A stretch of 63,184 bases of DNA, counting the filler, from Kipferlia bialata (lineage: Eukaryota), in assembly GCA_003568945.1 (NCBI GenBank). It is 3 parts of 3 records of this genome, joined end to end, with 100 filler letters (N's around TTAATTAATTAA, not from the genome) between each part and the next. Parts side by side here need not be neighbours in the genome. Positions count along the whole stretch, not along the records: positions 1 to 21,408 come from BDIP01000123.1; positions 21,509 to 51,810 come from BDIP01000124.1; positions 51,911 to 63,184 come from BDIP01000141.1. One strand, given 5' to 3'. Under the pieces are notes generated by a model. It searched no databases, was not told the DNA's origin, and was given only the letters and a program-made list of their open reading frames with translations. Position 1 is the stretch's first letter. Every line of letters begins with the position of its first letter. Positions 1 through 63,184 of the stretch are shown piece by piece. The position numbers were made by a program, and so were the translations under genes.

Positions 1-101
1 CTTTGGGTTTGGTTTTTTTTCCCCCCCCCCCCCCCCCCCTCTTCCTCTATGCTGTTTTCTATTTGTCACTACCACATCCATACCACCCACCCTCACCCCA
101 G

Positions 102-2066
102 CAATGCTGAGGACGAGGCCGATGTGTTCCTGGCCGACTACCTCACTGGCCAGAAGTGGATAGACGACGGGGCAGAGGATGAGGTGAGGGATGCATGGGG
201 AGGAGAGTCATATCTAAATGTCTCACCACAATGACTCTCTCCCTTATACCCAGGCCCCAGCTGAGGAGGAGGTGGACGAGTCCGAGCTGGAGGACAGTGA
301 GATTGAGCTACACGCACAGGAGAGGTATGATGGGTAGTCTGATACTATCATACCCCCCCCCCCCCTCTACCCCCTAGGTACCAGGCTGCCTATGCCCACC
401 GTGACCAGACCGTGATGGCAGATGCCGAGGAGGAGATCAAGGAGGTCAGGGAGAGGCGGAGCAAGAGGAAGGAGAAGAGAGCGGCCCGCAAGGTATGTAG
501 TGGGTAGTTGGTGTGGCCTCTGTATCGGTACTCCTCTCTCCCTCTCTCTCTCCCACCCCCCCCTGACCCCCAGCTGAAGCAGAGGGCTGAGGCCGAGGAG
601 AACAAGGAGAAGATCGCAAAGGAGGTATGGGAGTGACTCACACTTGTGTCTATGCCCTATGACATACCCCCCTATGTTTATACCTACTTCAGGTCGAGGC
701 CAAGAGAGAGGTCATCCTGGCCAAGGTGATGGCCATGGTCAATGACCAGGGGCTGTCCATGGAGAAGCTCAGAGGTGTGTGTGGGTGTGTGGGTGTGTGT
801 GCTGTAGGGTATACCCTCTCCTCTCTGTCTCCCTATCCCCTCACCCCCAGGCCACCCCATTGCCTCAGAGCTGGGCCTGGATGCCGAGGAGGAGGGAATG
901 GGGGGAGAGGAGGGCAGCGAGTGGGACGAGGAGAAGGTGGGGGCTGGGTGTTTGAGTATGGAGGAGTACCCGTGTCTCTCTCTCACCCCAGGCCGATGCC
1001 GTTGCCGAGCAGCATGCTGCCGAGTATGACCTGGACCCTGTGGTGGAGGCAGAGCTAGACAGGTGGGGCATGATATCAGTGGTTATCTGTGTGGGAATAG
1101 AGTATCCACTTCAGTGTTTTCCTCGAAACCTCACCCTCAGGGCCCTTGAGGAGCTGTATGCCGCTGAGAGGCCGGACTACATCCCAGGTGAGGCACTGCC
1201 TGTTGTGTCCTCTTTTGCTTCACATATATACCCTACCCTACCCCTCACCCCTAGGCGTTGGTGGTGTGAGGTTCAAGTACGCCACAGTTGATGCCGAGGA
1301 CTTTGGGATGGACCTCAACACACTCATGTTCTCTAAGGTATTTGTGTATATCTGTACATCTTCGCCCCTCTATCCCCCTCTCCCTCTGACCCCCTAGGAT
1401 GAGGAGCTTGACAACGCTGTTCCTATGCAGGCCCTGGCCCCATACGTCCAGACGGACGATGAGGTGGTGGTCAAGGTAGGGAGGGTGTCTGTGTGTGTGT
1501 GTGTGTGTCGTGTGTGCCCATATCTTCCTACATCCCCCCCCCCTCTGTCTGACCCCAGGCCAAGGCCAGACTCGAGAACATGGCCAAGCCTAGGATGGTA
1601 CGTGTCGTGTATATCTCTCCCAGTTGATATTATCTCTGTATCAATTATGTGTTTGGTACATCATACACACCTGCCGTGTCTGACCAGAAGGGCAAGAAGC
1701 ACAGGCAGAGAGAGAAGAGGCGGAGGGAGGAGGAGCAGGCTGCCTGGGAGGAGAAGGTTCAGGAGAAGAAGGCAAAGCGCAGACAGGTAGGGGTCGACTA
1801 TGTACACAGTTACACTCTCTTTGACTCTTTTGTCTGTGTGAAGAGTGTCCTCTGACCCCCAGGATGCCCAGGGCAAGAGAGAGGAGGAGAAGGAGAGGCC
1901 AAAGTACAAGTGAGTCATGCATGCATATCTCTCCCTCTCTCTCCCTCTCTCCCTTACCCCCAGGTCCACCAAGGAGGAGAGGCCCAGGACCAAGGAGAGG
2001 AGAGAGAAGAGAGAGGCCAAGGCAGCAAGGGCCGCCAACAGGTCCAAGCACTCCCACAAGAAGTAG
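102..2066 (+). CDS. KRI1: KRI1-like 40S ribosome biogenesis protein, 3' part, multi-exon (5' end outside window)
   Basis: Spliced exons give DEADVFLADYLTGQKWID ... FKYATVDAEDFGMDLNTLMFSKDEELDNAVPMQALAPY, matching the Kri1 C-terminal pattern FKY...FG......D.EL......LAPY. Acidic/basic composition. Last exon ends SKHSHKK*, TAG at 2064-2066. Confidence 0.85.
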
Positions 2067-2327
2067 GGGAGATAGATGCTCCTTCTCTGAGCACTTGAGT
2101 TGTGTGAATAGATATTCGTTACCAGTATGTCATCTCGCCATCTCCCACCAGGAATGGGATTAGCTGGGTCTCGATACACCATTTCATCGATACATAAAAC
2201 GATATATTACAAGGGCAATGATCCCCTTTCTCTTGACAGAGATGTACTCTTCATCGAACGTGCCTCTGAGGGGCTCTATCCCCTGTGCTGACACAGACTG
2301 TGGCTATGACACCAGTGTGTCTAGACT

Positions 2328-5300
2328 CTATGGCTCCAGACTGGCACTGCGCTGGCTGGACTGGGACTGAGATTGAGACTTGGTACGGGGGGCATCTCTC
2401 TCTCTCTCTCCCTCCACGGGCTGTGCCAATACACTCTCCCCCTCCTCCATGTCCTGCTTGACAGGCCCCTGGGGTGACTGGGGGGGCACGTCCCACCCCT
2501 GCACTGTGATGGTCTCCCCCGGTGCCAGGGGTCTGATGGCCTTGAGGTACAGGACAGGTACACCCAGCAGAGTCACTACCATCAGCACGGCATTGTACCC
2601 ATCTGCCTTCACCCCACACATGGTGCCACTAGGCACCTCCACCGACACATTCGGGGTCCCAGCGGCATTGGGGAGGGGTATGACGGTGTGGCCAGCACGA
2701 GCAGGTACCGCATCACCTACATAGAGCGTACCCTTGATTATAGTTAGGAGGGTACCTCTGTTCACCCGTTTCTCTGCAACCATCCTCACCCCCCCACCCC
2801 CTGCCCCACGCATCATCCCAGTCCTGCCCTCCATAGTCCTCCGGGCCTTGCTGACCCTAGTGTTGTAGTCAGCCCTGGCCATTGGTTTGCCACTGGGCCG
2901 CGTCACTCTGCTAGGCGTACCCGGCAGTTCGTCGGCCACCCCCTCTGCCTCAGTGACACCCACCAGATGTATGTGTCCACACATACCCAGCAGTTCTCCT
3001 TCCCTCTCCCTCCCGTATACATGGGTCAGGGTTGAGAGGGGCAGAGGCCTCGCTGACACAGGGGTGGGACTCCGGCCCTGGGACCTACGCTTGGCCGATG
3101 GCTGCGTGGGCGGCATCTCTCTCTGGCTCAGCTCCCAGTCTGCATACACAACGTATTTCCCACTCTCGGAGTTTTCGTCCTGGTCTAGCTGTGTTCGTGG
3201 CAATGAGAGTGTTCCTGATCGCCTCTTCAGCCTCTGACGCCTTCTCACGTAACTCTCTCTCTCTCGCTTCTTGCTGCCCTCGGTCTCCTCTCCGTTCTCC
3301 AGGAAACTGACACACTCCGACGCAGTATCCTCTACAGAGGGAGTGTCTTGGGGGAGAGTGGGACTTAGCCACGTATCCCCACCATCCTCGGTGAGACCAG
3401 TCTCCTCAACCTTAGCTTGGACAGTACGTCTCCTTCTCCCCTTAGTGTCTACGTGTGCTGTTGCAATCTGTTGGGGGACACTCAGGGCGAGACCTCCCTT
3501 AGAACCCGTGGGAGCCTCTCTCTCCCGCTCTCTCCCTTCACGCTGTGCCATCGCAGCTACAGTGGGAGGTGAACCAGTTGTGGTGCCTACATCGAGGATG
3601 GGCGGAACGGTTCTGGAGAGCAGGCTACCTGAGGTGAGAGTGTGCTAGAGGCAGACATAATTATGTCAGTAATTGTAACTCAATTCAACATCATAGATGA
3701 CACTCACCTTGTGTCAGAGGCCCCTGGCTGATACTGTCATCTAGATGGCTCAAGAGCCCAAGTTGCTCACCCTCTGTCCCCGATCCATCAATCACGACAG
3801 TAGTCTCACCCACACGGTGTGGCGCAGAAACACCTCCAGCCTCTCGTAAACACTCTGTGTCTTCCCCTCTCTCTTCCTCCTCCCCTGACAGTGCCTTTGC
3901 CCGACGCAGGTCTTGGTTTTCCTTGACCAGCCTCTCCAGCTGGTGATCTTGTTCTCTGAGGGCATCGCTAAGATGCCTGGTCTCCTGTCCATCCCTCGCC
4001 TGTTGCAGCTGCACCCTCAGCTAGAGGTCAGACTGCAGTTGTAGACAGTGGCATGATGTTACTGTCATGACTCAGCATTAGAAAGGTGTGATACACCTAT
4101 GGCTCGGAACAGGAGTCTATATCAGTAGTGTATATACATATATACCCGCTCACACTCTAGTGTCCTGTCACGGAGGTCCCGTTGGAGCCCCTCCACATCT
4201 ACATCATGCTGGGCATTGATCTCTGCGAGGTCAGGAAATGTGGAAAGGTAGGACAGAAAGAAGTATATATATATATGGGAGAGACGTATATGTCACTCAC
4301 CGGCTTCATACTCCTTCATTGACTGGCCACACTGCTTCGCCACCTCAGCCCTGGCCACATTGCCTCCCTCTACCATTCCAGCAGTATAGCCCTCATCCCA
4401 TACCCTGAGGTGAGAACCGATAGTATCACACAAGGAAAAGGCAACAGTCTGTCATATACTATCCATACTGCATATCTCAATCACCCTATAGGAGCATCCC
4501 AACCTACGCATGTCCCTCTGTATCTGCTCCACCTCCTGCACGGGTATTGTCACCATGCCCCCTGCCACACCCTGTGTCCCTGGGGTGGTACACACTGACA
4601 GGCACCTGGCCAGGGCAGGGGAGAGACCCAGTGCCAGTTTGGCAAGGGGGTTGACACAGGGCGTCTCTGGGAGGGCAGTCGACCTAGCATCTGGTGCCGG
4701 AAATGCAATAGGAGACAGACCGACAGACTGGGTGCTGACAGTGCGGCCCAAGGGGGGACGCATAGGGGGACGGTTCCTCTCTCTTCGTCTCCCCTGGTGT
4801 AAGGGAAGGGTCTGCTGCAGTGTATGAATGGAAGTTACGCTCATACCTCTTGGGAACTCTCTACTGCCCTCCTTCTCTTTAAAGGAGTGTACTACTAGTA
4901 TGTCTCTATACATCACACATTGGTATGTAAGGGGCCCTACCAGGGTGGTTTCTACTGCAGCACATCCAGAGGAGCATGCATCTTGGAGTGCTGCACATCG
5001 CTCAAGGACCCTCTGAAGTGAGTGAAGCAGAAGTGGAAGAGGGATGGGGGTTATATTATCAGCCCTACAAGATATAGCCACCCACCCTAGTCTGCGTGTA
5101 CTTGGCTGGGTCGTTCTGGACATGGAGGAGGAGGGTGACTCCTGAGACATTAGTGATACTAGGATGCTATTGACGTATTGACTAGTATAACATACCTGCG
5201 GCCGGTTCTAGGTCAGCCGTCAGGAACCCTAGGAGTGGGCTATCTCTGGGGTAAGCCTACATAGATGCAACATAGGTTGGAGTTCTGACTTAACAAATGA

Positions 5301-6314
5301 CATACAAGTCTGCCATTGTAAAAGAGTAGCAGTACCTGCCCATGTTTCTGACTCCCTGTATGTCCGAATCCCCTCTCTCTCTGCGAGACAGAACACTGCC
5401 AAGGGCATCAAGGAAGGAGTTAACCTCTGCACACTGAATATCAGAGACTGAAAGGAGAGAGGAGAATGGAGATGGATTGAACATTGGCAAGCAGCCTACT
5501 TATCATGTCACAAGCGTATCTTGACACCACACCTGCTCTGTTGCCACACAGTCTGTACTGTCTGTATCCTCTGTCTCACACCCGGCAAAGTCGACTAGAG
5601 TAACACGACAGAACTCTATCTCTCTGCCATCCGCCCCCATCTCAGTCACCATGATCCTAATAACCAGGTGAGACCTAAGGAATCAGGCAAGTAAGAAGCA
5701 AATGGATTTACAGAAAGCTTCGCTGTTTATGTACACTCACTGATCTTACTACTTGCACCATATACACTGAGTGGATACCTGGATGACCGTGTGTTGTCGC
5801 TAGTGCGTGATATCTTCCTTCGTCTCAGTATCGGCTGGGTGTAAGAGACCAGAGTAACACTGACGGAAGATATTGGTGAAATACATAGATGGGCACCACG
5901 TCAATAACATGCAAGTGCGTCTCACCAGCAATGCGGGAATTGCCCCTGGATATGTGTCCCTCTGAAGGAATCTGACACCTGGAGGGTAAGAAGTGGGAAT
6001 CAAGCAGTGTGGCCAATAGGTTTTTGTAAGGGACCAAAGACACTATAACGAATAGTCACAGTCAATACCTTGTGGTGAATTGACGGACAGCCGTACAGGA
6101 GGATCACTGGCACCTCTACCCTGAGGTGAGATAGGAATGAGCTCATAATTGACAAGATGAGCTCATGCACACGACTACATGCTTATATGAAAGCACCTGA
6201 GACTGTGATAGAGGTGCACATATATATCTATATATAAATATGAGTGCTATATGGATGATACACACGCACCTGTTCGTCTTCGGCACAGAGGTCATACAGA
6301 GAACCCTGATAGTC
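2328..6314 (-). CDS. Unknown multi-exon protein with central coiled coil and C-terminal degenerate SET-like segment (5' end in gap)
   Basis: Minus-strand exons with canonical splice sites (DYQGSLYDLCAEDEQ near 6270-6314, coiled coil LQQARDGQETRHLSDALREQDHQLERLVKENQDLRR, long last exon in ORF 2328-3551 containing LYLKAIRPLAPGETITV). Exon chain only partly resolved and could be two genes. Confidence 0.55.
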
Positions 6315-6371
6315 CTGGGAGGTAGAAGGGCGGGGGGGGGGGGGGGGGGGGGAGAAAAACATAGTGGGGGG

Positions 6372-6840
6372 NNNNNNNNNNNNNNNNNNNNNNNNNNNNN
6401 NNNNNNNNNNNNNNNNNNNNNNNNNNNNNNNNNNNNNNNNNNNNNNNNNNNNNNNNNNNNNNNNNNNNNNNNNNNNNNNNNNNNNNNNNNNNNNNNNNNN
6501 NNNNNNNNNNNNNNNNNNNNNNNNNNNNNNNNNNNNNNNNNNNNNNNNNNNNNNNNNNNNNNNNNNNNNNNNNNNNNNNNNNNNNNNNNNNNNNNNNNNN
6601 NNNNNNNNNNNNNNNNNNNNNNNNNNNNNNNNNNNNNNNNNNNNNNNNNNNNNNNNNNNNNNNNNNNNNNNNNNNNNNNNNNNNNNNNNNNNNNNNNNNN
6701 NNNNNNNNNNNNNNNNNNNNNNNNNNNNNNNNNNNNNNNNNNNNNNNNNNNNNNNNNNNNNNNNNNNNNNNNNNNNNNNNNNNNNNNNNNNNNNNNNNNN
6801 NNNNNNNNNNNNNNNNNNNNNNNNNNNNNNNNNNNNNNNN
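6372..6840. other. Assembly gap (N run) flanked by poly-G/poly-C
   Basis: Run of N. Confidence 1.
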
Positions 6841-6894
6841 TCTAGCGCTGTTTTTTCCCCAATCCCCCCCCCCCCCCCCCCCCCCTCACCGTAG

Positions 6895-7259
6895 GCATAT
6901 GCGTCCCAGCACCAGCTCATCTTCCACGAGGTGTCGGCCAAGACAGGCCGGAAGGTATCAGTATCAGTGTATATATATTGTACCAGACTATATATGTATA
7001 TATTGATACTGATACTACGTATCCATATACGTATCCAGGTGTCGGCAAAGACAGGCCGGAAGGTACGTCACGTGTCCCATCAACACTCCCCCCCCTCCCA
7101 CCCCTCTCCCTCCTTCTCTCCCCCCAGGTCACTGAGGTGTTCCGTTCCATTGCAGCCTATGTTCCCCACTCGGCAGATGCCGACCCAGACGATGACCTTC
7201 TAGGTCCCATCACTGGGTCCCACGAGCTGGACCAGGGCAACGGGGGGTGTCCCTGCTAG
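6895..7259 (+). CDS. Rab-family small GTPase, C-terminal exons
   Basis: AYASQHQLIFHEVSAKTGRK|VTEVFRSIAAYVP...NGGCPC*: G5 box (E.SAK), F..IA helix and C-terminal CxC prenylation motif. N-terminal part lies in the gap. Confidence 0.85.
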
Positions 7260-7785
7260 GGGTGGGTGTCAGTCTGTTGACGCCTGAGACAGCTGGGTCT
7301 GGAGGTCTGGATACGTATAGTGTATAGTGCATAGGCATGTGACACAGGGTTGTGACTAATGGTCTTCCCCCCACTGTTGCTACGTGTCGCCTATCCTCGT
7401 CCTCCACTCTCTGTTGCCTCTAGGTGTCCCCTTCCGCGAGTCACATGATGTGATATCTCAGGGAGGGTGTGTATTCTGTGTTTGAGTGTAGTCTTTCGTA
7501 TTTACCAACGGTTCTAGAATGAATTAGATGAGATCTGTTGTTATAGGGAGCCAGTAACACTTGTACTGTTTTGTTTGTTGTTCTCTGCTCGTAGCATCAT
7601 TGGGAATATGATACCAATATATCATATATATATCATATGGCTCCAGTGAATCAGAAGGGCAGCCCTTGAAGCTGTCACAGTAACAGTGTTTTTGGTTAGA
7701 AACACAGAAAGGGTTTAGAGTAATACCAGTGTTGGTTTTGAGGTAAGCGTCTTCACTCACAGGTGTTGTATCACACCAGAGGACC

Positions 7786-9940
7786 ATGGAGAATTACCAA
7801 GGTTGTATCCATTATAGTACTGGAGCGACGGCTCCAGCAAGTGTAGCAAATTACTGTTTCCATTGATTGAAGATTCTTGTATTGCAGATAGTTCATGAAA
7901 TTCATACTTCACTCATACCTCCTCACACTCACATTAGTGCTGGACACCATTGGCCGTGGTTCCTTTGGGACTGTGACCCGGGTCAAGAATCGCCAGGTTT
8001 GAGAGTTGGTGCCAATATTTGAAGTGTCCTAATTGCTGAGTCAAGCTCTGCATCAATAAGGCTCTGTCCTCCTGGGTCATCCTGGTATCCCTGTTCCAAT
8101 CCCATATTCACAGTCAGGATGGAAAGATCTACGCATGCAAGGATATCAGCTACGGCCGGATGTCTGAGAAGGAGAAGGAGCTTCTGGTGTCTGAGGTGGG
8201 TGTGGCAGTCTGTGTCAGTGCCATATGTGCATGGGTGTGTGTGTCCATGCTCCACTTTGTGCCCCCTGACCCTCACCCCAGGTCAATCTGCTGAGGGAGA
8301 TGGACCATGAGTACATTGTCAAGTACAAGGACAGGTGGGTGTCATCTATATAGGAGTGTATTATCAGTAGTATTGTCGGGTCTTGCTCCTTGTTGCTCAC
8401 CCCAGAATCCTGGACAAGAACAGACAGCGCATCTACATCTACATGGAGTACTGCTCTGGCGGAGACCTTGCCTCCTACATCAAGAGGCATAAGAGTCAGG
8501 TATATCTATGCCCTGGACTGAGTCCTGTCCGCTCACTCTCTTCTCACCAAGTGAGACCACTCTTCCATCGTAACATATTCCATATCATGTCTTGTGAGTA
8601 CGTTGTGTCTACCCCTGCTGTATTTTGTGGCTGTCGTGACTCCTGCTGACCCAGCGTAACTACGTGTCTGAGAACACTGTGTGGGCTGTCTTCATCCAGA
8701 TGCTCAAGGCCCTGCACTACTGCCACACCCACAGACCCAAGATGATCCTGCACAGAGACATCAAGCCAGGTACACTCCATACGCCCACCTCTCTAGGTAT
8801 ATAGCGCACCCCCCCTCCCCCCCTTATGCCTAGGCAACATCATGATGACGTCCACCTCTGCCGTCAAGCTGGGTGACTTCGGACTGGCCAGGACCCTCGG
8901 GGACTACTCCCTGGCCAGGACCAATGTGGGCACCCCCCTCTACATGTCCCCAGAGCAGATCCAGAAGCGGTATGTCCTCTGGTACCACTCCCCCCCTCCC
9001 CCGTATGTCCTCTGATTCCCAGCCCCTACAACGACAAGTGTGACATCTGGGCCCTGGGGTGCCTGCTCTTTGAGCTTGCCTCTCTCGTGCCCCCCTTCGA
9101 GGCCACATCGGTGGTGGGTATTTGTGTCAGTATCTATGCATCAGTATCTATCCATCAGTATCTATGCATCGGTATCTGTGAATGAGGGCACACATGTGTA
9201 TATGGGTATGTGTTCTGTGTGGTCTCTCACTGCCAGGCCGGCCTCAACCTCAAGATCAAGGCCGGGAAGTTCAACCCCCTGCCTGCCCAGTACTCGGCTG
9301 AACTCAGTGGCATCGTCAGGTGGGGTTGGATACCCAGCTACACTAGTATGTGTGTGTGTGGACTGACTCTCCAGGAGTATGTTGAGCCACGACCCCAAGA
9401 GCCGCCCCTCCACCACCGACCTTGTCAAGCTACCCACAGTCGCACAGCGGATGAGGAACGCGGTGCTGAGGGGGAAGGCACCCATGGACCATGCTGCCCA
9501 GAACAGAGAGAGGGCTAGGCCCAGGGTCAGAGAGCCAGCACCGGCACAGCTGGCACCCAGGTACTTGGATTGATGTATAGTAGAGACCCTCAGCAGAGGA
9601 TTGGCTGTCTGTGTGTTAGTATGTGTCTGTCTGCAAGTGTGTCCCCCCCTCTCCTCACCCCAGGGCCCCCACCAAGCCCCAGTCCAGACCCACCAGCGCT
9701 GTGGCTGTGGACCCCGCCAAGGAGAGGGAGAGGCTCAATGCCCTTGCCACCCAGCTGAGGCGGAGGGAGGCAGACGTCGAGAGGAGGTGGGTAGATGTGT
9801 GTATATGTATGTATGAATATATGTGTGTGTGTCTCTCTGACCCCAGGGAGTATGAGGTCAAGAGGAGGGAGGACGCTCTGCGCAGGAAGGAGGACGAGCT
9901 GAACATGCGTGAGAGGAGGGAGAGGATGAGGGCTATGTAG
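7786..9940 (+). CDS. NIMA-related Ser/Thr kinase (NEK2-like) with C-terminal coiled coil, multi-exon
   Basis: Spliced: [18 protein letters not shown]..|[41 protein letters not shown]..|[11 protein letters not shown]..|[35 protein letters not shown]..|[12 protein letters not shown]. All catalytic motifs intact. Ends ERMRAM*. Confidence 0.95.
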
Positions 9941-9953
9941 GGGGTCTACATCA

Positions 9954-9989
<36 letters not shown>

Positions 9990-10297
9990 GTCGTTGGCAG
10001 TTGTATTTGTATCATACAGAGTGAAGGATAGAGAGAGATCTCTATGCCCCCCCTAGAGTGGACTAGGATAGGGGGCTGTGAGGTTTAGTGGGTTTGTATC
10101 CGCGGTTTGGCGGATGAGAGTACCTAGTGGTTGTTTCAATATCCAATAGACTAGGACAGGAGACTGGGACAAGTATAGTCTATTGGGTAGGACTCCGTTG
10201 AGTAATAGTCACTATCTATCCACTTACGGCTACAGACTAACGCTGGAAGGTCTCACTGTCTCCGAGCACCCTGTGGTAGACCTAGTGGGGGCAGGTG

Positions 10298-12184
10298 TCA
10301 CACAGACAAGTGGCCACAGGACTGAGGCAAGGAACCATCAATGACACAACCTGCGGCATCATCACACAGGAGTACACAGGCGTTGGGAACCAATGATATC
10401 ACCCATTGACAGTAGGTAGATAGGCCTGCAGCAAGTGCCTCCCCTGCCGAGCTCACCCACTCCCACACTACCATACACCCACTCATGCACTACCATACAC
10501 CTACTGTGTACACACCGCCACTCATCACTGCTGCCATACTGACTGTGGCCAAGGGATCTGTAGAAGGGCTCGGGAGACAGGCGCTGTGTTGCCAAACTAA
10601 TGACTAGACACATGACTAGCCTACACAGACCAGGCACCCCACATCCTCTCCTAGCGTCTTGGGTATCAGTTTAAGGTAGTGGCAGCGCAAAGACTGGTCT
10701 AGCTGTCATCCTGTCTCATCTGGCTAATACAACCCAGACATGGACCCCATCCCCATGTGAGAGGTGACACAGTCACGCATGATGAGAGCACCACGTACTC
10801 TCACTGGCCCTACTCCCTACTCCATGGGTATGCCTGGTATGGGCACTGTATCCTGCCCCTCACACACCACAGACACGGTGGACAGGGAGGTGGACACAGT
10901 GTGTATGTGTGTCTGGGTGAGGGCATTGTTGCCAGTCAGGGTGAGTGTGGCGAGGTGTGCCATGCACCCATGACACATGACAGAGACAGAGGCAGGGGTC
11001 AGACCACACCCAGTCAGGTCGAGGTGCTCAAGGCGACGCAGACGCCTGGGGAGGGTCAGAAGGAGTGACATACATTTTTGTATACATATGCATATGTGAC
11101 AAGCATACCTGAGTAGGGGCAGCAGTGCCTCCAGTCCCTCTGTGCCTAGGTGGTTGTGGCTCAGAGACAGGGTGCGCACGTGATACAATACAGGCCACAG
11201 GGGGGGTAGGAGGCTCAGCTGGGCCGCGCCAAGGCATGGAGGTGAGAATGGTGAAGTATGAGGAAAGGTCATCCCCTGTATCATTCAGGGGATTGCATAC
11301 CTAACCGAGAGAGGTCCAGGTGCCTACACGACGACCAATCGTTGGAGGGGGCGGGTCCTGGGGCCTTAGGGTTCCCAGAACCGGCCTCTGAGGTTGGAGG
11401 GTCTGGAGATAACCAACATATACACTATGTGTATACTTATGTGTATTACACATGTTACATGAACAGAGCACATACTGCAGTAGCTAGTGATATCAGAGTG
11501 ACCTCACCCTTGGGAACAGGTATGACCTTGGCGGCACTCAGCTTGGCCCTGGATGCCATGAAGATGCCCTGGTTCCTGAGTATGCAGGACAGCATGGGGA
11601 GGGCAATGAGGTAGGTCTGGGGGTCAGGATGGGGAGGGGGGGGGGGGGCCTGTAGTTCCTCACTTCCTCATCACGTCTCTGACTAACCACATACCTCCCC
11701 CTCCTTGGTCTGTCTGGGGTCTGATCTGTCTATCTTACTGGATGTCAGGAGAGTCAACAGGGAGAATGACAGACACTCCCATATGTATATCGAAAGGGGC
11801 ATACCTGGCGTAGTTGTGAAGGTCAAACAGAAGGGAGTGGGCAGACTTGAACCCACTCAGAACCACCAGGTTCTCCTGCTGGTCCTGGGGTGTGAGGGAT
11901 AGGAGAGTGTGAAGTGTGTGGTTGCGGCAGAGGTAGCGAGTAAAGTGGAACAAATGAGAACGCCCCAAGTCTCAGCCACACAAAGCACTCCGTACCTCAA
12001 ACCTGTCAATCAGGGCCTGTTTGGCCTCCGACAGCTTCAGGGCCGGTGCCTTCTTCTCCGGCTTCCTCTCCTGCTCCCACGCACACACCTGGGTGCCGCT
12101 GGAGGGAGCCGAGGGAGGCATGTGGGACTTCTCCAGACTAGCCCAGAGGGCCCTCAACACAGGCTGGGGGCTGGTTCTATCCAT
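10298..12184 (-). CDS. Leucine-rich repeat (RNI-like) protein, multi-exon; 3' end approximate
   Basis: Starts MDRTSPQPVLRALW. Contains LRR units VRTLSLSHNHLGTEGLEALL, LEHLDLTGCGLTPASV and LATLTLTGNNAL. Confidence 0.7.
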
Positions 12185-12361
12185 GGATCCTTATAGGATG
12201 CTATTCGAAGAGAGTATCGATAGACCAGACTCACAAAGAGAGACGAATAAGTCAAGCGTTTTGTCTCATTGTTGGTTGACCGAATCGTCTTCCTCTCTCT
12301 TCTATAGCAAGTCAACACCTTCTATCAGTTCTGACTCCCGTATTACTCCCTGATAGACGAT

Positions 12362-14043
12362 ATGGCGGTTCCTATGTCGGAGCGCCGTGTGGATGTGGTC
12401 CTGGCTGCCACCTACCTAGCAGTGGCCACGGCCATGCCCCTCTACAACTACTACGTCAGTGAGGACCAGTACCCATACCTGATCACATTCACAGGTATGT
12501 ACCTCTATATATACATATTGCAGTTGAGTCTATACCCAACACCCCTCTACCTCCAGCCCTGCAGCTCCTGGGCACCTCCGTAGCCACAGGCATCATGAAC
12601 TACATGTGGCACCGCAGGGTGAGTCTCAAGGCCACCCCACACACATGGATGGGAGAGGACCTGGTCGCTAAGTGGCTCGCGTACTTGCCTGCCGCCCTCA
12701 TCTTCAGGTATGGGTGTCTCCTGTCCCTCTCTGTATCAGCCACTAGTTCCGATATGGTCTCTCACCCCAGTGTCAACATGTCTCTCAACCAGTCTGGGCT
12801 CTGCAAGACATCAGTCACAGTACATGTCCTGCTCAAGACAACAGGCATCCTCTGGAGTGTTCTGTTTGCAAGGGTCCTCAACCAGGTGGGGCATATCTAT
12901 TGGTTGTCTGTGTTGTAGTATCTCGCGTTGCGTGGAGGGATAAACTGCGTCTCATATAAATGCTTCCCTCTTACCATTATTGTCCCCAGTCCCCTACCCC
13001 TGCCACTTCTAACCATCAGGAGAAGGTTAAGAACTACACCTTGATCACATGTGCCCTGATGCTCTCAGGTCGGTGGATATACCCTCTCTCTCACACACAC
13101 ACCCCTTCTAGTATTCTCCTCTTCCCCCCAGGTGCTGTCTCTGTGTGTCTGAGTGTGTTCTTTGAGTATGGTGCTGAGTCCTCCACCTTCGAGGGTGTGT
13201 TGATGACCCTGGGGGCTGCCATGCTGGGGCCTGTCTACATGTCATTCACAAAGAAGGGCATGAACAAGGTGCGGCAGGGTGTCTTTTCATACTCTCTCCC
13301 TCTCCCTTACCCCCCAGGTACAGAGCGTTGGCATCATCAAGCCCCACCCCTCCGAGACCACCTCTCTCATCATGGGCACCACAGGGCTGGGCATGGTACG
13401 GCACATTCTGAGTGGGCAGATACTTAGTGACCCTATATATACATGCATGTGTGTGCCACTCTACCATCCTCACCCCCAGATTCTGATCGGCCTTGTCTTT
13501 GAGCAGGGGGCCTGGCAGGCACTGGTCGACATAGGTACAGGGTGGATGCTTCATGATGTATACTCCATATCATCTCTCACACCTAGGCTCCGACTGGTAC
13601 GTGTGGTTTGTGCTGGGCTCTGGCATCTGCATGACATTCCTGTTCAAGCTCACCACCCTGTGGCTGTTGACCAGACAGAGCGTCACAACGGTCGGCATAA
13701 TAAGGTGCGTGGGTATGGTTGTCGAGTAGTTTGTCTATTACATTAGTATAACCACCTCCCACCCCAGCGAGACCAAGATTGTGCCCCAGATGGCACTGGA
13801 CGTGCTGTTCTTCCACAAGTACGACCTCACAGTGCTCATGGTCTCAGGTACCAATGTGTATATGTATATACAGGAGTATTACTGCCATCTGATGTATTTA
13901 CTCCAGGCACTCTGCTCATCACGTCTGGCTCCCTCTTCTTTGCCTACCGCAAGTGGCAGGAGTCCCTAGCCGACAAGAGACGAGCAAGGGAGGAGGAGAT
14001 GCCTTTGACGGAGGCAGAGGGAGGGACAGACAGAGAGGAGTGA
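12362..14043 (+). CDS. SLC35/triose-phosphate (nucleotide-sugar) transporter family, DMT superfamily
   Basis: About 10 hydrophobic helices. Motifs YPYLITFTALQ, VNMSLNQSGLCKTSVTVHVLLKTT and LWLLTRQSVTTVGII. TGA at 14041-14043. Confidence 0.85.
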
Positions 14044-14122
14044 AGGGGGAAATAGATCGTATATGCACATCACTACAACTGAAAACTGGTTATCTATTCT
14101 GGCTATTGCTAATGTATGTGCC

Positions 14123-17100
14123 TCACTCCTCCGATGCCTCTGGGGCTGTCAGGGTGGGCATGACCATCCCAACCTGCAGACTAGGGGGCTGGGCCTGCAC
14201 CCCTCCCACAACGGCACCTGGGGGAGGTGCCTGCTGTGTCTGGGGCACAGTGTTGGGCTGGGCCGGCACTGACACAGTCTGCATAGGGGGGGCCACCACG
14301 CCATAGTTATACTGGTACTGGGGCACCTGCTGGAATACTGGCATCTGGGCCTGGATTTGGGGGTATTGCTGGGGTGCTACGTTGTACTGCTGTTGGGTCA
14401 TGGCCATGTTAGGAGGGTACTGGAACTGGGGCATGGGGACAGGGGTGGGGTAGGTGGGGGGGGCACCGCTGTTGACGACAGCCACACCGGCCCCTGGCAG
14501 CTGCACTCCCTTGGCTACGGGTGCAGAGGCATAAGAAGGGGGCAGGGCGATGGGGGGCAGGGGCTTGGAAGTGGGAGGCAGGGCCACGTTGGTCACCACT
14601 CTCACCCCCTGGCGCTGTGCCTTAGCCACTGCCTTCTGCTTCTGTCTCTCGGTCTTGGCAAGGGCCTTGGCAGCCTTCTGGGCAGCCTTTCTCTCTCTCT
14701 TGGCCTGCTTCTTCGTGCAGATAGAGGGTGCCCCGTCACTCACAGCAACGGTCAGGGCCACAGGCTCTACCACGGGGGCACCCCTAGCGTCCACTGTTGT
14801 CTCAGTCTCCCTGTTAACCTCCTCCGTGGGGGTGGGGGTGGGGGCCTGTCCTGCCTTGTGCTTCTTGAGTGCCTTCTTCCTGCAGCAGCAGCAGCACAGC
14901 ACCAGGGAGAGGCAGACACCGATCACGATGATGACACCTGCCAGGTCCCCATCGAGGCAGGACTCAACCTCTATGACAGCACTGGCCCCTAGCCACTGTC
15001 CACCCTGGGTCTTGAGCACCACCCTGTACCGGTCAGACTCACTGTCCAGGTAGTCACTGTCCTCGGGGGCCACAGTGCCTGTCAGCACACTGAGGCTGGA
15101 GTAGCCGGCCAGGACGGCATTGAGCTCAACACACTGGGACTCATAGGAGGACTCCCGGGACTGCAGATCCAGGTTGTTGGTGCACAGGTACACAGAGTCC
15201 AGGAGGTCGGAGGCACCCCTGGCTGTAAGTACTGGGACGGGGGGTAAAGATGAATAGTAACACCATATGCAACCATCAGCTATACACATGCATACACACT
15301 ACACCACCCACCTTGTGAGGACTGCCGAGTATGAGACAGTCTCCTCTGCCCCCACCGACACCATTGCCCATGCGTCCTCGCCCTCGGAGTTGGAGTCCTC
15401 TCCGTGCAGTCCATACCACAGCACACCGACGGCATCAGTGTCAAAGACGTCCTGGGACACAGCGGCGTCAGTCATCTGGTCGAGGTCTGCGGCATAGGCC
15501 AGGACAGGGCCAGAGTGGGTAACGCTGGAGTCACTGTAGCCACTGAGGGTCAGAGACCCACTGAACGTGACGATATCCCTCCCGTGGTGGGTGTTGCCGA
15601 GGAAGGCTGTGGCGATGGGGGAGGTGTTGTCCCACCCCTCCTCTACCTCATCCTCCTCATCACCGTCTGTCTCTCCCTCTAGACCCCCGTCAAAGAGGAA
15701 GAAGCCATCGTAGTAGGACTCCACAGCGACAGAGGACACAGACACGTTGACAGGGTACATGGTGAGAGACAGGCGGTCGACAGAGAAGACCACTGGCTCC
15801 TCCTCAGCCCCCTCAGTCTCAGCCTCAGCCTCAGTCTCAGTCTCTGTGTCTACCATAGTGGCCACAACCATCTTGGTCTGGGTACCTGACTCTACAGTGT
15901 CATCGCATATGGAGTATGTGGGGAACACGTCCACCCCCACTGCCCCGCCCTCCAGGCTGTTTGAGTAGTCGACTGAGTCAGTTCCCATCCCAAGCACACC
16001 CACGGTCTGAGTAGGCAGGGCCATGCGGGTGGAGCCTGTGATACTGCTGCCGGAGATGGCCCCAGCCAGGTACAGGGTGTATGTGAGGGAGTCAGCCTCG
16101 GTGGTGTCTGCATCGAGGGCGAAGGAGAGAGAGAGAGAGAGAGACCCGGTGGCAGTCACCAGCACATTGAGTGACCCCATGACTGTGTCATATGAGTACG
16201 AGGCAGGGGCTGTGTTGGTGCCGGATGTCACACTGCACCCTAGCACATCTGCCATAGACACACCTGTCACAGAGGAGGGCAGGTACACAGCAACAGAGGA
16301 GCCTACCACACCCTCTGCGGTAGAAGTGACTGTGACACTGGAGGTGGTGGAGTAGGTGCAGGAGAAGCTGGCTGGTGTGCTGTCTGAGGCAGTGTTGAGG
16401 ACAAGGGTGGGGACAGCGTCAGTGGGTACATCGACATCTGCAGACAGGTAGGCGTTGGTCCCAGAGGAAGGGCGGTATGCAATCTCATACACCCCCATCT
16501 CGAGGTAGAGATAGTCACTGTAGCTGCCGAGGGTGCCGGAGCACTCCACACTCAGGTGGGTGAGAGAGGGGGCATCGAATGTCCACCTCGTCTCCTTCTC
16601 ACTCTCCCATGCCTCTGTGCCCTGCTCAATGGTGCCGGCCCTCCCTGCCACAGACACAGTCTCGATGCTGTCACTGACGGTGAGGGGGAGGGGGGGGGGG
16701 GTCTCACTATCAATAAATGTACATTCATCTACAAAGACAGAGAATTAAACCACTCACATTTCGGCCACGTATGTGCAGGTAAACCCGGTGTATCCGGTAG
16801 AGGAAGTGCCACTGACGGATGAGTCTGAGCTGAATGCCAGGGCCATGCAACCCTCCTCCACACCCTCTGTCTCATAGGTGGTGTCCACAGAGAAGCGGCT
16901 GGTGTATCCAACCCCCCGCATGCTGGAGGGGAAGGAGCACACACCGGAGTAGACCTGGAAGTGAGTATGAGGGGGAGAAGGGGGGGGGGGGATAATAAAT
17001 AGAATAGTGACGCCCACGTACAATCAGGTTGTCCCAGCCATTCTCAATGTATCCTGAGCACTGGAGGTGGATAGACTTGGCCTCAGGCACTGCTATGACC

Positions 17101-17984
17101 CACTTCTCAGACATGCTGGGGTCAGACATATATAAATGTATATATATATGGGTCAGAGATAGAGATGGAATGAGTCGGGGGGTGCCACGTACTTGTCTAT
17201 GTACTGTGCGGCATCCACTGTAATGGTGCCTGTCTGGGCTGACAGCTGGGTCCAGTCCCTGTCCTCACTCTCTACCACGGTGGAGTACTCACAGGAGAAA
17301 CCAGTCCTGGTCACTGGGGTAAGGGGAGGGGGGGGGGGGGATATGTATAGCTTGACACAACACATACACCAACCTGAGTAGTCTGTTGTAAACTTCACCA
17401 CCATGCAATTAGCTGTGGTGTCCCCATAGCTGATGTCCTGGGAGAGAGAGGTGGTGCCGGTGTACCCGCCACCATACTCTGTTCCTTGGATCAGAGGGCG
17501 CTACTAGATACTGTATCTACTAGATATCTACGATACAACACATGTCATCCGTCAGTCCAACAATAGACACCACACCAATGGCCACTCATAAAGTCACTCA
17601 CCCAGACTAACCCCTCCAGATGTGTCGCACACAGCCTCGTACACCCTCAGGTAGTCATAGTTGGTCTCTAGCTGGACTGGGGTGAGGATCAGTCAAGGTC
17701 ACACCGATGATATGGACAAATACTCGGTTCACACAGACACCCCTCCTGACCTGAGCACTCCAGACTGGCGGACACGGCATCGGCCACGTTCACCACATAG
17801 AGGTCCTGCATGTTGTTGGTGTACCTGGGGTGAGAGGGGGGGGGGGGTGAGTACATCACAAGAGAGAGAGAGATATTGACACATACCCATTGACTTCGAA
17901 TGAGCCAGACCCATCGGTGTGGGTGTAGGTGGTCCCTAGGGCCACGGCCACAAGGGCCAGCAATGCAACTAATAGGTCAATCAT
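14123..17984 (-). CDS. Type I membrane protein with CUB-like repeats, Cys-string after the TM helix and Pro-rich cytoplasmic tail
   Basis: Signal peptide MIDLLVALLALVAVALG. CUB-like motifs ETNYDYLRVYE, VVKFTTDYSVTRTGFSCEY, ENGWDNLI|VYSG, FSSDSSV..TGFTCTY and YSDYLYL. TM helix GVIIVIGVCLSLVL followed by CCCCCRKK. PPSY and PPTY in the tail. Confidence 0.8.
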
Positions 17985-18372
17985 TCCGTCAAAACCCAAG
18001 TGGGATTGATCGTATAGAGAGAGTGACAGAGGAAGTGACACCGATATGTAGTAGTCGGAGAATAAGGGTTGAGGATGAGGACATCTACAATCAGTATAGC
18101 GGGTATCTACCTATCCACATGTTCGTGGCTCTGCCATCGGTACTGCATTGCCATAGGTGATATCATGCATGTTCTAGTTCCCGGTATATTACAGAAACCC
18201 AGTGGTATGTGGTAATTGCATATCAACATGTTCCCTCTCGCAAACTCATATGAAGGTGAGTCTCCGCATTGATACGTGTATATCACCCCATCAATGACAT
18301 GGTATTGTCGCCCAACCCATCAATGGAGTCGTAGTCTAACCCTCTAGTCAAGTGACTATCAATCATACAACC

Positions 18373-18872
18373 ATGACCAGCAATGTCAAGACAATCGGTG
18401 ACATGCAGACATGCCCCACATGTCCCAAGCAGGTACTCCCTCTCAGTTACATTATAGCCTCACATACCTCATGTACCTGAGCTCCACTCAACCTATATGG
18501 GCGAGAGTATTACCACTAGTTCCTATGGACCCCCTCTGCTCTGAAGGTCTCATGTACAGCAGGCCCAGATGCAACAGGGTGAGTTCCACCCCAACCAAGT
18601 CAACCAGACAGCAGCCCCTGCCAAGCCCAAGAAGAAGTTCTACATGTGGCCCTTCAAGCCTAAGAAGAAGGTGACCGAGGTGGGTGGCGTGGCTGTCGAG
18701 AGACTATATTTGGTTCTGTCTATATATGACGTACATTCACAAACGTTATTAGTAGTATGTACCTGATACCAAGGGACAGTTGGCACCAGAGGCCAAGAAA
18801 GAGGACAGAAAGAAGGGCAAGAAGCCAAAGGCCAAGTCCGGCTTCAAGGGCAAGGGGAGAACACTACACTGA
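18373..18872 (+). CDS. Small lysine-rich hypothetical protein, 3 exons
   Basis: MTSNVKTIGDMQTCPTCPKQ|..MQQGEFHPNQVNQTAAPAKPKKKFYMWPFKPKKKVTE|GQLAPEAKKEDRKKGKKPKAKSGFKGKGRTLH*, with plausible splice sites. Confidence 0.55.
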
Positions 18873-19395
18873 TGAAGTGAGACATTTGACATGGGGTCCA
18901 AATAGACGGTTTCTACTAGATTGTGATAAGGATGTGGGCCTCAGAAGCATTGTGTATAGTGCCAAGTGAGCTGGGAGGCACACAGCAGCATCATAGACAG
19001 AAGTGTTATTGTTATGTTGTTTGAATTTGGTACCTGATTGCAACAACGGAGTATTAGAGCAAGAAGAGGAAGAGAGTACAATGTACTAAGTGCAATGTCC
19101 ACAGAGACTCCCCTTTTAGTCGTGGTGTCACGGATTCTTAAGGTGTTGGCATTCAGCGCCTCATTGTCTTGCACATCTTGCACATCTTGCTGCAAGTCTT
19201 GCAAGATTCTTGCACAAGGACTCTATTGTCATACTTATGTGTATCCTAGTGTAGGATATAGTACAGATAGAATAGACACGAACCCCCCTTCTTACTCACT
19301 GCTTCGTCACCCAAGTGGCTGTCATAGTTGCACATTTCACATGATCGCTACAGGCGACGCTGCCGCCCTTCTCTGTCTTCACTCCCATAGCGCAG

Positions 19396-20790
19396 TCACT
19401 CGGGATATCGTGTAGTAGTTGTGCCATAGTTCGTCGCAGTCGCTTCCATGCACCGCCAGGATTGTCTGTGGGTCACCCACACAGAAGACACGACGTAAGG
19501 GGGCACCCCAGTGGGGTCCTCCAGGCTGTAGAGCGACTTGCTCACAACCCCGGAGGTGAGGTCGAGCTCTGATACCCCGTACTCGGGACAATCCACACCA
19601 AATATCAAGAGAGAGGGGGAATGGGACGCTGCATCCCCTGCCACCACTCCTGCCTCTCCTGACGGTCCCAGTGCGAGAAGAGTCGAGGGGATACCCCCAG
19701 CTAGGCTGTAACAGGGTACATGGCTGGATGAGGAATCTCCCCGTGACAGGAACTCTGCGAACTCACTCCCCGTCCCAAATGGCGCACACTCATCGTCTTT
19801 CGCTCTGGGTACGAACGAGGCGTCACACTTCCAGCCCTGCTCGAATGTGAAGGAATAGAGACCGTCGTCCTCGCTAGGGATCACATATCTACCGTCGACG
19901 GTGGTGCCCAGCGATCTCCACATGCTCTCACACACTCTGGAAGTGAGTGCTGATTCTATTCCTCGTAATACTAATATCACTGCTGTGTGTGTACCTGATG
20001 CCTGGGAGGTCCTGTTCCTTCCTCCACTCCCCACCCCCACCCTCCAGAGCACTCAACTCCACAGAGTACATGCTAGACTCCACAACCTTGTAGAAGTCGT
20101 AGTCAATGGCGTTTCTGCGGCTCTCACGGGCGGATATTGCAAAGCCCCCACCTAGCATGAGTGCAATGTATCGTGTACTGTGAATGCAAACCGATTATTC
20201 CGTCATTCGATGGACCTACCCACGAGCAGCCTCCCAGCCAGCACTGTTAGTACAGTGGGGCACCCCCTAGTCACCTCCTGCTCCCCATCTTCCCCATCAG
20301 CGACGCTGACGGGCTCGTAATAGTCCCTCGACCTGTCCGGTGTGGGCCTAGGCGACATGGGAAGAGGGGTGGGGGGCAGGGAAGTGGGGACCCACCTCTG
20401 CCCCCCAATATCGAAGATCTCTACACGTGACGTGTGTACGCCACGGAAGAAAGTAGACACCTTCCTTTCCCTTATGTACCGGACGGTGTCTTCCACCTGG
20501 TAGTAACCCCCGTATGCAACGACAACACCGCCTGCCCTCACCAGACGCACCCCACAGGCCTGCCCCTGCCCTGACACTGGGGGTCCCTCGATGACCTCCT
20601 CCGTCACACTCCCGTCTGAGTGTACGGTGGCTATGAGGTATGTCTGCCTTTCCTTGCGGCCCCACTCGCGGCCGGAGAAGTAGGTGATGAGTATCTGGCC
20701 GTTGCCAAGAGGGGCAGCCTGCATCAGCATCGCACCCCCCTCGACCTTCTCGCTCACCCACAGCCGTTCGAATCCAAGCTCAGCCAGCAT
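19396..20790 (-). CDS. Kelch-like beta-propeller hypothetical protein (2 introns)
   Basis: MLAELGFERLW...VVVAYGGY...VEIFDIGGQRW...LLV|GGGF...MYSVE...GEW shows GG/Y/W spacing typical of Kelch blades. Introns near 20154-20219 and 19938-19994 restore a continuous frame. Confidence 0.6.
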
Positions 20791-21066
20791 TGTACAGTGT
20801 TGCGTCTCAGGCAAGTGTTGTGAAAGAAAGAAGAGGACCGTGGAATGGTCGGCTTGAGACTGAGCGTGTATAGAGTGAGCGTGTAGATCCCACACATATT
20901 TACACCCTTTTTCCATGGAGAAAACCTGAGCCGCTTGGCGACTCGACAATGTGCCTTAGGTGTTTCCAAATAGCCTCCACTCTCGAAGCTAATTTTGCTT
21001 CAATATGCTTCCAGCGACTCACATACTCTTTACCTAAGCACACCAGTGTATATATCTAGATATCGA

Positions 21067-21207
21067 ATGGGAAAGTGCTGCTTTCACTTCAACCAGTGGC
21101 TGGGCATCGGTGTTGTGCTTGCCGTCATAGGAGGCCTGTTCTACCAGTGCTGGATAGAGGGCGCCTCTGTGCTTCAGGATGAGAACGGCAACATAGTCAC
21201 ATCAGAG
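21067..21207 (+). CDS. First exon of a membrane/secreted protein (rest lost at gap)
   Basis: MGKCCFHFNQWLGIGVVLAVIGGLFYQCWIEGASVLQDENGNIVTSE followed by a GT donor. Confidence 0.5.
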
Positions 21208-21360
21208 GTACAGGGTGTGTTCCTCTCTGTATGTGTCTATGAAGATGACATCTGTATGAGTGACCACTTCATACCATTCCTTCAACTGTCCCAGAAGATC
21301 TTCATCCATCAGGATATCCGTATTTACTGATGTCTATATTTAGTGCGTGTATTGTATCTA

Positions 21361-21408
<48 letters not shown>

Positions 21409-21508
21409 NNNNNNNNNNNNNNNNNNNNNNNNNNNNNNNNNNNNNNNNNNNNTTAATTAATTAANNNNNNNNNNNNNNNNNNNNNNNNNNNNNNNNNNNN
21501 NNNNNNNN
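21409..21508. other. Artificial contig join: N run with TTAATTAATTAA linker (21453-21464)
   Basis: All-frame stop linker centred in a 100-nt spacer; identical layout at 51811-51910. Confidence 0.95.
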
Positions 21509-21642
21509 CCCCCCCCAGTGGATTTCCCTCATTTTGCCTATCTATCTATGTTCCTCTAACCCCACATATTGACTGAGTTCCTCTCTCCCTCCCTCTCCCC
21601 CCCGCCCCCCTTACATATGTGTTAGTATCCCTCACCCCCCAG

Positions 21643-24600
21643 ATGGACTGAGTTCCTGTCAGAGTGTTGGGCACAGTATCCACTGCTGTCATTCCTCCCA
21701 GTGCAGAAGGTATACCATATACAATATATTTGTATACTTACTATCATATTCATTCTATTATATTATTATGTATTATTCATTTTGTATATATGGTGTATCC
21801 ACTCCTGTCATTCCTCCCAGTGCAGAAGGTACACATATACTCTATACAATATTATATATACTATCATATACATTGTATTACATTATATATATATTGTGTA
21901 TCCACTCCTGTCTTTCCTGCCACTGCAGAAGGTATATATATATATATATATATATATGTTATCTAGCACTGCATTACTCAGAACACGTGTCATCCCCCCC
22001 CCCCCCCCTCCCTCTATTACCGGTCCCGATTTGTCTACGTATCTCACCAATTTCACTTCAGGCCTTTGCCCTTGGTCTCTGTTTGTCTGACCCAGCTGCA
22101 GAGGCAGACACAGTACTGCCCCTACTCAGATCAATCATGGAGATCCCACTCTCCCTCAAAGGTACATACATACAAATACATATGTACCATTTGGTATTTA
22201 TGATACCTTTCAATCCGCCCGGGGTACATATTGTCAGCATTGTGGTTAGTTTCATTGTGGTTAGAGTATTATTTGGTGATAGTAGAACTGTATTTGTCGT
22301 ATCTTAACGTACCAGGTTCTGCTAAGAGTGCGTGCTCCTTCATCCCCCTAGGGTTCGACACCTCTGACCCCCCCTCCCTACTATCCACATCCCCACAGGT
22401 TGGAGAGGGTGAGAGACAGGGAGAGAGTCTGTGTGTTGTGAGAGAGACAGTCAGGAGGGTGAGACTGACATCTATTGGCTATGAGGAGAGGCACGAGAGC
22501 GAGGGAGAGGCAGAGGTGGATAGCCTGTCTCTGCTGCACCAGATTGGACCATTCACGTGGATGTACCAGAGGTGGGTGGATGTATAATCATTGTCACATC
22601 ATATTTTGACCTCTTGAACTGATATTAATACGAGACATTAAATTGTTCACCTTCATCAATCGTATGTATGTTTGTTTGCTAGACTTCTGCCTTACAGTTA
22701 GGGTTGGAGAATGGCTCCAGCGTTCCTTTGGCACTGCCAAGTCTGCCAAGAAGATGAGAACGGCCCTGTCTCTGCCTGGAAAGGCATATCTCCCACTGGT
22801 ACGTGTATTGTCTCTCTCCATATATATATTTATATATATATATATGTGTGTATCTCATCCCGGCTCAGGACTCCCCAGTTCATGAACTCCTGGCCTCTCC
22901 CTCTCTCTCTCTCTCTCTATTCATCTAAGCTTCTGTCTAACCCCAGCTCAAGACTGCCCAGTTCATGAAGAAGCCCCTGGCCACATACAGGAGTGAGGGA
23001 CAACCCCAGTTCTTCCTGAGGTACATATATGTATATCATATACTATATATTTATGTATATATATATTATAGTGTCATATAAATATATATATATATATATA
23101 TATGGGTTCCGTCTTACTCCCCCTCACCCTCCAGGCTGCCTGACCTGAAGGGTTCCTCCCCTCGTTCTGGGAATGCCTCTAGACCAGTATACTCCTCACA
23201 GCAACAGCTGGTCAGTGCACTGGTACTATTGCTAGGTATGTGACATGTGTATTAGAGAGTTGGTATACATTCATACTTCTAATCCCAGGCTACCGCCCCC
23301 TGGACTGTCAGCTCATATTTACTATATGTGAACATGTCAATAATCATTATGTATACACATATACTCACAACCACCCACACATACATATATATCTTCTATT
23401 TCCATACTAATCCCAGGCTACCGCCCCCTGGACTGTCAGATTATGTACTGCTCTGAGTCGACAGGGGTGACAGAGCTCAGGAGGATGGTGCATGCCAGTA
23501 GGTATGGGTCACATGTGTACTGACCCCCCCCCCCACCTCACTCATATATACTGATTTCACACAGACAATATGACTTGTGTTTGAAGTGCCTCTCATTCTA
23601 GGAACTCCTGTCCACCCCAATGATGGATCAGTATTATTGTATATGAATATGTATTTGAGTATACTCTCTCACCCTAGGAACTCCTGCCGTCGGATGGTCC
23701 TGATCAAGCCTGACCTCCTCCCTGTCAGACTGGTCAGAGAGTTGGAGGTGCTGCAGAGAGGCCTCAAGGACACACCACCGCCACAGGCCGCTATACCAGG
23801 TACTGTGTATGTTTTGGGTCATATGTCTCTGTGTTATCTTTCCTCTTTAACCGTTAGCCCCCTCCCCCCCTAAACCTCACAGAAACTTGTTTACATTGTA
23901 TCATTCTCTCTCTCTCTTTCTCTATGTCAGTTTCATTATCTCACCCTCAGCCACAATCCCCCCCAAGTTCAAGGACCTTCTGACCGGCATGGACAGTACC
24001 TGTGGCAAGCTGTGCTACATATGCGGGGCAGACAGGTGAGTTTTGGTCTCTTCTTCTAGTAACGACTGAATCCTAAGACTCATTATCTCCATTCTGATCC
24101 CTAGAACAGACTAGATTTGTGTATAAATATCATCATTGCACTGGGGTTGATATATTTAACTAGTACTGACCCCCAGGACTGACCAGATGGGAGGTGTGGA
24201 AGAGTCACTCCCCAGGCCCACAGTGTTCACTGAGAACGAGAAGGGTGAGAAGAACATACTTATAACTCTGCAGTACACAGTGATTAGCCTTTGGCGTACC
24301 AGTGTTGTGTGCACATTATTCTAACCTCTAGATGTCAACCTGCGCCACTTTGACAAGAGCAGAGAGGTCTTCATCCAGAGTGTCTCTGTCCATACTGTTC
24401 TGGGTGACCCCCAGTGCGGAAAGACACACTTCATCAGGTACCCACTACAATACATATCCATTGTATGATTACACTCTACTTCTCTTACATTTCTAGGCAC
24501 TTAAGGTTTTAATTGAGTCTTACCTCTAGGCAGCATATCCAGCAGAAGGTGGCCGGCTCCCGCCCTACCTCAGCTGCCCCCTCCTGTCCGGGCACACCCA

Positions 24601-27600
24601 CAGTGTCCACTCTAACAAGGGGGATTGGGGAGAGTGAGAGCAACCAGAGTGCGGGTGGTGACTCTTCTACGCGTCTCTTTGTCAATGAGACTCTGACCCA
24701 TTGTGGTGCCATACACGCACTGAGCCAGGCCCTGCCCTCTATATCACTGGACTCTGACCTATGTGTGCACTTTGACGTGTCGCCCTACAGCCACGTGTTC
24801 CTCCTGCACTCAATTCTCACAAGGTATATGCCAATGACAATAGTTCATGATTTCTACATTTAAGCTTTCATTTCTTCTCCCCACCTTCACATATATGTGT
24901 GTATATGTCTCACCCTCAGGCTGCTTCTGACTGGGAGTGTGTCTGACCCCAACGGTGTCTTCACCTTCTCCCCCTCCTTCTGCTCCCCATCCAACCAGGA
25001 CAACAGGCTCAACCTGTATCTGGAGATGAACAGTGCTTACCCAGAGGCACCGGCAGGTATATATGGTTTACAGTATATATGCAGATAGAGACAGAGAAAG
25101 GGAAGGCGTGTATAATGGTATATGTCCACTATCTCTTTACCCAGAGGCACCGGCAGGTACATAATAATAGGATATTTTCTATTCACCCATGAAATTTTGA
25201 CATCAATTAATGTGTTCACACCGTCTCTAACCCCTAAGTTGACTCTGTGCCCAGTGACCTTGTTCAGCACTATGCAGTGCCACTCTATGCCAGTGAGGGA
25301 GAGAGACGTACCTACTCCCCCACCAAGATCTTCGATACCTTCCTTCCCTGTCTCCAACTGGTATATGGTTCCACGGTGTCTCAGGCCAATAAGGAGAAGG
25401 CCGGCAAGAAGAGGTGAGAGGGAACCTGTTTCTAAATCGTTTCTAAGTAGTGACTGGTACTTTATTTCTCTTCCTCTGTTCGCTCACTCTCCAGGTTTGC
25501 CGACCAGCGTCTCCTGACCCAGCTCCCCCCTCTCTCCCCCATCATGCCTCTGGTACCTGAGCACAAGGCGGTATTCACTGCATGTGACAGGTGGGACACA
25601 TCAATATTTCTACATACCTGTATATATATGCTTATGCTATTATGCAATCCTATATCGAAGTTGTTGATTTTGTGACATAGCATTCTAGTGTTAATCTTTA
25701 CTGTTATATCTGACCCCAGGCTGCTCGACCTCTCCCAGCGCCTGCATGACCGACGTGAGAAGACCTCCCACATCAGACAGGAGGTGGCATCCATACTGGG
25801 TGGAGAGGGAGAGGGAGAGACTCAGAAGAGTGAGGATGGAGAGACACCATTCCCCCAGCTCTCTGCGTTCCTGTTCCCAGATGACACAGAGGGGGTGGAT
25901 AGGGTCCTGCCCAACATGGGATCATTCTCAATGTTTGTGGACGTGCTGGCTGCATACCTCAGGAGCATTGTGCAGGTACACACACATCTATATAGCTGAT
26001 TCACTCCACACTGCAAATGGCATTTGTATATATACATATCTCAGCATTGTAGTGGTTGAGCTGTTATCTTCACCTCTCACACCCAGGTTGATGCTGTCTA
26101 TACAGTGCATGGTCTGTTCCATGCCCTAGTTGATGTGTCGGTGTCACTGGCGCTCGCATCCGTCACAGGTACATTCATTACTGAATATTCATATTCAATA
26201 CTGATTAGCAACGTGAACTGCGTGGTATATTATAGACTCACCTCAGGATCTGAACTGTCCTTCAGACTGTTCTTTGTGTCTGAGCAGGGTGCCCACATCA
26301 GAGAGCAGCAGAGGGAGAGGGAAGGGGGGGTGGAGAGAGACGGGTCAAGGGACATGCGTGGGATGCCAAGCATCTCTCCCTCCTTCTCTCTCTCCTCCCT
26401 CTCACACTCCTTCTTCAGCACTCCGTCTCTCTCAAGGTATTGGCATCTCCTTAACTGCCTTACATGTACTTTGACCTTGTTGTACAGTGTATCTTACTAT
26501 CTAGGAACCCCTCCAAGGGCAAGACCTCTGGTACCCCCCCTGCTCTGCTGAGGCCTGCCCTGGTGCAGCTGACACAGGACGCAGAGTGCATACCAGAAGT
26601 GCTGAGGTATGTGAGTGTTATGTGATATTGCAATGCGAATCCTATCAATGTTCAAGTGGAAGAGACTCACCTTTAGGAAGTATCTTGAGGAGTGTGTCAT
26701 CGAGGGTGACAGGGACCTATCTGCATCCAGCCATGGCATCCTGGCCCTGCTCAGCCCAGGTATGTATATATGTATTTGTGTACATATATATATATGTGAA
26801 TATAGTAGATATAGCTATGCAATCACCCCCCTTACGCTCAGGGCGGCCCAAGAATGACCAGTGTGTGATGCACTTCAACCTGGGACAGGGAGAGGCACAG
26901 GTGTGAATGTTACGGTTTACAGTATTAGTTCATATATACACTGCGGGTCCCTTGTGTTAATGTTACTGACACCAGGATGTCATCCTGCTCCGTCTCGTTA
27001 GCTCTCTCTGCTCCAAGAGTGAGAGATACGTCACAAAGGTACATTCTTTTTTCCAATTCTCATTTAGGGACATGTCAATATACACTGTGTATTCACCACA
27101 GGTCCTTGAGAAGTACCAGTACTGTCTGACCGTGCCCCATGTCCTAGCTATCCTAGACTCCATAGGGGGAGGGGCCTCTCTCTCCAGTGCTGGTCCACTG
27201 ACACCTCCCACCCCTATGGCTGGGAGAGAGAGAGTGGAGGAGGTGTCACCTATTGCCACTCTGCACTCTGGGAGGGCACCCTGCGGGAGGGTGTCTTACG
27301 GACACACGGGGACAGGTACACTTTACAGTATAGCTATTCATTGCGTATGTTCCATATATATGTGTATTTCCTTAACACTAGGCAAGAGCTCCCTCCACCT
27401 CATTCTGGCCGAGCTGATGCGTCCTGAGAAGAGTGTCAACATTGCATCCGTTATGAGCACCCTCTCTCTCTCTCTGGCCCGTACTGTGATTGGTACCGAG
27501 GCTGAGAGGGAGAGAGACGGCAGTGGTGAGGCGTGGGTGGTGCCGGGCATACACACCCAGCACAGTGTGCCCAAGGAGAGTGAGAGGGGGGAGGAGAAGG

Positions 27601-30600
27601 GGAAGGGTGCAGAGGCGATGAGGGTGTTCAGGGTGAAGCTGCCCCTCCTTGCCTACCCCTCCGATGAACATGGAGAGGGAGAGGGAGAGTCTACTCTTGT
27701 CCAGCCATGCTTTGAGATATGTCTCACTGAGAAGGCAGTGGGAGTAAGGACAGCCGACAAGAAGGGGAAGAAGGGGACCAAGTACTCGTACAGGTATTGT
27801 AAAGTGTATAATAGTAATTGCGTTGAGTACGTGTTGTACCCCACCTGACTCCTAGACAGTCCCTCACTAGTGGCGCTATGCAAGACCTGGACTCTGGACA
27901 CCTCCTGGAGATCATTTCTTTCGCTGGAAACCACTTCCTGTCCCAGCTTGCAGGTGTGCACTCTTCACAATACTCTTTGTCCAATATATAGTATCTCTAT
28001 CGGTTAACCCTAGGAAACGAGAGCCTTGATGTACCTGAGATACTGAGGGGACGGGCCCGCACCCACCCCCCTCTCTCCCCTGCCACGCTCTCCCTCTACT
28101 GCATAGTACCCAAGAGGGGCATGCTGCCTAGGTATTGTGCCCTCACTACATATATATATACATTTTCAATTCCAAAGTGACTAAATATAAATTGACAGTG
28201 TCTCACTTCAGACCTGCCGACACCCGCTCTGAGGTTCTGGCTGTCGGTGTGTCTTCTGACGGGAGAGAGTCTTCCCAGAGAGACACATCCATGGACGAGA
28301 CCAGTGGGTCTCTGGAGCGTGGCCACCTTGGCAGCACTTCTATTGTGCAGGCATACGTATACGATGGGGACCGTGCCATTCCCTTGTGCGATATGCTGTG
28401 CACCATGTGTGCCACCGGTGACAAGAAGTGAGTGTTCTTGCAATTATTTTGGGATGCCGAATCAGTCAGAGGGGTCTTACTCCATTGGACATATATTGAC
28501 ACCCAGGATTCCCAAGTTCAGGTCTGGTGTTGCTGCCGAGCGTGTGCTGAGATCTAACGAGACTACAGTCCTGCACGTCATGCCAAGGTGAGTATGGTCA
28601 TCACGTTCTACTTTGACATCACCATTGTACTTATGTCTCCATCTCTTCTGACCCGTAGGTTTGAGCTGCTCAAGCCCAGGCACAGCATTGACCACGAGTT
28701 CTCTCCAGGCTCGACCAGTGAGACTGGGTGTGGATGCACATCCTCAGCAGCACACTCTCCTCTCTCCGCCCTCCTGTCCTCTTTCATAGCCGGCACCCCA
28801 GATGCTGGGCACAACCCCCACCTGCACTTCTCAAGACTTCTGGATACTCCAGGTATGTGTATAGATGTACTCACTCCTATTTGTGTATAGTGGATGCTTT
28901 CTCTCTTATCTGTGCGGTGTTTGACACCAGCCACCTCTGAGGCTGCCTTCGATGAGCTCTGCCGTGCCCTGGACTCTCTATCTGAGCCCTCTGGTACTGG
29001 GAGTGTGCTCTCTAACATTGGCTCTACACTGGATGCACTTGCTAAGCAGTTCCATTCCGCCAGGGACCTATCTGGAGCACCAGAGACAGAGCTGGGGAGA
29101 GAGCTGCTCCTACAGCTCTGTGCATCTGCTGTTGTGCCTAGGTACACCTACTAATTCTCCCTAGTACACTGAGTATCTTCCCTCTTTCCCTCTCCCTTCT
29201 TCTCACTTCCCAGATACTTCCACATGTGTCTGGACGCTGGCTTCTCTGGTCACACCCTCACTAGGAAGCTGGCAGTCTTCAACCAGCTGGCATCACTCTA
29301 TGATCAAGTGAGTTCCACTTCAATCTATATTGGTGTGGTATCATTCTAGTCGTATATTGATATGCATCTGACGCTCAGATCCCTCTGACCCTGTTCTTGG
29401 ACGAGGTCAACTGCGTGTTCAAGCCAGGTTCGTGCACATATAGTAATACTGCCATTAGTACATTTGGTCACTTACTCTCAGGTGCCATGAAACACCTGAT
29501 CCTGGATCGGTGCTTCAATGGGGAGTCTCTCTCCCCCTCTGTCTCTGTCGTGGGTGCTGTCAACCTAGGACCAGGGGCCCTCTCTGGCTCCTTCCAGAGC
29601 ACTGACAAGGTTGACACCCAGATCGGGGGTCCCAGGACCAAGTCCCTCACCCTCAACCGCCCCCTCTCCCTGTCTAAGAGGAAGACGGGCAGCAGGGCAG
29701 GCAGCAGGGCAGGAACACCGGGGACTAGACCCCTGTCGCTAGGGTCAGCGGTAGGCACTGGAGGCACTGGTGGCTTTGGGGCTGACCTATTTGCGGCCCT
29801 TCCCTTCGACGAGGCATTTGATGATGTGTATGCAGTGTGCCCACTCAGTGCATCTCTCAAGGTGCGGATTTTCAGACGTATATACACATGTATCTCTACT
29901 ATAGAATAATTCGACCTCACTCCAGGTCATTGCACGTCCATTCCCCGAGTTTACCGTGTCTCTTGCCGCCACATTTGTGCAGTCACTGCTTAGGTCCTAC
30001 CAGAACGAGGTGGGAGCTCATAGTGCTTCTCTTTTCCATTCTCTAGTACAAGTAGTACATTCATAGTGCTATTCCTTCAAGTATCTTAGCACCGTCTCAC
30101 CCCAGTCTCGGCGTCACTTTGGGGTCAAGAGTCAGGGCATGAGCGATGCTCTGTCGGCTCTTGCCCAGGTGCTAGAGAAGGATAGAGAGAGGGACAGAGA
30201 CCCCTCTGTTCTCCATGCCCCCGAGGGTGTGTTGAGGGGAGACACCCCGGACGATGATTCTGCGGCAGTGGTGTCTGACGATGATCTCTTCTCTGTCCCA
30301 CCCCTCACTAGTGTCATCACTGGGCTGATCTCTGAGTGCTTCAGATTCCTGAAGGGATCGTCCAGGAGGATTCTCAGCATCAGATCAATCAGGTGATTCT
30401 TAATCACATGATACCAGTGTGTTTGTTTCTGTTCAACTGATTCTCACCCTCCAGCCGCTGCATTGCGATAGCTGCCCACCTCCGTCTTACCCTCCCTGCT
30501 CTGGACCCCCAGCCTGTCGACACACCCAAGTCTGACTCCTTCACAGTCACTGTCGGAGAGAGAGAGAGAGACAGGACAGTCGAGGCATTCTTCCTGGCAT

Positions 30601-33600
30601 GCCTTGTCGAGTTTGGACTCGGCCTTGTTCCCAGCGAGTACGTTAATTCTACCACTACTCATTTGCATTGATTGGACGTACTTGGTCTCATTCTAGGTAT
30701 GACCGCCTGGTCTCAGCTCTCTGTGCCACCAAGGTTGATGGTCGCCCTGTCCGTGATCACCCATCTGCCATGAACATATCCCCATCCGGTGCGGATGCCC
30801 TGTTCCAGTGTGTCTATGCAGGAGTAGGGGTCACAGTGCCACAGGGCATGGTACGAGTGTATATATATACGCCCAGTGATATTTAAGTATAATCCTTGTA
30901 TATGCAATGATGCATATAAGTGCTTACGTTAGGTATTGACCCCCCGTCATCGCATGGCTGTTGTTGCCCTGTCTCTGTCTAGGGATGTCGATGAGTTCCC
31001 TGTTCTCCTAGTAGGACACGAGGGTGAGTATGTACATTTATACCTAATATACATGTATAGTCATATTTCCACATTACTCACTTTAGGCAAGTCTCTGGCC
31101 TGGTCTCTCTTCACAAGCAGCACTTCATGTGCAGAGTCGAGTGCCAGCCGCTCCCCCTGTATATACCCCCTCCCCGAGTCCATCCCTGACCCTCTGTCTG
31201 TCAGAGACGTCATATCCCACTTCATCAGTGGAGATGGGTGTGTCTCTGCTGCACAGGAGGAGAGACAGACAGATAGGCCACTTCTGCTGCTAGAGGGTGC
31301 AGAGGCAGTCCCAACAGGTACTCCTTTTGTTTTACTTTTGATTTATGTATCTCTTGTTTTTGTTAGAATAGTATATGGAGTATTGGAATACACTTGTTAC
31401 ACTCACGTATCAGGTGTCTTCCGCGAGGTCTGCTCCACCTTCGACTCCTTCCTAACAGTGACAAGCCACACACCCCTGGACCCTACGGTGCAGAACAGGT
31501 GTGTGGCATTGATTATATCTTTCCCACTCATAGCCATCAAGAATAGTCATTGATGGTATATCTTACCCCCAGGATGCTGGTTGTTTACATGCCACAACCA
31601 TCAGAGGCTGACCTTCGCAACACTCTAGAGGCCAATGGGTGAGTTATTAAGCCATTCCACATTGTCATTCTCTCACTCCAGTATGACCCCCGTGGACTCT
31701 CTGATGACGCGGTACTCAGGCCTTGTCACAGCCTCCCACTGCTTGTCACTGGTAGATGTGGCAGAGCGTGTACCCGCCTCTGCCTCCCCGGGTTCCCTGT
31801 CAGACCTTCTAGCCTATGTGCAGCACCCCAATGTGCCCCAGCCCCGCCCTGCTGTATTGGTCGACACCTCTGCCAACGTGTCTCTATTTGATGTCCTGTC
31901 CGTATGTCAGAGAGACAGTCCCCTTAGGCAGCACCACCCATTCATAGGGTCAGCCTTTGACCTCGATGCACACTCAGCACCTCTCAAGAGAGTGTACGAG
32001 TGCATCAAGGGGGGGACACCCTACATCACAGGCATGTGGCACAATTGTACTGTGTCTCTCTTCTTTGTGCGACTATTCGTCTTCCTGACCCCAGTTGAGT
32101 CTTCAGTTGCCAGTCCTCTAGCTGCCTTGCAGGCATCTCTCATAGCAAACCCAAGTTTGAAGGTATGTGTGGTATCGTATTTGTACTATTTGAGATGTAC
32201 ATTGGGTTAATTACCATTTCCCCTAACTCCAGGTTCTGAGTGGCAGAGAGGAGTGGGGTTCCCCCTATGGATCTAGGTCAGATGGAGAGACAGATACCCC
32301 ATCTGTCATGATTCTAGCAGAGCCACCATCAGAGCGTGAGACACACAGATACAGGTACAATACTCATTCATACTAACCTAATAGAGGTGGGCTATTTCTC
32401 TTGTATATCTTGTCTCTCACCATAGGATGTTCTCTGCTGGCATATCAGATGCAACTGCCCTTCTCTTGGCCTCCATGCCAGCACCCGTTGCCATAGTGGC
32501 CAAGCACGCACTGTCTGCATGGAGAGGTATCCATAGTATACATACTAGTCTTTGAATACCTTGTATGTATTGTTGTATGTGTAACTCCTATTCACACCCA
32601 GGCTTTGTGGATACATTCTCTGAGGGCACCTTCTGTGGGTGCTGTGACGACACTTTAGACTCACTACTGCTGTGTTGCTACAGAGACGTCAGTGGGGTGT
32701 TCTCCCCTGGCAGCAACGCACCCAGCCTTTCAGATATCAACATGTCACAGGATGACATTATGAGGCACTTCGTGTTCCCCCACCTCAACATGGGAGGGGA
32801 CACCGGAGACGGAACGTACTTTGAGGTGAGACTGACTAAAACATAACGTTTTCTGTTGCTGATTCAGTGTCGTTCTCACTACTTGTATTCCTAACCCCAG
32901 GTTCTTGCCACGTACCCGAGTCTCATTCTTCCTACTAGTGAGGAGGTCCCTTGTGAAGTCTCAGAGGCCGGTGAGTTTCTATCCCACTAACCAGTGGTTC
33001 TTTCCGAATACTCCTTTGGGCCTCTTCTTACTGCCCAGGTAGCCGTCTGGCTGTGCGTGGAGTCGTGGAGCTCCTGACTCTGTTGGTCCCAGATGCTCTG
33101 CTGATAGGTGAGTGAGTGTATTACTATCATAACTGAATGTCATGCGACACATCCACTTAATACTATATTTATATGAATATGTACACTAATGTGTGGATAT
33201 ATTGGTTGGAGATCTTACCTCCAGGTGATCCAGATGCAGAGTCAGGAGAGGAGGTGATTGCGTCTGCCCAGAACCAGCTGGGGTCTGCCCTCCTGCAGCT
33301 GTACCTGTCATCCTACTCCCACTATGGAGTGAGCAGTATCCTTAGGGACCTCTTGGTCAGGTGAGTACTGTACTGTTTACAATACATATTGGTTCTATGG
33401 TGAGTATCATAGTAGTAAGAGTCGGTACTACTCTCCCTCTCTCGTGTCTCTGATGCTCAGCAACCACTCCGCTATGGATACCACTGAGACTGTCTTCTCT
33501 CCCTTTGAGACAGACAAGAGTCCAAACAGTCCCACAAGACTCAACATCATCACTCCTAGGTGGGCCAGCATGATATGATATTTGACACTATCTGCTCTAA

Positions 33601-36600
33601 TGCATATCTAACTATGGATACCTCTTAACCGCTACTGATGCTAGGCAGACTGATCCCACCTCCATGTCCCCTGCAGACGTTAGACGCAGCATGTACGCCA
33701 ACCCAGTCCTCAAGGCATTTTTCAGGTATTGAAGATAGAGTGTGTATTTCTATTAAAAATGATTTTTCAGTTTGTGTTCTGAATTCATACAGATATCTCA
33801 CCTTTAGGTCTATGTCTGGCTCTTCCAAGGAGGAGCGCGTGAGTGTCATGTACCTGACATCCGACCTCTCTGCCGCAACTGTCGAGAGGTATCATATATA
33901 ATTCTCTATCCTATTTCTTTCTATATGTTTATGTCTGTGTCTTCTATATCTTCCCAACTGTTGAATATTGTGTCTGACCTTGATACCTCTCTTACTCCAG
34001 GTATGTGTCGCAGTGGCTGGACTCTGCCTGTGAGGGCGAGGCAGACTCTCTGCCCCAGTGCCTTGTCTGGATGTGTGACCTGGCAGAGATAGAGCCTGCC
34101 CATGTCAGAACACTCAGGAGGATCATTGATCAGGTATTGGACTTCTAGTAGCATTAGAACTGTATATTTGTTTAACTCCTATTTGTCTGACCCATTAGGC
34201 TGTGTCTTCTCGCCTTGCTGATGGATCCAACCTCTCAAGTGCCTATGTTGTGTGTGTGGCATTCACACCTAATGACGATGCTGGTGACACTAGTGAGAGG
34301 GATGGAGAGGGAGAGGGAGAGGAGGAGAGAGAGACACTGGATGTCATGTTCCACAGGGACTGGCGCACAGTGTTCACCTCAGACTCTTTCGACAGCCTCC
34401 CAACACCAGGTATGCATATGTATACATATTGAAACTTTACTAATTCTGTGTGTACTACTATTCTCACTGTATGTGTCTCTTACTTCCCAGGCATCCCCGT
34501 TGCCAAGCTCCTTCAGACCGTTCTCAAGCAGAGGCAGGATGCACTAGACGGGTCCACCCAGACAAAGACAGAGGTGCGATATCATTTGCAGTCACTTCCC
34601 TGCGATATCATTTGCAGTCACTTCCCTCGTTGTTAATGTATGCAATACTCTATTCACCCCAGGATACCCATCTTCGTGTAGACAGGATCGTCTCACTGAA
34701 CCTGCCATACGTTGTGGACAAGCTGCCAATCGCAAAGTTCGTACTATGTCACTCTCTTCACTCCCTATACTGGGTATACTGTGCGTTCCTTTGTTATCAT
34801 CATGTTGACCCCTAGGTACCGCTCCCAGTGCACTGTATCCACCTCCATCCTGGTCCAGCCAGACCCATATGCGGCAGTTCTAGCTGCTGTGCAACTTCCA
34901 TGTGTCAGAGGCGCACTGACTAGAGTGCTGACAGGACTCATCGGAAACACACCATTCGGAGACCTCATCAGGTGAGTACCTACACACTCACTACATAGGA
35001 ATTGTGCTATAATTGTATATATTGTTGCTTACCTCCAGAGATCACGTCGATGAGCGCAAGAGCCACCTCATGCCGCTTGCCTCTGCCCTCCACAGTCTGC
35101 AGACAGGGGTTGTACTATTCCTCACTCTGGCAGTGCACGCCCTGCTAGAGACAGGTATGTACTTGGACTTGGCATGTGGAGTATATATTCATGGATACTT
35201 ATGTCAGGCGACCTTGACGCCCTTGTTGAGTTCCACCACAACGTGACCCCCAGCACTGATATGGGACATACTTCTATGGTGTATTCACCTACCATCTGCT
35301 CCTCCGACAACCACCGCCAGCTGGGTGTGATTGAGGACATGCTGGGATGTCTCATCCAGCACCATGTCATCAAGAACCACACCAGTCTGCTGGGACTCAG
35401 GTAGGATGCATCCCAAATTTCTTACCTTCTCTTGCATTGGCAGTTCATGGGTATGCTATGTTCTTTGACTCTCAGGCACTCTGTGACCAACATCACTGAC
35501 GGCCACCCCCTGCTTCGCCCCATTGCCCTAGCCGTTCTGCCACCCTACCCTGGTATTGGGATGCTGTACGATATGATAGCAGAGGTCAACAAGCAGAGGT
35601 TAGTGTCTTCTTACTCTGATGCTCCTGACTGACGGCTTCTTTTGATTCTCATTTGTCTCTCTTTAGTGTCTGACTTCAGTGGCCTTCTGGTCCCGGCTGA
35701 CATCCTTGCTGCCTACATTGACTCCCCCACACCCCCAGAGGACACAGACTCTGAGGCTGGTGAGGGAGGGAGTGAGATCGACGCTGTGCTTGAGAGGGTG
35801 ATGGTTGTGGTGGCCAAGGTCTCTTCCATTGTGGGTATGGATAACCTCCATGCCATTCTAAGTCTGCCAGGGTTCGATGACTTCTCCCTCGAGTACGTTG
35901 CTAGAAGGACCCTGCTTCCAGAGATGTTTGCAGAGGTAGAGGCAACTCAGATGGAGATGGGCCCTATGGAACCAAGACCACTGTCTAGACCACTCATGTA
36001 CCTGTCACAAGTGCTCAGGTATTATGAATACCACATTACTATAACTATTGAATATCCCCTATATCCTCTATCTTTTCTCTGTGTGTATGATGTATTTGAG
36101 AGCTTCTCTACTCACCCTCAGGTGGCACCTCACCTTCTCCCCCCTGTCTGTACTGCAGTCTGTCAGCTACAGACCAGTCCAGCCAGGCACTGCTGTGCAG
36201 GTGGAGGATGCCAAGACTCTACAGCTCAGGGCAGTCCACTGCTCAAACCTCTTCCTCGCACACGGCCTATTCTCATGGGAGAGGTATGACTGCACACTAA
36301 TATTACACTGATATTTGAGTGATAGTTTCTATTGTGGGACACATTGTCCTAACCGTAGGCACCCATACTCCGCAGTGTGCGAGGTTCTTCGTGACCTTGA
36401 CCTGCTGTCCCCTATATACAGCACATCCTCTCCCCTGGAGACAGATGGGGAGGACTCGCCTCTGTCCCCTACCCAGAGCATTGGAGATGTCCCAGGTAGC
36501 CCTCTAGTAGTGTGTGTAGCGTGCATTCGTATCCCTGTATGCACAATACTACGATATGACATATGTAATGTTTTGGTTTAGAGTATCCCTAACTCCCAGC

Positions 36601-39600
36601 TAACCCGAGTCTATCTGCGGCTGAGATGATCATCCACACCCTAAGTGAGGCCATACCCCACATAGCAGGGGACTCACACCGGCTAGGTTGGTGGTTCAGT
36701 ACCTGCGTGTTTGTTTCTAAAGTATATATGCGCATTGACACTATTTGGTTGTCTGTAGCTCATTTTCATTCTGACTCGCAGGACTCTGGGTCAGAATCAG
36801 TGCAAGACTCTTGGATACTCTCAGGTGAGTTTGTCATTCTTGATTATAGATCAAAGAATTGTTTGTGTTATTATTCTCCATTATATCTTGTCAACCCTCG
36901 GCTTACTGTATTTCTTCTGACTCCCAGGTGGATGGGCATCTTCACCGACACTGACAGTGTCCATGGAGACAGGATACCCCTGGCAGAGTCGAGAAGGGTG
37001 GTCGCTATCCAGCAGGTACGAACACATAGTTTATTAAGTATTCCTATTTACGCGCGTGTGTATTGTATCTTACCGTTAGGCCCGTGCTCTCATCACTGCA
37101 TCCCTTGCTGCCAGTGAGTACAGTACCCTAGTGAGACCAGTAGAGATGCCAGGGAGGAATGTCGAGGTATGCATGTGTCTCATGTATACACATTGCAACT
37201 AATTACTACAATTCATTTATTCAATTAATGAGTTATGTATTTTGGAGTAATATTTACAGTACTACAATGTATCTCACTCCAGACCCCTGCCTCTGTTGCG
37301 GCTGCCCTCACCTCTCTGCACTCCTACCTAGTTGGTACAGGCGAGATGCTGGCACCCCATGTACCCAAGGAGTGGGGCAGGATCATGAGAAGGGCCATGG
37401 AGGAGACAGGTATGGAAGCCTGAAGTACCTGCATACAGCAGTATACAACACAATAATCCCTCGCCCATAATTTGTGGAGATGATTTGGAGGGGACAGGTC
37501 GAGTGTTGTGAATGCATTGAGTGTATAATTATGAAACGTGTATTGTATAGTTTTGCTAACCCCAAGGCAGCTGGCACCTAGGCCTGGTCCTGTCCACTCT
37601 GTTCAGCCTCGACCTCACAGGGGACCTCTACATGGGTAAGATATTGGTACCTATACCATGAGTAGTAACTATATAGCACTCATTCATCTGTTGTAGTGTT
37701 TACCCCCAGGTGCTGCCCAGAAGATGCTCAATACCTTACAGGACTGCGTCCCTCTCAGTTCCTCATCGGCCACTCTCACAGCCATATTCTGCTTGTTTAA
37801 CGGCATATACGACTTCGAGGTTAGTAGTTCTCATTAACAATTCAGTTTCTATTGAGAGTATATAGTTGCATCTGTCGCTATCGTCTCAATACTAATGCTT
37901 AGGACGTTGTTGTGAAGCCCCTTCCCGTGCAGTTCTGCACCACATTCCTAGCAAAGCTCTGCCCGGGCCTGGCGGACCTTAGCAGGTGAGTGTGGACTTC
38001 AATTGTATTGAACTTCGTCTTGCTAATGATTGTTTTCAATGCTCTACTTGGAATCTCATATTGCTGTCAATTACCCTCACACCAGGGATGCACTGGTCTC
38101 TGTCATTGCCCTCTCTGTGACAGATCAGCTGCAGGAGTCCATGGCTGGGGTGGGGGGCAAGGTGAGGACGAGTGTGCGTGGTGTTACTATTATTCAGTCC
38201 TATTTTCATAGATCTAACTCCCAGTGCGTGACTGACTCCGGTGTCCCCATGTCCTACAACTCCCTGACTGCCTTGTTGATGCTGCACAAGGCACAGCTGA
38301 GGAAGGTGGTGGAGGACACGCCCATGGAAGGTATGCTCATGTATCCTGTATGTGCAAGACAACACATTATCATTGTTTTCTAGGGCACGCCTGCTGTAGA
38401 TAATATACATATATGGTGTTTAGTTGTTTCGTTACAATTCCACTTCCTTTCTGATCATTCCCATGTACTCTTCTACTTACCGCAAGGCCTCACCTTCTTC
38501 TTCTCTTCCTTCTCTCTATTGTTTCACTGACTACTAGGCCTCACCATTCTGGGTCAGATTGTGCAGAACCACACGGCAGAGGGACCCAGCAACGTGCACA
38601 GCTCTGAGATGCAAGTGGTGGTCAACGGTAAGTGCCATATGCACAACTGTTTTAGTTTCTCTTTACCTTCTTTTTACTCTACTATTACTTCTATTTGGTG
38701 CATTCTGAGTCTTCGTTGTTTCTGACCTCTAGCCTATGTCAAGTGCGTTGTCCCCTTCCTAGTGGGTGTCCTTGTGGGCACGGCCAAGGGAAACGACACC
38801 ATGCTAAGGACTATATGCAGCAGGAGTGCCGTTGTCACCTTTGCTCAGTTATCCCGCCAGGTACAGTACTATACCATACAGTATAGTTGCATTGATAGTG
38901 TTTTGTATAGATACAGTGTTGTGGGACAACAATGCCTATGCCCCCTTTGTGGCTGACCCAGTGGTCTCTTTAGTATTTTACCTAGATATATAGCCGTCTT
39001 ATGTATTCATATGTGTTAACCCTAGGCCTGTGTCCACTTTGTTGCCGGTGTTGCTGAGCTCTGCGGCCACTCATCAGATGACGCATCGGCATATCTGTTG
39101 GAGGACAAGAAGCTATACGTCACCTTCACACGGGTGTCACAGCTGCTCGGTGAGTAGTATATGTAAATATATATTGAACACCATATATTGTTGTGGAAGG
39201 GGTCCGTCTCTCTCCTGACCCCAGGTTCAATCTCCATTGGAGCCGAGTCTCGCACCCCCACTTTCCTACCAGCCTACATGTGCAACGTCGGATCGCAGCT
39301 AGAGTGCGTCTTTCTACTCTCTTATGGAACAACCCCGCTATAATCCAAATAGGATTACTTGGATAACTATTGTCTTCCCTCACCTCAGGCGTCAGTGGGA
39401 GTCTTTCTACAGGGCAGTCAAGGGATGTGAGACAGCCAAGCAGATCAGGGAGGCAGGAAGGGACCAGAGAAAGGTATAGTTGCATCAATATATGTATAGG
39501 AACAGAGGAAGCTATGTAATTGCCTGAAGCACACCTCCAGTTTCGCACTTATATGTCATCTAGTTTCTACTTGTAACCCCAGGGTGGTCTCACAGCCGAG

Positions 39601-42600
39601 CACCTGAGGATGTTCATGGCCACCATCGCTGCATACTGTCTGTACGACGAGTCCCCATCCCACCACGTCCAGTTCGGGATACCCGCATTCATAGCGGTAT
39701 GTACCTGTGGCTTATCTTGACGACAGTTACCTACGCCATACTTACTCTGACTTCTAGGCTGTTGATCTCTTCAATGATGAGATCAACCACTACGAGGGCC
39801 TTCAGATCAAGTTCCTAGCCGATCCTCAGTCGCACTGTCCCATATACGACACACCGGTGAGTCATGAGTGGATATGTAATATGCTGACGTTGTCTGTGCA
39901 CACAACAGAAGTCTGTGGTTCTTAATTCACTGACCCACAGGATATCCTGCCGTACTGATCTGATCATCTACAGTTTAGTGGCACAATAATTATTGTAGAT
40001 TCACGTTTGGAAGTCTCTTGCTAATACTTCTATTCGCTCTTAACCTCAGGATATCCTGCCGTACTCTGATCGGACTGTCGTCTTTGCAAAGGAGATCTTC
40101 CCTCCCACGTCCCAACACCCCAACGACTATGTGGATCACAAGAGGTAGGGGTATACTGGTATCGATATGTTTATACTATAGTGTGATATTGCAATACAGT
40201 GTTTCTTTGTCACCTACACATTCAACATTAGTGCAATTAATGTCATATTCTGCCTCACAAGTGCATATATGTGAAGCATTTCTCTCATCTTTGCCTTACC
40301 CCCAGCGACAACCACGGCAATGTCGTCCTCCGCTATGTTGTTACCAACGTGGGTATTGCCAGCCTGGGTCTACCTAGGTAATTATATTGCCATATGTGTA
40401 TAGACGATTTCAGCATGAACCATGAATTAGTATATCTCTAGAATACTTGTAGAGCACTGAATGAAATACTATACTACCTGGATATATATTTCTCCTTCAT
40501 TGCCTCTGACTGTGCAGGAGCAAGCACTGGCTGAACGTGTGGACCCAGCAGTACCACCAGATGGGTGGTCACTACCCACTAGGTACGACCATAAGTATAC
40601 GTGTATCGTGTAGAAAATTGAACACCCAGCCTTACGCGATAGGCCACTCCTGGTCCAGTGCGTGTGGTACTGGTATCCACCTGGACTGTGGTATGAAGGA
40701 CGGGCGGTTCAGTGACATGACGGTAGATGCATTTAAGGTATATACTGTGTATATGTATGTATATATACTTACTTCCTGTTTAGTATGTATTAGATATATT
40801 ACATTCACTAACCATCAGGTCCGTGCCATGGACCCCAAGGCCACCAGGATGTCCTGGCTGGCCACATATGCAGCAGTCATATTCGCGATGCTCACTATGC
40901 CAGGTATAACATTGCTGTCAACTCTTTCTGTATTGATTGATTGAATAATGGATAAGCAGTCTCTATCTCCATAGCTAACCACCAGGTGGCTTCAAGCCAG
41001 CCACCGAGTCTGACAACATCCTGTCCACTAAGAGCACACTCGGAATGGGAAGGTGGGTCAGCCTGCACTGATATTGTATTGCTATAATATCCAGTATGTT
41101 GACATTCTACTGCTATCATGCCTTGATAGTAACTGACCCCAGGCTTGTGTACTGTCAGGCCCAGGTTGGCAACTGTGTCTCAGTGTTCCAGGAGATCATG
41201 CGGTGCACAGAGGCCAAGGTATGTCGTATGAGATATTGATATGAGTACTATATGTAGAGTATAATGAACTACGGAGATCATGCGGTGCACAGAGGCTAAG
41301 GTATGCTTTTCTTCATATATATTTATATTCTAATTCAGGCCAAGTAGTAATCTTACTGATTCATAAATCTAAAAGTGATAAGAATCGTTGATGATCCTCT
41401 CTCACCCCCAGGCCATGTCGTATATATCCTGTGCCATGGAGCAGCTTGTGGTCAATGACACACCCCTGTGCAACAATGAGTGGAGCCATCCCACGCAGAG
41501 TGAGTACAATTATTATTCTACTTCATATAGATATATAGTGACAAATATTCATTCAAGTGTATCTTCCTAACCCCCAAGACCTTAGAGACACCCTGGAGAG
41601 AGACTATATACGTATAATCAGTAACATCAGTACATTTATATTACATATCATTATAGTATCCAGATACATATATCCCCTAACCCCCAAGCCTCCGTGACAC
41701 CCTGGAGAGTTTATATGTATATTCATTAATATTAATTATAGTTTTATTGCATTATAGTATCCAGTTCCATATACCCCCTAACCCCCCAGACCTTAGAGAC
41801 ACCCTGGAGAGAGAGTTCAAGACTGACATCTCAGACCCGGCCTATGAGAGGTACTTGAGTTGTGGTATCATTTTGATTCAATCATATTCGTGGCTGTTCA
41901 CATGTGTGCGTCTGTACAACTCATAGTCTTGATAGTGCATGAGGACATAAGTATCAATTATATTGTAGTATACCTCCTGCGTATCTCACTCTTAGGACCA
42001 ACAGCCACCATGTATTAATGGTGCAGAGGACCGCTGTGGCCATGGAGGGAGAGAGCGACAGGATGTCATTCGATGCTCCCAGCATAGGGGGAGAGCCCAT
42101 GAGGTATATCACATACGCTGAAATCTAATATATATGCATATATATATATATATATATTGTTGATTCGATGCACCCAGCATAGGGGGAGAGCCAATGAGGT
42201 GGGTATTCTTATGTGGACAGATTGATATGAGTACTTGGACAAGTGTGTGAGAACATGTATCCCCCCCCCCCCTCACCCCAGGGACTCCTATGTGTCCGAG
42301 GACCTCACTGCACTGCATGCAACAGAGACAGGTGTGGGATGTGTATACATGGTCACTAAAATACTGAGTGATACTGTAATATTTGAAGATAGTCATTGAT
42401 ATACTTATAGTGCCCTCACTCCAGGTGCCGCCATGTACTTTGACATGACTACACGTATATATATTATATTCTTGTCTATATAGTACATGTCGATACTTGT
42501 TATTCACTCCAGGCGCCGCCATGTCCTTTGTGATTGAGAATGAGGAGCTCCTACGCAATGCAGGGCGGTGTGTCAGATACGCACTGGAGCTGCGGTGAGT

Positions 42601-43405
42601 ACATATACAGCTCACACTCTACTCCCCCCCCCCCCTCTCTCTAGTCTAACCCTCAGTGCACGTCTGAGCTACAGCTGCCGACACACACTATCTCTCTCTC
42701 TCTATATATATATGTATATGTATATACCATTCTCACCCCCAGTGCCCGTCTCAGCTACACCCTGAGACACCGTCTATATCAGAGACACTTGACATGCTCA
42801 GTGCCCCAGCTATGCAGGGCAATGGCGAGGGTATGAGTATATTTCTTACGCGGTACACATGATTCATCTTACGCGATAGGTCCATGCCCACAGGGGCACT
42901 GCCAAGGCCATCGAGAGGGTGTTTGATCAGTTCCTGGAGGCATACATGGTGGGTGACATTTTGTATATATATATATTTATATGTAATTATCACATTTATA
43001 TGCATATATTACATTTGTATGTATAAGTCTTAGTAACATCAGGACACCCGCCCCCACATGCGTGTTGTTGAGAACGACTGTGCTGAGAACCAGCTCCCAG
43101 AGGTCACAAAGGTGTGTTGTATTCATATGTATATGAGTACTGCATAAGAATTACTCTCTTTCTATCGTCCCCACATAATCCTCTCTTCTTCTATTGTTCT
43201 CTCTCTTACCCCCTAATGTCCCTGATAGCCAGGCTCTTTCTCGCGCTCTCTCTCTCTCTCTCTCTCTTACTCGCTCTCTCTTAACTCCAGGACTACCCTC
43301 TTATGTCCCTGATTGCCTTTGATGGCAAGGGAAGGGGAAGAGGAGGAGACGCATACGCAGTCATCGATGAGGTGAGGTTGAGTATCTCTATATGATGATA
43401 TATAT

Positions 43406-43443
<38 letters not shown>

Positions 43444-44319
43444 GATGTCAACTACCATCAGTATCAGTATCAACTGAATATACTCATTTCAGGTCATCAG
43501 TGGCCATCTTTCCATCCTGAGGCAGCTGTCCCCCCTCATCGACTCTGCCCTCGGGTCTCTGCACCCAGACAGAACACGGGCTGGGGAGAGAGAGGGAGAG
43601 GGAATGGGAGAGAGAGAGAGGGAATACACGCACTGGCCAGCTCCCAGAACTATGGAGGTATATACCTTTTTATCTATGTATATGTATGAACCAATGAGCC
43701 ATGACCAGTGAATATCAGCATGTCTCATATATCATATGTATTAGATATGTGATTTGTGTCAATATGGTCTAATATCCCAGGTTGGAGCTGATTGAGTTAG
43801 CCATCATATAGCATATACATAGTGGGCTACTGAATAGCAGTGTATATTTGATTTGCATGTATTCGTACACTATCTAACGCTAGGTTGGAGGCAGGAATGC
43901 CGAGCTGATTGAGTTGGCCATCCCGGACTGTCTAAGGGAGGCCAAGAGTGTGTATCTGGAGCCAAGGATAGCTAAGAAGAAGAAGATGACAGGTATGGAT
44001 ATGTGTTCCGTTGTGTATGCTGTGTGTATATTCTGACTCCCTAGGTAGAGAGAGGTGCACCTGTTGGGCCAGCAGTCTAGCCTTCACTCTCTTGCTGGGG
44101 CCTCTGCAGGCAGTGCCAGGGGACATCGAGAGCAGGTATATATCACATCATACACACACACATATACATTTGAAAATGCATGGCAATAGTTTAGTATTTA
44201 GTGATTTCAAAAGCCTCACCCCCAGGCTGAACGAGGTTGAGACAGTCGAGTACCACCTGTCCCTCAGGGGCACAGACCAGTACTCTGAGGTGCTGGAGAG
44301 TATGCCAGAGGACGAGTAG
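21643..44319 (+). CDS. RNF213/mysterin-like giant AAA+ ATPase, many dozens of exons (5' part missing)
   Basis: Blocks collinear with RNF213: VLGDPQCGKTHFI...CVHFDVS...LTRLLLTGSVSDPNG...LYLE (AAA2-like); KYQYCLTVPHVLAIL...GHTGT|GKSSL, LFLDEVN..GAMKHLILDRCFNGESL..VVGAVN and VYAVCPLSASLK (AAA3-like); ISECFRFLK..ILSIRSISRC; FPVLLVGHE|GKSLA (AAA4-like); near the C-terminus ELLRNAGRCVRYALE. Stop after ESMPEDE at 44319. Confidence 0.8.
34574..34626 (+). repeat. 26-bp tandem duplication inside an intron
   Basis: TGCGATATCATTTGCAGTCACTTCCC occurs twice in tandem. Confidence 0.9.
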
Positions 44320-44947
44320 AGAGAGGACAAAAACTCAGAATAGAATTCAAATTTGATGAGACAGTGGTACTGGTAGGAAGAGGCACCATTCCCTCCTGGT
44401 CTCTCTCGTACTGGTCAACAACTCCCGCTAAAGCTACCTGTTGGGGGTCCATTGCAGATAACTGGTCAGAAAGTGGAAAGCTGCAGCTAAAAACAGTTTC
44501 TACTGTGAATAGACAGTGGAATTGAACATGGGCCTTGTTCACTTTCACTACTGTATCAAATGACTGCAGAATTTGATTTTAGCTGCAGACAACACTGCAA
44601 AACTCTGGACTGACCCAACACAAAAACTGGACTGGGCTCAATTAAATCTTTGGTGCAGATTTTTATTCTTTTGTTCAATTCTTAATGTCGACGCCAGTAT
44701 AAACTTGCTCTGGTTCAAAATGGAAAGTCAACCCCTAACTCATATTTGATCAAAAAACAAGGAGACAAAATCCTCATGAATTGAAGGTCATCCTCTCATA
44801 GTGACTCTGTAACACAGTGGGCTTCCGTTACTGCGCGTGTATCCTACTACCCCGCTGCATCTACTAGTGTATACATAGTTCCTGTAGTTCCTCTAGTTCC
44901 TCTAGTATCCCCATCCCCCCTGGTTTCCCCCGTACCCCACCTGTGCC

Positions 44948-46006
44948 ATGGACACCCCCTCCATGTCTGAGCTCTCAATGGGAGCCGCAGTATCCTCCGA
45001 GGTAGCCCAGAAGCGCCTCAACGAGCTGTTCCTGGCCTTCCTGTCCTCCCCAGAGATGCTGGGAAGGGTGATGACTGTGGTCGAGGATATCAAGGTATGA
45101 CTATGTGTGTATGTATACCTATAACTGGTGCATGTGGTTGTGTTTCTGATGGATACCAGTATATACATAGATATATATCGATACGCACCTGTGCTTGTGT
45201 ATATGGTACGGTATTGCAAGGTATATGTTGTCAACCACACTGGTACCGTTGTGTTGACCATATACTCTTTGCCCTCCTATCACTAGCTATGAACATATTC
45301 CTTATCCATGTGCATATGACTAACACCCCAGGCTGGCCGTGAGGTGACTGGCTCCCCTGTGCGTGCCGACTCTGCCCTCCGCAGCCCCACCCCCTCCACC
45401 CCACCCACGCCCCTCTCCCCGTCGGGCTCTGTCATGTCCCCCTCCTCCCTCTGCTCCTCCCCCTCCCTGTCCCCCACCATACCATCACCTACTAGGGGGC
45501 TCGAGACATTCGTGTCACTGTCCCCATCACCCGTGCTCGACAGAGAGGTATGTGTTATTATCGTGCTGCTGCACTATGTGTATATGTACCTCCCTAATGC
45601 ATTGGTACTTTACTACTAGCAATTGTGTTATACTACTATGTGGCTTGTATATGTTGTACTTTCCGCATACCCCCCCCCCCCCCCTTTCCCCCCTCACTGG
45701 TAATTTAGTGTGTCTACATATTGTATCTTCCCTCACGTACACATAGTCTCTCAAGGCAGTATTATATTCCTCACCGTAGGTCCAGCACCCCCCCATCTCT
45801 CTGGCTCTCTGTCTCTCTCAATATATATGTATGGATTATAGAGACCTCTAACTCAGGCCAAGCACGTCCCCTCCTCCACCCCCTCTCTCTCCTCCTCCTT
45901 CAGAGAGAGAGAGAGCCAGGGCGAGACAGCCGAGGGCAAGATCCCCAACCTCATGTCCCTCATCGTCAAGCAGGTATTCCTCTCCCTCTCTCTCTCTCTC
46001 TCTCTC

Positions 46007-46051
<45 letters not shown>

Positions 46052-47635
46052 GTCTCTCCATTGTATATACAAAGTGTGCCATGTCGTTCCCCTTGCTGCA
46101 GATTGGAGAAGAAGCTACTCTCTCTCTATCTCTCTCTCCTTCCTATCATGTAGTCCTATTTGTGTTACCAAGTATATATAGATATATCCATACCTGACCT
46201 CCAGCCCGTTGAGCAGCACAGGCTGGAGAAGAGGCTGCTATCGGTGGTACAGGCAGCATTCCCAGAAGGTACAGATGCACCATATATACAGAGTATTATA
46301 TGTGGTTGAATGAAAATGTATATATATATCTTGTATATATATTGAGTTAGCTGTGGTTCAGGCAGCATTCCCAGAAGGTATGCAAATACCGAGTCCCCCC
46401 CCCCACCACCACACCCACACACTATCCCCGTTCCGTTGAGTGTGTACTGGAGTACTCACCCCCTAGGCCTCACCTTCCACTCCCGTCTCCCCTGGCCCCT
46501 TTATCTCTCTGGGTTTGACCACTCGGGACTCGAGGACAACATCGCACAGTCAGGTATGATACACTTCAGCTACATTCCCTCCCTCTCTCTCTCTCTCTCC
46601 CCCCCCCCCCCCCCCCCCCCCCTCCCCTCCCCTTCCTTCACACAGACAATGAGCACAGTATGAGAGAGAGAGGTCTCTTCCTCCATCACTCTCTCTTATT
46701 CCCTCTCTCCCCCCCCCCTCCAATCCCTCCCCCACCCCAGGCCCCCACCTGGTGGATGTGTGGTCCAGGCATATCTTCAGTGGCGGGTGTTCTCTGGACA
46801 CCTTCACAGGGGACACCCTCAACCTGACCCACCTCTATGTCTCAGACATGTTCCTCCTCATGAGTGTGCTCAGAAGGCTGCCCACCGTCAAGCACTTGAT
46901 GCTCGACATGCCCCGTGTCCACAGGTGCGTACTCTCTCTCTCTCTCTCTCTCTCCCTCTCTCTGTCTCTCTCTCTCGCCAAAGTACCCCACCTCCCTTTC
47001 ACTTCCTCTCTCTCTCACACACACCCAACCTGTCCAACCTTCTAGGAAGCGCTTCTTCCGTGGCAACGTGCAGTTTAGCACCCTGCACATCTACAACTCA
47101 GCCGAGGCAGTGGTGCCTACTGCCGCTGTCCCTATCTCCAGTGCCCCAGGGGACAAGTCGTCTCTCTCCACCTCTCTCCTACCACCTATCCGGGAGGAGT
47201 CTGTCGATGCCGCCGAGCCATCCACCCCAAGGTACATACTCGATATATAGTGTGGAGCGTCTCTCCTATCTGTATTCTTCATTACTATATTATTGTATAG
47301 TATGTATCCCTGACCTCCAGGTCCCTCGACCCCGATCACTCTTTCACGCACCACTCCCCTGCCCGCCCCACTGCCCTCACCCACCTTGACACCGACAAGG
47401 CTCAGGCCGGCACAGGCAGTGGCGTCATAGACTCACTGCTCAAGGTGGGTACTACTTCCTCGATTGCAATATTGTTACCCCCCATCACCCCCTAGGTACT
47501 CAAGCTGCGTCTGAAGGAGGACCCCGTCCGCAGGGCCAAGGCCGCCTCCGAGGCTGCCCCTCTCCCCACCCCCACCCTCATTCCTGTAGTGGTGCAGTCT
47601 GACACACTGTCGCTGTTCGAGGGAGGTGAGGGTAT

Positions 47636-47673
<38 letters not shown>

Positions 47674-50600
47674 TGTCTTTCCCTACCCCACTCACCCTCC
47701 AGCTGCGACTGCAGTCCCTATCCGGCCCATCATGCATCTGACACACCCGGCTGGCCTAGTTGGTACGTAACTGTGAGACGATGTGTGTATATGTGCAAGT
47801 ATACATATGCAATTTCCCCCCCCCCCCTCACCCTGCCAGGCATCCACACTGCACAGGTGCTGATGGGCATACCCTTCGAGAGGGTGGACCCGGCACAGCC
47901 CCTGGACCTTCTGGTCACCGTGCCCAAGGTATGCATAGTGCACTCATGCATGTTCTCACTACACACATAGTATAGTATAGTATGATGTAACCTGATCACT
48001 AACACTCCAGGGCGGTGCAGTTCGGCAGGAGTTCACCACGTCCCTCAACGTGAAACAGATCCTGCGAGATGCCGGCATCCACCTCTGCCCCGAGGATCTG
48101 TCTAGGGCCACCCCAGTTGCCAAGGGGAGGTCAGACCCCATTGAGGTTGAGTTCACTAGGGGTAAGGCAGGAGAGAGCATAGTTCCTGTTCCTGATGAGC
48201 TGCCAGGGGAGTGCCACGATGACCTGACCTCTGTACTGTCTGTCTACTTATACAACAACGGGCACCACCACCATGGGCACCAGTCTCTGCACCCCTTCTC
48301 TGTGGTGTCTCTATCTCAGGATGGACATGCAGAGGGGTCTGAGGTGGGGACAGAGACTGCGGCCACGGCCCCTAGCATAGTCACCGTCAACACACAGTGC
48401 TACTACAGCACTCGGGCAGACTCGGATACTGGCAGTAGGGATAGGGAGTTAGATACTGAGGGGTCCCAGTCTGAGTACCTGTCTGTACAAGGGGAGCAAC
48501 GGGCAGAGGGTGTGGAGCATGACCCTGCCCTACCTACCCTGGACACCCTGTCCCCTGTGACCTCCACCACAGACACCCCCGAGGCACACCCCATACCCAC
48601 CCTCCCCTCCTACCTCTCCCTCCACTCCCACTCCCCCACTGCGTCAGAGGGTGCTGAGGTGGGGTCCACCCTCATATCAGAGGGGTCGGAGAGTGGGACA
48701 GAGGTGGTGTGGGAGGAGCAGGAGGACGAAGAGAGAGAGCAAGAGGAGGGGGAGATGGATCCTGTGAGGGAGGCCGACCCCTCTGGTGGACTGTACACCC
48801 ACGGGGGCAGACCGGGGTTCCTGGCCTCGGAGATGCCCCAGGACAACCAGGTGGGGGGTCTTATATGTAACATACTATGTACCATACATACTCTCATTAT
48901 TGGTGTTGTATGTGTGATGATTCCCTGCCTCACCCCCAGGCCCCCACCTACTCCGTGGTGGATGATGACCTGGGTGACGACAGGGGTGCCTCAGTTGTGA
49001 CCCAGGAGACAGAGGGCATACAGCTGAGTGATGCCGACACACAGCCACTAGATAGCATGGGGCAGAGGATATGGCACCTCTATGCAGGTGGGGTAATCAA
49101 TCAATTCTTGACATTCTTTCTATTTCAAATTGTGTGTCTGACATCCAGCTATGCGTGAGAGTCTCAGCTACACCACTGCCACCGATACCCTCAAGGGGTC
49201 GGACACAGACCTGGCGGCAGAGTGCGTGGTGCAGGTGGGGACTAGTATATGGATACTCTGAGTCACAATAGTCTATATTAATGAACTAATGACTATCACT
49301 CTGTTCTTTCCATTTCATTCGCCTCCAACCGTCCCACCCCCAGTCCATCATCAAGGCCCTTCCGGCTGCCGCACTGCAGCGGAGGCGTGCCCTGCTCACC
49401 CAGGGTGGATACAGGTAGAGTAGCACATATGTATATCCTGACTATACCGATATATTAGCTGCCGATACTGACTGTCAGAGAGATGGTGTCTGCCCTCATC
49501 CCCTCTGTGCAGACCCTGGATGGAGAGGCACTGACACCGGAGGGGAGGGCTGCGGCCAGGAGGTCGCTCATGAATAGGTATAAACACGTAGTAGAAAGCA
49601 GTGCCCACTACTCACACACTCACCCTCCAGTGGCGCCTTCCCCCACCCTGCCTTCAGACGCACCCTGGGTGTGACAGGGGGTGACAGGCTGAGCAGTGCC
49701 CTGTGGGAGTGCGGGGTCACAGACCACACCCATGGCAGACAGAGCAGACATGCTGTGCGGGTACAGTGTCTGAGCAGGGTGGAGACCCCGAGGCTATTCA
49801 GCCACACCCAGGTGTGCACTCCACACTCTGACACAAAGGGTGCAGAGGGGAAGGAGGGGAGGGAGGGAGAGGGAGACGGCAAGGGGGGCAAGGACAAGAA
49901 GGGGGAGAAGGGTAGGAAGGGGGATAAGGACAAGTCCAAGGGGGGGAAGCACCCGCCCTCCCCCAACCGCAGCAGAGACACCCAGAGTCAGAGCAGCTAT
50001 GCACCCATGACATCTAGGTCTAGTAGGGCTCCCTTCTTCCCAGAGTCAGACGCGTCCCTCCCTCTGCCACCCCACTCAGTCGCAGAGAGGGAGAGAGAGA
50101 AGGACGGGCAGGGTGTCGAGTCAGACGCCGTCATGTCCCCACCCAAGCAGCCAAGCGGATTGCTAGGAGACCCCTTGCTGAGACTGAGGGACCACTTTGG
50201 ATACAGCTCCTGCTTTGACATGGACCCCGAGAGTGGGTACATATGCATAGGCACCCGGAGTGGCAACATGTACCTGGGGGATGGGTCTGTGCCCCCCCTG
50301 GACTGGTGCCATGGACTGAGTGTGGATAGATCAGCACTGAGTAAGGAGACACAGCACACGCTGAAGAGACCCATTGTGTCCCCCTTCCACCCCGACCACA
50401 TAGTGCCCGTGCCCCACACCTGGACAGGTACCAGGGCCCCAGTGACTGCAGTCACGTGGATGAGGGGTGGGTGCGTGGCAGGGGGTACAGCAGATGGAAA
50501 GGTGTGCCTGGTCAGCAGGGAGCAGATGGTGTATGCCGGTCTGCATGCCTCCCCCCACTCCCGCCCCTCTAGGCCCTTTGTCAGCCGGTATGTGGGGAGC

Positions 50601-51389
50601 AGGTACACCCAGGTCCCCGGTGACACTGCTGTGTCTGCGGCTCTGTCCCACACCCTCGACCTCTCTCTTGCCCTCCTGCCCAAGAGTGGGGGGCACAGAC
50701 ACAGGGTACCGGTATCCTCCCTGGCCGGTCTGGGGTCGGGTCTGTTAGGTGTGTCCCTCTCCGGCCATGCCAGGGTCCCTCTGATCGACACTGTCTCCAT
50801 GAGGGTCACTGGGGAGGTGTCTGTGGGTGATGGTGTGTGGGGTGTGTCCCACATGTCACCCCTCATGCCACCCTCCTCGGACAGGGCTGCCCCTATGCTG
50901 TTGGCAGCTGTCCACAGGGACATGCACCTCTACGACACCCGATCATCCCTCACAAGGCCAGCCCTCTCTGTCCACACCCCTAGACCTGTGACATCCATAG
51001 CCGCCCACCCCACAGGTGCTGCAGTGGCTGTAGGTGCCCTGGATGGCATGGTGGCTGTGTATGACATCAGGGCAGGGACCAAGCTGTACCAGAAGTGCCA
51101 CAGGTCGGTAGGGGACATCCGCAACGAGACGCAGGTTGGGTTTGTGGGTGATAGGGGCAGGAGACTGGCTGTGGGTGGTACCAGAGACAGCTACCTCAGC
51201 ATCTACGACACCCACACCTCCCGCATCTACCTGGAGACAGAGGTGTCCTACGCAGTGGCCCAGGGCGAGACCGGGGGTGTGTGCGGCATCAGACAGATAG
51301 GCAGGCAGGGGGTGTCCTACCACATACCCCTGCTGGTGCAGAACTCAGTCACGGCGGATGTCATCACGTGTGACATATCCTCTCAGTGA
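44948..51389 (+). CDS. Large multi-exon protein with Ser/Pro-rich N-terminus and C-terminal WD40 repeats
   Basis: Starts MDTPSMSELS..KRLNELFLAFLSSPE. Last exon (ORF 49671-51389) has WD-like blades ICIGTRSGNMYL, VTAVTW..VAGGTADGKVCL, MHLYDTR and VTSIAAHPTGAAVAVGALDGMVAVYDIR. Confidence 0.75.
45980..46047. repeat. (CT)n microsatellite, intronic; similar tracts at ~9953-9990, 55795-55835 and 61327-61382
   Basis: Direct inspection. Confidence 0.95.
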
Positions 51390-51810
51390 GGGTACTATTA
51401 ACAATGTAAACAACGCGCTAACTAGTTCAGCGCATATATTCCTTACGCTATCCCATTTCGTAGTCCATGTGTATAGAATAGAGTCAGTACACACAGTAGC
51501 TGTTGTCACTTCCACTTGCCATGATGGAAGTGTGTGTGTGAGCAAAGCAGGTAGAGAGCAATGATGAGTATTCACGACTTTCATGGATGAGGTGCAACAG
51601 TAGGATATAGCCATGATGAGACATAGGTAGTGTGACAATACTATTGTCTTCAGTCTTACCACGGGTGTAGATCCATGAGGGACCATTCTCCCATGTGGTC
51701 ACACAAATTTAACAGCATGGCCTCTCCAAAACACCAGTCAACAGTACTCAATAACCAGTGGGTGTCGAAAGACACCGTTTGGGGTTTGCTGGGAGCAGAA
51801 ACAGGGATGC

Positions 51811-51910
51811 NNNNNNNNNNNNNNNNNNNNNNNNNNNNNNNNNNNNNNNNNNNNTTAATTAATTAANNNNNNNNNNNNNNNNNNNNNNNNNNNNNNNNNN
51901 NNNNNNNNNN
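51811..51910. other. Artificial contig join: N run with TTAATTAATTAA linker
   Basis: Same linker as 21453-21464. Confidence 0.95.
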
Positions 51911-53168
51911 GAGCAGCTGCACAGTGGCCTTGGCCTCCATGAAGACTCCATGCTCCTCATCTATGATGTCAGTGATCACAAGCTGGATGGAGTGAGCGGC
52001 ACACGCGATACGAAGGATGTGACGGTACCCAAGCCTCTCCCTGAGGATCTTCACTGCCCCCACGCCATTACTGGCGTTGTCACACACCACACTACCTTAC
52101 GTTAGCGGAGATCAGCACCAATATAGGCAACATATATATGCATTGGTATATTCCTATTGTCTAGGAGAACACGACACTATACATACCAACCATGACACCC
52201 TCATTGTGGAGCTCCTCAATCTTCTTCTTTAAGTACTCGGCAAGGTACTCCTTGCTGTTCTTCACGTTCTCTCCCACTGTAGCAAGATAGTGGCTCTTGC
52301 CACCGAAGATGATACACAGACTGTTCTTCTTGACCTTCTTCAAGCCCTACAGGTTAGAGGCAGGTATAATACGAGAAGGTAAAATATGATACTATGCGTA
52401 TATACAACACATCACTCACCACCGTGTCCTTCCACCCATCTGTCGCGAAGTTGACACACTCATTGTAAGCAGAGCGAGCAAGCTCTTTTGTCTCGAGCTT
52501 TGCGACCTTGATCACCATGTCCCTGACCGCTGATCCGCCTTAAGATTAGTCTATGTGTACGCGTCGTGGCTATTTGACATAGCAAGCATACATATATACA
52601 TACCTGGCATGTCCTCTTCCTTGGGGGTGTTGCGCACAGCATTGAGCATTCTCTGGAACGCAGGCTTGTTGAAGACATTGATGCTAAGCTAAAATTAGGG
52701 ATCAACAGAGTGTGAGTGTATATGGAAGGTATACTGAGTCATACGTACCAGACCCTCCGCATAGCAATGCGCAACGGCACGCTCAAGGTCGGAAACACAG
52801 AAGTTCTCTATCCTATGGTACTGTCTCCTAACCCGACTTGGAAGGCTAGACCTCCTCTTCTTGCGCTGCTTAGAAGCCCTGGGCTTAGACACACTCTCGA
52901 ATGGGTCCGCAGGCTGTATTGCCAGCTGAGAGTCACCGGCAGCACAACCAGATCCTTCTATCAGCTGACTCCCACTGCAAGAGGGCACTGGATGGAGAGT
53001 GCCCAGCCCAGAGGAGGCGAGTGGAGACGCCAGAAGACCAGATGCCTGCAGCAGGCAAGGCAGGATGCCACCGCTGAGCGTATCCGCCAAGAAGCCAACA
53101 TCAGGGAGGAGGACAGGGTTGGTGTCTGAGAGGAGTATTGTGGTAGCGCAGGGAGCTAGGCCTTTCAT
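51911..53168 (-). mobile_element. hAT-superfamily transposase gene with 4 spliceosomal introns (3' part lost at gap)
   Basis: Spliced frame: LERAVAHCYAEGL|LSINVFNKPAFQRML..|..VNFATDGWKDTV|..EYLAEYLKKKIEEL..|SVVCDNASN..LRIACAAHSIQLVITDII. Contains the first two catalytic Asp and the CxxH motif of hAT transposases. Confidence 0.85.
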
Positions 53169-53600
53169 TGCTCAGTGGTCAGACACCACAGTATCCTATC
53201 AGTACCGTGAGAGAGGAACAGCTAAGGCTAGACTGTAACCGGTGACTTCCACACTAATAGTTGGCGGAGAGTGTGGAGGTGGTGAGTAGAGTTCCCGTTC
53301 GGGCTCCCCTCACTTCACCTGCAGCATACTATTCCCAAGTGGGACTCCCGCTGTGGGAGTGTATAGATTAGACAATGTTGTAAAGATTGATATGCAGACT
53401 CAAGGTCGCAATATGATAGTACCAGTGTGACGATTGGACTACATGTGAATCAGTTTCTTACACTATTACATGTGGAGCAAAAGAAGAAATGTCAATTATA
53501 TCTGTGTCTCTCTCTCTTGGATCTATTGAATGGTATATAGAGCATAATGAAAATAGTTCGGTTTGCCTACACTTACAGAGGGCAGGCTGTTGGCGTATGT

Positions 53601-55064
53601 TCAAGTGAGAGTGACGTATATCACCTCCTCTCCACCTCTCTCTCTACCCTCCCTCCAGTGCTTCTCCATTGCCACACGCTTGGCGGTGGCGTTCTTGGCG
53701 ACCTGAACAGTCAGTCCTAGTTAAGTATGAACCTGATACTCTCATCAGTACTGATTCAGAACCACTACAGTTATCAGTATCTGTACCTGAATGGCTGCCT
53801 GCTCTGTCGCCACTGCCCTGATGTACTCGGCCAGTCTGGCCTGGAGTGAGACGCAGAGAGATACAAGGGATGCAGATAAACAACCATGATATACACAAGA
53901 GAAAGAGACAATAGTTGCAATAGAGAGACGTAGACGAAGCGTACCTGGTACTCCTCCATCTCCTTTGCATCAAAGGCTGCGATCCTCTGGGCCTGCTTTA
54001 CAGCACAGACAGCCACACCAGCGGATACGGCAGCAGCACAGCCAATTACTGGAGCAGTCAGGGTCACTGCCGCAAATGCCGCGGCCAGTGCCGCCCCAGT
54101 GGCCACTCCACTGATAACCCAGCAGAGTCCTGACCAGCAGGAGTTGGACTGTGGCCTCACAGGCTCCTCGGGTAGGCCCTGCCTCTCCTTCTCCCTCTTC
54201 TTCTTGCCACCCTTGCCCCTCTTCACTTGCTTGACCTGCTTGACCTTCTCTCCCTTGGGTGCTGCTGTTGGGACAGGTGCTTGGTCAGCAGCGATGCGAG
54301 AGAAGATCTCTCGCTCTGCCTTCCGGGAGTCAGTCTCGAGGCTGTTGATCATGTTGAGGAGTCCCTGGGCCTCTGCCCCAGCAGATTGTCCTGTGAGGAA
54401 CCTGATGTGAGATGGGCTGCATTACCCCGAACGAGTATGTGGACAAGACACCTCGTTAAGGAATGGAGCGAATGATAGTGCCCAGCCTATTGACGGCGTA
54501 CTCACCTCTCAGTCCAGTCCTTGAAGGCACTACACTGATGTGTGACATTTCTCTGCAGCTGCATGATGTCGAAGCCCTAGTGGTGAGTCATAAGGCAGGG
54601 GTCTACAGCAACACTACAAGCCAACAGTACAATTGTAGGGTGGCCCTCGGATACACACCTGTGTTCCGTCCTTGGAGCCAAACTGCCACACACAGCCGAT
54701 GGTCCTGAAGAACTCCTCGACCCTGGCAAGGACCACCTTGCTCTCAAAGTATCTGCGGAGTGCGTCCTCGTCCTCCACCTTGTCAAGGCCGGCGAATCCG
54801 TCCACCAGCTTCTGTAGGCGAGCTGCTGTCCTCAGGAGCTTCGCCATCTTCTTCTCAGCGACACCCATGAGCTTAAACCTCTCTCTCTGTCTCTCTCTTC
54901 TTGGCAATGGCGAGTATCTTGGGGACGAAGGTGCTGCCAAATTCAATCACCGCCTTGAGCTTAGTAGGGCACTTCATCCCACTCATCCCAGGGATGGAGA
55001 AGTCCACGACATCAGTCTCTCTCTCAGCAACGACAACGTCGCTCTCACTCTCCTTAGTGGCCAT
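53601..55064 (-). pseudogene. Helical protein with Gly/Ala-rich hydrophobic hairpin; apparent frameshift near 54880-54900
   Basis: MATKESESD...KKRETEREV* continues in another frame as FKLMGVAEKK. Later exons splice in frame to GLCWVISGVATGAALAAAFAAVTLTAPVIGCAAAVSAGVAVCAVKQAQR. Confidence 0.5.
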
Positions 55065-55281
55065 AGACGTTTCTGACCCTCCCTCTTTTGATGTAAGAAG
55101 AGAGACTAGAATCATAGCAGTGGCCATGGCATGATCGTGTACCACTACAGTAAGTATTGAGGGTATCAAATGTTTAGTGTGTCCAAGAGTGATGTTTTTG
55201 TCAATGGTGAGAGGGTCCAGAGAAAGGTCCAGGTATGGGTCCTGTATCGAGTCACTCCTCTCCACGTTCCTGTCTCTCACC

Positions 55282-55529
55282 ATGGTCGACTCTCTCCTGT
55301 AAGTAGTCTATGGACAGCACATGAGTGTGGTTCCCAACAACATTTCCCATTATTCGCCCTTGTACTAGATCTATGTGTATAATGTGAAACAATAATAGCA
55401 ATACCGATCATACCATAGATCTATGTACCCACCCTCACCCAGCTACTTCAAGATCCCAGGCAGGGCAGAGGCCATCCGGCTGATGTACGCATTGGCCCAG
55501 GTGGAGCTGGAGGACAAGACAGTGCCTAG
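55282..55529 (+). CDS. Glutathione S-transferase N-terminus (sigma-like), first two exons only
   Basis: MVDSL(L) | intron 55299-55442 | YFKIPGRAEAIRLMYALAQVELEDKTVP matches the GST N-terminal YF...GRAE.IR......V..ED motif. No further exons seen after the poly-C at ~55680. Confidence 0.8.
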
Positions 55530-55676
55530 GTGGGTGTACAGTAGAGTGTATGGATTACTGTATGTCTACTTCCTTCTCTTTTGAGTCCCTCCTCTACCTC
55601 TACTAGATGTTAATCTGACGCTAGCCTAACAGTGAAATACAATTATTGATCATATGATATGAAGTGTGTGCATCTA

Positions 55677-55711
<35 letters not shown>

Positions 55712-55792
55712 CCCCTCGCCCCCTCTCTCCCGCGAGAGAGAGAGAGAGAGTGATACCAAACATGCTTATACAGCGAGGGGTAACGGAATCAT

Positions 55793-55837
<45 letters not shown>

Positions 55838-56403
55838 GTGAAGGTATGGGACGATATTGAAGTGCAATGGATTGGGTTGATGCACCTGGATATGAGGGCT
55901 GAGTCAGTACAACAGGTTGAGAGAGAGACAAAGAGAGAGATAGCACCTTATGGCTAATGTATATGTGAAACAAGCACTGATGAGACTCAAAGCGACTGCA
56001 ATCAATCAAGTGATTGATGTGGTTTATCATCAGTATCGTTTAGGACAGTCTTGGCTATGCATGCACCACGCAGAAACACAGAGATATATGCTCATTCTAT
56101 GTCATTGATGCAACCACACCACCACAATTGACTCACTTCGCTATAGCTAGGGTATATCAATCAAACGACATTTGAGATATGATATCTCACACATAGATGT
56201 AGTACATATAAGCAGCCAGAGCACGAAACACTTGCTCTAACTTGAATGACATATACCAATATTCAGTGCTATCAATGTGTGGTAGACAAACCTCAGATTG
56301 TTTGGGGTGTATTGGTGAAGGATAGAGAGTTCTTTCGATGATTGTGATATTAGTATCAGCATAGTACGTCTTTTTTTTTTTTTCAGGATTTCGGGAGGTT
56401 CAT

Positions 56404-56485
56404 GACACTATGGCCGAGTTGGTTAAGGCGGTTGACTCGAAATCAACTTCACTTGTGAGCGTGGGTTCGAATCCCACTGGTGTCG
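56404..56485 (+). tRNA. tRNA-Ser (anticodon CGA)
   Basis: Acceptor GACACTA/TGGTGTC+G, D arm TGGCCGAGTTGGTTAAGGC, anticodon arm GTTGA-CTCGAAA-TCAAC, long variable arm, T arm GTGGG-TTCGAAT-CCCAC. Confidence 0.97.
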
Positions 56486-56750
56486 AGTTTCTTAAACTCA
56501 AGTATATGATTCGAATCTCATATGTGTCATGTCCTTCTGTCTATTTCGGTTCAACTGGTGTGTCGCTCAGCGAGAAACCTTTTCCTCCTGACCGGTAAAG
56601 ACCACTCCACAAATCTTGCCATTGGCCAGGATATTTATATTGAAATGTCTCTCTGTAAACATGAGCCAACAGCGAACAGAGAGATGCAGTTGATAACCAG
56701 CCAGGGCTATCCTGTTTAGCCTTGACCAGCCTTGACCAGCCTTGACTAGA

Positions 56751-58670
56751 CTAGACTGGCACCTCTGAGAGTGGCTTGCTATCCTCTGCGGCATCTGCCT
56801 CCTGCTCAGCGGCCCTCTTGCGGATCTCAGCCTCAATCTAGGGGTCAGAGGCATGGTTCTGTGAGATACTACAATTATAATACCAGCAGTAGTATATGTC
56901 CGTACCATGTGTCTCTCATGTGGCACCTTGGCCAGTGCAGTCACAATGACACCTGGGGTTACGGGTATAATACAAATTGTCTATTCATAGTATATGACGT
57001 AACACATGTGTTGTTTGCAATATATATGAAGAATTAATGGACAAACACAAAGAGACGGTGTGAGCCCGAGATAGAGAGAGATATATAGTTACCTATGACT
57101 GGCCAGGATAGTGCTATGAACCATGAGGCATGGGGGTTCCAGTCATACAGGTATCCCTGGCATTAAGGAGAGTAATGACATGACGAATTTCAATTTCTAT
57201 TATAGAGCCAGTGTATATACACCACACATACCAGAGCGAGGGAGAATATAGACCGGCCAAGGGAGTTGCCGATCTGGAAGAGACCGAGCATCATGCCTGG
57301 AGTAAGGAAGCTTATACGACACATCTTGGGTATATATACATAGAGAAAGATACACAGCAACAGGTGAGAATATGAAGAACATCTCACTCTCAATAATAAT
57401 CCCTATACATATTCGTATACATACCTCTATCTTCTGGGGATGTCCATTCTGAGCACAGTGCAATGATGTAAACATCGTACTCTCTCTCTCTCTCTATATA
57501 TATACATATATATTCATATATGCATATACATACACTAACCTCTATCTTCTGGTGATGACCATTCTGAGCACAGTGGTATGAAGTGTACATCACACACACA
57601 CACACACTCTCTCTATATATATATTCATATTTGTATATCCATACTAACCTCTATCTTCAGGTGACGACCACTCAGAGCACAGTGCTATGAAGTTGGGGTT
57701 GGCCAGTCCATCAGACACACCGTTGAGGAAACACTCAAACTGAGAGTGAGAGACCTTGACTTGTATATTATATTGTCAACATAATTGTCTCTTGTCACAG
57801 AGCATTGTACGTACCGTGTAGACATAGAAGTTGAACATGCCNNNNNNNNNNNNNNNGCATTGTACGTACCGTGTAGACATAGAAGTTGAACATGCCGTCC
57901 TTGTCCAGTATTTAGGATAGCTAATACCACTAATAGTCACAGGTTTAGCTCTTGTCACAGAGTATGAAACGTACCGTGTAGACATAGAAGTTGAACATGC
58001 CGTCCTTGTCCAGAGCACACATGGAGAGGGGGATGATGGCAAGGGCCTGGCCCATGTAGATGGTCTGTCGTAAGATAGAGAGAGAGAGAGATTGGAATGC
58101 TCTGAGTAAATAATGGTGTATTGAAATACTGGGCACAATACTCACCATCTTTTCTCCGACCCTCTTGCTAATAGGTCCCACCACTATAGAGCCAAGGAGA
58201 CCGGCAGAAGTGGCCATGAGCCTATTGAAGGAATAGAGGGTCTAGAGGGTAAGAGAGAGAGAGAGAGAGACGAAATGAGTAGAGGGTCTAGAGGGTAAGA
58301 GAGAACAAAATAGACTGACAACGTTTTCAATCTAGTAAAAGACCAGCAGGGTATATGAGGAGTAGATATATATATATATATATATAGGCTGAGTCACTCA
58401 CCCCAAAGTTGTCTGGGCCTTAAGGGTAACAAGAGAGAGAAAGCCAATATGTTATATATAGATGTATGGATACAGTATATAATGGATACAGAAAGTGAGA
58501 CGGTGTATCACCCACCCCAAAGTTGTCTGGGTCAGAGAGAGAGAGAGAACAGAGAAGAGAAAAAAATCGAACAGCAGAGGTATGACCAGAAGCGCAGACT
58601 GAGGAAGTGTATAGTGTCTAGAGGGCAAGGAACAGAGATAGCTGAGACATCCTCACCCAAGAGAGAGAGA

Positions 58671-58705
<35 letters not shown>

Positions 58706-61343
58706 CTGAGACATCCTCACCCCAAAGTTGTCTGGGTCCACATCGCAGTTGTTGTAGACAATGCCACCTGGATGTCAGAATAGACACTAGAAATATATAT
58801 TACTAAGGATCTAATAGCAAGAAAATGTATTCAACTATTTAAAGACCATGTTGTTGTTGTTGTAGGTAATGCCACCTGGATTGTTAGATTATACACATGT
58901 ATTGAACTATACATGGGTATGTATGTTTAGATAGAACCTATTACACGTTTACCTGACGTGGCCGAGAATGATGAATGGGCTCCGAGTGTGAGTGTGAATC
59001 CCACGAATATCAGGAGGAGGTTTGGGTTGTGGGTGATGAGGGTGAAGGTCTTCTTGAAGCCAGACTCCTTGGGTGCCCTGGGGGTGAGAAACGGTGTAGA
59101 AAGAGAATATATATATATATATATACATAGACTATAAGAGGAACGTAGCTCACAGGAGAGAGAATAGTGGAATAAAGAAGTGCTGGAAGACTCACAAAGC
59201 ACTCACGTTTTGACAGACAGGTTCAGTGCCTTGGTCTCAGTTCTGGCAATGCGGCTGGAATAAGCGGGGAGGGGGAGAGAAGAATTAGAGGGATGACAGC
59301 GATGACAGTCGAGTCATGGAAAACAGAGACTACATATATATATACATACTACATATACTACATACTAGATATATTTAGATATACTCACATGGGTGCAGAC
59401 TCCCTTAGGAAGAACAGAGACACCATGCCCCCTGAGAAGGAGAGTAAGGAGCCCAGGATCATGAGCTCCTTCCACTGCCACCCTGGGGTCAGTATTAGTG
59501 TCACTAGGTCATGGGTTCAATTCCCACCAGAGACATATTCCTAAGCAATTGACGTACATGTGCTGATACTGTGCAGCAGGATGTTGAGGCAGATACCCAG
59601 GAAGGAGCCCGTCCACATGGAGCCATTCAGATAGGCGAGAGCCTAATCGTGAGAGTGCGAGGGCGTGGGTTCAATTCCCCACGTGGCAGAGCGAGACTAG
59701 TATATGTATATATACCTGGCTCCTCTGTCTGACTGGGGTGATGTCTGCCACGATGGTGTTGCCAAGGGGGGTGTACTGAGAGTGAGATATATATATCTAT
59801 ACATGAAAATATATAGTGGGAATAGAGAGAGAGAGGATTAGAGAGGTATTGTTGCCAAGGGGAGTGTATTGAGGGTGAATGGGAGAGAGAGAGAGAGAGA
59901 GAGAAAGAGACAGCAGAACTTGAAGGCATTGCAAAATGGAGTGCATTGAGAAGGGTATTTGGTGGCAGGGATTCCAGAGAGCGATTGTTTCACGTACAAT
60001 AGCACCCAGGCCGGACCAGGCCCTGAAGAAGAGAATGCCTGGGGGTCAATAATGATAAACTGCGATATAGTGAATTAGAATTAGAACATAGATAGTATCA
60101 CATCTGTCGCTCAAGTAGATTAGGTAACAAACAAGTATAAAACCCATATACATACCCTTGTAAGATGTCGAGAATGCAAACCCTAGCAGACACACTGCAT
60201 AGTTGAGGGATATGATGACCATGGAGGGCTTGCGTCCAATACGGTCACTGATACTGTTGTGAGATAGAGAGAGAAAGAGAGAGAGGGAGCGGGCGACCAG
60301 AACTAGAGGGGACAGTACAACAGAAAGCAGTCATGTCCACAAATCCTTCTGCGTCCGCGAAGGAAGCATACGTACCGGTGCCACGTTGGGGAGGCAAAGA
60401 GCTGACTGGGGGTTAAGGGTGTAGAGGGAGAGGCAAAATGAAACAGAAACAAAACATAGAGAAGGAAAGTATGTGTGAGTGATAGAGAGAGAGAGAGAGG
60501 CACGTACACTATGTTGAATATGGCCAGGGCGTTGGTGAGGGCAGACATTGTGTTGGCAGGGCCCAGGAGCTCACTTACGCGGGCTATAGTTAGGACTGTA
60601 GAAGGAGAGAGAGAGCGAGAGAGAGAGAAATATGACATGGTGTTGGCAGGGCCCAGGAGCTCACTGACACGCGCTAGAATAAGGGGTGTAGAGGGGGGGG
60701 GGGAGAGAGAGAGAGAGAGAAATATGACATGGTGTTGGCTGGGCCCAGGAGCTCACTCACACGGGCTGGAGATCAGTGGTAGAGAGGTAGAGAGAGAGGC
60801 AGAAACTCTCTGCCAGAGGAAGGGAGAGTGTAAAATCTATGTAGTTCATGTATATGGGTAGCATTCATATATACCTGGCAGGTTGACTGACACTAATGTG
60901 ACACCGATCAGTCCCCCATACATATATACACATATATACATATAAAGATAGATCTCCGATACCATAAGTCCTATATTGGCTTACATTCTGAGTAACTGCA
61001 GGGAGTATCTACATACAGTACCTGGCAGGTTGACTGATACAAGAGTAACACCGATCAGTCCCAGCATGATGTTGGTGTAGATGGCCCAGGCACCCGTGTC
61101 AAACCTGGAGTTAGATTAGTATCTATATAAGATATACTTAGCATATATAATCATTCCCATTCACAAGCCAAGTGGAAGGAAATCACGACAATAGAGAAAC
61201 AGCCTCGATGTATAGGGTGATATACTTACATTGTTGGCTCTGATAGCAGGTCATCGTTGATGTCCTTGCACCCTAGGGCACTGCCACCTATGGCTGTCAC
61301 AACCATGCGGAGCTCCCTAGGGGTAAGCAGAGAGAGAGAGAGA

Positions 61344-61385
<42 letters not shown>

Positions 61386-62194
61386 GAAGGACACTACCAC
61401 CTATGGCTGTCACAATTATGCGGAGCTCCCTTTGAGTGAGAGACATACATATCTTACAATATTGAGAGACATATGGTGTTGTTGGACGCATACAGTTCAT
61501 ATGGGAGAGATACGTACTCTGTTGACGCCTCAGTCTCATCTGTCTCTACGTGTGGGAGTTGGGGGTACTGACTGGACAGGTACTGCAGAGCGGCATATAC
61601 ATACTGGACACGGTGGGAGACATCGCCAGAGGGGTCATACTATGGATAAGGGAGAGAGAGAGAGAGAGAGGGAGAGAGAGAGGGGGGGGGAAGACATACT
61701 GGAAACGGTAAGAGACACCCCGAGAGGGGTCATACTAGGGGTATGTGGGACAGAGATATACTATGTCACACGTATATATCGAACAGAACAAGTATACCTC
61801 GAGGTCATCCACCTCCTGCATGTCCATGAAGGTAACAAAGTCAGACATGCCCCTTGGGGTAAGAGGGAGAGAGAGAACGAGAGAGAGAGAGAGTGAGGCA
61901 GGAGATAAGTCACTGATACAATAATATAGAGGATACCGATGGAAGTGGGGGAGGGGGAATTCAGATAGAAAGAGAGAGAGAGAGAGTAGTGGACTCACTC
62001 TGATACTGGCACAGTGTCATTCAAGTGGTGCACCAGCTGACAAAGGGCACTGGTCTCAAAGAGTCTGGAGCAGTCTGATGGGTGAGATACGCATCTATAC
62101 TATATCTATATAGAGAGAGGGAGAAGGAAGTAGAAGTTGAGGGCACTGTTCTCAAAGAGTCTTGGCGTGTTAGGGACAAGAATCCATCTCTCTA

Positions 62195-62235
<41 letters not shown>

Positions 62236-62842
62236 CGAGGGAGACACGGAGGAAGAGAGAGTACCTGAGTGCATAGGGGATGCATAGTCCAGCCTCAGGG
62301 CCTTAACCGCCATGAAAGTACTAAATATATAGTGTATATATGGTATAATGAATAAGTATATAGCATGTTCTATACCCGAGTGTTGGGGTGACGCATAGTC
62401 CAGCCTCACACCCTGGAGAGAGCTGGTGCTATGCAGGAAGGCAATGATATATCTGGAGTGAGTATAAGGAGGGACAATAGCAGAAGATGCATGGAGAAGT
62501 ATAGCCAGTGCCGTATAGTTCTGAATGACTCAGTATATGGGAAAATATAGTTCCACCTGCTCTCCTAGAGGATTGTGAGTCCCTCATATGAACCGAGAAT
62601 ACACTATCCATATACATGTGTATACATATACTCATCCCTTGGAATACATACAAAACTCATGTCCCACCTGCTCTCCTTGAGGAATGTGGGTCCCTAGTAG
62701 TATCCTAACCACACAATATATATATACTAGTATATATGTATATTTCCTTAAGTAGTCATATCAACACTCCAGTATATACTTCACTCCCACCTGCACTCCT
62801 TGAGGAATGTGAGTCCCTCTTTGGACAGGGTCAGCATGTGGC
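56751..62842 (-). CDS. Major facilitator superfamily transporter (TetA/DHA1-like) with long soluble N-terminal extension (5' end not resolved)
   Basis: Spliced motifs QLFASPTWHR|ISDRIGRKP (motif A), LFFRAWSGLG, YTPLGNTIVADITPVRQRSQ|ALAYLNGSMWTGSFLG and ALCSEWSSPEDR|G..LGLFQIGNSLGRSIFSL. Ends KPLSEVPV*, stop at 56751-56753. Confidence 0.85.
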
Positions 62843-63184
62843 TGGGGATTAGACAAAGATTGACAATATATACATATATATATAGAGAGAGAGCGAGAGA
62901 AAGGGAGAGAGAGAGAGAGAGTCCCTCCTTGGACACGGTCAGTATGTGGCTTCAGGGTCATACTTCTTTCGCACACATATGCATATATACTTGAGAGAGA
63001 GAGATACAGAGAGAGAGAGAGTCACGAGAATGATACGCACAAAGGGACATGACGAATGAGTATCCCAGCGACTGGAAACTAGGTAGGTAAAGGGAGGGGT
63101 GAGAGAGAGAGAGAGAGAGAGAGGAGATAGTGACAATAGGTGAGGTAGGGGGGGGGGGGGGGGGGCCACCCCCCTTTGAGGGAA

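Follow-up and report, generated by a model that had tools for sequence, protein, structure and literature searches.

Why should an intron carry a second copy of the exon end that it adjoins, splice site included, and why should many of the differences between the two copies be silent? The question is raised by a stretch of 63,184 nucleotides (the window) from the free-living protist Kipferlia bialata, which consists of three joined parts and in which 214 modelled introns were scanned, a set that takes in two poorly modelled genes (2200–6371 and 10130–12230).

Exon-end copies in the introns of the window

When every exon end was aligned locally with the intron adjoining it, at a score cut-off of ≥13, an exon-end copy (echo) was detected in 28 of the 214 introns, as compared to 0.74 expected (0.20 + 0.54, from other introns). 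The cases at or above the cut-off comprised 12 donor-side and 18 acceptor-side copies, while the reverse-strand and wrong-side controls yielded 1/428 and 1/166 matches, respectively. Of the 46 longest introns (≥140 nt), 27 contained an echo. A preliminary description of this DNA had reported such copies in more than 20 introns, donor echoes lying downstream and acceptor echoes upstream, and the scan bore out both statements. A finer scan gave 38 copies, two of which were discarded as poly-C matches (45670, 11638); the 36 kept (17 donor, 19 acceptor) are 16–45 nt long and fall into 29 families in 27 introns, seven families having two copies. In 33 of the 36, the echo ends within 3 nt of the splice site. 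The echo unit consists of the exon end plus 50–100 nt of intron, in tandem. Echoes are regionally clustered, with 61 consecutive echo-free introns of 99 (0/20,000 shuffles). The features on the plus strand are as follows.

6929–7062 (+): Rab-like gene, exon end 6929–6954 and donor echo 7037–7062
21643–44319 (+): host gene of 4131 aa and 100 exons, with several Walker A/B motifs; RNA contig
21795–21931 (+): two donor echoes (21795–21828, 21898–21931) of exon end 21676–21709, breakpoint shared
22864–22886 (+): decayed acceptor echo of exon start 22947, two replacements
23289–23316 (+): acceptor echo of exon start 23417
25137–25156 (+): donor echo of exon end 25037–25056, identical, flank unalignable
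38934–38953 (+): borderline case (score 12), a decayed acceptor echo of exon start 39026 in an intron that the RNA skips entirely
39941–39956 (+): acceptor echo of exon start 40050, a strong acceptor skipped by the RNA contig
41273–41300 (+): donor echo of exon end 41191–41218
41579–41709 (+): two acceptor echoes of exon start 41790
42163–42198 (+): donor echo of exon end 42068–42103, two silent differences
42427–42442 (+): acceptor echo of exon start 42513
42657–42694 (+): old acceptor echo of exon start 42743
43207–43230 (+): acceptor echo of exon start 43291 that has lost its acceptor and shows three silent differences
43785–43805 (+): acceptor echo of exon start 43884, internal deletion
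46099–46122 (+): lower-confidence acceptor echo in the next gene (44948–51389)
46348–46377 (+): donor echo of exon end 46239–46268

The label "RNF213-like" previously given to the large host gene found no confirming database match, and its long exon gave no database or Pfam match. One of the two echoes of exon start 41790 is identical to the exon and has a diverged flank; the other is recoded (CTT/CTC, AGA/CGT) and has a close flank. The second echo-rich gene, on the minus strand, codes for an MFS transporter and includes the deposited K. bialata protein P0001 letter for letter.

56751–63078 (−): host gene, MFS transporter, 25 exons
57425–57584 (−): two donor echoes of exon end 57693–57649, with four silent differences from the exon common to both
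57815–57908 (−): two identical donor echoes of exon end 58013–57975, N gap between them
58270–58288 (−): short acceptor echo of exon start 58241, at offset 46 and with three silent differences; under the score cut-off and left out of the pooled counts
58402–58533 (−): two donor echoes of exon end 58738–58721
58856–58875 (−): acceptor echo of exon start 58767
59850–59868 (−): acceptor echo of exon start 59775
60634–60765 (−): two acceptor echoes of exon start 60583, one junction
60875–60915 (−): donor echo of exon end 61062–61022, four codons recoded, amino acids unchanged
61388–61429 (−): acceptor echo of exon start 61316
61694–61734 (−): decayed acceptor echo of exon start 61639
62140–62297 (−): acceptor echo 62162–62140 and donor echo 62297–62267 in one intron
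62557–62695 (−): two decayed donor echoes of exon end 62819–62791, one with a stop
62919–62949 (−): acceptor echo of exon start 62841

Echo and flank divergence, and transcripts

Echoes and exons differ at 97 positions, 52 of them in silent codons, so that the earlier wording "almost all silent" was overstated; 11 echoes show silent differences only, 11 both kinds, seven replacements only, and seven are identical to the exon. The two-position recodings CTT/TTA and AGA/CGT that had been pointed out were seen in the finer scan, as were the decayed copies noted near 22865 (two replacements at 22864) and 62555 (AAG>TAG at 62585). Exon start 60583 exists in three versions distinguished by silent differences only (GTA/GTG/GTC at one codon). 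An even spread of differences over codon positions, the null originally proposed, sets too weak a test, since silent changes accumulate in the exon copy itself; for a neutral echo beside a constrained exon, the expected ratio of 0-fold to 4-fold differences is 0.5. The observed ratio in this one window, with its 97 differences, was 0.22 (37/663 vs 45/177; bootstrap 0.12–0.38), and 0.5 was rejected with P = 1.6e-4 for the pooled data and P = 0.0014–0.0076 with one echo per family. The direction stays the same when either large gene, either side or a strict subset of 30 echoes is taken alone; putting back the two poly-C matches gives an NG86 ratio of 0.27. Four simulations of cis duplication, run through the identical detection step, reached 0.22 in 0/60 each (0/240), as compared to 37% for a model in which the copies derive from different alleles. 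A simulation with a fourfold exon rate fitted the ratio in 38%, as well as the allele model. In echo–echo pairs, 6/33 4-fold and 7/133 0-fold sites differed (P = 0.024, tested against equal rates and not against 0.5). Echo and exon are 25% apart at 4-fold sites.

The intron DNA adjoining each copy is far more diverged than the echo itself. Of 32 flanks, 11 were homologous yet clearly diverged and 21 aligned no better than introns paired at random, and diverged flanks occur even beside identical exon parts; for cis copies aged by their 0-fold sites, flanks about 89% alike would be expected. Sister spacers align end to end and have a common junction. Junctions lie at microsatellites in 18/35 cases (background 27%, P = 0.002). 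A silent excess beyond the cis null, together with flanks diverged like neutral sites, fits allelic recombination in a hyperdiverse species.

Several other origins were discarded. Insertion with a long target-site duplication does not agree with the fall of similarity at the splice site and the homology of spacers to flanking intron in 11/32, and a cDNA origin is contradicted by copies that continue into intron sequence and not into the next exon. Cis conversion by itself, even if repeated, would in principle erase both classes of differences and could not bring the ratio below 0.5. The copies are not whole duplicated or mutually exclusive exons, being partial exons absent from the main RNA contigs, and removal in two steps via an AG at the echo end is not indicated either, since 9/12 donor families end in AG as compared to a background of 148/214 (P = 0.47).

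DNA contigs span echo plus exon without any difference and at even depth. Among the matches listed, at least 13 echo–exon pairs are bridged by separately assembled contigs, none of which departs by more than one letter, at depths of 350–500, and a single contig of 18.7 kb spans 37500–42125 with zero differences. The transcript run is presumed to be RNA; its contigs join across GT..AG introns and leave the echoes out of the main mRNA. RNA contigs are exactly as long as the one-copy model predicts (1629 = 1629 nt; 1078 = 1078 nt), and the exon pieces listed from them carry the exon's letters; such contigs represent the main transcripts of two genes, rare forms dropping out. In these main contigs the outermost splice site is used and the inner sites are silent. 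Bridging in DNA and skipping in RNA are thus taken to rule out both stitching by the assembler and use of the echoes in the main mRNA.

Origin of the echoes

The preliminary description had offered three readings: (a) capture from diverged alleles or paralogs by recombination, (b) entry of both copies into mRNA, and (c) haplotypes stitched together during assembly. Diverged alleles are the best fit, and this half of (a) is retained; present paralogs are dropped, no fitting paralog being found. Probably, echo and exon are descendants of different working alleles with a neutral-site distance of about 0.2, united by imprecise, exon-limited recombination. Repair synthesis or a slipped fork starting in the exon would enter the intron, stall there, often at a microsatellite, and rejoin in the exon; a homolog as template would yield copies that differ from birth, a sister template copies that start identical. 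Selection would spare only units in which the outermost donor or acceptor is still usable. Exchange between alleles would subsequently be limited to exons, presumably because the introns are too unlike, so that exon and echo would trace to separate working alleles at a distance of about 0.19 in neutral sites; second copies with an identical junction could then arise by unequal exchange. The stranded echo would decay at every position, as a by-product that lengthens introns; no function is proposed.

Some background accords with such a process. NHEJ is missing from metamonads, and in fornicates Rad51A is absent while Dmc1 is present as two paralogs (PMC8516963); in the hypervariable fungus Schizophyllum commune, crossovers occur preferentially in exons (PMC4209137, accessible part). 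More tentatively, K. bialata may be cryptically outcrossing and hyperdiverse (silent diversity about 0.2), with alleles matching only in exons, and repair without NHEJ or Rad51A may swap exons and regularly strand an old exon end in the intron. Against an origin from different alleles stands the failure to see a second allele: the DNA run shows one haplotype and two metagenome scans, one with the MFS alignment and one with the last exon of the 44948–51389 gene, revealed no relative, so that no echo variant could be paired with a living allele. By themselves, the scans are uninformative either way. The equal fit of the fourfold exon rate, the seven replacement-only echoes, and replacements no more conservative than random (12/34, P = 0.24) also count against it, as does the near absence of spacers <48 nt. 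Moreover, it assumes efficient exchange over 16–45 nt of homology.

Plain tandem duplication in cis within a clonal lineage, in which silent exon sites change at about four times the rate of the stranded copy and AT-rich flanks change fast as well, fits the ratio in simulation, and a young duplicate across a donor (58722/58658; identical over 24 bases and joined at a CT run) shows that birth in cis occurs. It requires, however, that the echo change slowly while the exon and the flanks on either side of it change fast, and 4-fold differences show no transition excess (16/45) and little GC-to-AT polarity (15:12); we regard this explanation as unlikely. A similarly low probability attaches to a hybrid or doubled genome in the past, with echoes derived through imprecise conversion from a second diverged gene set that was later lost. 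It predicts the same silent excess and diverged flanks and is in line with the single remaining haplotype and the regional clustering, but three versions of one exon start that differ only silently, along with divergences ranging from zero to high, speak rather for more than two sources and for many dates.

That selection keeps the echoes because they enter some mRNAs by alternative or recursive splicing is considerably less probable still. Echo donors keep GT in 17/17 cases and score 6.2 on average, as compared to 5.7 for real donors; the echo at 7037 in the Rab-like gene begins at AG|GT, and to judge from the sequence, two short introns are a possible alternative there. However, the RNA contigs correspond to the one-copy model in length and letters, which leaves reading (b) unsupported for the main transcript, minor use being able to escape contigs; most echoes have no partner splice site, and some have stops or lost acceptors. 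Very little probability indeed is left for paralogs now in the genome as templates: paralogs of the MFS gene exist (47–65% identity), but 18/18 MFS echo peptides are nearer to their own exon than to any of eight family members, and over 37500–44400 no exon-matching contig with other letters is listed at 80% likeness. Stitching of haplotypes (reading (c)) is just as improbable. One array is interrupted by an N gap whose flanks are duplicated (57842–57856), and the DNA run may be the window's own source sample; the separate contigs that bridge echo and exon nevertheless leave it unsupported.

Known systems and implications

Intron 7 of human F7 contains a 37-bp minisatellite whose unit spans the exon–intron boundary (PMC1557585). 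The likeness, as far as the accessible text describes it, lies in a boundary-spanning unit repeated in the intron, in silent pseudo-donors after the real donor and in use of the most upstream site; F7 is one locus with splice sites identical in sequence, whereas in K. bialata about 13% of introns are involved, on both sides, with units of about 80–150 nt and silent-site recoding. Near-identical units of the F7 type were not found here, flanks being diverged or unalignable and 4-fold sites 25% apart. Internal gene duplication was reportedly treated by Gao and Lynch in 2009. Intron gain through tandem genomic duplication of AGGT (PMC3443670) resembles the echoes, like internal gene duplication, in short intragenic duplicates of exon sequence that are spliced away. 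According to the available part of that source, an exonic duplicate becomes a new intron, whereas in K. bialata an existing intron grows, with the old splice site included and copies that are allele-like; the AG and GT of the duplicate do not serve as new intron ends, the RNA skipping the whole intron where covered. The pair 6929/7037 is the single candidate for a new intron of this kind. In Daphnia pulex, new introns arise from staggered breaks (PMC4202315). An exon-terminal repeat in the intron as a footprint of break repair, and introns that lengthen passively, are common ground; the Daphnia repeats, in the accessible text, are 4–12 bp long and lie at the opposite intron end, while the copies described here are 16–45 nt long, adjoin their own splice site at the same end and include it together with flank homology.

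The population setting of S. commune, with silent diversity of 0.13–0.20 and exchange confined to conserved exons (PMC4209137, PMC4576712, accessible parts), is the one suggested for K. bialata; it was measured there in crosses and populations, whereas here it is derived from one genome. The accessible parts of these two papers report no intronic exon-end copies. A literature search that took in few subscription papers revealed no description of the echo pattern.

Of the intron growth or gain that had been suggested, growth is established and gain is not; because 27 of the 46 long introns here carry echoes, these would be a main route of intron growth in this lineage. We know of no observation of sex in the group to which K. 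bialata belongs. If the echoes are stranded alleles, they would be a trace of genetic exchange in such a group, and a single assembly would already reveal whether exchange took place in the past and how large neutral diversity is; the value obtained here, about 0.19 (0.06–0.33), if true, would place K. bialata among the most diverse eukaryotes known. The published genome has about 125,000 introns (PMC5874029), which makes the echo test scalable to thousands of pairs; thousands of echoes would then be an archive of past alleles, and sex and diversity would be readable in one genome. That strong inner donors and acceptors are passed over speaks for an exon-based choice of splice sites in a protist with short introns. 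Echoes also mislead gene callers, as has probably happened in P0004.

Gene models and exon-end copies in introns

The window is intron-rich and eukaryotic. Genes were modelled with a self-trained Viterbi script, and micro-exons that were echoes (intronic copies of an adjacent exon end together with its splice site) were taken out manually. The models are supported by two checks: that of the MFS gene contains the deposited protein P0001 letter for letter, and for each of the two large genes the exon sum equals the RNA contig span (1629 = 1629 nt and 1078 = 1078 nt). One MFS exon matched a K. bialata protein at 100%. Of the 14 models, those at 2200-6371 and 10130-12230 are of poor quality; they enlarge the intron denominator and contribute no kept echo.

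21409-21508 and 51811-51910: scaffold joins, N runs with linker
21643-44319, plus strand: gene of 100 exons for a protein of 4131 aa, in which three motifs resemble Walker A and one resembles Walker B; a database search with one of its exons gave no match
44444-44700: intergenic multi-copy repeat, matched by one contig of the RNA run and by several divergent DNA contigs at depths of 494-1500
51911-53140, minus strand: gene with introns whose match to DUF659 is weak (E 7e-4, below the curated cut-off); it would be hAT-transposase-like
56403-56486: tRNA-Ser(CGA), the sole tRNA called by ARAGORN
56751-63078, minus strand: MFS transporter gene
59506-59525 and 59660-59679, plus strand: motif common to two adjacent MFS introns, resembling a tRNA T-arm

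The echoes reported in the preliminary description exist: at a score of at least 13, a copy of the intron's own exon end occurs in 28 of the 214 modelled introns of the window, as against 0.74 expected from other introns, with 1/428 on the reverse strand and 1/166 on the wrong side. Echo introns are long (median 198.5 nt versus 80.5); of the 46 introns of at least 140 nt, 27 are echo introns. A finer scan yielded 38 copies. Two of these were poly-C matches that differed by replacements only; without them 36 copies remain, which are 16-45 nt long and belong to 29 families. A few short sub-threshold echoes (21556, 23590, 58288) are left out of the counts. Spacers between copies measure 48-106 nt, the exceptions being a spacer of 187 nt and another of 28 nt at an N gap; the median spacer, 75.5 nt, is near that of ordinary introns (80). 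Echoes are clustered, 61 consecutive introns among the 99 of the large gene having none (0/20000 shuffles). Ordinary short cis duplicates (9127-9177, 34575-34627, 58634-58722), with offsets of 26-64 and 96-100% identity, are unlike echoes.

Assembly and transcripts

The region is contained in two runs from one sample, one of DNA and a second whose contigs, among the joints listed, join across GT..AG introns. A single DNA contig spans 37500-42125 with zero differences at a depth of 467, and at least 13 echo-exon pairs among the matches listed are bridged by DNA contigs at depths of 350-500. Echoes are not an artefact of assembly, and the earlier suggestion of haplotypes stitched together by the assembler is hardly tenable; the window may itself derive from the DNA run, which is therefore a check on the assembly rather than on the biology. 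Among the contigs listed at 80% likeness over 37500-44400, none matched an exon with differing letters, and so nothing points to a second haplotype or a close paralog, although contigs are prone to lose rare variants.

The sole spot without clean contig support is the N gap at 57842-57856, with the same 40 nt on either side. A DNA contig over 57912-57944 carrying 8 substitutions is likely its missing second spacer, and the gap is therefore undersized.

Use of both copies in mRNA, likewise proposed earlier, found no support in the main contigs. The joint 39855>40049 bypasses, in favour of the outer acceptor, an inner echo acceptor within 39857-40049 that outscores the real one and also has the better branch-point score, which suggests that splice sites are chosen on the basis of exons even though introns are short. 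The MFS pieces listed keep the exon's letters, with zero differences, at 61022-61102, 61228-61315 and 61517-61639, where echoes differ. Echoes are absent from the main mRNA; minor isoforms are invisible in contigs, and echo use at a minor level is regarded as improbable.

Silent divergence and origin of the echoes

Differences at codon positions 1, 2 and 3 number 24/346, 16/347 and 57/344, and 45 of 177 4-fold sites differ compared with 37 of 663 0-fold sites, a 0-fold/4-fold ratio of 0.22. The pooled test proposed earlier does reject equal rates (P 2e-11), yet that null is itself wrong, because after cis duplication silent sites change in both copies and replacement sites in the echo only, so that the proper null ratio is 0.5. 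This is rejected as well (P 1.6e-4; with one echo per family, P 0.0014-0.0076); the family bootstrap gives 0.12-0.38, and a strict subset 0.21. The claimed silent excess holds, but not for every echo: 11 show silent differences only, 11 show both kinds, 7 show replacements only and 7 do not differ from the exon. Replacements in echoes were not unusually conservative.

With the detection step unchanged, four simulations of cis duplication reached the observed ratio in 0/60 runs each; an allele model did so in 37%, and a model with a fourfold exon rate in 38%. For much of the time since they separated, echo and exon must both have served as working exon ends; with decay subtracted, their divergence over the period in which both worked would amount to about 0.19 (0.06-0.33) per neutral site. 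Had a unit arisen by simple cis copying at the date that the 0-fold sites suggest, its intron part would be expected to be about 89% like its twin. Intron flanks beat random intron pairs in only 11 of 32 cases, and even these are plainly diverged; for identical echoes, among them 25137 and 39941, the flanks cannot be aligned. At exon start 41790, one echo combines the exon's letters with a distant flank and the other recoded codons with a close flank, a mismatch indicating that exon and flank were reshuffled at the splice site. Spacers of two-copy families align end to end and have a common junction, indicating array growth by unequal exchange. In 18/35 cases (background 27%) the far end of the echo coincides with a microsatellite.

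The source of two working copies is most likely alleles on different chromosomes, since there is one locus and one haplotype today, yet both copies were formerly working. An exon changing faster than its stranded copy would reproduce the ratio as often as alleles do in the simulations, and we consider it unlikely; a second genome, since lost, is given the same low weight. Paralogs did not supply the echoes, and a role for them as templates is scarcely credible.

For alleles as the source, a unit might be born when synthesis stalls and ends are rejoined by microhomology, with homolog or sister as template (both fit the data). It would survive where the outer splice site still prevails; exchange among diverged alleles would be limited to exons, and the echo would decay afterwards. 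Such a mechanism appears plausible by analogy, given that fornicates are described as being without NHEJ and Rad51A (PMC8516963) and crossovers in Schizophyllum commune as exon-biased (PMC4209137); template switching (PMC4888836) is general background only. Boundary-spanning repeats, intragenic duplication, break-repair footprints and recombination in hyperdiverse species are already known; literature searches listed no description of exon-end copies that are this dense and whose silent divergence resembles that of alleles, and 'duplicat', 'heterozyg' and 'ploid' never occur in the main text of the K. bialata genome paper (PMC5874029). The pattern is real and surprising; it comes from one window, and no living allele was seen among the contigs listed.

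The young duplicate 58722/58658, whose intron part is identical, shows that units can also arise in cis, in this case at a CT run. At 60583, with two acceptor echoes, three versions show silent differences only; at the equivalent junction, the annotation of P0004, an MFS paralog on another scaffold, repeats GRIMYYKGDE, probably an echo at that other locus called as a micro-exon.
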